From contig NC_057718.1 in the NCBI RefSeq assembly GCF_004010195.1, forward strand, positions 85,698,283-85,762,282: a stretch of 64,000 bases of DNA, in the 5' to 3' direction. Shown piece after piece: positions 1 through 64,000 of the stretch. Source of the stretch: Chiloscyllium plagiosum (lineage: Eukaryota). Within the stretch, counting starts at the first letter, position 1. Each line of letters opens with the position of its first letter. A program made the translations under genes and the position numbers. The notes beneath the pieces are model-generated. The model had not been told where the DNA came from, ran no database searches, and saw nothing but the letters and a program-made list of their open reading frames with translations.

Positions 1-465
1 GATACAGTTGTCTTTCTTGACTTCCCTTGTTCTAACTTTCCCTTCAATTTCCTTCTTAAACATCCAGTTTGTCCCCTCCCCCCCACTACTTAGGTTTAAC
101 GTAGTTGTGTTGCAGTAGCAAACCTGCCTGCCAGAATGCTGGTCCCTAACTTATTAAGGTGCAAACCATCTCTCTTATATAATTTATGCTTACCTCAAAA
201 GAAACCCCAGTGATCCAAAAATTTAAATCCTTGCTTCCTGCACCAGTTCCCCAGCCACACGTTCAAGTCCATTATCCCCCTCTTTCTGGCCTCACCAGCC
301 CGAGGAACTGGAAGCAAACCGGAGATAACTACCCTGGACGTGCTGCTTTTAAGCCTTCTTCCTAGTTCTCCGAAGTCCCGCTGTAGTATGTTCCTCCTCT
401 TCTTCCCGACATCATTTGTGTCGACATGTACCAACACCTCTGGCTCTTCACCTTCGTCCTTGAGG
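1..465 (-). mobile_element. CR1 LINE ORF1 remnant (SGNH/GDSL esterase-like domain), runs off window start
   Basis: ORF 195..521 reads EGEEPEVLVHVDTNDVGKKR...VVISGLLPVPRA...LNVWLGNWCRKQGFKFLDHW. The same frame continues past a stop at 195 as KHKLYKRDGLHLNKLGTSILAGRF (DGLH motif), typical of vertebrate CR1 ORF1. Confidence 0.9.
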
Positions 466-774
466 ATTGGTGGATTGTTGCCAGATTTGACTGACAAATT
501 GAGCCCAAAGACCAAGACCAAATTGTCATGCAGACCTCCTCTGCTTTTTCAGCCAGTGAAATACTTCTAAACATTTTGGAACGCATTTGGACTGCAACCT
601 TCCCCTGACCATGTAGCCAAGCGGGGCTCTACCCGAAACAAAGGGGCTCCCAATGGCATTGCTCAAGAAAAATGCATTAAACTCTACACCATGTCAAGGT
701 GGTGATCCAAGGAGTGTGGTTTACCGAGACAAAGGAAGTCTACGAGGAAACTGCCAGGAATATAGAATTTTTTT

Positions 775-1155
775 TCCTATGAGGAAGGATTGGACAAGCT
801 AATGCTGTACTCTGTGGAAGATTTAATTGAGGTGCCTGGATAGGGTGACTGGAAAGGACCAATTTCTGTCAGTGGAGAAGTCAATAAAACAATTGGCAGA
901 GACTTAAAATAACTGGCAGAAGATTTACAGGGGAATTGAGGCTTATTTTTTACCATTTAGAGAATGATGAGAGCTGGAGATACTGCTCAAAAATATAGTA
1001 GAAGCAGAAATGCTTTTTACATTGAGTAAGTACTTGGGTAAGGACTTGAAATCCCGTAACCTAAAGGTTTACGGACCAAGAAACTTTGATTAAGTTGGAC
1101 AACTGTTTTTCAATCAGTCCAGTCATGATGGATCAAATAGTCGCCTTCTGTTCCA
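775..1155 (+). mobile_element. Highly degenerate CR1 3' fragment
   Basis: tatgaggaaggattggacaagct...gatttaattgagg...atgatggatcaaatagtcgccttctgt resembles the ORF2 end and 3'UTR of the other CR1 copies here. Confidence 0.55.
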
Positions 1156-1533
1156 TAAATGTGTCAACGTTTCTGTGTTAAAGGTGTTATATAAATGCAA
1201 GTTGTTGTGGTGGCTTCGGACAGTTGTGGCAAGACACCCTCTTGCCAAATATTGTAGAATCAGTGGCTTTGCAAATGGAGCTGTTCGTATTAACACATTG
1301 CTCATTGTCACTATGGAACCCTAGACTGGATGGGTGCATGAAGGGATGTGGTATGAACACAGGCTATTTGGTTAGCTTTGGTTGTAGTTCTCCTAATACC
1401 CATCTATTACTGAATTTCATGGCGTTTATAGGGAATTGATGGATGTTTGTAGGGTCTTAATTCCTATAGAAGTTACAGTTGATAAGTAAGTGTACGTAAT
1501 GGTGAAGTGAACACAATCTATTGTGATATCTAT

Positions 1534-2208
1534 AGTTATGCAGCAGGCCAGACCCCCTCAAAACATTTCAAGAAAGTAGCCTGGATGCTAACTTTGCTCA
1601 TTGCTTTCAGCAGGTGTAGCATGGATATTTCCAGGACGGATGCAACTGGTCAAACCACTTAGCTTTAAACAAAACAGAATTTACTTAGAAGATTACCGAA
1701 GGAAACACAAACTAAAGAGAACACAATACAGAATAACTTAACCTATCCGAAAACCCAACAGCTTAGCCCTACGTAATGATGTTGTTCCACATTCCTGCAC
1801 CAATTCCCACAAACATCCTTTGGCAAAAGAAAAGGTAAAATCAAACACGGGTTTTACAGGGGAAATGTCAGAGACAGAGAAGTCAGAGAGATTCAGCATG
1901 GAACACCTTCTGCTATGTCGCTGTTTCTTTAGCAGCCTCAAAACTGACTGCCTGCTTTCAGTGAACAGCCAGACTGCTAAACACCAAACCAGAATCAAAG
2001 CAGAGAAAAGCTGAGCTGGGAGAACTGGCCACTCCCCTTCCTTTTTTTTTAAACTTGAAAGCCTTTTGCCTGAGGCAATATCTGTTAGCTATAATTAAAT
2101 TGGCCTTAAAACCCATTGAAGCTAGATCTTCCAAGTTTCTGCATTTATAACCCCTCTGAAAAAAAGCCAAGGCCAACATAACCTTGTTAAATGAGCAGCA
2201 TTGTCAGA
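1534..2208 (-). mobile_element. Solo LTR-like element
   Basis: The reverse complement starts tctgacaatgct (vs tgtgatgatgct at 3204). Its 3' ~150 bp (gtttgaccagttg...ctggaa...aaagtta...ctac...ttgaggggg...tctgg) aligns with 3700-3850. No ORF. Confidence 0.55.
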
Positions 2209-3203
2209 CTTTGTACACTCGCATACTATTGTAGAGCCTCAGTGCCTGTGGCCCCATTGTGTCCTCAGTACTGCTCAGTTTTTCTTACACTGCTACTATG
2301 TTTTGCTGCAACCCTGACATTGTGTGTGATTATCTGAGTGGCTGTTCCTTGGTGGTCCTATGTGTCAAATATCCCAACACACTGGGGTCCTCCTACATTG
2401 CTGCAGGGCACCCCTCCTAGGGCTTTGAACACCAGAGGCACTGGGTTCCTTGTCAGAGGGGTTGAGAAGAGACCACTCACCTTGACCATATGGTAGACCT
2501 GATTCCCCAAGGTAGTTGGCAAGATCTTCACAGAGGAAGCCATCCCTGCCGTGTCAGAACCATGGATGTGAATGGACTCCTCCACCATCTGCATTTGTCT
2601 GTGAACAAATGTGCGTGTGCCCCTGATTCCCCACACGAACCCGCAGAAAGTCCCATGCAAGTGTAACTATGCTCATGGAGTATGGGGGAGAGGCAGATGA
2701 GGGTTGTCCATTATCTTCATTGGGGCTAGATTCATCTGTTAGCACTATCGGCTTTGATCTTCTCTGTCTATGGAAACAATCTTCGATTACAACAACAGGG
2801 AAGACATTCAGGAGCTGCTCAATGTGTCAGAGAATTACTGCTTAACATGTAATCTTTAATATGTTGATATTTTGACATGAATCTGGAGACATTCTTACTC
2901 TGCTGCCTGGCTACTCCAGCCTCTCTGTCTGTAACAGAGAACCTTCTCTGCTCTTCTACTGTCTCCATTGCTCCTTTACCAAAGGGGAGATAGCTCTCAG
3001 CTCAGCCCCCCACTTCCAGGAGTAAGGGTAGCCTGTTGTTTCCCTCTCCTTCACAATTAACATCTTCCTCTCCTGCGTGACAATATAGAGAGAGTTAGTA
3101 ACTTGTTGAGTGTCATCTAATTCCTTTTCTTTATTCATCCATGAGCCACATACCCATCTCATATTCCAGTCAGTGTGATTATCACATTATTGAGCAGATC
3201 TAT

Positions 3204-3855
3204 TGTGATGATGCTATGGCGTTAAGGGGTGTATTTTGTCCTGAGTTTTTTTTTGAGGAGATGTTTTAAGTCAGAGGCGCAGTGCTGCCTATTGAACGCC
3301 CATAAAGTAAACACCTTGTGAGGCCTTTCTTTTAAAGCTGGAACGATAGAAGCCGCCCCTGAATGGGAGGTCAAACTCCCACAGAACCAGGACTTTTATT
3401 TTTTGTTTCTCAGTTGCAGTTGTTGCAGGGATCTTGAAACTTGGTGAAAGCTGCAGTACATCTCTCCCTCTCTCAGAGTTTTATCATGATGTTTTTACTC
3501 CTGGACTGGAGAATTGCCTGTGAGACAATCTATTTTTCTGAACTTGTCTTTTATCAAGTTTTATCAAGTGGTTATGTGATGTTACTATCTTGGAAAAGTT
3601 ACTGTTTAGTAGTACAATAATCAATTATTCTGTTAAGTTTTCCAGTAGAGTTAAGTTATTCCAATTTCATCTTTCTTTTGTCATATTTTGGCTATAGCAA
3701 ATGAATAGAGTGTGTCTTGCTTAATGTTGAGTAGTTTGACCAGTTGAGTTGCATCTGGAATGCAACACGTTACATTTACCTTTAGAATAAAAAAAGTTAA
3801 GGTCTAGACTACCTTCTGAATATATATTGAGGGGGTTTTGTCTGGTCTGATCTCT
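3204..3855 (+). mobile_element. Solo LTR-like element, related to 1534-2208
   Basis: TG start (tgtgatgatgct), AATAAA-like signals near the 3' end, and homology to the inverted copy upstream. The 3' boundary is eroded. Confidence 0.55.
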
Positions 3856-4420
3856 TTTACCATGTGCTACTGGTGTTGAACATACCTTTCCCAGCCTGCC
3901 TTCTTAACCCATTTGCAAAGTCTCTCATCTGCAAAGACCTTGAGTCATGCTTAGACACAATGCGACCTTCCTGGCGGATTGGAGCAGACTGTTTAGTTGT
4001 TTTTGGCACTGGGCTCTGGTTCTCTGCAGCCTCATGGTTGCTCATTTCCACTGTGATCTCTGTTTAGCTCACCTCAGCTCTGAGTCTGGATCTCATTAAA
4101 CCTTCACTGAGGAAGAGAACCTACTGTCTCTCCCAAATGGCCTGAAGACGAAGGCTGTAGGGAGGCATTACCTAACAATAGAGCTACCCAGTCTCTGTGC
4201 TGAAATATTTCGCTGGATGGAGGGGAAGGTTGGCAGTCCAAGTAATAATTGCTAGCACCTTAAACCCTCCCTGTGGCAGGTTTGGCGAGTGAGTAGGGAC
4301 CTTCTGCTAAGACAGCAAGTCAATCTGTAACATGGATGGCCACCAATTGAGGCCCTTAAGTATGCAAATAATGAGAAATATGCCCATTGGATGCAATTAC
4401 ATTTATGTTGGTGAGAAGTC

Positions 4421-4500
4421 TCTTGTGGAGTCGTAGTGTCCCTATCATTAAACCAGATGGCTTGGGATCAGGTCCCACCTACTCCAGAGGTATATCATAC
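4421..4500 (+). mobile_element. Short tRNA-derived SINE fragment
   Basis: A/B-box-like tcttgtggagtcgtagtgtccct...tgggatcaggtcccacctactccagagg. A related copy lies at 6003-6095. Confidence 0.45.
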
Positions 4501-4502
4501 AT

Positions 4503-5986
4503 AAAGAGTAAAGAACAAAGAAAATTTACAGCCCAGTAACAGGCCCTTTGGCCCTCCAAGCCTGAGCCAATCCAAATGTACTGTCTAAACCTGTTGGTCA
4601 ATTCCTAAGCATTTGTATCCCTCTGCTCCACATCTACTCGTGCATCTTAAGTGAATCTACTGTGCTTGCCTCTACCACCTCTGCTGGCAATCCGTTCCAA
4701 ACACCCACCACTCTCTGTGTGAAGTACTTGCCGCATGTATCCCCCTTAAACTTTCCACCTCTCACCTTGAAAGCATGACCTCTCATTAGTGGGCGGCACG
4801 GTGGCACAGTGGTTAGCACTGCTGCCTCACAGCGCCAGAGACCCGGGTTCAATTCCCGACTCAGGCGACAGACTGTGTGGAGTTTGCACGTTCTCCCCGT
4901 GCAATTGCGTGGGTTTCCTCCGGGTGCTCCGGTTTCCTCCCACAGTCACAAAGATGTGCAGGTTAGGTGAATTGGCCATGCTAAATTGCCCTTAGTGTTA
5001 GGTAATAAGGGGTAAATGTAGGGGTATGGGTGGGTTGCGCTTCGGCGGGTCGGTGTGGACTTGTTGGGCCGAAGGGCCTGTTTCCACACTGTAAGTAATC
5101 TAAATCTAATCTAATCTAATCTAATTATTGAATCCTTCACCCTGGGAAAAAGCTTGTCTCTATCCACCCTGTCTATACCCTTCATGATGTTGTCAATCAG
5201 GTCCCCCCTCAATCTCCTTTTTACTAGTGAAAATAAACCTAACCTACTCAACCTTTCTTCATAGCTAGCACCTTCCATACCAGGCAACATCCTCGTAAAC
5301 CTTCTCTGCACCCTCTCCAAAGCGTCCACATCCTTTTGGTAATGTGGCATCCAGAACTGTACACAGTATTCTAAATGCGGCCGAACCTATGTCTTGTACA
5401 ATTTTAGCATGACTTGCCAGCTCTTTTACTCAATACCCCGTCCAATGAAGGCAAGCATACTATATGCCCTCTTGACCACTCTATCCACCTGTGCAGCAAC
5501 CTTCAGGGTACAATGGACCTGCACTCCCAGATTTCTCTGTTCATCAACTTTTCCCAAGGCTCTTCCATTCATTGTATAATTCGCTCTAGAATTAGACTTG
5601 CCTAAATGCATCACCTCACATTTGTCTGGATTGAAAGCCATCTGCCACTTTTCTGCCCAACTCTTCAGTCTATCTATATCCTCCTGTATTCTCTGACAGT
5701 CCCTTATGCTTTCTGCTACTCCACCAATCTTTGTGTTATCTGCAAACTTGCTGATCATACAAACAGTGTCCTCTTCTAGATCATTTACGTATATTACAAA
5801 CAACAGTGGCCCCAATACTGACCCCTGGGGAACACCACTGGTCACCTTTTTCCACTTCGAGAAACTCCCTTCAACTACTACTCTCTGTCTCCTGTTGCTC
5901 AACCAGTTCTTTATCCACCTAGCTAGAACACCCTGCACACCATGTGACTTCACTTTCTCCATTAGTCTACAATGGGGAACCTTATC
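4503..5986 (-). mobile_element. 5'-truncated CR1 (HER1-type) LINE, RT C-terminal half plus 3'UTR, interrupted by HE1
   Basis: ORF 5426..6013 has [26 protein letters not shown] and SKFADNTK. ORF 5111..5350 has [14 protein letters not shown]...RRLRGDLI. A microsatellite-like tail lies at 4503-4522. Confidence 0.95.
4789..5123 (+). mobile_element. HE1 V-SINE, young copy
   Basis: tRNA-like head (gtggcacagtggttagc; gggttcaattccc), V-domain (tgtgtggagtttgcacgttctccccgtg...ggtttcctcccaca), CR1-like tail ending (TCTAA)n. 4-bp TSD atta at 4785-4788 and 5124-5127. Confidence 0.95.
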
Positions 5987-6002
5987 TCGAAGCCTGAAGG
6001 TT

Positions 6003-6095
6003 CTTTGTAGCACAGTGATAATGTCCCTTCCTCTAAGCCAGAAGGTCTGGGTTTAAATCCCTCCTGCTTCAGAGATGCATCATAACAGGTGGATT
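6003..6095 (+). mobile_element. Short tRNA-derived SINE fragment
   Basis: tgtagcacagtgataatgtccct...ctgggtttaaatccc...cagagatgcatcataaca, homologous to 4421-4500. Confidence 0.45.
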
Positions 6096-6877
6096 TAAAG
6101 GTCTACAATTGCCTCCTGACAAGCCACACTCAACACCCATCTTGCTCCTTGGATCCATGCTTTTATGAAATGCAACACTCACTGCAGGACTGAGTGAGCT
6201 CTGTAAGGACATTAGCTGTCTTATAGTTGTACTGTGAAGAAAAAGGGTGAGAGAGGGCAAAGATTAAACGCAAAAGGAGAGATTAGGAAGGACATCCTTA
6301 TAATGCTAGAACAATGATATGCTGACAGTGAGAATCATTATGGTGACTGTTGACCCCATCTGCATATTCATATAAATTTAGATTTGTGTGGAATTGTTGC
6401 CTCCTTACATTGAGCGCCCACAGTTCAGAAGAATGTTTCCATCATCACAGAAAATGAACAATATTTTAGCATTTTATTACTTTTCACAAAGGTGCCACTG
6501 TTTGCCCCCTCTACTGAGTGACATGAGCTCATTGTGAATCCTGAGTACCAAGGTTAATGCTCAGAGAAAATATGGTTTCAGGGTTCTTCTTTGAGATGAT
6601 GTTGTAACTATGGTAACAGCTTAGAATAGGATAACTTGCTGTCAGTGGTACAGGAGGATTTAAGTCTAATGGCAATCCTTTCCTTACTCAGGATGTGGGT
6701 AATGCTAGCATGATCAGCATTTATTATTCAGCACTGAGTAAGTGAGTCTTCCCTTTGAACTGCTGCAGCTTATGTGCTGATAGTGGCCTTTTCTGGAGAG
6801 AATTTCAGCATGTTGATCCAGAAAATGATGGCCAGTTCCTGATACTACAATGACTTTCTGTCCAATTTTTAAAAGGG

Positions 6878-7190
6878 CTTAGTTTTATACATGCGATTCA
6901 TGACATTGGGAATCTCCAAAGTACTTTATAAACAATGAGTTACTTTATAAACAATGAGTTACTTTATAATGTAGTCATGGTTAATGTAGGTAGCCGATAT
7001 GTATGGAGCAACCACCCCAAATAACAGGGAGCTAAATGATTAGATAACCTGTCATTATTGATTTTGGTTTATTGATCAATATTGCCCAGGTCACCAGACA
7101 GGGCTCAGTGCTTTTATATAGGACAATAAGATCATTTATGTTCACTTGATGGAGGAGGTAGGCCTTGTCTGAAAGATGCTACTCCTATTG
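6878..7190 (-). mobile_element. Deu-domain SINE (SacSINE1/AmnSINE-like), old
   Basis: Reverse complement resembles the Deu core and tail (tcttt...aagatc...cctggcaatatt...ctacatta...tgactaca...aagta..cattg..taaag). It carries an internal 19-bp tandem duplication at 6922-6968. Confidence 0.6.
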
Positions 7191-7714
7191 TCCAACTCCT
7201 TCACCTGGGCACCAAGATTGCTCAATAGTAGACTGACACCAGCTTTTCATTTCTGAAGATTATGTCCATCCCATCCTGGGTACTTAATGCTTTCTCTTTT
7301 AAAATTGCATCAAAGAGTATGAGCAAATTTCTCTTTTCGATATTTCCTCAAAGCAAGGAAGCCACTTGTTATGGAGTATAGCCCATGGAAATCCCTGCTT
7401 TTAATGTGGGGAAGGTGTTGCATGCAATTATCACTTGATTCGGATGGACCAGAATGCACTCTCACTCTTACCATCTGTCATTGGTGTATTGGAAAGACGT
7501 GGAAGTTTTACTAACCTATTTAACCACACCAGGAATGTACCTCCTGTGGCTATCAAGTCATGGAGGGAGACTCCAACCCAGAGTTCTGGCTCAGAGTTAG
7601 AGACACTACAATTGTGTCACAATATTGCCCCCTAACGAAACTGAGCACAATGAGAATCTGGGGAAAAATTATTGGAGCCATACCTGAGACAAAGGAAGAT
7701 GGTTGTAGTTTTTT

Positions 7715-8000
7715 TTTAAGCCAATTGTCTCAACTCCAGGACATTAGGGTAGTGTCCCAGGCCTAACTGCTTTATTGATGACCTTCCCTCCATCAAAAGC
7801 TCAGAGGCGGGAACTGTTTGTGATATTTGCAGCATGTTCATACCATTCATAGCTACTGAGATAGTCTATAGACATACATAACAATACCTAGACATCATTC
7901 AGTACTTTCCTTGCTAATTTTCAACATTCTGAGGCTTACCATTGACCAGAACATAACTGGATTGACATCTAAATATTGTGACCACAAGGTAGGTCAGGGT
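7715..8000 (+). mobile_element. Degenerate RT fragment of a second CR1-group (L2/Crack-like) LINE
   Basis: Nucleotide remnants of SQ.QDI..GSV.GP..CFI.DLPSI.RSEVG.F.D: ctccaggacatt...gggtagtgtcccaggccta...tgatgaccttccctccatca. Confidence 0.55.
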
Positions 8001-8054
8001 TTCAGTACCTCACCTTAGCACAATTTTTGCTTCGAGCCCAACATGGATTCCTCA

Positions 8055-8400
8055 TCACTATGTTATAGAAAAGGATATAGAGGCATTAGAAAGGGTACTC
8101 GCCAAAAGGATTTACACAGAAATGCGTAAGTTTATATAACAGGCTGAGTTTCTCTTGAATAAAGAAGACTGTGGGGCAGCCTAATTGAGGTATTTAACAT
8201 TATGAAAAGTTTTGACAGAGTGGAAACTGAAAGAATTTCCTTTGGTTTGGAGGAGCATGTCGAAAGGCCACTAATAAGATCATCCAACAATATCTAATGG
8301 AGAATTCAGAGGAAACGTCTTCATCCAACGAGTGGTGAGAATGTGGAACTTGTAATTACAGGTACTTATTAAACTGGAATATATTAATTAGCCTAGATAG
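8055..8400 (+). mobile_element. Degenerate CR1 3' fragment
   Basis: tatagaaaaggatatagaggcattagaaagggt...ctaattgaggtatttaacattatgaaa...gagtggtgagaatgtggaact. Confidence 0.6.
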
Positions 8401-8444
8401 GGCATTCTGACTCTCAAGTCTATTTTGCCATTAATAAAATAATG

Positions 8445-8590
8445 GTTGACCATTTCTAGGGTGTTTTGGAAGCTTTGCCTGTTTACTCAATCCTAGATCC
8501 TGCAATACTGGAATGTAGGATGCAACTCTGAAACTGAGGCCAGGAAATATTCATGAATGTTGGACAGTTGCATCTGAAATCTGCCCTGCA
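8445..8590. repeat. Unclassified ~145-bp dispersed repeat, copy 1
   Basis: Direct repeat of 10238-10383. The 57-bp core 8471-8527 is identical to 10265-10321. Confidence 0.9.
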
Positions 8591-9019
8591 CGAAGTTAGG
8601 AACTTTAGTCAGCAAGATTCATGCCTCGTGACATTTTGCAAATGGACTGTAAAAGGCTTAGTAACTTGTGTTGGAAATCTGAAGTGAGGTGTTTGCTCAC
8701 AAGAAAACATAGTTTTACAACAAGTTAAATGCTAATTTCAGCAAATAGTATCGATGTACTAAAGGAGAAACTAGATAATAGACATTTGGGATAAAACAGC
8801 TCACCTGACCAGCATTCCATCAATCACCTTAAACACGTAGTCCCTTCACCATTCACACACACATCGGCAGCACTGTGTACCATCTATAAGATGCATTACA
8901 GTGACTTGGTGAGCTTTCTTCGTGTCAGAGACATAGGCATGAAGAAAAATCTAAAAAAAAACACCCTGTATTCTCTTCAAAATGATCATGTTTAAATGTT
9001 GTTCTTTATTTTTAAATCA

Positions 9020-9540
9020 GAAGTGTGATGGCATATTCTCCATTTGCCTGAGTGAGAGCAGCTCCAAAAACACTCAAGAAAATTTGTGCCCATTGAGGAA
9101 AGTGTATCCCACTTGATTGGCACCAGATTCATAAACATTTATTCCTTCCCCCGCCAATACTCAGTTGTGTGCCAGCTACAAGATGTGCCGCAAAAATTGA
9201 CCGTAGCTCCAGAGTCTGCATTCCTGATGAAGGGCTTTTGCCAGAAACGTCAATTTTCCTGCTCCTTCGGATACTGCCTGACCTGCTGTGCTTTTCCAGC
9301 ACCACTGTAATCTAGACTCTGATTTCCAGCATCTGCATTCCTCATGTCTGCCTAGGTGATTTTAACCATCCAAACTCTTGACCACTTTCATCCAGAAGGA
9401 AAAGGGTAGCAGATACAGGGGAACAACATCACCTGCAAGTTCCCCTCTATACCACTCACTATCCTGACTTGGAAACATATTGTTATTCTTTCAGTGTCAT
9501 TGGGTCAAAATCCTGGAATTGCTTCCCTACTGCACTGTGA
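9020..9540 (+). mobile_element. 3' fragment of L2/Crack-like LINE, interrupted by a Penelope pLTR insert
   Basis: agtgtgatggcatattctcc...gcagctccaaaaacactcaagaa...cacctgcaagttcccctc...ctgacttggaaacatattg...gggtcaaaatcctggaat, the same family as 45722-46035. Confidence 0.75.
9219..9367 (+). mobile_element. Penelope pseudo-LTR fragment (family A) with hammerhead motif
   Basis: CTGATGA at 9224-9230, helix II gggc-tttt-gcca, GAAACGTC at 9244-9251, then the family-A tgctgcctgacctgctgtgcttttccagc tract. Confidence 0.85.
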
Positions 9541-10237
9541 ATAAATAAAAAAAAAGGTCAGCTTTGCTGGGCTCAAAATGGCTGAGGCTGATCACATGAT
9601 CATATTTGCAGAAACTTCTGAACCCCCTGCATTGTATAGACATTCTTGTTCAAGTTCACACAAAGCGACTGGAGATGAACCATCTGCTTCCAAACAGCTC
9701 TTGACAAAAGAATCTGTTACGTTATGTAAAATGGACACTAATGCTTTTATAGTTATCTCATTCCACTTCAATGAAAATCCGGACAAGGGAGGTAAAGCTA
9801 CAATGTTAGCTTCATAACTTTCCAATTAACTCACTGAAATGGGACATTAGCATTAGAAATCCCTGTCCTTGACACATGACTGAAATCAGAGCTTTTTGGA
9901 TTGCCTAAATATACATATCTGGGATTTTAAGTCAGTTGCTGTTTGACCTTCAGTGGGAGAGCAGGACACCAGGTTGAGTGTGAGCCTGCCTCAGACCTCA
10001 CATCTCTACCTCCAAATTCCTGGCTGGAGTGAAGTCTATGCCTTTGTAAGAAGGAACACCAGATGACCCTGCTCACTAAGGGAACTGTTAGTGGACACAG
10101 ATGTCTGGGAAGTTTTGCTTAATGTGAAATGAATTTCAGCTGGTCTTGATTTACCAAAACTTGTAAATAAAAAATAATTTGCGAACAAATTTGTTATCTA
10201 TTTCCTCTCCTGTCTTGTCTTCCTTAATTTCTTAACT

Positions 10238-10383
10238 GTTGACCATTGCTAGGGTGCTTTTGGGAGCTTTGCCTGTTTACTCAATCCTAGATCCTGCAAT
10301 ACTGGAATGTAGGATGCAACTGTGAAGCTGAGTAAGGAACTGTTCCTGAATGTTGTATGTTTACATCTGAAATCTGTCCTGCA
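10238..10383. repeat. Unclassified ~145-bp dispersed repeat, copy 2
   Basis: Direct repeat of 8445-8590. Confidence 0.9.
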
Positions 10384-10738
10384 GTGTGTGTGTATGTGTA
10401 TGTGTGCATGTGCTTACGTGTGTGCCTGTGTAAACAGTTTTCCTACATTTTAAATGTTTTCCTACTCAATCCTATCTTTGATTTTAGTTTACGTTTCTTT
10501 GCTGCAGGTTTGTTTGAAAAATTAGAATCCGAGAGACAGTTTGGGAGAGCAGCCTTTGGCCTACCTCTGAGGATGATGGGGGTAAGAAAGGAAAGGAGTA
10601 AAAAACTCATAGTCTCGGGGAAAACAATGATTCAAATTTATTTCCATTCTATTTTTGCTCATGACATTTGACAGCATTTTCCAAACCTGTGACCATTATT
10701 ACCTAAGAGGGCAGTGACAATGGATGCATGGGAACACC

Positions 10739-11730
10739 CCATGGGAGACTGATTAGCAAGGTTAGATCTCATGGAATACCGGGAGAACTAGCCATATGGA
10801 TACAGAACTGGCTCAAAGGTAGAAGACAGAGGATGGTGGTGTGTTGTTTTTCAGTCTGGAGGCCTGTGACCAGTGGAATGCCACAAGGATCGGTGCTGGG
10901 ACCTCTACGTTTTGTCATTTACATAAATGATTTGGATGCGAGCATAAGAGATACAGTTAGTAAGTTTGCAGATGACACCAAAATTGGAGGTGTAGTGGAC
11001 AGAGAAGAAGGTTATCACAAATTATAATAGGATCTGGACCAGATGGGCCAATGGGCTGAGAAGTGGCAGAAGGAGTTTAATTCAGATAAATGCGAGGTGC
11101 TGCATTTTGGGAAAGCAAATCTTAGCAGGACTTATACACTTAATGGTAAGGACCTAGGGAGTGTTTCTGAACAAAGAGACCCTGGAGTGCAGGTTCATAG
11201 CTCCTTGAAAGTGGAGTCGCAGGTAGATAGGATANNNNNNNNNNNNNNNNNNNNNNNNNNNNNNNNNNNNNNNNNNNNNNNNNNNNNNNNNNNNNNNNNN
11301 NNNNNNNNNNNNNNNNNNNNNNNNNNNNNNNNNNNNNNNNNNNNNNNNNNNNNNNNNNNNNNNNNNNNNNNNNNNNNNNNNNNNNNNNNNNNNNNNNNNN
11401 NNNNNNNNNNNNNNNNNNNNNNNNNNNNNNNNNNGAACTAGAGGGCATAGGTTTAGGGTGAGAGGGGAAAGATATAAAAGAGACCTATGGGGCAACTTTT
11501 TCACACAGAGGCTGGTATGTGTATGGCATGAGCTGCCAGAGGAAGTGGTGGAGGCTGGTACAATTGCAACATTTAAGAGGCATTTGGATGGGCATACGAA
11601 TAGAAGGTTTTGGAGGGATATGGGCCGGGTGCTGGCAGGTGGGACTAGATTGGGTTGGGATAGCTGGTCGGCATGGATGGGTTAGACCGAAGGGTCTGTT
11701 TCCATGCTGTACATCTCTATGACTCTATGA
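10739..11730 (+). mobile_element. 5'-truncated CR1 LINE spanning an assembly gap, inserted in an L2/Crack-like fragment (10670-10738 / 11731-11945)
   Basis: ORF 10728..11027 has [21 protein letters not shown]...SKFADDTK. The tail is ctctatgactctatga. The host LINE sequence resumes after the tail. Confidence 0.93.
11235..11434. other. Assembly gap
   Basis: Run of N. Confidence 1.
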
Positions 11731-13771
11731 CCATTCAATGCAAGTACCTCTCCAAGTTACACACCAAACTGACATGGAACTCAGTGTTAGAGGGTCATAC
11801 CACTTCCAAATAGCACTGTGGGTCTATCCACACCACAATGATTGCAGTAATTCAAGAAAATGGTCCATCATCACCTTCTCCAGGCCAATTACAGAGGGGC
11901 AATGCCAGTCTAAACAGTGAGTCTCATGCCCTGGAATAAAGACAAAGTTAATTTGAAGAAAATGTCTTTATTCTACATGGGCAAAATCACTTCGCAGTAG
12001 ATAGGCCAAATTTTAAAAATCCCTCCAACAAGAACCACAGAGGGAAAAAAGCATCAAAACTCTCCTCAATTATTACTTTATCTAATTCATTTTCTTGGTT
12101 TGCCATTAATTTCAACATTCACTGTTAGGGGTATCCTTCATTTGAGGTTGATGAATGATATCTCGTGTGACATGGACATGACTAAGATGTTAGTAAATTA
12201 TTATACTGGTCAGTTACACCTCATAGATCCTTCCTACATTAATTAGATATGCTGGCGGCAGCTTGCCAATAGTTCACTCACCTTTTATGATTACATTGAC
12301 AAGCTGTTCCATTTGGAGTCCTCTGCTCCTTTCAGTGGTGACTAAATTGGAACGTAATCCAACACAAAACAATATGACACCTTGTTCAGTTTAACACTAA
12401 TGAATTTGTTAAAAAAAAGAAAGGTACAGAATTCTTTATTAAGGCAGTTCAGAAATGTTGATGATAACCACTCCATGGGAAGGGATTGGGTTCGACAAAC
12501 ATTTTTGCAGATTTAATGTAAATGTGGGGCTCTTTACGACCCACCTTATGTTTTTAAAAATTATATCTTATTGAATTATCACACTACAGTTTGGGGGTTG
12601 AGGTGCCTTTGGAGTTTACAAAGTGAGGGATTACGATTATTTTTCACTCAACTAGCTGTTAGGAGTGGGAATGCACTGCTAAAAATAGTGCAAGGAAATT
12701 CAATTCAAACATCAAAAGGAAATTTGGTATATTCATTCAAAAGAAAGATTTACATGGGTATAGGGTAAGAAAAGGGAATTCCTCAAATTGGACAACACTT
12801 CCATTGAGCCGGAATGAATGGCGTCCCTCTGTGACGTGTGTCTTCAGTGTCATGGAGACTATATCCATCCAGGTAAGTTTTTAAAAAGTTATTCATTTTT
12901 GCGATGTGGACGTCACTGGCTGGCCAGCATTTATTACCCATGGCTAGTTACCCTTGAGAAGGTGCCTTCTTGAACTGTTGCAGTCCAGTGGTTGAATATC
13001 AGTTGCTCATGCTCAATATTATACACTCTTGGTGGTGAGTCAAGGGATTATAATTGCAATCAAATTATACTGGTTCACTGGCTCACTGTAGATATCCAAA
13101 AAATAATTCAGCCTTGTATACAGACATCACCAACATATCAACAATTATTGCCCATCTCTGGATGCCCTAAGAAAGCTTGGTACGTGTGAATGGATTGAGG
13201 GGCCTTTACAAGGACCAGCTTGTCTGAGTGGGATTGGAGTTTCCTTTGATAACGAACACTAGTGAACAACTTGAGCTTTTAAAGCACTGTGTGGCAAGAC
13301 TTCACAGAATGGGAGTCTGTAAAGATTTCTCATCGCTTAAAAGCATCTCAGAGCAAACATTTAACTACACTTATCATTATCCCTTGTAAGATACTTCTTA
13401 CTTGGATTTACTTTGGAAATCAGGTACTGTGCTTTTTTTTTATTTGGCACAAAAACCAAAGTAACTAACAAATGGGCCATTTGCCTCAAAACAGTGATGA
13501 CTCATCAGAATGAGATGCAGCTCTAAGGAGCCATTATCTCAAAATATAATGTAAACCGAATCGATCTTCTCAAACCCTACAGCGTTAAATGTGCTTCTTC
13601 AGCTGATAGTAACGAGAATACCTACTCTCGTTTCATGGTTATCTGGAGATGTGTTTGATTTTCAATTTAATGTGTTCACAGCCTTTTTAACCTTATGGGA
13701 ATTGCAGTTCCTGAGTAACATGATGGCAAGATTTTGACAATGCAGTGATTTGCAGTCCCAATTTAAAGGAA

Positions 13772-14415
13772 AGGAATCTAAGTTTATGTGGCACCATTCA
13801 TAATCTTAGGATGGCCCAAGACACTTTGCAGACAGTGAAGTACTTCTTAAGCATTTAATTCAGGGAAAGTAACAGCCATTGTTTGCATGGAAATATCCCT
13901 ATTGTGTCAGTGATTGTGATGTGGTTGTTATTATTAAATATGGGCCAGGGCACAGGGGAATCATAGAATCACTACAGTGCAGATGTAGGCTATTCATCCC
14001 ATTGAGTGTGGGCACCAACTCTCCAGAAAGCATCCCACCCAAACCCACCTACCTCTGTAACCCTGTATCTCCCATGGCTACTCCATATTTCATGCACATC
14101 TTTGAACACTCAGAGGCAACCCGCACAGACACAGGGGGAATGTGCAAACTCCACACAGACTGTAGCCCAAGGGTGGAATCAAAACTGTAAGCCACCTTGC
14201 CACTCTACAAGAAAAGGGCTTTTTTTTTCCTTCATCAAATAGTGCCATGGTATTATTAATGTCCACCTGAGATTGCAAATGACGCCTTGGTTTTAGGTCT
14301 CATCTGTTGGGGCAGCTCGCCCTCAGTGTGTAATGTTGCCATGTCAACCTGGATTTTTGTTCTCAAATTTCTGAACTTGAACCCAGGAATGTCTGACTCA
14401 GAAGCAAAAACTTCA
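13772..14415 (-). mobile_element. Deu-domain SINE, near complete, with nested HE1
   Basis: Tail (ggaatctaagtttatgtggcacc...actttgcagacagtgaagtactt), Deu core (aaatagtgccatgg...gtccacctgag) and tRNA-like head (cttgaaccca...tctgactcag). Confidence 0.75.
13961..14204 (-). mobile_element. HE1-like V-SINE, degenerate
   Basis: acccgcacagacacagggggaatgtgcaaactccacacagac is the reverse-complemented V-domain. Confidence 0.8.
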
Positions 14416-14504
14416 CGAGTGTCCCAGAGGTATTTCTGTTATAGCCCTGTGAAGCAAACTCTTGTATCACTATTTTATGTATCATGATAAATCAGCTTTC
14501 TTCA

Positions 14505-14930
14505 ACAGAGCTATAGGGAGGGCCTGAAATAGGCTGGGGCATTTTCCAAGGAGCGTCAGAAGTTGAGGTGTCACTTAATGCAGGTTTATAAAATCATGAG
14601 GGGCATGGATAGGGTAAATAGCCAAGATCTTTTCCCTGAGCTGGGGGAGTCCAAAACTAGAGGGCATAGGTTTAGGGTGTGAGGGGAAAGATATGAAAGA
14701 GACCTAAAGGACAACCTTTTCAAGCAGACACTGGTGCGTTCATGGAACGAGCTGTGAGGGGAAGTGGTGGAGGTTGGAACTGTTGCAAATTTAAAAGGAT
14801 GGATACAAAAATAGGAATAGTTTAGAAGGATATGGGCCAAATGGGACTAGATTAATTTCGGATATCTGGTTGACATGGATGATTTGGACCGAAGGATCGG
14901 TTTCCATGCAGTACAGCTCTACGACTCTAT
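14505..14930 (+). mobile_element. CR1 3' fragment
   Basis: Encodes ...VYKIMRGMDRVN...RGHRFRV...WNEL, followed by the 3'UTR ending ctctacgactctat. Confidence 0.9.
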
Positions 14931-15590
14931 ATCAAACAAATATTGGGTTACAACAAGTCCAGTGGGAGGGCTGGCAACAGAGGATGTAGATTTAAGAGGC
15001 AACAGGAAAGTTATTGGGAAGAGATAAAGATGAGCTTAGTCTTGGATGGGTGAGGTAGCTGATTCAAAGAGGTCTGTTTTGTGCTATCAACCAAAACCAA
15101 CTTAAACATGGAGCGCTTTCTACTGTCATGGTGTCCCAAGCAGTTAAGGTTTTGCCAAATTCTCTCTGCATTGGATAATACGTTTGACTGTTTGGACCTT
15201 TCTTGAATAGAGGACATGGAGCTCATTGTGCCTCTTCGAAACAGCTCTAAAATTGTTGAAGCTTAAATGCCTCAATTCGATCACTCTAATTTTCTAGACT
15301 CAAGGAAGCACAGTCCAAATTACTAGAACCTGCCCTTTAAGTCCTGATATTATTTGAGTGAATTTGACTGTTTCTTACTATACATTTCAATCAAACCTAA
15401 GTTAATGCAGGATTAGTGATTTCTATGTTGAAAATGCTGAATATGTTATAATGATTCTTATGCAAAAGTAATCATTGCTAAATAAATAGCATGCAGATAC
15501 TGTGTTCAACTGGTGCAGGTACATATTGGAACCCTATTTAAATGAACTGAAATGATGCCATTTTGGTGTAAAAATGATCCTTGTCGTTTA

Positions 15591-15915
15591 CATACGAACA
15601 CAGGAACTAGGAGCAGGAGTAGGCCATCTGGCCCCTCGAGCCTGCTCCGCCATTCAATAAGATCGTGGCTGATCTTTTTGTGGAGTCAGCTCCATTTACC
15701 AACTTGCAAACCATAACTCTTAATTCCTTTACTGTTCAAAAATCTGTATATCCTTAAAAACATTCAAGGAAGTAACCGCAATTGCTTCATCGGGCGGGGA
15801 CTTCCACAGATTCACAATCCTTTAGGTAAAGAGGTTCCTCCTCAAGTCAGTCCTAAATCCTCTCCCCCTCATTTTGAGGCTACGCCCCCTAGTTCGAGTT
15901 TCACCTGCCAGTGGA
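15591..15915 (-). mobile_element. CR1 3' end (different subfamily), truncated by gap
   Basis: catacgaacacaggaactaggagcaggagtaggcc...cttccacagattcacaatcc...ctagttcgagtttcacc. Confidence 0.8.
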
Positions 15916-16415
15916 NNNNNNNNNNNNNNNNNNNNNNNNNNNNNNNNNNNNNNNNNNNNNNNNNNNNNNNNNNNNNNNNNNNNNNNNNNNNNNNNNNNNN
16001 NNNNNNNNNNNNNNNNNNNNNNNNNNNNNNNNNNNNNNNNNNNNNNNNNNNNNNNNNNNNNNNNNNNNNNNNNNNNNNNNNNNNNNNNNNNNNNNNNNNN
16101 NNNNNNNNNNNNNNNNNNNNNNNNNNNNNNNNNNNNNNNNNNNNNNNNNNNNNNNNNNNNNNNNNNNNNNNNNNNNNNNNNNNNNNNNNNNNNNNNNNNN
16201 NNNNNNNNNNNNNNNNNNNNNNNNNNNNNNNNNNNNNNNNNNNNNNNNNNNNNNNNNNNNNNNNNNNNNNNNNNNNNNNNNNNNNNNNNNNNNNNNNNNN
16301 NNNNNNNNNNNNNNNNNNNNNNNNNNNNNNNNNNNNNNNNNNNNNNNNNNNNNNNNNNNNNNNNNNNNNNNNNNNNNNNNNNNNNNNNNNNNNNNNNNNN
16401 NNNNNNNNNNNNNNN
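15916..16415. other. Assembly gap
   Basis: Run of N. Confidence 1.
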
Positions 16416-17084
16416 GGTTAATAATCTGAGACAAGGTAACCTAATAAAGATGGGCCAAATGACCTCCTCTTCTCCTTGTGATTATAAATGTTTAAAATTC
16501 TTTCCTTTGCTTTTACTCTTTGTTATCTCTCAATCTCAGTTCTCTTTCCTGTTTTCTCTTTGCCTCTTTTTCCTCCTGTTTCTCTGGTGTTTTTCTCCCT
16601 CTTTCCCTTGCTCTCTCTTATCCTTACTTATTCACTCAACTGTAATCACCAAGTGCCACCGGGGGATTTTTTTTCATTTGCACAGAGTCACTGCAATATG
16701 ACTTCCAGCATCACCGAACAGCTCGAACTGAATCAGTTAGAGAATGTAACCTGTCACAGACCCCCGGTGGAAAGCAATCTCTGAATCTTCATTGATTCAA
16801 ACCCACCTCAGCATGTAATAGTTGTCTGAGCTGATATTTTACAAAACAACGGGCTTATTTAGGGAAAGATACCGCATGGGATGTATCTTCATTTCATTTT
16901 AATTACTTACTTCATATATGATAGAATTAATTTCCATTTAGACCATATTACCTTACGTTACCTACTTCTCCATCAGTTTCAATTACACAGCAGAAATGCC
17001 CAATGAAATGCCTCCCTCAAGTCACTAGATAGAGTTGCCACATGGACCATACTCTACCAGTATTTAAAGGTAAGTTCGCATTTA

Positions 17085-17600
17085 AAGGGATGGAAGGTTG
17101 GCCCAATCAAGATTTTAAAATATTAAAAGGATCTTTGCAGTAAGATATGGAGGAGCTACTTTCTCTGGTTGGGAATACAAAACAAGGGGGCGTACCTTTA
17201 CAACCATATTGCTCAATAAAAGGCACATTTTGTCAAAGCTTTTTGTCTTGCACTCATCAGGACCATTTGCAAGAAACACCATTGTGAAGGGAAAACAACA
17301 TTTATACTATCTTGTCTAGAGGAGAGCAAAAAGAAAAATTTCAGCAAAATGTTTCTTTTTTCCAGCAATACTCAAGTTCTGTATTTAAAATTATAGCTAG
17401 ACTATTCAGGAACAACATCAGAAAACCATTCTTCACATAAAGCTAGTGGGAATAAAACTTGCTTCCCCAAATGACTGAAGTTGCTGGATCAATTGAAAAT
17501 TACAAGTCTGGGTTGGATCAAGTTGAGGTGCAGAACAAGCTCTGTTGAAGTGAACAAGTTTGACAAGCTGAATGGCCTATTCCTGATCATAATGTTCCCA
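17085..17600 (+). mobile_element. Degenerate CR1 3' fragment with Penelope-derived insert
   Basis: ttttaaaatattaaaagga...aaaacaaggggg...aaaattatagctagactattcagg...gctgaatggcctattcctg. Confidence 0.6.
17201..17383 (-). mobile_element. Short PLE-like insert (family C) with decayed hammerhead motif and partial inverted arm
   Basis: Reverse complement of 17232-17263 is gtc-CTGATGA-gtgcaagac-aaaa-agct-tt-gac. Segment 17345-17372 is a diverged inverted copy of 17207-17233. Confidence 0.6.
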
Positions 17601-17694
17601 TGATACTATGAAACATGACTCATTGTGCCAGTTTATCATAAATAGCTCTTTTATAAAGAGCTCTGTGCGTGCTTGAAATTGCCGAGTCCTGATC

Positions 17695-18990
17695 GTACAT
17701 ACAAATATTCAGATTGGGTTGTGTAAGCTGTTCAGTCCCTCCAGCCTGCTCTGTTGTTCAATATTCACCATTCACGGCTAATGTGCTTGTAACCACAAAT
17801 CCAATAATCTTTCATTCTCTTTCTTAACAAGACTTGATCTACCACCGCCTTAAAAATACTGAAGGATTCTGCTCATCCATTACATTTTCAGGAAAAGACT
17901 TCTAAAGACTCATAGTCCTCTGAAAAAAAAATCACCTCACTGTTTTAAATGGGCGACCCCTCATTTTTAAGCAGTGACCTCTTGTTCTGGATTCTCTCAT
18001 ATGGAAACATCTTCTTCATGTCTATCCTATCAAAATGCTTCAGAATTTTATATCTTCCAATCAGGTCATCTCATACTCTTCCAATCTCCAGCAGATACAA
18101 AGCTGGCCTGTCCAACTTTTAATCATAAGATAACCCACTTATTCCAGGTCTTAGTCTAACATACCTTTTCTGAACAGCCTCCAATACATTTATTTCCTTT
18201 CTTCAATAAGGTGGTCAATACTGTACACAGTACTCCAGATGTGATCTCACCAATATCCCATACTACAGAAGCATAACCTCCCTATTTCTGTATTTAATTC
18301 CCCTTGCGATAAATCATAACATTCTATTAGCTTACCTAATTACTTGCTGCATATAAACTTTTCTCAATTCATGAAGAAGGACACCTACATTTCATGGAGC
18401 TCTACTATCTCTTACCATTAAGATAACATGCTTCTTTTTCATTCTTCCTGCGATTATGGACCATCTTATATTTTCCATATCATTGCTTGACCTATCTATC
18501 TCTAACCTTCTTGTCTCTTCTTCATGACTTACTTTGCTTTCTATTTGTCAGCAAATTTGGCAAACATGTCATCAGTTCCTTCACCTTTTGCTTTTCATTG
18601 TTTTTAATGATCTATTTTTCCAATCAACATGCTACAGAGATGTAATGCACACCTCTGGAACAGATGGGACTTTAACCCAATTTCATGGGTAGGGAGATTA
18701 CCACTGTGCCACAAGAGAGCTCCCTGAGACCCTTCATCTAGGTACTTTCAAATCAACCAGTTTAGATATGTTATTAAATACATTTGGAACAAATAGGACA
18801 TGAACCTGGATCTGCTGGATCTGCTACCCCCAACGTTCCTTCATCTAACTGGTGTATATAAATTGAAAACAGTTGAGGTACTGGCACTGATTTCCTGTTT
18901 TTCATGTCTCATTGCATCTTGTCAACCTGAGAAACACACATTGAGACCAACTGTCTGCTTTAATTTTCCACAATAACCTTTGATGTGATC
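17695..18990 (-). mobile_element. Degenerate CR1 LINE 3' portion with small SINE-like inserts at ~18600-18830
   Basis: caatactgtacacagtactccagatgtgatctcacca (EYCVQYW), tgtcagcaaattt (KFAD) and a 3'UTR at 17695-17800. Confidence 0.75.
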
Positions 18991-19483
18991 AGCTTGAATG
19001 TGTAGGGAAAGTATTAGTCATTTTTATTTCCTTTCCTACACCAAGACTGGCAAGTATTAAAAATACTACACCTTTGTGTTGAGTTTTGTTGGTTAAATGC
19101 ATCAAGTGGAATAGAACAATGGAATTTAGTTACAGGCTAGCAGTTATCTACTGAATAATAGATTTTTAATTGAGTCAGATAACTTTTGTAAATATGACTA
19201 GCTATGCTGTGGCTCTTGCAAACCACTGAAATCACTTGGGAAAGGAAGATTGAGAAGCATGTTCGGATTAACACAAGACCATTTCAGCAAATCCCGTGAA
19301 CAGAGACACTAATTTGCTTTTCCAATTTTCCCACTGTCCATAACAACCATGTTTTGTCTGTTTGAGGAGGTATTTTATAAAGGTGTTAGAGGGATCAGTA
19401 CTGGGTCCACTTACGTCATTCACGTAAAAGATTTGGATGAGAATATAGGAGGCATGGTTAGTAAGCTTGGTGATGACACCATA

Positions 19484-20722
19484 GGGTGGCACGGCGGCTC
19501 AGTGGTTAGCATTGCTGCCTCACAGTGCCAGGAACTCGGTTCAATTCCAGTCTCAGGCTATCTGTGTGGAGTTTGCACATTCTCCCCGAGTCTACATTTT
19601 CCTCTGGCTGCTCCGGTTTCCTCCACAGTCCAAAGATGTGTAGGTTAGGGTGAATTGGCCATGCTAAATTACCCCTAGTGCCTAGGGATGTGCAGGTTAG
19701 GGTGAATTGACCATGCTAAATTGTCCCGTAGTGCCCAGGGATGTGTAGGTTAGGGTGAATTGGCCATGCTAAATTACCCCTAGTGCCTAGGGATGTGCAG
19801 GTTAGGGCGAATTGACCATGCTAAGTTGTCTTGTAGTGCCCTGGGACATGGAGGTTAGGTGGATTGGCCATGCTAAATTGTCCCGTAGTGTTCAGGGATG
19901 TGCAGGTTAGGGTGAATTGGCCACACTAAGTTGTCCCGTAGTGTTCAGGAATGTGCAGGTTAGGGTGAATTGGCCATGCTAAATTGTCCCGTAGTGTTCA
20001 GGGACATGTAGGTTAGGGTGAATTGGCCATGCTAAATTATCCCGTAGTGCCCAGGGATGTGCAGGTTAGGGTGAATTGGCCATGCTAAATTGTCCCGTAG
20101 TGTTCAGGGACATGCAGGTTAGGGTGACTTGACCATGCTAAATTGTCCCGTAGTGCCCAGGGATGTGCAGGTTAGGGTGAATTGGCCATGCTAAATTGTC
20201 CCATAGTGCCCAGGGATGTGCAGGTTAGGGTGAATTGGCCATGCTCAATTGTCCCGTAGTGCCCAGGGATGTGCAGGTTAGGGTGAATTGGCCATGCTAA
20301 GTTGTCCCGTAGTGCCCTGGGACATGCAGGTTAGGTAGATTGGCCATGCTAAATTGTCCCGTAGTGTTCAGGGATGTGCAGGTTATGGTGAATTGGCCAT
20401 GCTAAATTGTCCCATAGTGTTCAGGGACGTGCAGGTTAGGGTGAATTAGTCATGCTAAATTGTCCCGTAGTGCCCAGGGATGTGCAGATTAGGGTGAATT
20501 GGCCATGCTAAATTGTCCCATAGTGTTCAGGGTGTGTAGGTTCGGGTGAATTGGCCATGCTAAATTGCCTGTAGTATTCAGGGTGTGTAGGTTGGGTGCA
20601 TTAGTCAGCTGTAAATGTAGGATGATAGGTTCGGGGAAAGGGTCTGGATGGGTTACTTCTCAGAGGGTCTGTGTGGGCTTGTTGGGCTAAATAGCCTGTT
20701 TCAACACTGTAGGGATTCTATG
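19484..20722 (+). mobile_element. HE1 V-SINE with internal minisatellite expansion
   Basis: Head gggtggcacggcggctcagtggttagc, V-domain, tandem array, then tail ...cactgtagggattctatg. Confidence 0.93.
19636..20583 (+). repeat. Minisatellite, 18 units of 52-53 bp
   Basis: Unit consensus atgtgcaggttagggtgaattggccatgctaaattgtcccgtagtg(cc/tt)caggg, counted by eye. Confidence 0.95.
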
Positions 20723-20916
20723 AAAATTGGTGGTATAGTGGACAGTGAAGAAGGTTATTTAAGATTACAAAGGGATCTTGATCAATTGGGTCAACGGGCT
20801 GAGGAGTAGCAGATAGGGTAAATGCAAGGTTTTGCATTTTGGTACAACAAACAAGGACAGGACTTATACAGTTAATGTTAGGTCCTGTTGTAGAACAGAG
20901 ACTTAGGATTTCAGGG

Positions 20917-20993
20917 CAGTCGCCTGAGTCGGGAATTGAACCCGGGTCTCTGGCGCTGTGAGGCAGCAGTGCTAACCACTGTGCCACCGTGCC
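20917..20993 (-). mobile_element. Isolated HE1 tRNA-like head (77 bp) between 46-bp direct repeats
   Basis: Matches the head of the HE1 at 4795-4869. The flanks 20871-20916 and 20994-21039 are identical. Confidence 0.9.
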
Positions 20994-21140
20994 GTTAATG
21001 TTAGGTCCTGTTGTAGAACAGAGACTTAGGATTTCAGGGACATAATTCTTAGAGTGTTACAGGTAGACAGGGTGGTTAAGAAGGTGTTTAGCACACTTGC
21101 CTTCATTGCCCAGACCAGGATGTTCCAGGAATGAAGAGTT

Positions 21141-21637
21141 TTTTTTATTCATTCACGGGATGAGGGCATTGTTAACCATTCCTGGAATATCCTCGTAAAT
21201 CTCTTCTAAACCCTCTCTCCAGCCTAATAATATCCTTCCTATAATAGAGCAACCAGAACTGGACACAGTACTCCAGCAGCATCTTGTGCATCTTGTGCAA
21301 CCTCAACATGATATCACAACTCTAATACTCAAAGATGTGAGGGATGGACAATTGTTTAGAGGGCATTTAAGAGTCAACCACATTTCTGATGTGCCTGGAG
21401 TCACATGTAGGCCAGACCAGATAAGGACTGGAGTTTCCTTCCTTAAAGGACATTAGTGAACCAGATGGGTTTTTCCAACAATCAACAATGGATTCATGGT
21501 CATCATTAGATTCTAGATTCCAGATATTAATTGATTGCAAATTTCACCATCTGCCATGGGGCAATTTGAATCCAAGTCCCCAGAACATTATCTGCGTCTC
21601 TGGATTAACAGTCCAGCAGTAGGTCGTTGCATCCCCT
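21141..21637 (-). mobile_element. tRNA-derived SINE with L2/Crack-like LINE tail, containing an inverted CR1 piece (21176-21335)
   Basis: ttattcattcacgggatgagggc tail; ttccttccttaaaggacattagtgaaccagatggg core; tttgaatccaagtccccag B-box. TSD gagtt at 21136-21140 and 21638-21642. Confidence 0.85.
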
Positions 21638-21955
21638 GAGTTATAAGAAGAAGCTAGATAGCTAGGACTTTTTTTCACTGGACCATAGGAGATTTAGGGG
21701 TGACCTTATAGAACTTTATAAAATCATGAGGGGCATAGATAAGGTAAATAGCAAGGGTCTTTTCCCTAAAGTGGGGGAGTTCAAAAGTACAGGGCATATT
21801 TCTAAGGTGAGAGGATAAAGTTTTAAAAAGGATGTGGGAGCAACATTTGTACATAGAGAGTGGTTCATGTGTGGAATCAGCTATCAGAGAATGTGGTGGA
21901 TGCAGGTACAGTCGCAACATTTAAAAGATATTTAGATAAGTACACAAACAGGAAT

Positions 21956-22830
21956 GATTGGTGGTATAGAGGACAGTGAAGGTGGTTACCTCAGAGTACA
22001 ACAGCACCTTGATCAGATGGGCCAATGAGCTGACATGTGGCAGATGGAGTTTAAGTTACATAAATATGAGGTGCTGCATTTTGGTAAGACAGATCAGGAC
22101 CAGACTTGTACACTTAATGATAGAGTCCTGGGGAGTGTTGCTGAAAAAAGGGACCTTGGAGTGCAGGTTCACAGCTCCTTGAAAGTGGAGTTGCAGGTAG
22201 ATTGGATAGTGAAGAAGGTGTTTGGTGTGCTTGCCTTTATTGGTCAGACCATTGAGTAGAGGAGTTGGGAGGTGTTGTGGCTGTACATTACATTGGTTAG
22301 GCCACGTTTGACATACTGCATTAAATTCTGATCATCTTGTTATAGGAAAGATGCTGTTAAACTTGAAAAGCTTCAGAAAAGATTTACAAGGATGTTGTAA
22401 GGGTTGGAGGGTTTGAGCTATGAGGAGAGATTGAATACTCTGGGGCTAATTTCCGTGAAATGTTGGAGGCTTTGGGGTGATCTTGCAGAGGTTTATAACA
22501 TCATGAAGGGCATGGGTAGGGTGAATACTCAAGGTATTTTCCCTGGGGGTTAAGATGAGAGGGGAAAGGTTTAAAAGGGAGCTAAGGGGCAACTTTTTCA
22601 TGCAGGTGGTGGTACGTGTATGGAATGTGTTGCCTCCGGAAGTGGTGGAGATTGGTACAATTGCAACATTTAAAAAGGCATCTGGATAGGTACATGAATA
22701 GGAAGGGTTTGGAGGAATATGGATCAAATGCTGGCAAATGAGACTTGATTAATTTAGGATATCTAGCTGGCATGGATGAGTTGGATCAAAGGGTCTGTTT
22801 CCATGCTGTACATCTCTGTTTCTGTGACTG
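21956..22830 (+). mobile_element. 5'-truncated CR1
   Basis: ORF 22035..22259 reads WQMEF...EVLHFGK...DLGVQVHSSLKVELQVD. The 3'UTR ends ccatgctgtacatctctg. Confidence 0.92.
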
Positions 22831-23554
22831 GTATGAGGGGCTGAATGGCTTCACAGGATTCATATGAAAGGCTATAGTAATACATTTTATCAAAAAGGCT
22901 GAAATGAATAGGATTTGCATGGCCTTTTTTGAGACAGATCCCATATAAATGTAAAGAGCTGCAGGTAAATTCACATAATACTCTGACGTGATGCTGAATT
23001 GTCCCAAATAGAATTATTGCCTGCACCCACAAAGTCTTTGTTTCCCTCAAATTTGTTTGACCCTGCCTCCATTAGGGTACTTTCTATCATGACTCACGTG
23101 ATCATAAGTAGACCCCTGTTTATTATGATTCGCGTTGTGATTGATAACTTTTTAAAAAAAGAGAATTGAGATTTCTGTGACTATCTTATGAAACATCACA
23201 TTTGCATCAAGGCTAATTTTCCGCTTCCTTAATTCAGTGGACACTGAAGCCAAAATCTGTCATTGTCGAGATAGATCATGCAGCAAAGATAAAAGGCTAC
23301 TTAGTCTTAAATGCCTGTATCTGTTTGTTTAAAGAGTCATTCAATTATTCCTACTCCCTTGCAATTTCCCAATGGACCAAGTAAATGTTTCCTTTCAAGC
23401 ATCTAGTGCATCCAATTCCTATTTGAAGTTACTAGTGTTAATCTGTATCCATCTGCATTTTTTTCTCCACTTACTGCCCTCTTCTTCCTGATTTTTTTGC
23501 TTATGGAAACTATTTCCTTTCTTATTCTACCAAAGCTCCCATATTTGAACAGTC

Positions 23555-23740
23555 ATTTCTATTCGCTCGTGGGTTGTGGGTATCACTGGAAAGGTCAGAG
23601 GTAATTTAACAATCAATCAGATTGGAGGAAGTTGAGAACCACATGTTTGTCAGATCTGGTAAAGATGGCAGACTTCCCTATCTGAAGGACATTAGTTAAC
23701 GAGGCGTGGCTTTATGACAACCAATAAGTTTCATGGGTTT
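23555..23740 (-). mobile_element. Degenerate tRNA-SINE (same family as 21141-21637)
   Basis: tattcgctcgtgggttgtgggtatcactgg...ggtaaagatggcagacttccc...aaggacattagttaac. Confidence 0.6.
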
Positions 23741-24798
23741 GAACCTTGCATTTCTTTTTGGCTAAGTGCCGGTTGTGTCAAGTGTTTTTTGGAAGTTTTC
23801 TCACTGTGAGGCCTAGCGGGTTTTCTCACCAAACTTTACCAAACTCACCTCCTTAACTACCTCACCCAAACCCCAATGTCCCATCCCTCCAATTCTGGCC
23901 CCAGTTCATCTTGCGCCGCTCCCAACACAATGTCGAACTCAACAGACTTCTCACCCGGTTTTGTCACAATTCCCATCATTTCCCATGTCAGTCAAGCCCC
24001 GCTAAGGTTTTATCCTCCATTACCATTGCTGAGAATAGTTTTCAATCTCACATTCATTTATTAATTTTAAACTCCATCTGATTTCATGGTGGGATTTATA
24101 CTGTTGTCCCTGGAGCGTAGACAGTTCTTCCAGATTAGTAGATCACCGACTACCCCATTTAAGCTCCTCTTAAGCTTCTCTGTTGTAAAGTGAATAATAT
24201 CAGTTTTTCTCGTCTTATCTCTGGAACCATTCTGGGAAGTCTCTTCTATATTTTTCCAAGTCCTTGTCATCCTTTCAAAAGAGGTTTAACTGATATAGGT
24301 TAAAGCAGGTTGAGAAAAGGCTGGTGTGGAACATAAACACTGGTATTGACCAATTAGATTGAATTTATGCAGCAACTTCCATGGAATTTTTGATGTGAAT
24401 AGCTCAAATCAATGCAGATATAGGTGGATATATATTCACTGTTGTCCTGGGAAAGCAAATATCAGTGTGCCTACAACCTATTCGTCAGATCCTAGCCCTT
24501 TGCCAGAGTTGCTCAATAAGTGACTACATTTGTAGCTTCCAGCAATTAACTCACACCTACTTTGCTGTAAAAATCCCACCCTGTGCCCTTCATCTATTGG
24601 GTCCCATATTGACTCATGGCCTGAAGTTGCTGATGAGCCACTGATTGTTCCCTGCACTGAAATTAAAGGAAAACATCTGACCGAAGATCATTGAATTTAC
24701 ACTTCAGTTATTCCAATGTACAGAAAACAATGAATTTAATGACAATGAATCATGCATTTGGAATGGTAACCAAATGTTTGTAGATTAAAGTGTGATTT

Positions 24799-25101
24799 TA
24801 GATTAGATTCTCTACAGTATGGAAATAGGCCCTTCAGCCTAACAAGTCCACACTGACCCTCCAAAGAGTAACCCACCCACACCCATTCCCCTAACCTATA
24901 TTTACCCCTGACTAATGTACCTAACACTATGGGCAATATAGCATGACCAATTCACCTAACCAGCACATCTTTGGATTGTGAAAGGAAACCAGAGCACCCA
25001 GAGGAAACCCAGGTAGACAAACCCCACCCAAGGTAGGAATTGAACCCAGGTCCCTGGAACTATTAGGCAGCAGTGCTAACCACTGAGTCACCATGCCACC
25101 C
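24799..25101 (-). mobile_element. HE1 V-SINE
   Basis: tagattagattc tail, aggaaaccagagcacccagaggaaaccc V-domain, gcagtgctaaccactgag head. Confidence 0.9.
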
Positions 25102-25109
25102 ATTTAATT

Positions 25110-25435
25110 GAAGATTTTAGGATTTTGAAAGGAATTCACTGCATAAACAGGGAGAAACCTTTACTATTAATGTAGGAGTCCAACACTAGTGGACATAAAA
25201 TTAGAGACAAGCTATTCAGGAGAAACAATTATTCATACAATGAGTGAAAAACAGACTCCAAAGGAAATAAGCAGTCGATATTACTCATTAATCATTTTAA
25301 CTTGAAGATTGATAGATATTTGCTTGCAACCAACATTAACAGAAATGGATACCAGGGAAAGTGGAAATTGGATACAGATCAACCATCGATAATGGATCAG
25401 GCATCATGGGCTGAATGGTCTACACCTGGTCCTTT
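25110..25435 (+). mobile_element. Degenerate CR1 3' fragment
   Basis: aagattttaggattttgaaagga...gggctgaatggtctacacctg. Confidence 0.55.
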
Positions 25436-25944
25436 GTTTTGGCTGAACAACACACGTCAATCAAGGTAAAAGTGCAAAATTTCTTTGGGCCTCTTTTTTT
25501 TATCAAGTAAGGTTTAATGAGATGCTTGTTGCAAAGCCATGTAAATGTGTACTTACAAGGATTAAAGGATTATAATTGTGAAATATTTCTGCTTGCAACA
25601 AGGCAGAATTAGCTCCGTTATAAGATTAGCCCTCTGAATACTTCCCTTAAGATTTATATACTAAACAGTTTAATATTTTTAATGTATGCTGTTGAGTTAG
25701 ATAGCTTACATAATAATATGGGTGGACATGGCAGTTCCTTACATTTAACTAAATATTACAAAAATCTAAACATTTAGAGAAGCAGTATTCACTGGACAAA
25801 TCTTTTCTTTTCGTTATTTCTTCACACTTTAGTTTTTTTTGACATGCTTTATTTTGTTCAGTGGGCAAAATTATTCCAATGATAGACACCTTACCCTCCT
25901 CAGACAATTTCTGGTTTGAGACTATCTCCACCAAATCCCCTCAT

Positions 25945-26110
25945 AAATCTCACAGGCAACAATGCAATAAATGGACAGTGAACATGTTTTCTGTGACTGC
26001 TACTGAAGGATGAATATTGGTCAGGTCACAATGTGAACCTTCTTCTTAACTTAGCACAGTGCCATGGATGCTTATCATTGCCACAATGATTAGGACAAAT
26101 AGATTGTGTC
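25945..26110 (-). mobile_element. Deu-domain SINE fragment
   Basis: ctgaaggatgaatattggtcagg...cagtgccatggatg, homologous to the cores at 13772-14415 and 41172-41705. Confidence 0.5.
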
Positions 26111-26574
26111 TGTTCATTGTTTAAAGATCATATCTTTTTACTTTTATGTGTTTTTGCTTGTGGACTGAAATGGGGAAAATACTGTTTTAAAAACTGAGGG
26201 TTATTGAAGTAATTGCTGTTCTTTTTAAAGGCAATTAATCTAACGCTCGTTGTAAGTGCTGTTTGCTCACATTGTATGGGAGGGACTGAAGACAGGCTGG
26301 ACCTGGGCTGTGTACAAAGGGAGATTTGGCTGGCAACAGGTAGCTGATTGGTGTGTGGAATGGTGGGCAGTTGTAAATGGCAAGATCTTCTTCCTGTCAA
26401 AAGCTATGTGATTGGCTCCCAGGAAGTTTAACAGGCTTGTGTGCGTGAATACTTGGTCAGAGGCTTTTGGACCTGTGGAAAGGAAAGTGCTATCCTTTCC
26501 TCTTCCCTAAAATGCAACTCAAGCCTCAACAAAGCCAGTTTGCTTCCTTCATCAAAGTTTGTAAGCTGTGACAC

Positions 26575-27993
26575 TTAGAGTCATAATCATAGAGATGTAC
26601 AGCATGGAAATAGACCCTCCGGTCCAACTCATCCATGCTGACCACATATCCCAACCCAATCTAGTCCCACCTGCCAGGACCCGACCCATATCCCTCCAAA
26701 CCCTTCATATTCATATACCCATCCAGATGCCTTTTTAATGTTGCAATTGTACCAGCCTCCACCACTTCCTCTGGCAGTTCATTCCATACACACACCACCC
26801 TCTGCTTGAAAAGGTTGCCCCTTAGGTCTCTTTTATGTCTTTCACCTCTCACCCTAAACCTATGCCCTCTAGTTCTGGACTCCCCACCCCAGGGAAAAGA
26901 CTTTGTCTATTTATCCTATCCATGCCCACATAATTTTCTAAACCTCTATAAGGCCACCCCTCAACCTCCGATGCTCCAGGGGAAACAGCCCCAGCCTATT
27001 CAGCCTCTCCCTATAGCTCAAATCCTCCAACCCTGGCAACATCCTTGTAAATCTTTTCTGAACCCTTTCAAGTATCACAACATCTTTCTGATAGGAAGGA
27101 GACCAGAATTGCATGCAGTATTCCAAAAGTGGCCTAACCAATGTCCTGTACAGCCGCAACATGACCTCCCAACTCCTGTACTCAATACTCTAACCAATAA
27201 AGGAAAGCATATCAAATGCCTTCTTCATTATCCTATCTATCTGCGACTCCACTTTCAAGGACCTATGAATGTGGACCCCAAGGTCTCTTTTCAGCAAAAC
27301 CCCCTAGAACCTTAACATTAAGTTAATAAGTCCTGCTAAGATTTGCTTTCCCAAAATGCAGCACCTCACATTTATCTAATTTAAACTCCATCTGCCACTT
27401 CTCAGCCCATTGGTCCATCCAATTAGGATCCTGTTGTTATCTCAGGTAATCTTCTTCATTATCCACTACACCTCCAATTTTGGTGTCATCTGCAAACTTA
27501 TTAACTAAACCTCCTATGTTCACATTCAAATCATTTATATAAATTATGAAAAGTAGTGGATCTAGCACTGTTCCTTGTGGCGCTCCACTGGTCACAGGTC
27601 TCCAATCTGAAAAACAACCCTCCACCACCACCCTTTGTCTTCTATCTTTGAGCCAGTCTGTACCCAAATGGCTAGTTCTCCCTGTATCCATGTGATCTAA
27701 CCTTGCTAACCAGTTTCCCATGGGGAACCTTGTCGAACTTCTTACTGAAGTCCATATAGATCATGTCTGTCGCTCTGCCCTTATCAATCCTCTTTGTTAC
27801 TTCTTCAAAAAACTCAATCAATTTTGTGAGACATGATTTCCCAAGCACAAAATCATGTTGGCTATCCCTAATCAGGCCTTGCCTTTCCAAATACATCCTG
27901 TCCCTCAGGATTGCCTCCAACAACTTGCCCACCATCGACATCAGGCTCACTGGTCTTTAGTTCCCTGGCATATCCTTAGAACCTTTCTTAAAC
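26575..27993 (-). mobile_element. 5'-truncated CR1 (most of RT domain)
   Basis: ORFs read SLMSMVGKLLE...QHDFVLGKSCLTKL...[34 protein letters not shown]...KFADDTK; LYRTLVRPLLEYC. Tail tagagtcataatcatagag. Confidence 0.95.
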
Positions 27994-28094
27994 AGTGTAG
28001 GCAAACTCAGGAAGGCTACAAAGAATCATGGAGGATAAAGGAAACTGCTGACATCAGAATTGTAGATCAACGTCAGAATGAGGGATACCACCAA

Positions 28095-28475
28095 GAAATA
28101 GAGGTCTATAAAATCATGAGAGGCATAGATAAGATAGAGGGCAACAACATTTTCCCATGGTGAGGGATTCTAAAACTAGAGAGCATAGGTACAGTTTTGG
28201 GAGATACAAAAGCGTCCAGAGGGGCAATTTTTTTCACTTAGAGGATGGTGAGTGTCTAGAATGCGCTGGCAGAGCTAGTTGTGGAGGCAGGTGCAATTTT
28301 GTCATTTAAGAAACATTTGTACAGGTACGTGGATGAGATAGGTATAGATGGGATAGGTACAGAGGGATACAGACCAAATGCAGGCAAGTGAGACTAGATT
28401 AATTGTGAACACTGAGTGGCATGGCAAGTTGGGCTATGGGGCCTGTTTCCATGAGGTAAACCTTTAAGACTATAA
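28095..28475 (+). mobile_element. CR1 3' fragment
   Basis: Encodes IEVYKIMRGIDK, followed by the 3'UTR gggcctgtttccatg. Confidence 0.85.
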
Positions 28476-29303
28476 AATGGCAGTCTTTCGATAAAGGCAC
28501 TCATTTAAAATCACTCCAACGAGGAGCTATGGGAAGAAGAGTAAAATCCGTCAGCTCAAGTGGAGTGCTTGCCCTCTGTAAGGGGGAATTTAGATTTTAT
28601 CTGTAAGAGATAAATGACACCCTAACTTTGCAAGCAACATTGAGGCTAGGTTTCTGGGTAAACAGGAGCCAATATTAATGAGTACATTCTAAGAAGGCCT
28701 TGGAAGGAGACAGTGTAAGCTAGACACTGAAAAAGCAATAGAACCGACATCCAGGATGAGATAGATTGTTTATTCCCTGTCTGGTTGGAGACCTTAACAC
28801 ATTCACCTGTGACACAGAGAAACATTCACTTCATTTGTTACATATGAAAGAAGATTTAAACGTGGATATAAAGATGTCAATGGTATAAACTGATACAACC
28901 AATTTTTCTGTATGCTGCAGAGTTTAGCTTCACTCTGATAACTCAGACAGACCTCTCCTTGTGTCACATAAATAAAACAATCCTAAAAACCCAAACCCAG
29001 TCTCCAGCAACTAACTATTGAAACTTCACCACCTGAAGGAAAGTCAGCGGTTAGTGAACTCACTCAGAAAAAGTCAAATGCTGTCCTGGCACTTCCAGAC
29101 TTTGATGGTGGGCACCGGCAAGACTTCAACAACTCTCAGGAAGACATGCCAATGGTGCCCCAGATCCAAGTAAGCTGGGACATTGGGCAGAAAGGATTAC
29201 TTTCTGGAACAGATAAAGGAGTGAGCTTTAAAGTCCGTGCGGTGAGGATCAAAGAGTGACTTTTTAAAGAATCCCTCTGAAGTGCAAAACACACACCTCA
29301 AAG

Positions 29304-29605
29304 ATCATAGAATCCCCACAGCATGGAGGCAATCCATTTGGCCCATCGAGACCACACTGACCCTCCAAATAGCATCCCACCAAGATGCAGCACCCTTCCT
29401 TAACCCTCTACACTCCATTTAGGCTAATCCACCTAACCTGCAAATCTTTAGACTGTGAGAGGAAACTAGAGCACCAAGAGGAAACTCACGCGGACACAGG
29501 GAGAATGTGCAAACTCCACTCAGACAGTTGCCTGAGGCTGGAATTGACCCTGGGTCCCTAGCACTGTGAGATAGCTGTGCTAACTACTGAGCCAATGTGT
29601 CAACC
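29304..29605 (-). mobile_element. HE1-like V-SINE
   Basis: ggacacagggagaatgtgcaaactcca V-domain, with head and tail present. Confidence 0.88.
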
Positions 29606-29872
29606 ACCATTCCTGATGCCCTTTTAAAACCCTTTTATAAAAACTGGGCTGTCCACTCCCAGTTGACTGGCCATGCCAGTCGTATTATAGTGCTGGCAGG
29701 ATATATTTCAGCAGGGGGGCAGGCTGGGGACTGGAGTCTCTTGAGTTTTGGACAGGGGGTTAGGCTCTGTCCATCCTCTTCCAAACAAAGATCTACCTAT
29801 TGGGGTCACACAAAATCCAGCCCATTATCTTTAGTCCCTGTTGCAATCTCCATGGTCATGTCTCAGTTTTTC

Positions 29873-29906
29873 TCCTGAAGAAGGGCCTGTGCCCGAAACG
29901 TCGAAT
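29873..29906 (+). ncRNA. Minimal type-I hammerhead ribozyme motif (core intact)
   Basis: CUGAAGA-A-GGGC-cugu-GCCC-GAAA-CG-UC, predicted cleavage after C29902. Helix I is only about 2 bp in this copy. Confidence 0.75.
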
Positions 29907-29963
29907 CTCCTGTTCCCTGGATGCTGCCTGACCTGCTGTGCTGTTCCAGCAATAAAGTTTCAA
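29875..29963 (+). mobile_element. 89-bp Penelope-pLTR mini-insert beginning at a hammerhead core
   Basis: 13-bp TSD ctcagtttttctc at 29862-29874 and 29964-29976. Confidence 0.9.
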
Positions 29964-30459
29964 CTCAGTTTTTCTCTCCCTTATTGAAGGGTGACCTGCT
30001 AGTCTCTTACCATTCCATTAATTTATTACATTTTCCATTAATTTCCTTGTTTTGTCATCGTGTTTTAATCTGTAATTAGCTACCATTTTTATTATAAATT
30101 ATATTTATAGCCTTCAACAGAACACATGAGATAATTGGAGCTCTGAGACTTCACCTGTCTTGTGTTCAGGCTGTGGAAGGCACATGAACCAATTGCTGTA
30201 TACTGTTCCTCTCATGTCCTCAGGGTGATCTACAGCCAATAAATTACATTTTAGATGTAATCACTTGCTGACTTAGATGCCAATAGTGACAATTAATTTA
30301 CACATAACAAGGGCCCTCAAGCAGCAATAAGGTGAACACAAATTCAGTGGTAAACAAAATGGAGATAGGTTTGAATTAATTTGTGAAGAAAACATGTGTG
30401 TTAATAACCTTCTGAATTATTTGCTCTGTACCATGTTGACAGTAATTGCTAGGCTAAAA

Positions 30460-30878
30460 AGTTAACCAAAGATGGTGCTGTTGATGTAGCCGACATGGAT
30501 TTTATGAAGGCTGCTGACAATGTCATAAATGGCAGATTGGTCAGCAAAATAAAAGCCAATGGGATCCAAGGAATATAGCTAGTTGAATCCAATGTGGGTC
30601 CAATGGCAGTCAACTAGAAGGCTAGACTAGAAGACTGTTTCTAATGGGGTTCCATAGATCCCTTGCTTTTTGTAGAACAAGACCATACAAAAAGTTTAAA
30701 CTTAAATGTAGGGAACATAGGTAAGTAGTTTATAGATGATGCAAAAACTTAACCATCTAGGAGATAATGGCCAAACAGGATGTAGACTGCAGGGCAGTAT
30801 CAATAAGTTGGCCAAGTAAGCAGAAAGATAGCAAATGGAATTCAATCTGGAGCAGTCTGAAGTATTATATTTATAATG
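30460..30878 (+). mobile_element. Degenerate CR1 RT fragment
   Basis: gatgtagccgacatggatttt...aaggc...gacaa (D..YMDF.KA.D) and aagtagtttatagatgat. Confidence 0.6.
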
Positions 30879-31232
30879 GAGTGGCATGCTGGCTCAGTGG
30901 CCAGCATTGCTGCCTCATGGCATCAGGGACCCAGATTTGATTACAGCTTAAGGTGATTGGCTATGTGCAGTTTGCATGTTCTCCCCATGTCTGCATGCGT
31001 TTCCTCCAGGTGGCTCTGGTTTCCTCCCACAGTCCAAAGATATGCAGGTTGGGTGGATTGACCATACTAAATTGTCCATAGTGTACAGGAATGTGTAGGT
31101 CAGGTGACTTAGACATGGGCAATGCAGTGTTACAGGGTCGGGAGAGGTAGGTCTGGTGGGATTCTCTTTGGAGGGTCAACGAGGACTCAATGGGCTGAAT
31201 GGCCAGCTTCCACACATAGGGATTCTTTGATT
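30879..31232 (+). mobile_element. HE1-like V-SINE
   Basis: ggctcagtgg head, gtttgcatgttctccccatgtctgc V-domain, gggattctttga tail. Confidence 0.88.
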
Positions 31233-31914
31233 CAGAGACAGCAACAAAGGTAAGAAAGTATCCAATAACTAATAGTATACAGAAAAATATAAAGAGTGTG
31301 AATATGAGTTCAGGCTACTCATTTAACTCCATGTACCTTGTTGTAAGTTGAACCAGTACACAATGGGTTGTAGGTGGCTTTCAGTTCTGATGAAGGATTG
31401 GGGAGGTCATTCATTCATGTCGTGAGGTTCTGGGATTTGTTGTTTGGTCATTTCTTATGGTTATAAAATGTTTAAAGAGTTACATTGTACCATGTAACCA
31501 TCGGAAAGAATCATTGGGAGAGATTGAAGTCAGATTCAGTGTTTCTTCTGAGCTTTATGTTATCTGAAGTTGGCATTGTTTCTTTGGTTCAGTGTTAATA
31601 TGCATCTCTAGTGTTAGAGTACAAAAGTTGAGAGAAGTGTTAGGAGTTTTTGCTGTCACGAGGATGCAATTGTTAAGCATAGTAACTGAGCTCTGATAAA
31701 GAATATACAACTCGATTGTAAAATTTGAGCAATCATATGGAATTGTATTGTACGTTTTAACTGTACACTCATGTGGGATTGTGTGCCATGAGTGTGTCAA
31801 AGACATCAATCAGATTTTATGATTGCCTGTATTTGAAGTATCAGAGATCAGAAAAGGAGTCCAACATGGAGAAACAGATGGATTTGCAGGTGTATGTTAC
31901 AACAGATCTCTGAC

Positions 31915-32302
31915 TGGTGAGCCTGCTATTCAGTGGCGAGCAAATTGTTGGAGGAGATCCTGCAGAACAGGAGTTAGATGTCTTTCGAAAGGCGGGAACT
32001 GATTAGTCAACATGGCTTTGTGTGGGGGAAATCGTACCTCATTGATTTGGATGAGTTTTTTGAAGAAGTAACGAAGACGACTGATGAAGACAGAGTGGTG
32101 GACATGATCAAAATGGACTTCAGTGAGGCATTCGGCAAGGTTCTGCCTGGTTAACCAGTTGGTAAGGTTAGATCACATGGAACACAGGGAGAACAAGGCA
32201 TTTTGACACAGAACTGGCTTCAAGATAGAAGGCAGAAGGTGATGGTGGGGAGTTGCTTTTCAGACTGGAAGCCTGTGACCAGTGGTGTGTCACAAGGATT
32301 GC
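31915..32302 (+). mobile_element. CR1 internal RT fragment
   Basis: caacatggctttgtg (QHGFV), atggacttcagtgaggcattcggcaaggtt, and QNWLQDRRQKVMVGSCFSDWKPVTSGVSQG. Confidence 0.85.
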
Positions 32303-32710
32303 TCACTTGTCAATGGTACAGATTTGTTCCATCAGGATGGTGGATGCGTGTGGAATATGGCACACTTGCTCTGCTGAGTCCTGCAAGCTTATTTCAGGCA
32401 GTAAAAGAATTATTTGAAATTGTGTGTGGTCTGTACCATCCTCCCTTGTGTGGCTGCACCTTCCTCCATGCCCACCCCCCCACCCCCACTTTAATCCTCC
32501 CTGCTTCCGTTGAGTGTGTGTGTGTGTGTGTGTGTTCAGCAGGTATTCCTTGTCCAGTTTGCCATGATGGATCAGTGGACTGTCACAGAATAAAGGCACA
32601 TGAGGATACTGACCTACACAATTACCTGCATACGGTCTGACTGAGTTTGAAAGAGTGGTATAGGACAGACAGGGTCAACGATGCTCAGAAAGTGATAGGT
32701 GGGCAGTGCG

Positions 32711-33933
32711 CACCCTTGCACCCTCTGGATTCTTCAATTGAGCTTCATTTTGCATTCATTTAATCTGCTCATGAGTATGAAATGGAGTTAGCTCTCAAGA
32801 GAGAGTTGATGATCTACCTTGCCCCACAGTCAATCTCAAAGTATGAGATGCTGCAAATATGTTCCAAAATGGAAAGGGAAGGACTCATTCAAATCCATTG
32901 CCACAATCATTTTCCCAGCTCTTGGCCTTACAGTGTTTGTCCTGGCTTGAATTTGTTGTGGGGGGGGGGGGGGGCTATAAAAGCTGACACACTTCAATCT
33001 CCTCCTCAGGCAGGTCCTCAGGATCGGAAATGACTGGGTCTCCACTCAAGTTTGATGGGTTCTGAGATAGTCCAAATTTTCTCAGATTCTGTCAGTAATT
33101 TGTCTGAGGTGGTGTACAGTATTGCAGCAAGGGAGATGGTTGAACGGGTTGGTGTACTGATAGAGCCCCAGTCACTGAAATGGAGCCAGTGATGGCTCCA
33201 TTGGTGAGGATCAGGACTTGCAAGTCATTGTGGACTTGACAGAGGATGGAAATAATATCTGAGGGCAACCAAACTTCAGGAGGTTAGAAATCACACAACA
33301 TCAGATTATAGGCCAACAGGTCTATTTGGAAGCCACCCTTGCACCCTCTGGATTCTTCAATTGAGCTTCATTTTGCATTCATTTAATCTGCTCATGAGTA
33401 TGAAATGGAGTTAGCTCTCAAGAGAGAGTTGATGATCTACCTTGCCCCACAGTCAATCTCAAAGTATGAGACGCTGCAAATATGCTCCAAAATGAAAAGG
33501 GAAGGACTCATTCAAATCCATTGCCACAATCATTTTCCCAGCTCTTGGCCGTACAGTGTTTGTCCTGGCTTGAATTTGTTTTGGGGGGGGGGCAATAAAA
33601 GCTGACACACTTCAATCTCCTCCTCAGGCAGGTCCTCAGGATCGAAGATGACTGGGTCTCCACTCAAGTTTGATGGGTTCTGAGATAGTCCAAATTTTCT
33701 CAGATTCTATCAGTAATTTGTCTGAGGTGCTGTACAGTATTGCAGCAAGGGAGATGGTTGAACGGGTTGGTGTACTGATAGAGCCCCAGTCACTGAAATG
33801 GAGCCAGTGATCAGGACTTGCAAGTCACTGTGGACTTGACAGAGGATGGAAATAACATCTGAGGGCAACCAAACTTCAGGAGGTTAGAAATCACACAACA
33901 TCAGATTATAGTCCAACAGGTCTATTTGGAAGC
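32711..33933. repeat. Tandem segmental duplication, 2 copies (32711-33333; 33334-33933)
   Basis: Near-identical copies that differ by scattered substitutions, G-run length and an 18-bp indel. Confidence 0.95.
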
Positions 33934-34369
33934 ATTGACTTTTGGAGCACTGCTCCTTCATCAGGTGGTTGTGAAGTATAGGATTGTAAGACACGGAATT
34001 TATAGCAAAAGATTACAGTGTCATACAGTGATATATTGTACAAACCTGGATTGTTAAGTCTTTCATCTTTTAGAATGAATTTATTAGTATGTAAATCCTA
34101 GAACTTCTTTTAAGTCACCTTCTCAAGATAATTTAAGGTTTTATAACAAAACATGATATCTCAGCTCAGAGACTGCATTAAAGGTGTGAGGTCAGATTCT
34201 GACTGTATCCCAATCTTACTGGTTCTATTTCCAAAGTGGAATTTATAAAATATTACATGGATTGACTGACTGCATTGACTACCTGCAGATTGTGCATCTT
34301 TGGAGCAAAATAAAATGTGTCTGTAAATATAATTCTGCAAATACAAATTCACCCATTGACTTATATGTG

Positions 34370-34506
34370 TGTTTGTGTGCAAGTGAGAGAGAGAGAGAGA
34401 GAGAGAGACAGTGAGTGCGTGCATGTGAGTGTGCGCGTGTGAGTGTACATGAGAGAGTGTGCGCGTGTGTGTATACACGCGCATGCAAGAGTGTCTATGT
34501 GTGTGT
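34370..34506. repeat. (GA)n / (GT)n-rich microsatellite in the Penelope 3'UTR
   Basis: gagagagagagagagagagagaga at ~34385-34408, flanked by gtgtgc-type repeats. Confidence 0.9.
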
Positions 34507-35965
34507 ACAGTGCAGTCGGGTCACCTGTAGTGTGAGCCCAAGGTCCCAGTTGAGGCCATCCCCATTGGTACTGAACTTGGCTATCAGTCTCTGCTCGGCC
34601 ACTTTGTGTTGTTGCCTATCTCCACCTTGGAGGATGGTCACCCAAAGACCCGAGGCTGAATATCCCTGACTGCTGAAGTGCTGCCCGAATGGGAGAGAAC
34701 ACTCCTGCCTGTTGATTGTTGCGTGGTGTCCATTCACCTGTTGTCGTAGCTTCTGCTTGGTCCCGCCAATATACAAAGCCTCAGGGCATCCTTGCATGCA
34801 GCGTACGAGATAGACAACGTTGGCTGAGTCACATGTATAGTTGCTGCTTACACAGTGGGTGGTGCCCCCACGGATAATGGGGGTATCCATGTCAACACTC
34901 TGACACGTCTTGCAGTGGCTGCCATGACAGGGTTGTACGGTGCTGTGGTTGATGTTGTCCTGAAGGCTGGATAGTTTACTGCGAAAAATCGTCTGTTTAA
35001 GGTTTGGAGATTGTTTAAAGGCAAGAAGTAGAGATGTAGGGAAGGTCTTGGCGAGATGTTCATCCTCATCAATCATGTGTTGCAGGCTGTGAAGAACATG
35101 GTGTAATTTTTGGCTCCCGGGAAGTACTGGACAACAAAGGGTACCATATCGGTTACAACCCGTATCTGTCTCCTGAGGAGGTCATTATGGTTTCTTGCTG
35201 TGGCACGTCGGAATGGGTGGTTGGTGAGTTGAACATCGTACCCCGATCTTGTGAGAGCATCCTTGAACACCTTCAGTTGTCCATCACGTTCCTCTTCATC
35301 TGAACAGATCCTGTGTATGCATAAGACTTGTCTGTAGGGATGGCTGTTTTAATATGTATAGGGTAGAAGCTAGAGAAGTGTAGCATTGTGAGGTTATCCA
35401 TGGATTTGTGGTAGAGTGAGGTGCTGCGGTGCCCATCCTTGATGGAGATACATGTGTCCAAGAATGAGACAGATACTAAAGATTAGTCCATGGTGAGTTT
35501 GATGGTGGGATGAAACTCGTTGATATCACTGTGTAGTTTAATCAGTCACTCCTCGTCATAGGTCCAGAGGAAGAAAATGTCGTCAATGTACCTGGTGTAT
35601 AGTGTTGGTTGGAGGTCCTGCGTAGATACGAAGTCTTGTTTGAGCCTGTGCATGAAAGTGTTGGCATATTGGGGGGCAAATTTGTTCCCCATTGCTGTTC
35701 GGTGTGTCTGGATGAAGAACTGGTTGTCAAAGGTGAAAATGTTGTGGTTGAGGATGAAGTGGATAAGTTGTATGACAATGCTTGGAGATTGGCAATTGAT
35801 GGTATTGAGTACTGTGGCTGTTGCCACGATGCCATCATTGTGGGGAATGCTGGTGTAGAGTGCTGAAACGTCTATTATGATAAGTGACGTTTTCGGCTCA
35901 ACCAGTCTGTAGGTGCTGAGTTTCTGTAAGAAATCTATAGTATCACGACAGAAGTTGGGAATCCC
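34495..35965 (-). pseudogene. Penelope RT / GIY-YIG endonuclease ORF, frameshifted
   Basis: Motifs are spread across several frames (ORFs 35546..35827, 35273..35461, 35073..35270, 34495..35076). Confidence 0.9.
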
Positions 35966-36047
35966 TTGTACATGTAAATATCAATCACTGCATGACATTG
36001 TAATCTTTTGCTCTAAATTTGGGTCTTGTGATCTTATACTCCACAAC

Positions 36048-36082
36048 TATCTGATGAAGGAGCTGTGCTCTGAAAGTTAGTG
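36048..36082 (+). ncRNA. Hammerhead motif, family B (partly decayed)
   Basis: tat-CTGATGA-a-ggagc-tgt-gctct-GAAA-gt-ta-gtg. The mirror copy at 33933-33967(-) has GAAA changed to AAAA. Confidence 0.65.
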
Positions 36083-37199
36083 CTTCCAAATCAACCTTTT
36101 GTACTATAACCAGGTGTTGTGTGATTTCTAACTTTGTCCATCCCAGTCCAGCACCGGCTTCTCCATATCAAACCTTGAGGAGGATAGTCTATAAGTCAAA
36201 GATTTGCATGCGAATAAGGAAGGCCACGTACAGCAGTGACGATTCTGGTCTGATAATGTGAAGTCCTTGTGGCAGGTAGATATTTCACACTCTATTCCTC
36301 ACTGAGCACCTTGGGTGAATCACCTCCAATTGATGGAACTCCCTCATCTCCACCTCCTCCCTCTTCCAGCCCCTTGTTACACTCTGTGCAACCTCTGTCA
36401 TGCTGTGTTCTAAGGGGGAGTGCTGAGACTAATGTACCCATGTCTGGGAGCAATTGGTCTGTACAGGAGCCTGAAATCACAAAAAGAAAATCAATATCTG
36501 CCATGCCATTTCCTATAGAATTCTGCAACTTAGAATGACTAGAAGAAGCACTAAACCCATGTAGAATTGAAGCAACAGCCAGAAGAGGTTTACCAGCAAG
36601 TAACTTGCCGGAGATTTCTTTAAATATCTCTGGCAGTTGACCTTGAGAGATGGCGATCACAGTTAAACAAATATTCACTTCATGAGTACTAACACTCTCA
36701 CCAAAGTGGTGCTCAGAGCAGGGCACTTTTGGTGTTTGTGTCTTTGGTGCCTTTTTGTATCTCAAACAGCACCATTTGTACCCAAATACTGGGCATTTCA
36801 CCTCACATTTGCTCCCCAAATCTGTACAACCTGACGTTTTACATTCCTCAACAATGTAGCCCTATCAACTGTTTTGTTGATTTTTATTAATCCTTGAGTG
36901 AAAACGTTCTCTTTTGCTAGGAAAGCTCTCATTGGAAAATGGAAGGGATAAGCTTATCTCCCAGAGCATGGATCAATAGCACAGTATTGTTGTAGACAGG
37001 CTGATTCAGTTTGTTGGCAGGAAGAAGAGATACAGACTTGAAAGAACACCATGACCTTTTCATTCCTGAGTTCTCTCATACAAACAATTTGATGACATGA
37101 TTTTACTCTGAATTACAGCACTGGAAAGTTAAGTAAACTGAAAGGAGATGTTTGTTGAGCATTTTAAAAGAACTGCCTGCTCTTTTAAGAGGGCAATAA

Positions 37200-37322
37200 T
37201 GAGGACTGCAGTTGCTGGAGATCAGAGACAAGATTAGAGTGGTGCTGGAAAAGCACAGCAGGTCAGGCAACATCTGTGGAGCAGGAAAATCGATGTTTTG
37301 GGCAAGAGCCCTTCATCAGGAA
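37200..37322 (-). mobile_element. Penelope pLTR mini-insert (family A), decayed hammerhead
   Basis: Reverse complement is ttc-CTGATGA-a-gggc-tctt-gccc-aaaa-ca-tc-gatt...cctgacctgctgtgcttttccagcaccactctaatcttg. Confidence 0.85.
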
Positions 37323-37711
37323 AAGAGCGCTATTCATGTCAATCCATGTTTTCCTGATGCCGTTAATGTGTTACACATTCCCAAAGGTCTCCTCAGAGTG
37401 TACTTCCATTAATTTCCTCTTCCTCTCATAGCATTCTTTATCCTTTTCCACTGAGCACATTTAATTGTTAGTGGATAAGAGATGGCAGGGATGAATTGAG
37501 ATCTGATGGATTCTGTTTGCAGCTGTAAGCAAAGGAAGGATTGGTGATGGAGACATCAGGGAGGTTGGTTGGAGACATGAAGGACTCTTTAAGACAGCCA
37601 CTCCAATCGAAATGGGCTGAATGGCCTCCTACCATGCTTTAGGATTGCCAGGGGGAGTTCTCTCAGTAAGTTGGAGGTGGGAATGATGGCAGGGCAGGCT
37701 GAATGGGGGGT

Positions 37712-38262
37712 TGTGGTGTAAAATTATGTCCCAATACATGTGTGAATCATTATGCAACACATGTATTGGGCCAAGCAGTGGAATGTGGTGAAAGGGTTAA
37801 AATTGTGTCCCAATACATGTGTGAATCTAACCGAAAATGGAAGGTGTCGCTTAGTCCCGTGTGAATCTTGTTATACACCTTCCCGTGTGAATCTTCTTAT
37901 CTGTATGTAACCAGAATGGAATGTGTTTTTTAGCCTTGCTCTGCTGTTCACATGAATGTTTATATCTGGAAAAGGGTATATCAGCTGGAGAAGTCTCCAG
38001 TTCGGTAGAGTCTGCTCCGGGGTTACGTTTAACCGCCGAGCGTGGGTTGTTGGCAACCGCTCTACGAGAACTGACGGCTCCCAGTTTTGGTAACATGTAG
38101 AGTGAGTATAAGCCAGACCCGTTGTAAGTACGAGACTGGTTGTGGGGACACTGCGGGGAATAAAACACTTATATTCTAGCAGACTCGCCTCTTGGCTGTT
38201 TGTTCTGTGTCAGACTACTTTCCTGCGAGCCTGGTCCTTGACCTTGAGAATTTTTTAAAACA
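37712..38262 (+). mobile_element. Solo LTR (551 bp), young and CpG-rich
   Basis: TG...CA termini, 5-bp TSD ggggt at 37707-37711 and 38263-38267, TATA-like gtatat at ~37977, AATAAA at 38159-38164, internal direct repeats in the U3-like part. Confidence 0.85.
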
Positions 38263-38419
38263 GGGGTAAAACTGCATCAGGGTGGCTTCACAACTTCAGC
38301 CAGAAGACGTTACGTATGGTGACAGCCTCAGCAGGAGGAAGTCAATTAAAATGATTAAGGTGGCAATTAGTGGGTATTTATGGAAGCCTACAAAACTTTG
38401 CCAGTTGGATTAACAACAG

Positions 38420-39720
38420 TGGCAACAAAACTATTGGAAAATATTGGAAGTACAGAATTAATCTCCACTTGAAGAGGCAAGGATTAATCGGGGATAGTCA
38501 GCAAGGCTTTGTAAGGTGGTCAAACAAATTTGATCGACTTTATTTTGAGGAGGTGACTAGACGTGTAGATGAGGGTAGTACAGTTGGCAGAGTCTACATG
38601 GATTTCAGCAAAGCTTTTGGCAAGGTCTTGCACGGTGAGCTGGTTAAGAAGGTACAAGCTCGTGGGATCCAGGCAATTTGGCAAATTGCATCCAAATTTG
38701 GTTTAGTGACAGGAAGCAGATGGTGATGGTTGCAAGATGGTTTTGTGACTGGAAGCCAAGTCCAGTAGCATACCACAGGGCTCAGTGCTGGGACCCTTGC
38801 ATTAATGATCTAGAAATGAATCTAGGTGGTATGATCAATAAGTTCACAGGTAACATCAAATTTGATGCTTTGATGAATAGCAAAGTGGAAAGTCTTAAAT
38901 TGTAGGACGATATAAGTGGGCTGGGCAGATGCATTGAACAATGCCAATCCTGAAAAGTGAGGTGACGCATTTTGTGAGGACTGTCAGTGCAAGGGAGTAA
39001 ACATTAATGGTAGGACCATAGGAAGTACAGAGGGTCAGAGGGAGTTTGATGCACATGTCCCTTGATCCTTGAAGGTAGCAGGTCAACGAGGTAAGCTGGT
39101 TAAGAAAGCACGTGGGTCACTCGGCTTCAACACTCAAGGCATTGAACACAAGAGCAAGGAGGTTGTGATGGAGCTGTACATAACATTACTTACAGCACAG
39201 CTGGAAGAGCATATACAGTTCTGGTTGCCATACTGTAGATACGATGTGATTGCACGAGGCAAGGTACAGAGGAAATTCACCAGGATGTCACTGAAGGTGA
39301 AGTAATGCTGCTATGAAGAGGGACTTGACAGGCTGAGGGTTGATTTCCTTAGAGCAGCGAAGGCTGAAAGGGGATCAGATTGAGGTGAACAAACCCCTGA
39401 GGAGCATAGACAAGAGAAAGACAGAGGGAAAAACAGTTGCTCTTACTAAAGGGGCCAGTAACCATGGGTCACAGTTTTAAGGTAAGAGGCAAGATGTTTA
39501 GAAGGGATTTGAGGTAAATGTTTTTCACTTAGAGGGTGGTGCTAATTTGGAACTCACAATCAGAAAGGGAACCCTCAAGACATTTAAGAAGTATTTAATG
39601 AGCCCTTGAAATGCCATACAAGGCTACAGGCCAAGAATGTAATTAGAAAAGATTGGTGACTGGCACAGACACATTGGGCCAAAGGGCCTCCCTCCATGCT
39701 GGAAAAGCTCCTTGACTTAG
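38420..39720 (+). mobile_element. Degenerate CR1 (RT to 3'UTR)
   Basis: ORF 38370..38726 has GDSQQGFV...[17 protein letters not shown] 39069..39305 has GIEHKSKEVVMELY...VQRKFTRM. Confidence 0.88.
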
Positions 39721-40627
39721 GACTCCCAATGTATATGTAGTTTACTTTTTACACACGGGAGGTGAGGGCAGAGTGAGAGATGAGAGATGAGAGAAACTGT
39801 GAGATTCATATGTTGTAGTCATTTTAAAGTGCAAAATTGGTAATCCTCAAGATGTCCACAAGCAGCTACTTGCAATTATTTGTTTGTTATTTGCAGACAG
39901 ATCCCATTGGCTCCAAGGAATTGATTGCTTGCACCAATAGTCCAGCACTTCCATCTTATGCCACCAGCCCCTTCTTCATTGAGGTGCACATGGTATTCAC
40001 TGTGGCTTTGCCCACCACCCTTCACCCTCCTGCATCCCCAGGCTTCCTCCAGCTGGACAGTGCTCCCAGAGGCAGCTTCATGGTTGGTCCATCTCCTCCA
40101 GTGGGGTTGAGTTTCATTCCTGGCCATCCGCATGGATCTGGGCTGATGTGCTGGAGAGTAGCCTGACGTTGTGACACAAATAGGAAGCTTTGCTCCTCTG
40201 GCTAGAACCTACCCATTTATTTAACGTGCAGGAGATGGGGAGAAGGTCTTAGAGTGTGACTAACTGCGTCACCTGCTAAACAACTCATTGTGACCTTCTG
40301 CAAATCACAGGCCTCAACACTGGATCCCAGGCTGCCACGCTCTGACAGCCAAATGAAGGGCCAAGAGTCCAGTCGTCGAGGCCTACACCTCAGGGGATCC
40401 AGTTACGAGAAAGTGAATCGTTATACCCTTCCTGTGGGGTGAGGTCATTGGAAAAAGAGAGGTCAGAGACAATATGTATTTTGGTGGCCCCATCTTCATC
40501 TTTGACTGCTCCCTCCACTGATTCATCAATCTGGCAGGCAAGTCACCCTAGTTTTTCACCCTCACTGGAGAGATGAGTGATTGGGAAGGAGACAAATTGA
40601 GGTCCTTTGGTAGCCACTGATTGACCC

Positions 40628-41142
40628 ACTGCATTCAATTCTGGTCTCCCTGCTATAGGAAAGGTGTTGTGAAACTTGAAAGGGTTCAGAAAATATTTAC
40701 AAGAGTTTTGTCAGGGTTGGAGGGTTTGAGCTGTAGGGAGAGGCTGAATAGGCTGGATCAATTTTCCCAGAGTGTCGAAGCCTGAGGGGGGTTACAGAGG
40801 ATTATAAAGAGGTGCTCAGATAGGGTGAATAGCAAAGTTCTTTTCCCCAGGGTAGGGGAGTTCAAAACTAGAGGGCATAAGTTTAGGGTAAGAGAGGAAA
40901 CATTTAAAAGGGACCTAACGGGCAACTTTTTCACGTGGAGGGTGGTGCATGTATGGAATGAGCTGCCAGAGGAAGTGGTGGAGGCTGGTACAATTGCAAC
41001 ATTTAAAAGGCATCTGGATGGGTACATGAATAGAAAGGGTTTGGAGGGAAAATGGGTCAAATGCTGGCAAATAGGATATCTGGTCAGCATGGACAAGTTG
41101 GACCAAAGGGTCTGTTTCCGTGCTAGACAACTCTATGACTCG
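40628..41142 (+). mobile_element. CR1 3' fragment
   Basis: ORF 40825..41148 has RGHKFRV...FFTWRVVHVWNELPEEVVEAGT. Tail ctctatgactc. Confidence 0.92.
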
Positions 41143-41304
41143 ATATAATAGAATGTTTGATGTTCTGAAAAATAAAGACTTACATGTCGATAGCAATACT
41201 TACAATTTCAGGAATTCCCAAGGGGCTTCACAGCCTGTTAAATAATTTTAAAATTGTAGTCATGGTTGCATTGCAACAATCAATTTTCACACAGTAAGAT
41301 CCTA

Positions 41305-41491
41305 TTCTTGATGCGGAGGAACCGGTGTTGGACTGGGGTGGACATAATTAAATTACATAACATAACACATTACATAACACCAGATTATACTCCAACAGGT
41401 TTATTTGGAAGCACTAGCTTTCAGAGCGATGCTCCTTCATCAGGAGCCTGTTAGACAAACCTGTTAGACAAAACAGGTGATTTTTAACTAC
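41305..41491 (-). mobile_element. Penelope pLTR mini-insert (family B) with hammerhead and short inverted arm
   Basis: 7-bp TSD gatccta at 41298-41304 and 41492-41498. Homologous to 36050-36170. Confidence 0.85.
41411..41446 (-). ncRNA. Minimal type-I hammerhead motif, family B (core intact)
   Basis: Reverse complement is c-CUGAUGA-A-GGAGC-auc-GCUCU-GAAA-GC-UA-gugc. Confidence 0.72.
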
Positions 41492-41774
41492 GATCCTACC
41501 AGCATCAATGTGATAATGATCATATAATTCATCTCAGTGATGTCGACTCAAGGATAAGTATAAATCAGGAAAAGGACAGAATTCCCCTGCTATTTCACCA
41601 AAATAGTGCCATGGAATCTTTTATGTCCGACAGAGAGGAAGCTCAGGTTTTTGGTTCCTCCAAAAGATAATACTTTTGAAAGTGTAACATTGCCTCAGTA
41701 ATTGTTGGGGAAAGAAATGTAGAAGCACAAAGAGTAGAGGAATAATTGCTTGGGAGTGTAGAATTCAAGCATAG

Positions 41775-41885
41775 ATAAATGTGACTCCAGACCCACAGCA
41801 ATGTTGTCGACTCTCAACTGTCTTTTGTTAGGGACGGGCAATGAATACAGGCCTAGCCAATGACACCACATCCCCTGAATTAATA
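41775..41885 (+). mobile_element. 3' part of tRNA-SINE with L2/Crack-like tail
   Basis: atgtgactccagacccacagcaatg...ttagggacgggcaatgaatacaggcctagcca. Confidence 0.7.
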
Positions 41886-43044
41886 ACCAAAAAAAAACTG
41901 TAAAGCTTTTCATTTTTCCACTCATCAGGATTGATGCAAGAATGCCAAATTTTGAAAGGACAACAATTGACACTGCATAAGGATCGATTGGCATATAGAC
42001 TTTGATTAGTTGTATCATTGTTATGGAGAACATACGTGGAAATAGTAATCCCTCAATGTGTTTTAATTTAAAAAAAGCAAGCAGTTCAACACTGATTGTC
42101 TGAAGCATTACCATGGGAAATACATCATGCAACTATTGTCCTTTTTCCTCCTTTACTCAGTAGTAGAAAGCTAAAACATTGTCCCCTTAAAATTCTGCTG
42201 TTCCAAGAGATCAATCAACATTTTCAAGCCTGAGTTTGATGGATTTTTGTTGGGCAGTATCAGGTAGTATCAAGGGGCATACACCATTGCAGATCAATAA
42301 TATTGAAGTACAGATCTCATAGGTTCAACCATCTGCATGATTCATTTCACTTTCCGTTAATGAAGAAAAGGAGCTATGCTCAAAGGAAGGTACAATCTCT
42401 AGTCAATTTGTTGCACTGGCAAGTCCCCATTAAGTATATATGATAGATTTGCCAGGTGAAATTCGCAGGGGTACAGATTATAATTAAATTTCTATAACTG
42501 TCAAGTGTACAGAAGAACTGCTGTGGCAAAAAAGCAGTTTGTAACATTACCCTCTAAGGGATTTCACTTCCCTTCATCAGTTGCATGCTGATTAATAGTG
42601 AGCTGCATCAGAAGTCAGCAGGAATTTCAATCAAAGTCCTCAGGGATTTGCTCCACAATTTGCAGATGTTATTGGAATTGCAGAATCAGAGCTCCTGGCC
42701 TGCACTCCCTGCTGTTTCTGTACAATCAACGGAAACCCTCACTCGTCACCAACAACGGGCGCTGCCATCTTGCCACTGTCTCACATTCTGAGAAAACTGG
42801 CATGTCAATACATCAGGTTAGATATGCAAGACATATTTATGTGTACCATTGCAGTTCTCAGTTTGAACTCCATATTTCTTTGACCCTGAATTACTGCTCA
42901 GCTTTTACAAGATCTTCCTGCTCAATTCTAAAAGCAACTCAGCATTTCTGTTCCTTAAACAATCTTCAAAATACACACCGCCTTGACTCATTCCCTCCCC
43001 ATACCAGAACCACCTCACCCATTAATCCTCCATTAACTAATTCA

Positions 43045-43340
43045 AATACTGGAGGGCATGCATCTAATACTAAAGGGCATGCCTTTAAAGCGAGAGGGAG
43101 AAAGAGATACGAGGGGCAGGTTTTTTACGTAGAGAGTGGTGGGAGTCTGGAATGTGCTGCTGGGGTGATGGTGGAGGCAGAAACGATAAGGGCATTTAAG
43201 GGGCTTTTAGATAAGCACATGAATGAGCAAAAAATGGGGATATGACCCAAGGCCGGGCAGAAAGGATTAGTTTAACTTGGCGTCATGTTCAGCATAACAT
43301 CGTGGGCTGAAGGGCCAGTACCTGTACTGTTCTATGTTTG
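43045..43340 (+). mobile_element. CR1 3' end
   Basis: aatactaaagggcatgcctttaa...gggctgaagggccagtacctgtactgttctatgtt. Confidence 0.8.
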
Positions 43341-44713
43341 ATGTAATTTCCTTTCTGCTCAAATTCTGAACATCGAGCATAGCATGGTTCCACAAAGAAC
43401 AATGTGACAATAACAGTGGTTGTTGACTGTGGGAGATATATTGACCAGGCAATTGGGGAGAACTTCCTTGTTCTCCAAGGGGGGGAATGATCTCCTTCAG
43501 TTTCTGTTCCCAAATGCATTTTGGGGGAAAATGACTGACTATTCATGTGGCAGGTCCTTCAGAAGATTCTGGTTGACATTAGTGAAAGCACTACAAGAGA
43601 GGTATAATTGCTGCAAACAACTTGTATTATCATGAGGTCATCTCGCATTAGTTAACAATGGGCAAATTATACCCAAAATAGACACTACAGGGCAGGAGTA
43701 CTCATTTATGCAGTGCCTTTCACATTAAAAAATAGAACAGGGTCTTACTAAATAAAGTATAATACTAAGCCACATACTGAGGTATTAGGCACGGTGACCG
43801 AAAACTTATTCAAACAGGTTTAATTAACAATGAGAGAGGTTTCAAGAGAAAATTCCAGATCTTAAGAGTGAGCAAAGCCATCATTGCTGGATCAACAAAA
43901 CTGGGGATGGAGAAATGGCTAGAATTGGAAAAAATACTGGGTTCTCAGGGTGTTTTAGGGCTGAATGAGGTTATAATGACAGAGCGGTCATAATGTGGTG
44001 GAGGCAGAAATCAGTCAGCACCACGATCATGAAATGGGCTCATGATAAATTGTCAGCCCTTTTTACCATCTGTACAATGTTCTTTTACAGTAAACCAACT
44101 ATAGGTGGGAACCAATTTCATCTCACCCTCCCCCATCCTTCAACCTTTACTTTGCATCCTCTTGCTTGGTCTGAGTCAAAGACTTTTACAATAAACAATT
44201 ATAAATTTCAGCTAGTGGATGTACTGGACTAAACTTGACTTACTGTGGAGTGCACTCTATAGGGTATTAAAACATAATTCCAGCAGTTATTTTCCTGCCG
44301 GGATTCTGGCCTGACTGATTGTCAGTCAAACTTCCAGAAATGTATATAAATGTGAGGTTCTGCATTTTGGAAAAGCAAATCAGAGCAGGACCTATACACT
44401 TAATGATAAGGTCCTTGGGAGTGTTGCTGAACAAAGAGACACTGGAGTGCAGGTTTATAGCTCCTTGAAAGTAGAGTCACAGGTAGATAGGATAGTGAAG
44501 AAGGCATTTGGTCTACTTTCCTTTATTGGTTAGAGTATTGAGCACAGGAGTTGGAAGGTTATGTTGTGGCTGTACAGGATGTTGGCTAGTCCATTTTAGA
44601 ATTTTGTGTGCAATTCTGGTCTCCTTCTGGTCTCCATTAGAAGGATATTTTGAAACTTGAAAGAATTCAGAAAAGATTTACAAGAATGTTGCCAGGTTTA
44701 GATGATTTGAGCT

Positions 44714-45000
44714 GAAAATGTGTTGCTGGAAAAGCACAGCAGGTCAGGCAGCATCCAGGGGACAGGAGAATCGACGTTTCGGGCATAAGCCCTTCTTCAG
44801 GAACTTTGTAGAGGGAGAAAGAGAGCTTCTTCAAGGAAGGCATCCTTGTAAGAGGATTCGCAGTAGGTTGAAATCTTTGAGGAGAAAGTGAGGTCTGCAG
44901 ATGCTGGAGATCAGAGCTGAAAATGTGTTGCTGGAAAAGCACAGCAGGTCAGGCAGCATCCAAGGAACAGGAGAATCGACATTTCAGGCATAAGCCCTTC
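44714..45000 (-). mobile_element. 287-bp Penelope-derived tandem insert (family A, 205-bp period)
   Basis: 16-bp TSD ttagatgatttgagct at 44698-44713 and 45001-45016. Two pLTR copies start at 44712 and 44917. Confidence 0.92.
44768..44803 (-). ncRNA. Minimal type-I hammerhead ribozyme motif (core intact)
   Basis: Reverse complement is uuc-CUGAAGA-A-GGGC-uuau-GCCC-GAAA-CG-UC-gauuc, predicted cleavage between 44773 and 44772. Confidence 0.78.
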
Positions 45001-45721
45001 TTAGATGATTTGAGCTATAGGGAGAGGTTGAATAGGCTGGGGCTGTTTTCCCTAGAGCATCGGAGGCTGAGGGGTGACCATACAGAGGTCTATAAAATCA
45101 TGATGGGCATAGATAGGGTAAATAGATAAAGTTTTTTCTCTGGGGTGGGCGAGTCCAGAACTAGAGGCCATAGGTTTAGCATGAGGGGGGAAAGATATGA
45201 AAGGGACCTAAGGGGCAACTTTTTCATACAGAGGGTGGTGTATGTATGGAATGACCTGCCAGAGCAAGTGGTGGAGGCTGGTACAATTTCAGCATTTAAA
45301 ACTCATCTGGATGGGTATATGAATAGGAAGGGTTTGAGGGATATGGGTCACGTGCTGGCAACTGGGTCTAGATTAGATTGGGGTATCTGGTTAGCATAGA
45401 CGAGTTGGATTGAAGGGTCTGTTTCCATGCTGTATTTCTCTATGACTTTATGGATGTGCAGCTGGCCATTGAAGACCAGGTGGGAGGTGGCAGAATAAGA
45501 ATGGAGGATGCATATTATTTGGAGATACTGAGAGAGATGAGTCAATGAAATGAAGGTCAACCCTAAGGGAAAAGAGGGGAATCTATCAGAGATTGCAGTA
45601 AGAGGGTTGATCCCTGGGAAAAGACATGTGTTGAACCCTATGGGGATCGTGGGAGCCTCATTTCAGGATTTGAGGTCTTGTGATGAAGGCGGAGGTTTTC
45701 TCTGGCAGGTACCTGAATAAT

Positions 45722-46035
45722 TGTATTCATTTTTTGAGGGACATGGACATCGCTGGCTGGGCCCAGCATTTATTGCCCGTCCCCAGTTGCCCTTGAGAAA
45801 GTGGCAGTGAGTTGCCTTCTTGAACTGCTGCAGTCCACCAGCTGTGGGTTGATCCACAATTCCATTAGGGAAGGAATTCCGGGGTTTTGATTCAGTGATA
45901 GCGAAAGAAAGGCAATATATTTCTGAGTCAGGATGGTGAATGGCTTGGAGAGGAACTTGAAGGTGGTGGGGTTCCCATATATCTGATGACCTTGTCCTTC
46001 TAGATGAAAGTGGTTGAGGGTTTGGAAGATGGGAG
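45722..46035 (-). mobile_element. 3' end of L2/Crack-like LINE
   Basis: ORF 45663..46055 has HHLQVPLQ..HHPDSEIYCLSFAITESKPRNSFPNGIV...LQQFKKATHCHFLKGN, then the 3'UTR. Confidence 0.8.
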
Positions 46036-46611
46036 GGAGATGAAAATGTACTCACTTCCTCAATCTATGGAAATCCTGAATCAAACAAGTCAGTGCATTT
46101 TTTGACCCTTAGGGAATCCTTCCAAACGTGAATTGAATTAGAAAGCTTAATGACAATCTTTAACTTCCTACCAGTTTATTTCAGCGAAAGCTGGTAGTGA
46201 ATGGATGGGGATGGAGAATGGATGAAGTCAGAAAACAGATTGCACAGACTTTAACCTCCATCTGACTGACTGGTTAAAATTGAGCCCAACATGTGTTTTG
46301 GGAAGAGTCGTGGCTTCTATCCTTGAAAGGATTGAAGGTGACACTTTAAACGTCTCTTTTTAAAAGTTCATTCTGGAGAGATCTACCTTAAGTTTATAGT
46401 GCATTAGGTAACTGCATGAAGTGTAGTAAATGAAGTTAGTTAGCTGCAGGTGCAGATAGACACATGGGAACATGATATTGTGCCAAAAAAGGACAACTGT
46501 TCAAAAAAGGGGATGACTGGATATGTCTTAAACATTCATTGGCTTTTGGCCTTGCTGGCAAGGGTAGCACTTATTGCCCATCCCTACTTCAGAGGGTGGT
46601 TGTGAGTCACA

Positions 46612-46878
46612 GTCATAAAATCCCTACAGAGTGGAAATAGGCCCTTTGGCCGAACAAGTCCCTCCAAAAAGTAACCCATCCCTCTATAGTTACACTGACT
46701 AATGCACTTAACTTACACACCCCTGAACACTATGGATAATTCACCTAATCTGCACATCTTTGGACTGTGGGAGGAAGCTGGAGCACCCAGAAGAAACCCA
46801 CGCAGACACAGGGAGAATGTACAAACTCCATGTCCAAGGCTGGAATTGAATCGGTAACCCTGGTGCTGTGAGACAATA
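46612..46878 (-). mobile_element. HE1 V-SINE nested in an L2/Crack-like fragment (~46530-47190)
   Basis: tgcacatctttggactgtgggaggaa...cagacacagggagaatgtacaaactcca...gtgctaaccactaagccacc. Confidence 0.88.
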
Positions 46879-47269
46879 GTGCTAACCACTAAGCCACCAC
46901 TCTGCTCCTCTAAGGTACTGTGCCACCTGTGTATTTTTCTTGTACATGTGCTGTAGGCACACCCACACAGCTGTTGGGGAAGGGGTCCTTGGATTTTGAA
47001 CAACGGACCGTGAATGGCCGATGATATTGTTCCCAGTTGGGATACTTTTTCAGCCAGAGGGGAATTTACAACTGTTCCTGCTCCCATGCATCTGTTGCTG
47101 CTTTCCTTCTAGATGATTGATTTCATGGGTTTGGAATGGACTCTCTAGGGAACTTTGACATGTTGCTGTTGTACATGTTGCAAAAAGGTAGCACCCAGTA
47201 ACTTTCCAGTTGATAAGTTAAGTGGGATACGGTTGAATAAAGAGAATTCGTTAAGTCAATGAAGGAGAG

Positions 47270-48240
47270 GCAAAGAGAGAGTGAGAAGTGACTAGCAGCT
47301 AGCTTTAGAGAGAATCCAAATATAATTATGAACATATAAATATTGAAAGGATTGTAAGAGTAGTGGGGCAATTAATAGGGACCAAAAAGGAATCCTCATA
47401 TGAAGACCAAAGGCACGGCTGAAATACTAAATATGTATTTTGTAGCTACCTTTTCCAAGGAAGGAGATGTTACCTAAGCCACAGTGAAAGAGAAATTGTT
47501 GATTTACTATATGGGCTTAAAAATAATAACGCTGAAAAATGTGTTGCTGGAAAAGCGCAGCAGGTCAGGCAGCATCCAAGGAGCAGGAGAATCGATGTTT
47601 CGGGTATAAGGCTCATGCCCGAAATGTCGATTCTCCTGCTCCTTGGATGCTACCTGACCTGCTGCGTTTTTCCAGCAACACATTTTTCAGCTCTGATCTC
47701 CAGCATCTGCAGTCCTCATTTTCTCCTTCAAAATAATAATGAAGACATTCTAGAAAAAGTATTTCAAGTTAAGAAGTTGCTAGTACTGGATGAGATGCAT
47801 CCAAGGGCACTAAAATTATTAGTTAGAAATGCCAGAGGTATTTGCCATAATCCTTCAATTCCCCTTCAGTGTCAGAGTTGTGTCAGAGGCATGGAGAACT
47901 GTAAATGTCACACTACCATCCAAAATAAAATATTAGGATAAATCTAGAAACTGCACATTAGTCACTTTAACTCCGATGATCAGAAAACTTATAGAGATGA
48001 TAATTCTGAACAAAATTGACAAGAGATTTGATGGAAGTATTGAAACTCTTTTTAATGTAGGTGAGTGATTAGTTCTGGAATATAAACCTGAGAATGCAGG
48101 TGGGAAAACCAATTGGATGCTCAAGTAAAAGTGACTGAAGAGGAAAATAATTGCAAGGTTATAGAGAAGGGACAGAAGAGTGGGATGAGTGGAATTTGTC
48201 ATGGATATGACGGTCCAAATGGCCTCCTTCTGTGTTGTCC
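47270..48240 (+). mobile_element. Degenerate CR1 fragments with fold-back insert
   Basis: ggatgagatgcatccaaggg (D.MHPR), ggagaactgtaaatgtcacact, ctagaaactgcacattagtcactttaac ([12 protein letters not shown]). Confidence 0.65.
47530..47729. mobile_element. Fold-back (palindromic) Penelope-pLTR mini-element, family A
   Basis: Arms 47531-47608 and ~47613-47691 are reverse complements. 10-bp TSD aaaataataa at 47520-47529 and 47730-47739. Confidence 0.92.
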
Positions 48241-48329
48241 CCATGCCATAATCCTTACAAGGGTGTCATTTAATTTCCATTCTAGTTACCCAAGAAGGTG
48301 ACTTTGCCTGAAGCATTGCAGAGACTTGA

Positions 48330-48582
48330 GAGTCTAGGCATTAATTGCCAGTCACCATATTGATCCGGGATTGCATTTATATATAGGTTAGACTAGGTGA
48401 AGAGAAGGCTTTTCTTCTTTAAAAACACACTATATGACAATTCAACACAGTCATTTTCTGTCCGACCAGCTTATTATTTCCAAGTTTGATTAAATTGTAT
48501 TCAAATTCTCAACTACTACATTGGGATTTATGTTCACACTCTCTGGATCATTAGTCCAATAGCATAGCCACCACACCACCAT
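48330..48582 (-). mobile_element. Degenerate tRNA-SINE
   Basis: tataggttagactaggtga...aaattgtattcaaattc...ctctggatcattagtcca...ccaccacacc. Confidence 0.55.
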
Positions 48583-49039
48583 ACGCCCATTATTTGCTAA
48601 AACATGCAATTTAAAGCACTGAACAGATTTAGGGGGAGTGCACAGTTGAAAGATGAGCAATTAAAAGGAGAAATTAAATAGGTGGATATGAAGTGGGATT
48701 CTAATTGATGAATGTAAAGTTTTATTTAGGATCTACAGAGCTGATGATCTAAGTGCAGCTCAAAGCTGCAGTGTTGGCTGAGATGGAGCTTTGTCTCTCT
48801 GAGTCTATTTGACTGCTGCCAAAGTCTGATCGATGGCTCCTGTAGGAGCTTGGTCAAGTCCTGACCCTGACACAAGGACAAACAAACTGTGATGGCAAAT
48901 GGGAATAAAGATTTTATTTAATCATTTGGTTGTTTTGGCACATGCATTTTAAAGAAAGAAACTTAAAATTCAGCAGCACCTTTCACAACCTCATGACACT
49001 TTATAGACAGCTGAGTGTGTTTTGAATTAGATGCAGAAC

Positions 49040-49400
49040 ACGTTAGGCAGTCCTTTGGGATCAAGAATAGTCTCCTGAGTTGTGGATTTTGAGGCGACTC
49101 AATTGTCCAAGGCTGGATGCACACAAGGGCAGGGCAGAGAAGGTGGTCAGAGTGGTGGGATACTGAGGTTTTCAAATCCTCCTTCAGCTGTTACACTTAG
49201 TTACCCTCCTTGAGCTGATAGAGAAGCTCAACATGATTGGCACCTTCACAGATGCTTCACTTCCAGTTTGGGTTGGCTTGGCCAAGAGGCTGCCATGATT
49301 CAGTGAGCTATCACGTTTTGTTCAGGGAGGCTTTGAGGACCTTCACGAAGCATTTCCTCTCGTCGTCCAGCCGGGATGAGGAGTCGAAAGCTTGTCTTGC
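49040..49400 (-). mobile_element. RTE-clade LINE 3' fragment
   Basis: Translation RKCFVKVLKASLNK...ESWQPLGQANPNWK resembles the RTE C-terminus (RKRFKD.LKASLK...WE.LA.DR..WR). The 3' end is ...gactgccta. Confidence 0.6.
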
Positions 49401-50004
49401 TAGTCCGCCATCATGATGAAGGAAATCTAAAGTAAGCAATTTTCTCACAGCTGGCTCCCATCGACTGTAATGGAATATCTGGCAGCTTTGTGGTCTCAGT
49501 GGTAACAATTTTCTTTCCCCGAGATTTACTAAACTGAATAAATTCAGTTAAGTAGATGCTTCTGGGAACGTTCTATAATTAAAGATCAAGTTTTGAAGGG
49601 TACATTCATAAGTTTGGGCCTTCGTTCTCAGAAGATGCAATGCTGTTCGATTTTTGGAGGTCAATTTACATCGTTGCCTTTTGGGTGGTTACTTGACTGG
49701 CTCCATGAAGTTGGATCTACCAGGTTGCTATCTGTAAGGTGAGGTCAAAACATTGTCCTGTGTCTCTGGTCAGTTTGAACATATTCCGTTCCTGGTTTTG
49801 AGACTGATACAGAATATAAAATGACAGTTATTACAAGGAGCACAGAAGAACAGTGAGTAATCTGCCAGCAAATGTCTAAACAAGATGGTGGAATGATAAG
49901 CACGCATGACATATGATTTAGCACAGACACTTTCCAATGTGAATCCATTGACACCATACATTTATCCTTAGCTTTCTTCTCTTACAGCTCAGTATACATC
50001 TGTG

Positions 50005-50190
50005 CTTCCTAAACCACTGAGTATATTTAAAACAGAGATAGATAAGTTCTTGATTGCCAAGGGGAATATAAGGTTACAGGGAGAGAGTGGAAAAATGGGG
50101 TTGAAAAACCTATCAACCATGATTGAATGGTGGAGCATACTCGATGGGCTGAATGGTCTGATTTCTGCTCCTATGTCTATGGTCTTATCC
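50005..50190 (+). mobile_element. CR1 3' end
   Basis: Encodes LSIFKTEIDKFL..KG, followed by gggctgaatggtctgatttctgctcctatgtctatggtctta. Confidence 0.8.
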
Positions 50191-50519
50191 CACTGTAACA
50201 CCATTTAGAGACTTGAAAATTGTTGTGAACATCAGTAAAAATGGACAGAGCTGGGAATGAGATGGGGGTGAGAAATTATGCAGGACTGAGAGTTGGGAAA
50301 TGGGGCAGAGCTTCAGGAGAGCAATTCTTGTCTTGAAACCTGTGATGCCAAACTTTCAGCTCGTGATCTGCTTGGTGTCCCGATGCCATCCCCAACTTTT
50401 CCAAGTCCTGGTCTGGCTTCGTAGAGTTTTATTTAACTAGGCCAGCCAGACCAATACTGTAGCTTCAAGAACAGATCACAGGTTGGTGAATATTGTATTC
50501 AAAACATTCCACCATTCTA

Positions 50520-50776
50520 GGTGGTGCAGTGGCACAGTGGTTAGCGCTGCAAACTCATGGTGCTGGGGGCCCAGACTCAATTCCGGCCTTGGGTGACTGT
50601 GTGGAGTTTGCACATTCTCCTTTCCTTCTCACAGTACAAAGAAGTACAGGTCAGGGGAGTTAATCATGGTTAAATACCCCAGGTGGGTTGTAAGTCTAGG
50701 ATGTGATGCTTTTCAGAGGGTTGGTGCAGACTTCATGAGGCTGAATGGTCTCTTTCTGCACTGTAGGAATTCAATG
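50520..50776 (+). mobile_element. HE1-like V-SINE, internally deleted
   Basis: gtggcacagtggttagc...gactgtgtggagtttgcacattctcc...cactgtaggaattc. Confidence 0.8.
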
Positions 50777-50904
50777 ACTGACATCGACAATTTATTTTCA
50801 CCCTTAATGTGTTAAAACAAACTAAAACATGTTACTGAGGCACATAAGGTGATCGAGGTATCCTAATGCATGAGTGACAGAAGATTAATAGGGAATACAG
50901 CATG

Positions 50905-51660
50905 AAATCCAGAAGGCTAATGGAATGCTATCGTTTATCATAAGAGGCATTGAACAGCAAAGTGAGCATGTCATACTCCAGTTGTAAGGGACCTTGGTAA
51001 GACTGCAACTCAAGGACTGTGGTCTCTATATGTAAGGAAGCATATAGATGCATTGGAGGTGGTTCAGAGGAGGTTTACTAGAATGACATCTGGAATGAGA
51101 GTGCTGTTTTATGACGATAGATTGGACAAACTGTGCTTGTTTTCACAGGAGTTTAGCAGAGTGAGGGGTCACTTCATTTAAATGCAGAAGATCCTGAACA
51201 GCCTTGCCAAGGTACATGTGAAAAGATGTGGATCTGCCCAGAACTAGGGGGATCACTGTTTTGAAATTAGGCGTCACCCTTTTAGGACAGAAATAAGGAA
51301 TATTATATCTTCTCACACTTGGACTTTGGAACTCTGCCTCAGAAAGCAGTGGCAGTGAGGTCATTAAATATTTTTAAGGCAGAGGCAGATAGGTTTTCAG
51401 GCGAAAGTGAAGGCTACAAATGTTGGAGATCAGAGTCAAGATTAGAATGGTGCTGGAAAAACACAGCAGGTCAGGCAGCATCCGAGGAGCAGGAAAATCG
51501 ACATCTCAGTCAAAAGCCCTTCATCAGGATAGATTTTTGTCAGGAAGAGGAGTTGGGATGGGGTTTGGGTGGGACCCGAGATCTGGATGTGGAATTTGAA
51601 ATACTAACAGATTGGCCCTTGGTGGGGTCGGAGCAGAATGGACTATTTCCATTTCTATTT
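50905..51660 (+). mobile_element. Degenerate CR1 3' portion
   Basis: gatgcattggaggtggttcagaggaggtttactagaatg...tggaactctgcctcagaaagcagtgg. Confidence 0.8.
51398..51527 (-). mobile_element. Penelope pLTR mini-insert (family A), decayed hammerhead
   Basis: TSD gataggtttt at 51388-51397 and gatagatttt at 51528-51537. Reverse complement begins c-CTGATGA-a-gggc-tttt-gact-gaga-tgtc. Confidence 0.85.
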
Positions 51661-52476
51661 GGTATGTTTATATATTAATTAACAGGAACAAAAATCTGCT
51701 TAAAGGCAGGGTTTTTAAAACGTTTCTAAGAGGAGGAAAAGAGGGTAGAGAAACGGAGAGGTACAGAGAAGAAATTTCAGAGCCCTAGGGCTCGGCTATT
51801 AAAGGCACATCCACCGTTGATGGCAATCAGGGATGCTGAAGTGGTCAGAATTAGATGAGCAGGGATCTGTAAAGTGTATAAGGAATCTAAGGATGGCTGA
51901 GGAGCTTTTGAAGCTAGAAGGGCAATTAGATGCTCCTGAGAGCAGCGGCAGGATGCGCTGAAGGTGAGTACAAGAGCAAGTCCTTCAAGGGTGGTCTAAA
52001 GGAAATGACTTTGCATCATGCTTGCCACTCCAGGGAATGGGGTTTTGATATCTGTAGGGCAAAATGGACCCCTCAACTTCCAGGAAAATCCCAGTTAATT
52101 TCCTTCATTCATCCAAAATTAGTTCGATTAGTCACTCCTGCCATTTCGGCAGTCCCAACCTCCCGCCGCTCCCAGCCTCCTTTGCTCATCACCCTCTGGC
52201 AAAATTGGAGACAAAGTAGACATGGAGCAGATGTTTCCCTTGTAGGACAATCCAGATGAGAGGTCATAGTTTCACACTAAATGGGGCGAGGGCAGATTAA
52301 AAACAGAGATGAGGAGGGATTACTTCCCTCATGTAACCCTATGGAATTCACTACCTCAGAGTGTGATAGATGAGAACACTGAATAATTTTAAGGAGGAGA
52401 TAGATAGATTTTTAATCAGTAACAGGTTAAAGGGTTAAGAGGAGCATGTAATTGAGACCGAGATGATATCAGCCAT

Positions 52477-52774
52477 GGGCAGCATGGTGGCTCAGTGGTT
52501 CGCACTGTTGCCTCACACTGCCAGGGACCCAGGTTCAATTCCAGCCTTGGGTGACTGACTGTGTAAAGCTTGCCCGTTTTCCTTGTGTCTGCGTGGGTTT
52601 CTTCCAGTTCTACAATTAAGTCCAAAGATGTGCAGGTTAGTTGGATTGGCCTTAGGAAATCCAGAGTTACTGGGACAGGGTGTGGTGGTGAGTCTGGGTG
52701 AAATGCTCTTTGGAGTGTCAGTGTAAGTTGATGGGCCAAATGGCCTGCTTCCCCACTGTAGGGATTCTATGATT
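52477..52774 (+). mobile_element. HE1-like V-SINE nested in a CR1 3' end (~52205-52835)
   Basis: gggcagcatggtggctcagtggtt head and cactgtagggattctatga tail. Confidence 0.85.
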
Positions 52775-53113
52775 GTATTAAATGATGGAGGAGGCTTGAG
52801 GGGCTGAATTGCCTACTCCTGATTCTAGGTCTCATGTTTAAACATGATATGTGCACGAGCAGAAAGACCAAAGTGTTAGAACATAGAACATTACAGTGCA
52901 GTACAGGCCCTTCGGCTCTCGATGTTGCGCCGACCTGTCATACCAATCTGAAGCCCATCTAACCTACACTATTCCATGTATGTCCATATGCTTGTCCAAT
53001 GACAACTTAAATGTACTTAAAGTTGGCGAATCTACTACCGTTGCAGGCAAAGCATTCCATACCCTTACTACTGTCTGAGTAAAGAAACTACCTCTGACAT
53101 CTGTCCTATACCT

Positions 53114-53424
53114 TTTTTTTCACATTTATTTTTAGATTAGATTACTTACAATGTGGAAACAGGCCCTTCGGCCCAACAAGTCCACACCTACCCACCGAAG
53201 CGCAACCCACCTATTCCCCTCTTTACCTAACACTACGGGCAATTTAGCACGGCCAATTCACCTGACCTGCACATCTTTGGACTGTGGGAGGAAACCGGAG
53301 CACCCGGAGGAAACCCACGCAGACACGGGGAGAATGTGCAAACTCCACACAGTCGAGAATTGAACCCGGGTCTCTGGCGCTGTGAGGCAGCAGTGCTAAC
53401 CACTGTGCCACCTTGCCGCCCACA
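53114..53424 (-). mobile_element. HE1 V-SINE, young, nested in the long CR1
   Basis: Full head, V-domain and tail. 6-bp TSD atacct at 53108-53113 and 53425-53430. Confidence 0.95.
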
Positions 53425-55856
53425 ATACCTATCACCCCTCAATTTAAAACTATGCCCCCTTGTGCTCGTCGTCTCTATACTTGGAAAAAGGCTCTCCCTG
53501 TCCACCCTATCTAATCCTCTGATTATCTTATATGTCTCTATTAAGTCACCTCTCACCCTGCTTCTCTCTAATGGAAACAGCCTCAAATCCCTCAGCCTTT
53601 CCTCGTAAGACCTTCCCTCCATACCAGGCAACATCCTGGTAAATCTCCTCTGCACCCTTTCCAAAGCTTCCACGTCCTTCTTATAATGCGGTGACCAGAA
53701 CTGTACACAATACTCCAAGTGCGGCCGACTAGAGTTTTGTACAGCTGTAGCATAACCTCATGGTTCCGGTACTCGATCCCTCTATTAATAAAAGCTAAAG
53801 CACTGTAAGCCTTCTTAACGACCCTGTCAACCTGGGTGGCAACTTTCAAGGATCTGTGTACCTGGACACCGAGATCTCTCTGCTCATCTACACTACCAAG
53901 AATCTTACCATTAGCCCAGTACTTTGCATTCCGGTTACTCCGACCAAAGTGAATCACCTCACACTTGTCCGCATTAAACTCCATTTTCCACCTCTCAGCC
54001 CAGCTCTGTAGCTTATCTATGTCTCTCTGTAACTTACAACATCCTTTTGTCACTATCCACAACTCCACCGACCTTAGTGTCGTCTGCAAATTTACTAACC
54101 CACCCTTCTATGTCCTCATCCAGGTCGTTGATAAAAATGACGAGCAGCAGTGGGCCCAAAACTAATCCTTGTGGTACACCACTGGTAACTGAACTCCAGG
54201 ATGTACATTTCCCATCAACCACCACCCTCTGTCTTCTTTCAGCAAGCCAATTACTGATCCAAACTGCTATATCTCCCACAATCCCATTCCTCTGCATTTT
54301 GTACAATAGCCTACTATGGGGAACCTTATCGAATGCCTTGCTGAAATCCATATACACCACATCAACCAGTTTACTCTCATCTACCTGTTTGGTCACCTTC
54401 TCAAAGAACTCAATAAGGTTTGTGAGGCACAACCTACCCTTCACAAAACCATGCTGACTATCCCTAATCAAATTATTCTTTTCTAGATGATTATAAATTC
54501 TATCTCTTATAACCTTTTCCAACACTTTACCAACAACTGAAGTAAGGCTCACTGGTCTATAATTACCAGGATTGTCTCTACTCCCCTTCTTGAACAGGGG
54601 AACCATATTTGCTATCCTCCAGTCTTCTGGCACTACTGCTGTAGACCTGTAGACAATGACGATTTAAAGATCAATGCCAAAGGCTCGGCAATCTCCTCCC
54701 TGGCTTCCCAGAGGATCCTAGGATAAATCCCATCCGGCCAGGGGACCTATCTATTTTCACACTCTGCAGGATTTCTAATACCTCCTCCTTGTGAACCTCA
54801 ATCACACCTGGTCTAGTAGCCTGTATCTCAGTAATCTCCTCGACAACATTGTCGTTTTCTTGATTGAATACTGTTGAAAAATATTCATTTAGTATTTCCC
54901 CTATCTCCTCTGACTCCACACACAACTTCCCACTACTATCCTTGATTGGCCCTAATCTTACTCTAATCATTCGTTTATTCCTTAAATACCTATAGAAAGC
55001 CTTAGTGTTTACCCTGATCCTATCCGCCAACAACTTCTCATGTCTCCTCCTGGCTCTTCTGAGCTCTATTTTAGGTCTTTCCTGGCTAACTTGTCACCCT
55101 CAAGCGCCCTAACTGAGCCTTCACATCTCATCCTAACATAAGCCTTCTTTTTCCTTGTGACCAGAGATTCCACTTCCTTCATAAACCACGGCTCCCGCGC
55201 TCTACAGCTTCCTCCCTGCCTGACAGGTACATACCTATCTAGGACACACAGCAGTTTTTCCTTGAATAAGCTCCACATTTCTAATGTGCCCATCCCCTGC
55301 AGTTTCCTTCTCCATCCTATGCTTCTTAAATCTTGCCTAATCGCTTCGTAATTTCCTTTCCCCCAGCTGTAACTCTTGCCCAGTGGTATACACCTATCCC
55401 TTTCTATCACTAAAGTAAACATAACAGAATTGTGATCGCTATCACCAAAGTGCTCACCTATTTCCAAGTCTAACAATTGGCCGGGCTCATTACCCAATAC
55501 CAAATCTAATGTGGCTTCGCTCCTTGTTGGCCAAATCTAATGTGGCTTCGCTCCTTGTTGGCCTGTCTACATTCCTGTGTCAGGAATCTCTCCTGCACAC
55601 ACTGGACAAAAACTGACCCATCTATAGTACTCATACTATAGTGTTCCCAGTCAATATTTGGAAAGTTGAAGTCCCCCATGACAACTACCCTGTCTCACTC
55701 CTATCGAGAATCACCTTTGCTATCCTTTCCTCTACATCTCTGGAACTATTTGGCGGTCTATAGAGAACTCCTAACAGGGTGACCTCTCCTTTCCTGATTC
55801 TAACTTCAGCCCATACTACCTCAGTTTACGAGTCCCCAAACATCCTTTCTGCAACT

Positions 55857-55925
55857 NNNNNNNNNNNNNNNNNNNNNNNNNNNNNNNNNNNNNNNNNNNN
55901 NNNNNNNNNNNNNNNNNNNNNNNNN
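55857..55925. other. Assembly gap
   Basis: Run of N covering the ORF1/ORF2 junction. Confidence 1.
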
Positions 55926-55929
55926 CCCC

Positions 55930-56582
55930 AGAAAAAGCCCCAATTATCCAAGAATCCAAAACCCTCCCTCCTGCACCATCCCTGTAGCCTTGGGGCTGCT
56001 CCCCCTCCCCCTTAAGGATCCCAAAAACACGATCAGACCCATCACGAACCCTGGCACCTGGAAAGCAACACACCAACCGTGAGTCTCTCTCGTCCCCACA
56101 GAACCTCCTATCTGTCCCCCTAACTATGGAGTCCCCAATGATTACTGCTCTGCTCCTCTTCCCCTTTCCCTTCTGAGCAGCAGGGACAGACTCTGTGCCA
56201 GAGCCCTGTACCCACTGCTTTCCCCTGGTAAGTCCACCCCCTCAACAGTATCCAAAACAGTATACTTATTGTTGAGGGGAATGACCACAGGGGATCCCTG
56301 CACTGCCTGCCGGTTCCCTTTCCGTCCCCTGACTGTAAGCCATTTGCCTTTTTCTTGTACCTTAGGAGTGACTACCTCCCTGTAACTCCTCTCAATAACC
56401 CCCTCTGCCTCCTGAATGATCCGAAGTTCATCCAGCTCCAGCTCCAGTTCCCTAACGCGGTTTTCGAGGAGCTGGAGTTGGGTGCACTTCCCACAGATGT
56501 AGTCAGCAGGGTCACTAGTGGTGACCCTTACCTCCCAAATTCTGCAGGAGGAACATTCAACTGCCCTCACCTCCATTCCCAC
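55930..56582 (-). pseudogene. CR1 ORF1 (CxxC..CxxC zinc finger, coiled coil, start of esterase)
   Basis: MEVRAVECSSCRIWE...YICGKCTQLQLLENRVRELELELDELR, then in another frame VCCFPGARVRD..DRVFGILKGEGEQP. Confidence 0.9.
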
Positions 56583-56898
56583 TCTTCTAAATTCCCAAAA
56601 AGATTGATGAAAAAATAAGGAATAAAAGAAAATCTCGTTACCTTACCAATCTGGCGCACAGGTCATTTTTTTGGTTAGAGGAGGAGGATGGGTGGGAGAT
56701 ACTACCCGAGTAGTGTTTCGTGTAATGCCACCACACAAACATATGACTTCCCAGAAGTCCTTTGCTCCTCCCTCGCACCTCTCGGTAAATGGAGGCCCGA
56801 CTCCCGAGGTAAGTCCCTTTTAATGTGGGAAAACTCACCCTTCCCGGCAGCCCTCGCTTCACCTCTCCTTTTCTCCTCGCCGCTCTGGCAAAATGTTA

Positions 56899-57600
56899 AT
56901 GTAGATAAGTCACTAAAGGCGGAAAGACAAATAGAGGGAACTTATGAAAGCATAAAGTGTTCTAGGCCCCATACGTGGGGGCATAGATTACAGGGAGGTT
57001 CTGATGAATTATATAAGGCACTAGTTAGGCCTCAGCAGGAGTATTGTGTACAATTCTGGGCACCACACTTTAGGAGGAGAGAGTGCAACAGTGGGTTTAC
57101 AAGAATGGTTCCAGAGATGTGACGCTTCAGCTCTGAAGAAAGATCGGAGTGGTTGTAACTGTTCTCCTTGGAGAGAAGAAGGCTAGGAGGGGATTTGATA
57201 GAAGTTTCAATATCACAAAGATTCAAAATCATAACATCTAACACCCTCCAGGGAAGGAGTTTGCCTTCCTTACTGGTCTGGCCTATATGTGAATCCAGAT
57301 CCACAGCAAGATGGTTGACTCTTAGCTGCCCTCTAGGCAATTAAGGATGGGCAGTAGGTGCTGGCCTAGCCAGCAACATCCTCATCCTGTAAATGCATTT
57401 TAAAAAATCATAAGGGGTCTGGACAAAGTAGATAAGGGGAAACAGTTCCCAGTCGTAAGTAGATCGAGAACTATAGGGTATAGTTATAAAACATTTTGCA
57501 AAAGGGGCAAGTGCAAGATGAGAATAATAGTTAGGGTCTAAAATGCACTGCTTGGGAGAGTGCTGGAGGCGAGTTCAATTGAGGCAATAGATAATCGTTT
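56899..57600 (+). mobile_element. Older degenerate CR1 (host of the long CR1) with tRNA-SINE fragment at ~57245-57400
   Basis: Encodes LYKALVRPQQEYCVQFWAPHFR...FTRMVPEM. The SINE part is agggaaggagtttgcc...ggcaattaaggatgggcagtaggtgctggcctagccagc. Confidence 0.8.
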
Positions 57601-57974
57601 TAATATTAGATTTTGATTTGATTTGATTTATTTATTGTCACAAACATTTTGTTGCAAAATACAGTGAAAACTGGTTGTGCAGCATTGTCACTCTCTGGTG
57701 CCGCCTTAAAACACAGAAAAATGAACCAAAACACAGAACATGAAGACATAAAAATAAAGAAATAGAGAAACAAAGTTCATCTCCACAGCCCTTCTTGCTA
57801 AACGCTCAGCCATAGGCTTGGATCTCCCCCTCCATGAGTTCTTGCTGGACGTGTCCAATGCAGCTACTACTGATGCCCCAGGGTCTCACCCTGGGCAGTA
57901 ACTTGCCTCTGCTGCAACCACCAAGAGTCTGCTCTGGCCCACTTCATCGATGCAGAAACCACCAGGAACACCTC

Positions 57975-58472
57975 AAAGGTTTCAGTAAAGATTTACAAGG
58001 ATGTTGCCAGGGTTGGAGGGTTTGAGCTATAAGGAGAGGCTTAACTGGCTGGGGCTGTTTTCCCTGGAGCATCGGAGGCTGAGGGGTGACCTTATAGAGG
58101 TTTACAAAATTATGAAAGGTACGGATAGGAGTAAATAGACAAGATCTTTTCTCCGGGATGGGGGAGTCAAGAACTAGAGGGCATAGGCTTAAGGAGAAAG
58201 GGGAAAGATTTAAAAGGGATCTAAGGGGCAACTTTTTCACACAGAGGATGGTGCATGTCTGGAATGAACTTCCAGAGGATGTGGTGGCAGCTGGTACAAT
58301 ATTAAGATTTAAAAGGCATCTGGATGGGTACATGAATAAGAAGGGTTTAGAGGGAAATTGGCCAAATGCTGGCAAATAGGACTATATCAGTTTAGGATAT
58401 CTGGTCAGCATGGACAACTTGGACTGAAGGGTCTGTTTTCATGTTGCACATCTCTATCACTCTATGACTCTA
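57975..58472 (+). mobile_element. CR1 3' fragment
   Basis: ORF 58158..58379 reads GESRTRGHRLK...FFTQRMVHVWNELPEDVV. Tail ctctatgactct. Confidence 0.92.
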
Positions 58473-59465
58473 ATACTTGCAAGTTTGTGTTATCTGCAAA
58501 TTTTGAAATTGGACCACAAGTTTACATCATTAATATATATCAAGGGAAATATTGGTGCCAGTCCTGACCCAGAACAAACTTATTATATATTAGTCTTCAG
58601 TCCAACAAAGAACTGTTCACCACTGTTCACCACTGTTCACCTCTGTGAATATCGTCTGTTTCCTGTGGCCTTGCCAATTACATATTCATTCATTATTTAT
58701 TCTGTGGCTTCAATTTTGCTGACAGTTTTATTATGAGACAATTTTGTCAAATGCCTTCTGGAAGTCTCTATATATCTCATCAAGTGCATTATCCGCATCA
58801 ATTCTCCTTGTTACTGCTTGAAAAATCTCATCCAAGTTAGTTTTGTACAATTTGTCTTTAACAAAGAAATAAATCTGCTTCTTTAAAAATCTTGATCCAA
58901 GTGCAGTCTTCTGTATTGGAATGAAATGTTATTTTTTGCACAGTTTTTCAGTCAGTTTTAGCAATCTATTTTAATGCATGGTGCAATGCTGGGTTGCTAC
59001 TCTCTATGCATAATAATAACATTAATCTCCTTGAAACTGAGAAATCTCAGTATTCTGTGTAATATTGATTTACTCTTTTATTGTCAATTTAATTCATATT
59101 GTGCTTAAACTAGAATTCCTGTTAGTTCTTCATTACAATGTATATTGCAGAGGCCCATCTGATTAAATAAGTTTGTGTCCATGCAATTGATATGTCTTTG
59201 TGAAAGGTACAATGAGGGGAGGAGGCCGGTTGCAGAACTGACACAGCTCTCCACAGCCAGGCTCTCTCTTGGAATGGAATTGCTGGCCAATTCAGTAACT
59301 TATTTCAAACACATATACTGCAATAATTGATGCTGCACAGTTGAAGGATCCATGTGCTTTATCTGACATATGAGGAAAAGATGGATCAGTTTTGAATAAA
59401 GTCCATGCCAACAGTTAAAGATTCTTTCATTCAGTGATACCTTGAGTCAGAAGATGCAGGTTTTT

Positions 59466-59801
59466 TTAGATTAGATTACTTAGAGTACAGTGAGGAGTCC
59501 TGGCGAGCATCCAGTTGATTAGATTCCCTTCGGCCCAACAAGTCCACACTGACCCTCCGAAGGGCAACCCACCCAGACCCATTCCCCTACACCGAACACT
59601 ACAGGCAATTTAGCCTGGCCAATTCACCTAACCTGCACATCTTTGGACTGTGGGAGGAAACCGGAGCACCCAGAGGAAACCCACGCAGACACGGGGAGAA
59701 CGTGCAAACTCCACACAGACAGTTGCCTGAGGTGGGAATTGAACCCAGGTCTCTGGCACTGTGAGGCAGCAGTGCTAACCACTGTACCACCATGCTGCCC
59801 A
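59466..59801 (-). mobile_element. HE1 V-SINE
   Basis: V-domain and head are intact. The tail tagattagatt is slightly rearranged. Confidence 0.93.
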
Positions 59802-60574
59802 CTTTTAAACACTGTCATTGAGAGTCACATGAATGGAAACAGGATGTATGGATCCCAATTCTAGATCATCAACCAACAGTAGTGGCTGTGGATGATTCCT
59901 CCTAAACTTCCATCATACAGGTTGTGAGAGCACAGAAAACCTACCCAACACAGAGGTCCACCATTTGGGATAAATGGGTTGAATAGGCATGGAAGGGAGT
60001 TCATGTTGTGACTTATCAGACTGTTAATCGGACCATAAACATTTCAAATTTCACTCTGCTTTTCCAAAAGAACACTTTGGAGACACAAAAAATAATCAAG
60101 CTGCCATCCTGTGATATTATTAATCAGTTTATGAAGGTATAAAGTCAACAGAAGCTTAGTTTGCACAGCACACCCAGGGCTGGAATTGAGAAGGCAATTG
60201 AAAACCCATCTAAGTTTGGCAAAAGTTAATAAGCCATGTGTATCAATCTAAAATATTTGACCTGATTGGTTCAAGTGAACCTCGAGAGATTTCAGATTGA
60301 TCACTGATGTAACGTGTTAGAGTATTATTGAAGTGGCTCATATAGGATTATAAATGCTTTCTCCAAAAAAACAGATATGGAACCATGCAATAGTGGAGAG
60401 TTAATTTACTTTGGCTGCACGATGAAATGGAAAGGATATTTGAAAACAGAACAATTTGATTTGCATCCATGACTGAAGTTTTTCTCTGAGAAGATGTTTT
60501 ATAGTTTATCTGTAAATTCTGGGCCACACAACACCACTGCAAACATTGGTAACTAGTCATTTTTTTAAAAAAAC

Positions 60575-60672
60575 AAAAACAGAAGTTGCTGGAAACGCCT
60601 CAGCAGGTCTGGCAGCAGCTGTGTAGAGAAATGAAAGTTAATGCTTTGGGTTCAGTGACCTTTGCTCAGGAG
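60575..60672 (-). mobile_element. Degenerate Penelope pLTR fragment (family A-related)
   Basis: gaagttgctggaaa...cagcaggtctggcagca...gttaatgctttgggttcagtgacctttgctcagga, with an eroded hammerhead. Confidence 0.55.
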
Positions 60673-60935
60673 TGTTTTTCAAATCCTTTTTGAGATGTGG
60701 CATTTATTATCGATCCTTACTTGCTAATATTGGTGTCATAGAGTCATCCTTCACATACCTAATGGGCTTTACACAAAATAACATAAAATGTTTTAATTAA
60801 TTATGTGGTTACAGGACAGGAACAGGCAATTCAAGCAAACAGGCCTTTGCTCTGTTTATGCTTTGCCTCTGCCTCCCCACATTCTTCCTCATGTCTCCCT
60901 ATTAGTGAATCCTTATACGTCTTTCCCCCTTGTAT

Positions 60936-62032
60936 AATAAGACCATAAGACATAGGAGTGGAGGTAAGGCCATTTGGCCCATCGCGTCCACTCCGCCATT
61001 CAATCATGGCTGATGAGCATTTCAACTCCACTTACCCGCATTCTTCCCGTAGCCCTTAATTCCTTGTGACATCAAGAATTTATCAATCTCTGCCTTGAAG
61101 ACATTTAGCGTCCCGGCCTCCACTGCACTCTGTGGCAATGAATTCCACAGGCCCACCACTCTCTGACTGAAGAAATGTCTCCGCATTTCTGTCCTGAATT
61201 GGCCCCCTCTAATTCTAAGGCTGTGTTCATGGGTCCTAGTCTCCTCGCCTAACGGAAACAATTTCCTAGCGTCCACCCTTTCCAAGCCATGTATTATCTT
61301 GTAAGTTTCTATTAGATCTCCCCTTCTAAACTCCAATGAATACAATCCCAGGATCCTCAGCTGTTCCTCGTATGTTAGACCAACCATTCCAGGGATCATC
61401 CGTGTGAATCTCCGCTGGACACGCTCCAGTGCCAGTATGTCCTTCCTGAGGTGTGGGGACCAAAACTGGACACAGTACTCCAAATGGGGCCTAACCAGAG
61501 CTTTACAAAGTCTCAGTAGCACAACGGTGTTTTTATATTCCAACCTTCTTGAGATAATTGACAACATTACATTTGCTATCTTAATCACGGATTCAACCTG
61601 CATGTTTACCTTTAGAGAATTCTCGACTAGCACTCCCAGATCCCTTTGGACTTTGGCTTTATGAATTTTCTCACCGTTTAGAAAGTAGTCCATGCTCCTA
61701 TTCTTTTTTCTAAAGTGCAAGACCTCGCATTTGCTCACATTGAATTCCATCAGCCATTTCCTGGACCACTCTCCCAAATTGTCTAGATCCTTCTGCAACC
61801 TCCCCACTTCCTCAGTACTACCTGCCTGTCCACCTAACTTCGTATCTTCGGCAATCTTCACTAGAATGCCCCCAGTCCCTTCATCCAGATCATTAATATA
61901 TAACGTGAACAGCTGTGGCCTCAACACTGAACCCTGCAGGACACCACTTGTCACCGGCTGCCATTCCAAAAAAGAACTTTTTATCCCAACTCTCTGCCTT
62001 CTGTCAGACAGCCAATTCTCAATCCATACCAG
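60936..62032 (-). mobile_element. 5'-truncated CR1 with 315-aa open RT C-terminal frame
   Basis: ORF 61022..61969 has VTSGVLQGSVLRPQLFTLYINDL...[14 protein letters not shown]...WNSLPQ. Tail taagaccataagacatag. Confidence 0.95.
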
Positions 62033-62964
62033 CTTAGCCTCCTTTTAACTTCATCTTCCTGCATTCAAGAATTGAACTTGGCCTTTGAATCCTTAATAAT
62101 GAAAGTTAGAATTCTAAAAGATCTGCAGATCCACGTTCAAAAATCAATTTGCTTCAACATTAAGTGGCAGATTTATTACATTTGCTCTGATGTGTGACCT
62201 CCAAAAAGGAATTGCATATATATCTGGATTAGCTGGATCTTCGTTATGAACTGGCTTGATAGACTTTCAAAAAACGGAATGTGTGGAAGAATAATTGTCA
62301 GGGTTCTATTGTAAAATCAAATGCAACTTACACAAACCTGAACATAAGCAATAACGACTAATGTATATATTGAACAGGTTTTGGAACTGATTCTAAACCA
62401 ATACACTATATATACAATTTAGACTCTAATATTCTGGATATACATGAGGCAAATATGGGTTAATAGACAAACTGTGGCTGAACACTCCTCAGACTGCACT
62501 TTAAATGGCTAATATTTCAAGGCAGATCCTACCCAAACATATTGGTCACAAATCACCAATAAAGTTCTGTCTCATTTGCAAGGGATTCCAAGTCTTCAGT
62601 TGGAAGATCCATCCTTGGAATGTTTTGATGGTTTGATCTCTTATTTCAAGCCTCAGTTCTCCAAGACTCCTGAGTCTACTCCCAAAAGTCTAAATACCAA
62701 CAAAATGTCAGCTTTTATTCAACATCTGCTTTATCAGGTGTCTCTAAGTTTCTTTAAACTCTAATCTTTCTCTATCTACACCAAGCAAATACAGCTTGTG
62801 GGCTTCCTTCATTGCCCTCTCAATTGTACTGAACTTTCAATGGCTTCCAGGGATTTGTTTTAGCCCGATCTTTCTATATGGCAAGGTGGCACAATTCCCT
62901 TTGACTTCTCTTGAGCTTTAATTGCATAGTCGCTAAAACTCTTATGCTTAGTAGGCACTTTGCA

Positions 62965-63945
62965 TCCTCACTTCCCACACCTCGACCTTTGAGCTCCACC
63001 CCTTCAATTGCAACAAAAACTGAACCTTCCTGGTCCTCACCTTCCACCCCACCATCCTCCAGATCCAACGTATCATCCTCCACCATTTCTGCCACCTACA
63101 AACAGATTCTACCACCAGAAATATATTTCCCTCCCCATTCCTCTCTGCATTCCACAGAGACCATTCCCTCTATGACTCCCTTGTCCAAGCCCACCACCAA
63201 CCCACCCACCACTCCTGGCACCTTCCCCTGCCACTGCAAGAGGTGTAAAGCCTGCGTCCACACCTCCCACCTCACCTCCATCTAAGGCCCCAAAGGATCC
63301 AAAGGATCCTTCCATATCCAGCAGAGATTTTCCTGCACCTCCAAACACCTCATCTACTGTGTCCATGACTCTTGAGGTGGTCTCTTCTACATTAGGGAGA
63401 CAGGATGCCAACTTGTGGAATGTTTCAGAGAACATCTCTGGGATACATGCACTAAACATCCCCACCGCCTTGTGGCCGAACACTTCAACACCCTCTCCTA
63501 CTCCGCCAAGGACATGCAAGTCCTGGGCCTCCTCCACAACCAAATTCTAGCCACCCGATGCCTGGAGGAAGAGAGCCTCAGATTCCGCCTTGGGACACAT
63601 GGGATCAATGTTGATTTCACTAGTTTCCTCATCTCCCTTCCCCCACCTTATCACAGATCCAACTCTCAAACTTGGCACCGCCCTCTTGAATTGTCCTACC
63701 TGTCCATCTTCCTTCCCACCTATCTGCTCCACTCTCCATTCTGACGTATCACCATCACCCCCACCTTCATCGACCTATTGTATTTCCAGCCGCCTTTCGC
63801 CCAACCCCATCCCCCCTCCCATTTATCTCTCAGCCCCCTTGGGCCTCCCCACATTCATGATGAAGAGCTTATGCTCAAAATGTCGACTCACCTGCTCCTC
63901 AGATGCTGCCTGACCTACTGTGCTTTTCCAGCACCACACGTTTGG
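62965..63945 (+). mobile_element. Penelope-like element 3' part (family A): GIY-YIG remnant plus pLTR with decayed hammerhead
   Basis: PGTFPCHCKRCKAC; FSCTSKHLIYCV..LFYIRETG; ECFREHL...VAEHFN...DMQVLGLLH. At 63853-63888: ttc-atgatga-a-gagc-ttat-gctc-aaaa-tgtc-gac. Confidence 0.9.
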
Positions 63946-64000
63946 ACTTTGCATGCTTCAGCAATTTCCCAGCTCCAAAACTTGCAATGAACTGATCTCC

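Follow-up and report, generated by a model that had tools for sequence, protein, structure and literature searches.

Minimal hammerhead motifs in 64 kb of Chiloscyllium plagiosum DNA as probable insertion products of Neptune-type Penelope-like elements

The hammerhead-like motifs in the 64-kb stretch of Chiloscyllium plagiosum DNA analysed here (in the following, the window) are, with a probability of roughly 85%, minimal type I hammerheads of the pseudo-LTRs (pLTRs) of Neptune-type Penelope-like elements (PLEs), and the copies in the window are mostly decayed insertion products. Two motif families end PLE remnants with coding sequence, and the short copies of these families carry target-site duplications, end at two clustered sites and have their 5' ends at the front of the hammerhead core.

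Hammerhead motifs and their structure

Each of the 13 positions listed in an earlier note holds a hammerhead-like motif or its remnant, far above chance, whereby C3 of the copy placed at 37320 actually lies at 37319. The 13 motifs trace to 10 insertions. For their evaluation we used a strict descriptor consisting of CUGANGA, an optional extra base, a helix II of 3-8 bp closed by G10.1-Y11.1, GAAA, an exact palindrome and UH. Three of the 13 motifs passed, namely 29875(+), 44800(-) and 41443(-), which keep core, helix II and palindrome, and no match occurred in any of 40 shuffled versions of the window. The other ten depart from the motif form proposed before as written. The same applies to the family sequences: the one given for family A, GAAACGUC, fits three of nine A copies and differs from the other six, and the one given for family B, GAAAGCUA, exactly fits one of three B copies and differs from the other two.

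CUGANGA, GAAA and NUH are all complete in 9224, 29875, 44800, 36051 and 41443 (5 of 13 copies), and the majority letters of the A and of the B alignment each yield complete core boxes. G12 is changed to A at 37319, 63857, 33964 and 17260, with C3 also changed to A at 63857; A14 is changed to G at 51527 and C11.1 to A at 9224, and CUGANGA is partly or wholly missing from the 45005 copy and both arms at 47600. That a palindrome replaces helix III was borne out, in exact form in five of the 13 copies (9224, 29875, 44800, 41443 and 17260); in the remaining ones it is altered. An extra A between A9 and 10.1 is present in seven of seven A copies and three of three B copies and is missing from family C. 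The closing pair G10.1-C11.1 is G-C in four, G-U in two and broken in one of seven A copies, and G-C in one and G-U in two of three B copies. Helix I comprises 2 bp and then a mismatch in family A, and 3 bp, a mismatch and 2 bp in the pLTR copies of family B; in solo copies its upstream strand is supplied by the target DNA.

An Rfam scan of the window (E up to 5) gave nine matches, none of them to a hammerhead family, the best ones being hairpin matches on the palindrome at 47.6 kb. Since the motifs are helix-III-less, this silence is expected and yields no independent support. For most copies, the hammerhead shape did not appear in minimum-energy folds of single copies and dimers, and the folds were left out of the evidence on activity. 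A metagenome scan with the family A motif pattern returned no locus.

PLE remnants and short copies

Families A and B are tied to PLEs, because in both a motif stands at the end of a GIY-YIG remnant that is 5'-truncated and has a Neptune-type Cys linker. The family A element (62966..63945, +) consists of a broken linker and GIY-YIG frame (62970-63618), the 3' UTR, the motif (63857-63884; C3 and G12 changed, one compensated helix II pair) and a short tail, and is flanked by a 9-bp target-site duplication (62957-62965 / 63946-63954) with a score reached by 4 of 382 random pairs. Its frame is 61-64% identical to shark protein P0010 and is confined to the endonuclease part; both RT and GIY-YIG are present in relatives of 800-900 aa. 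The family B element (33884..36171, -) is likewise 5'-truncated, has a degenerate target-site duplication of ~18 bp and bears an inverted pLTR (35973-36171) at its 5' end, in which the tail is 40 nt longer. Its broken frame (34534..35971, -), interrupted by frameshifts and stops, covers RT, Cys linker and GIY-YIG (RVT_1 E 4.7e-07) and is 65-72% identical to residues 157-638 of shark protein P0001; in the relative P0002, GIY-YIG gave E 7.6e-04, which is below the cut-off. The motif of the 3' pLTR (33936..33964, -) is altered at G12, the palindrome and 1.1, and the one in the inverted pLTR (36051..36079, +) has an intact core and a wobble palindrome. Both the A motif at 63857 and the B motif at 33964 are sense to, and downstream of, the GIY-YIG remnants. 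C-x4-C-xx-C linkers are present in both remnants, and a CX2-5CxxC linker precedes the endonuclease in 14 of 14 examined relatives of at least 600 aa. The attachment to GIY-YIG/RT remnants thus confirms the PLE origin claimed for helix-III-less hammerheads as far as A and B are concerned. Their sources would be at least two Neptune-type PLEs, the clade being assigned from a linker motif that occurs also in Nematis (PMC8557442). No intact full-length element lies inside the window. A tandem duplication at 32711-33933 was considered as a product of a ribozyme-cut transcript and rejected, since it is far younger than the insertion (2.2% vs 15% divergence).

The assertion of at least three Penelope-linked families is not supported in the case of family C, which is a single motif (17232..17263, -) with a 3-bp helix I, a 2-bp helix II, a 6-nt palindrome and G12 changed to A. 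The window contains it only once, and 155 relatives used as queries revealed no PLE protein remnant near 17260. The motif passes a relaxed descriptor that was devised after the motif had been seen and that also matches in 4 of 300 shuffles. A metagenome scan with 19 bases of this motif led to three loci, which are put down to chance because they are similar only in pattern and lack an Rfam match.

One short copy of family A is an 89-bp unit at 29875..29963 (+), which begins exactly at C3, contains an intact motif (29875-29902) and is framed by a 13-bp target-site duplication (29862-29874 / 29964-29976). The copy at 9221..9341 (+; motif C3-C17 9224-9251, core bases intact, G10.1-C11.1 pair broken) is accompanied by an 11-bp exact repeat (9215-9225 / 9332-9342), which is either a terminal redundancy or a target-site duplication showing microhomology at each junction. 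A partial dimer with a 205-nt period (44714..45000, -) is inserted in a CR1-type LINE, with LINE frame on either side and a 16-bp target-site duplication (44698-44713 / 45001-45016); it comprises, in this order, a truncated motif (44978-45000), tail, a 72-nt linker (44804-44875), an intact motif (44773-44800) and a short tail. The linker was also considered as the ORF start of a full-length A element; this was not confirmed, as no close full-length relative was found and the N-termini of 14 long relatives are unlike it by eye. At 47530..47729 two family A arms, whose ends lie at distances of ~97 and ~137 nt from the inferred C3, are joined head to head inside helix II, with a 10-bp target-site duplication (47520-47529 / 47730-47739). 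Of 382 random pairs, no more than one reaches the duplication scores at 9224, 29875, 44714-45000 and 47530-47729. In the copy at 37190..37322 (-; motif 37292-37319, G12 and palindrome altered) the flanks show no clear target-site duplication, and at 51395..51529 (-; motif 51500-51527, A14, helix II and palindrome altered) there is a weak possible duplication ending at C3, whose score is equalled by 11% of random pairs. A profile search added an old, diverged A-like copy absent from the earlier list (60578..60672, -; nhmmer E 9.9e-07). The family B short copy (41308..41444, -) begins at the core edge; its motif (41415-41443) passes the strict descriptor with a weak helix I, and a search of its flanks for a target-site duplication found none.

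Taken together, the short copies have target-site duplications, two end sites 30-40 nt apart, corresponding to the PLE 'tail', and a 5' end at the core front, and no copy in the window begins at the cut site. Copies starting at the core edge instead of the cut site look like transcripts of an uncut RNA whose 5' end is fixed. We found no published description of this boundary pattern. With respect to the 'non-autonomous mini-elements' suggested earlier, the target-site duplications do indicate insertion as short units, but the same module ends the PLE at 62966-63945, so that the short copies may be stumps from the RNA of an autonomous element and not a self-propagating family.

Conservation, decay and abundance

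The covariation of helix II stated in the earlier note is not significant: seven A copies contain one compensated pair (63857), a value reached in 250 of 500 shuffles, and three B copies contain none, whereby the few sequences give the test low power. Loop II is, as claimed, freer than core and stem (7/34 vs 6/131 cells differ, p=0.006). The non-CpG core differs less than the tail (2/74 vs 36/459), although not significantly (p=0.14). Most motif losses fall at CpG sites, and CpG positions of the motif differ in 11/45 cells compared to 6/131 cells of core and stem outside CpG (p=0.0004). RNA reads of the species carry a changed G12 in 371/1829 cases and a changed palindrome G in 396/1931; the 40 of 56 rows listed contain no core or helix II position outside CpG.

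In DNA runs of two species, 74,170 and 68,754 contigs (which are not copy numbers) match family A, in agreement with the expectation that it is very abundant genome-wide. A reading of the density as a ribozyme load is not supported, since 10 of the 13 motifs are broken and the rest are putative ribozymes; a high motif load had already been described for other vertebrates (PMC4209133).

Insertion model, known systems and alternatives

From these positions, attachments, duplications, clustered ends, CpG bias and numbers we infer the following order of steps. In the source elements, judging from the literature, the motif would be under selection and would cleave most likely as a dimer folded via the 4-nt palindrome, with the protein of the element assisting. 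The PLE endonuclease would nick the target, and reverse transcription would begin at one of two sites, ~80-97 or 118-137 nt downstream of C3, and would in most cases halt within a few bases of the core front, leaving 90-135-bp stumps with 9-18-bp target-site duplications. Sometimes an inversion or a template jump would occur, and rarely reverse transcription would continue into the ORF. After insertion, the copies would decay neutrally, CpG first, into mostly dead relics. More tentatively, and with clearly less than even odds, the front edge of the hammerhead is a fixed RNA 5' end, that is the pLTR start site, and the main product a 'strong-stop'-like run-off cDNA on uncut RNA; synthesis would start internally at a tail site of the 5' pLTR and fall off the RNA end 90-135 nt later.

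Minimal PLE hammerheads were described in 2014, with ~4,000 copies in coelacanth and 9,000 in Xenopus (PMC4209133). Like the shark motifs, they have no helix III, a palindrome at 15.2-16.2, an extra base between 9 and 10.1 and a G10.1-C11.1 pair, and they form several families per genome, mostly solo and in thousands of copies. The shark helix II is shorter (4-5 bp vs 7-8 bp in Schistosoma), and helix I of family A has 2 bp, where 4-5 bp would be expected of a PLE minimal hammerhead. The published numbers refer to descriptor-passing motifs, a tally in which 10 of the 13 motifs of the window would fail; the relevant passages of that paper name no shark and give no start point of solo copies. 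Neptune-type EN+ PLEs share with the shark elements RT, CX2-5CxxC linker and GIY-YIG, 5' truncation, an inverted pLTR, an optional 30-40-bp tail and target-site duplications, of 8-10 bp there and 9-18 bp in the shark (Arkhipova 2013, PMC3846280; Craig 2021, PMC8557442), and the inverted pLTR at 35973-36171 and the two 3' ends 30-40 nt apart fit this anatomy (see also PMC11167929). The shark differs in that its commonest product is the 90-135-bp stump with a 5' end at the hammerhead edge. In the Poseidon element PAc of the green anole, RT starts at two internal sites downstream of the hammerhead, which define the tail; it copies mainly uncut RNA, and none of the RNA-seq reads ends at the cut site (Frangieh 2024, PMC11167929), as in the shark model. 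PAc belongs to a different clade, its ORF starts at stem II, and a fixed 5' end at the hammerhead is not reported in the relevant passages of that paper.

Alternatively, with a chance of perhaps one in four, the short A copies form a non-autonomous family (a hammerhead SINE or non-LTR retrozyme) that propagates itself from its own masters via cleaved and circularised RNA and borrowed PLE proteins. Non-LTR retrozymes are non-coding, pLTR-derived units with type I hammerheads, and the 205-nt partial dimer with its 16-bp duplication falls within their range of 51-972 bp (Cervera 2020, PMC7229834; Li 2026, bioRxiv 10.64898/2026.07.22.740005); ones derived from PLE pLTRs are reported in one chondrichthyan (Li 2026). 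Head-to-tail joints (44803 to 44880), seen in 32 contigs of one species and 5 of the other, a multi-copy linker and subfamily variants of high share in loop II and tail point in the same direction. However, retrozymes need at least two units with complete motifs; the upstream motif of the sole dimer in the window is cut within the core and the other copies are solo or inverted. Linker depth is ~1/30 of motif depth, five of six listed linker pieces end at 44804-44808 before reaching the motif, seven of eight previously listed A insertions are non-tandem, none starts at the cut site, and the same module terminates an ORF-bearing PLE at 63857. The stump and retrozyme readings are not exclusive, and a minority of retrozyme-like units may exist.

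It is improbable that the intact copies work as ribozymes within host transcripts (introns, read-through RNA or trans-dimers) and thereby affect host RNA metabolism. The full core in 3 of 13 copies, 3,794 RNA reads of the species on the family A module and a palindrome that in principle permits pairing between copies would suit this reading. But the reads lie on both strands and 96% continue into unlike sequence, as in passenger-like transcription; no pile-up of read starts or ends is listed for the one poly(A) single-cell library, which is a weak test. Decay tracks CpG mutability instead of function, and solo copies have lost the upstream helix I strand to target DNA. Dimer cleavage is the subject of a paper by Lunse et al. 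(cited through PMC6765202); published single minimal motifs were uncleaved and dimers weakly cleaved (PMC4209133), eight of nine frog dimers showed no cleavage, and the anole motif required its protein (PMC11167929). Despite the weak helix I, the non-significant covariation, the missing Rfam match and single-copy folds without hammerhead shape, the motifs are very improbable as chance look-alikes in an ordinary repeat that never were ribozymes, given that the strict descriptor finds nothing in 40 shuffles and that two otherwise dissimilar families keep core boxes, the extra base after A9, a G-closed helix II and the palindrome and sit at the published PLE hammerhead location.

As a catalogue entry, the preferred reading as PLE insertion products is of small value, since PLE minimal hammerheads at thousands per genome were already known and most copies here are dead. 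More useful are the tens of thousands of sharp-ended copies, in which PLE reverse transcription has left a fossil record. If copies start at the core front and almost never at the cut site, the role of the PLE hammerhead becomes testable from genome sequence alone, and the one in vitro PLE study is in line with the predicted uncut template and fixed 5' end of the RNA. If the run-off model is true, it would account for the many solo minimal hammerheads in vertebrates without a non-autonomous master, put inversions and template jumps at one and the same base, and provide genome-scale evidence that ribozyme cleavage removes RNA from transposition and does not prepare it.

State of the motifs and their link to Penelope-like elements

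A hammerhead-like motif or its remnant was present at every position proposed in the earlier note, which gives 13 motifs when both arms of the 47.6-kb palindrome are counted; 10 insertions account for them. Three of the 13 (29875 on the plus strand, 44800 and 41443 on the minus strand) pass a strict minimal-hammerhead descriptor that had no match in any of 40 dinucleotide-type shuffles. Thus, the motif lies far above chance, yet is mostly broken. The core bases are all retained in 9224, where the G10.1-C11.1 pair is lost (hammerhead numbering), and in 36051, where the palindrome contains a wobble. G12 is changed to A in 37319, 63857, 33964, and 17260, A14 is altered in 51527, and the first box is partly or wholly missing in 45005 and in both 47.6-kb arms. 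An Rfam search of the window matched none of the 13 motifs, and a profile search added an old family A-like copy at 60578-60672.

Of the Penelope-linked families that had been claimed, at least three in number, A and B are attached to remnants of Penelope-like elements (PLEs), and C could not be upheld. Family B belongs to a 5'-truncated PLE on the minus strand (33884-36171) with a reverse transcriptase domain (RVT_1), a C-x4-C-xx-C linker, and a GIY-YIG region, the frame of which is 65-72% identical to a shark protein. Family A motif 63857 lies at the end of a remnant of 980 bp (62966-63945) that is bounded by a 9-bp duplication. Its linker and GIY-YIG frame is broken; it shows 61-64% identity to a second shark protein and is matched by 760 proteins (E up to 0.001). 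All 14 examined relatives of at least 600 amino acids have a GIY-YIG-like motif as well as the Cys linker, and 13 have a reverse transcriptase motif; the named relatives come from sharks throughout, in line with the shark host assumed in the earlier note. In the available text of PMC8557442 the Cys linker marks Neptune and Nematis PLEs. Neither a second family C copy in the window nor a PLE remnant near 17260 was found, and this motif meets a relaxed descriptor, written post hoc, that also matches in 4 of 300 shuffles.

Pieces of the family B frame also occur within predicted shark host proteins (P0003 and P0006-P0008; NOXP20-like, PPP1R12A-like, and a 7TM protein), representing either exonisation or gene-model artefacts. 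A young tandem duplication (32711-33933, units 2.2% apart) comprises 50 nt of the tail of the pseudo-LTR (pLTR) and about 550 nt of flank. Its 5' end, in motif sense, lies 2 nt past the scissile bond of B motif 33964; since the duplication is much younger than the insertion, this is probably a coincidence.

Overall, the set consists of real, rightly recognised but ordinary PLE hammerhead relics of a type already known, with two families shown, and most copies are dead. The available text of PMC4209133 (2014) already describes the motif, its location, several families, and high solo copy numbers (~4,000 in coelacanth, ~9,000 in Xenopus); no account of these families was found in the searched literature on shark or chondrichthyan PLEs and hammerhead ribozymes.

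Variation among copies and genome-wide abundance

Covariation in helix II, as asserted before, was not borne out: family A has one compensated pair (63857) among seven copies, with 250 of 500 shuffles scoring equally high, and family B has none among three copies. Loop II is more variable than the non-CpG core and stem (7/34 vs 6/131, p=0.006), and differences occur in 11 of the 45 cells at CpG positions of the motif (p=0.0004 relative to the same class). The non-CpG core and the tail differ in 2/74 and 36/459 positions (p=0.14), a comparison biased by the use of the cores to find the copies. We infer neutral decay in methylated DNA, over source elements with differing loops. In 63857 the compensated helix II is identical to the four innermost pairs of helix II in family B (63857-63884 vs 33931-33965); together with a weak hit of the family A profile on the B motif (E 0.17), this hints at a possible common ancestry of the two motifs.

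For read matching, four runs were compared at 80% likeness with a single 224-bp permutation of the dimer (44714-45000, minus strand) in which no part is repeated. Matching contigs numbered 74,170 for one DNA run from this species and 68,754 for a second species, which are not copy numbers; they point to tens of thousands of family A copies, in line with the very large genome-wide number anticipated. In DNA run X1, summed depth reached 3-7 million across the motif, against 0.07-0.24 million across the linker. Changes of at least 5% within the motif, among the 40 of 56 listed, affect only its three CpGs, N7, and loop II. RNA run X21 gave 3,794 reads from both strands, 96% of which continue into unlike sequence, with no pile-up of starts or ends; run X22 gave 0 reads. 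The linker of 72 nt that separates the tail from the second motif (44804-44875) is multi-copy in two species, usually joined to the tail and not to the motif; a putative start codon lies in it, and the ORF of the full-length A element may begin there.

Insertion boundaries at the front of the core

Target-site duplications flank copies 9224 (11 bp, exact) and 29875 (13 bp), as well as 44714-45000 (16 bp, within a CR1-type LINE) and 47530-47729 (10 bp), with scores that no more than 1 of 382 random pairs attained. The weak duplication at 51527 is matched by 11% of random pairs, and none was found around 37319 and 41443. An exact 13-bp tandem duplication (41447-41472) lies immediately upstream of the 5' end of the solo B copy. 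Measured from C3, the 3' ends of short copies lie at 81-97 or 118-137 nt, and the arms of each of the two two-armed elements differ in length by 40 nt. This difference is the optional tail, a part of PLE anatomy (PMC3846280 and PMC8557442, in their available text) that in an anole element delimits two internal reverse transcription start sites (PMC11167929, likewise).

The 5' ends of short copies cluster at the core front: exactly at C3 in 29875, inside a microhomology spanning C3 in 9224, and 5 nt inside the core front in 45005, while the sequence shared by 37319, 51527, 44800, and 41443 starts 1-3 nt ahead of C3. The palindrome 47530-47729 turns within helix II; this 200-bp near-perfect palindrome yields sub-threshold scores with microRNA precursor models and is a head-to-head PLE stump rather than a candidate microRNA. 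Only the two ORF-bearing elements extend upstream past the core front. None of the insertions in the window starts at the cut site (N17).

In the reads, loose ends accumulate at 44803, three bases ahead of C3 (897 and 870 contigs, 694 RNA reads), a pile-up qualified by the departure of this locus's linker from the family at the same position. Letter agreement of these ends is low (0.35, 0.34, 0.45), as it is at the far end of the element at 44880 (0.34, 0.33, 0.49); at a subfamily branch point (44755-44756) it is higher (0.59, 0.60, 0.78). The loose letters open with six identical bases in all three runs, so that some copies extend further upstream. The position is also a site of head-to-tail and strand-switch joints. 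Counting in X1 was incomplete; among the 18 of 640 loose-end rows listed none lies at the cut site, and there is no depth step there.

Among other repeats, 18.4 copies of a 53-bp unit (19635-20602) derive from the central part of a SINE-like dispersed repeat present elsewhere in the window. A SINE-like repeat near 53250-53420 interrupts a long broken CR1/L2-type LINE on the minus strand (53233-56642) with reverse transcriptase, endonuclease-like, and upstream ORF-like frames; shorter CR1/L2-type fragments are numerous throughout the window.

Possible origin of the stumps

Source PLEs would maintain a minimal hammerhead in the pLTR, and target-primed reverse transcription from a tail site would yield stumps retaining the whole core, which implies a template that had either escaped cleavage at N17 or been re-ligated. 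For the sharp front edge, the best reading is an RNA 5' end or a strong reverse transcriptase stop, and the bases immediately ahead of C3 look similar to an initiator element. Drosophila Penelope has an internal promoter within the pLTR (PMC2377424, available text), and the minimal hammerhead is described as folding as a dimer via its palindrome, with cleavage that is weak or needs the protein of the element (available text of PMC4209133, PMC11167929, and PMC6765202). The available text of the papers found on pLTR cleavage or transcription start yielded no 5' boundary at the hammerhead, a point on which subscription papers, Repbase, and supplementary figures may bear. We give a fixed RNA 5' end with an uncut template a probability of roughly one in three.

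A self-propagating retrozyme or SINE-like family is a less probable rival and may coexist with PLE stumps. According to the available text of a 2026 preprint (10.64898/2026.07.22.740005), one chondrichthyan carries retrozymes derived from pLTRs, and one of nine frog dimers cleaved. Cleavage relevant to the host is very improbable. That the motifs are chance look-alikes is hardly credible beside the empty shuffles. A fixed 5' end on an uncut template is the reading worth testing.
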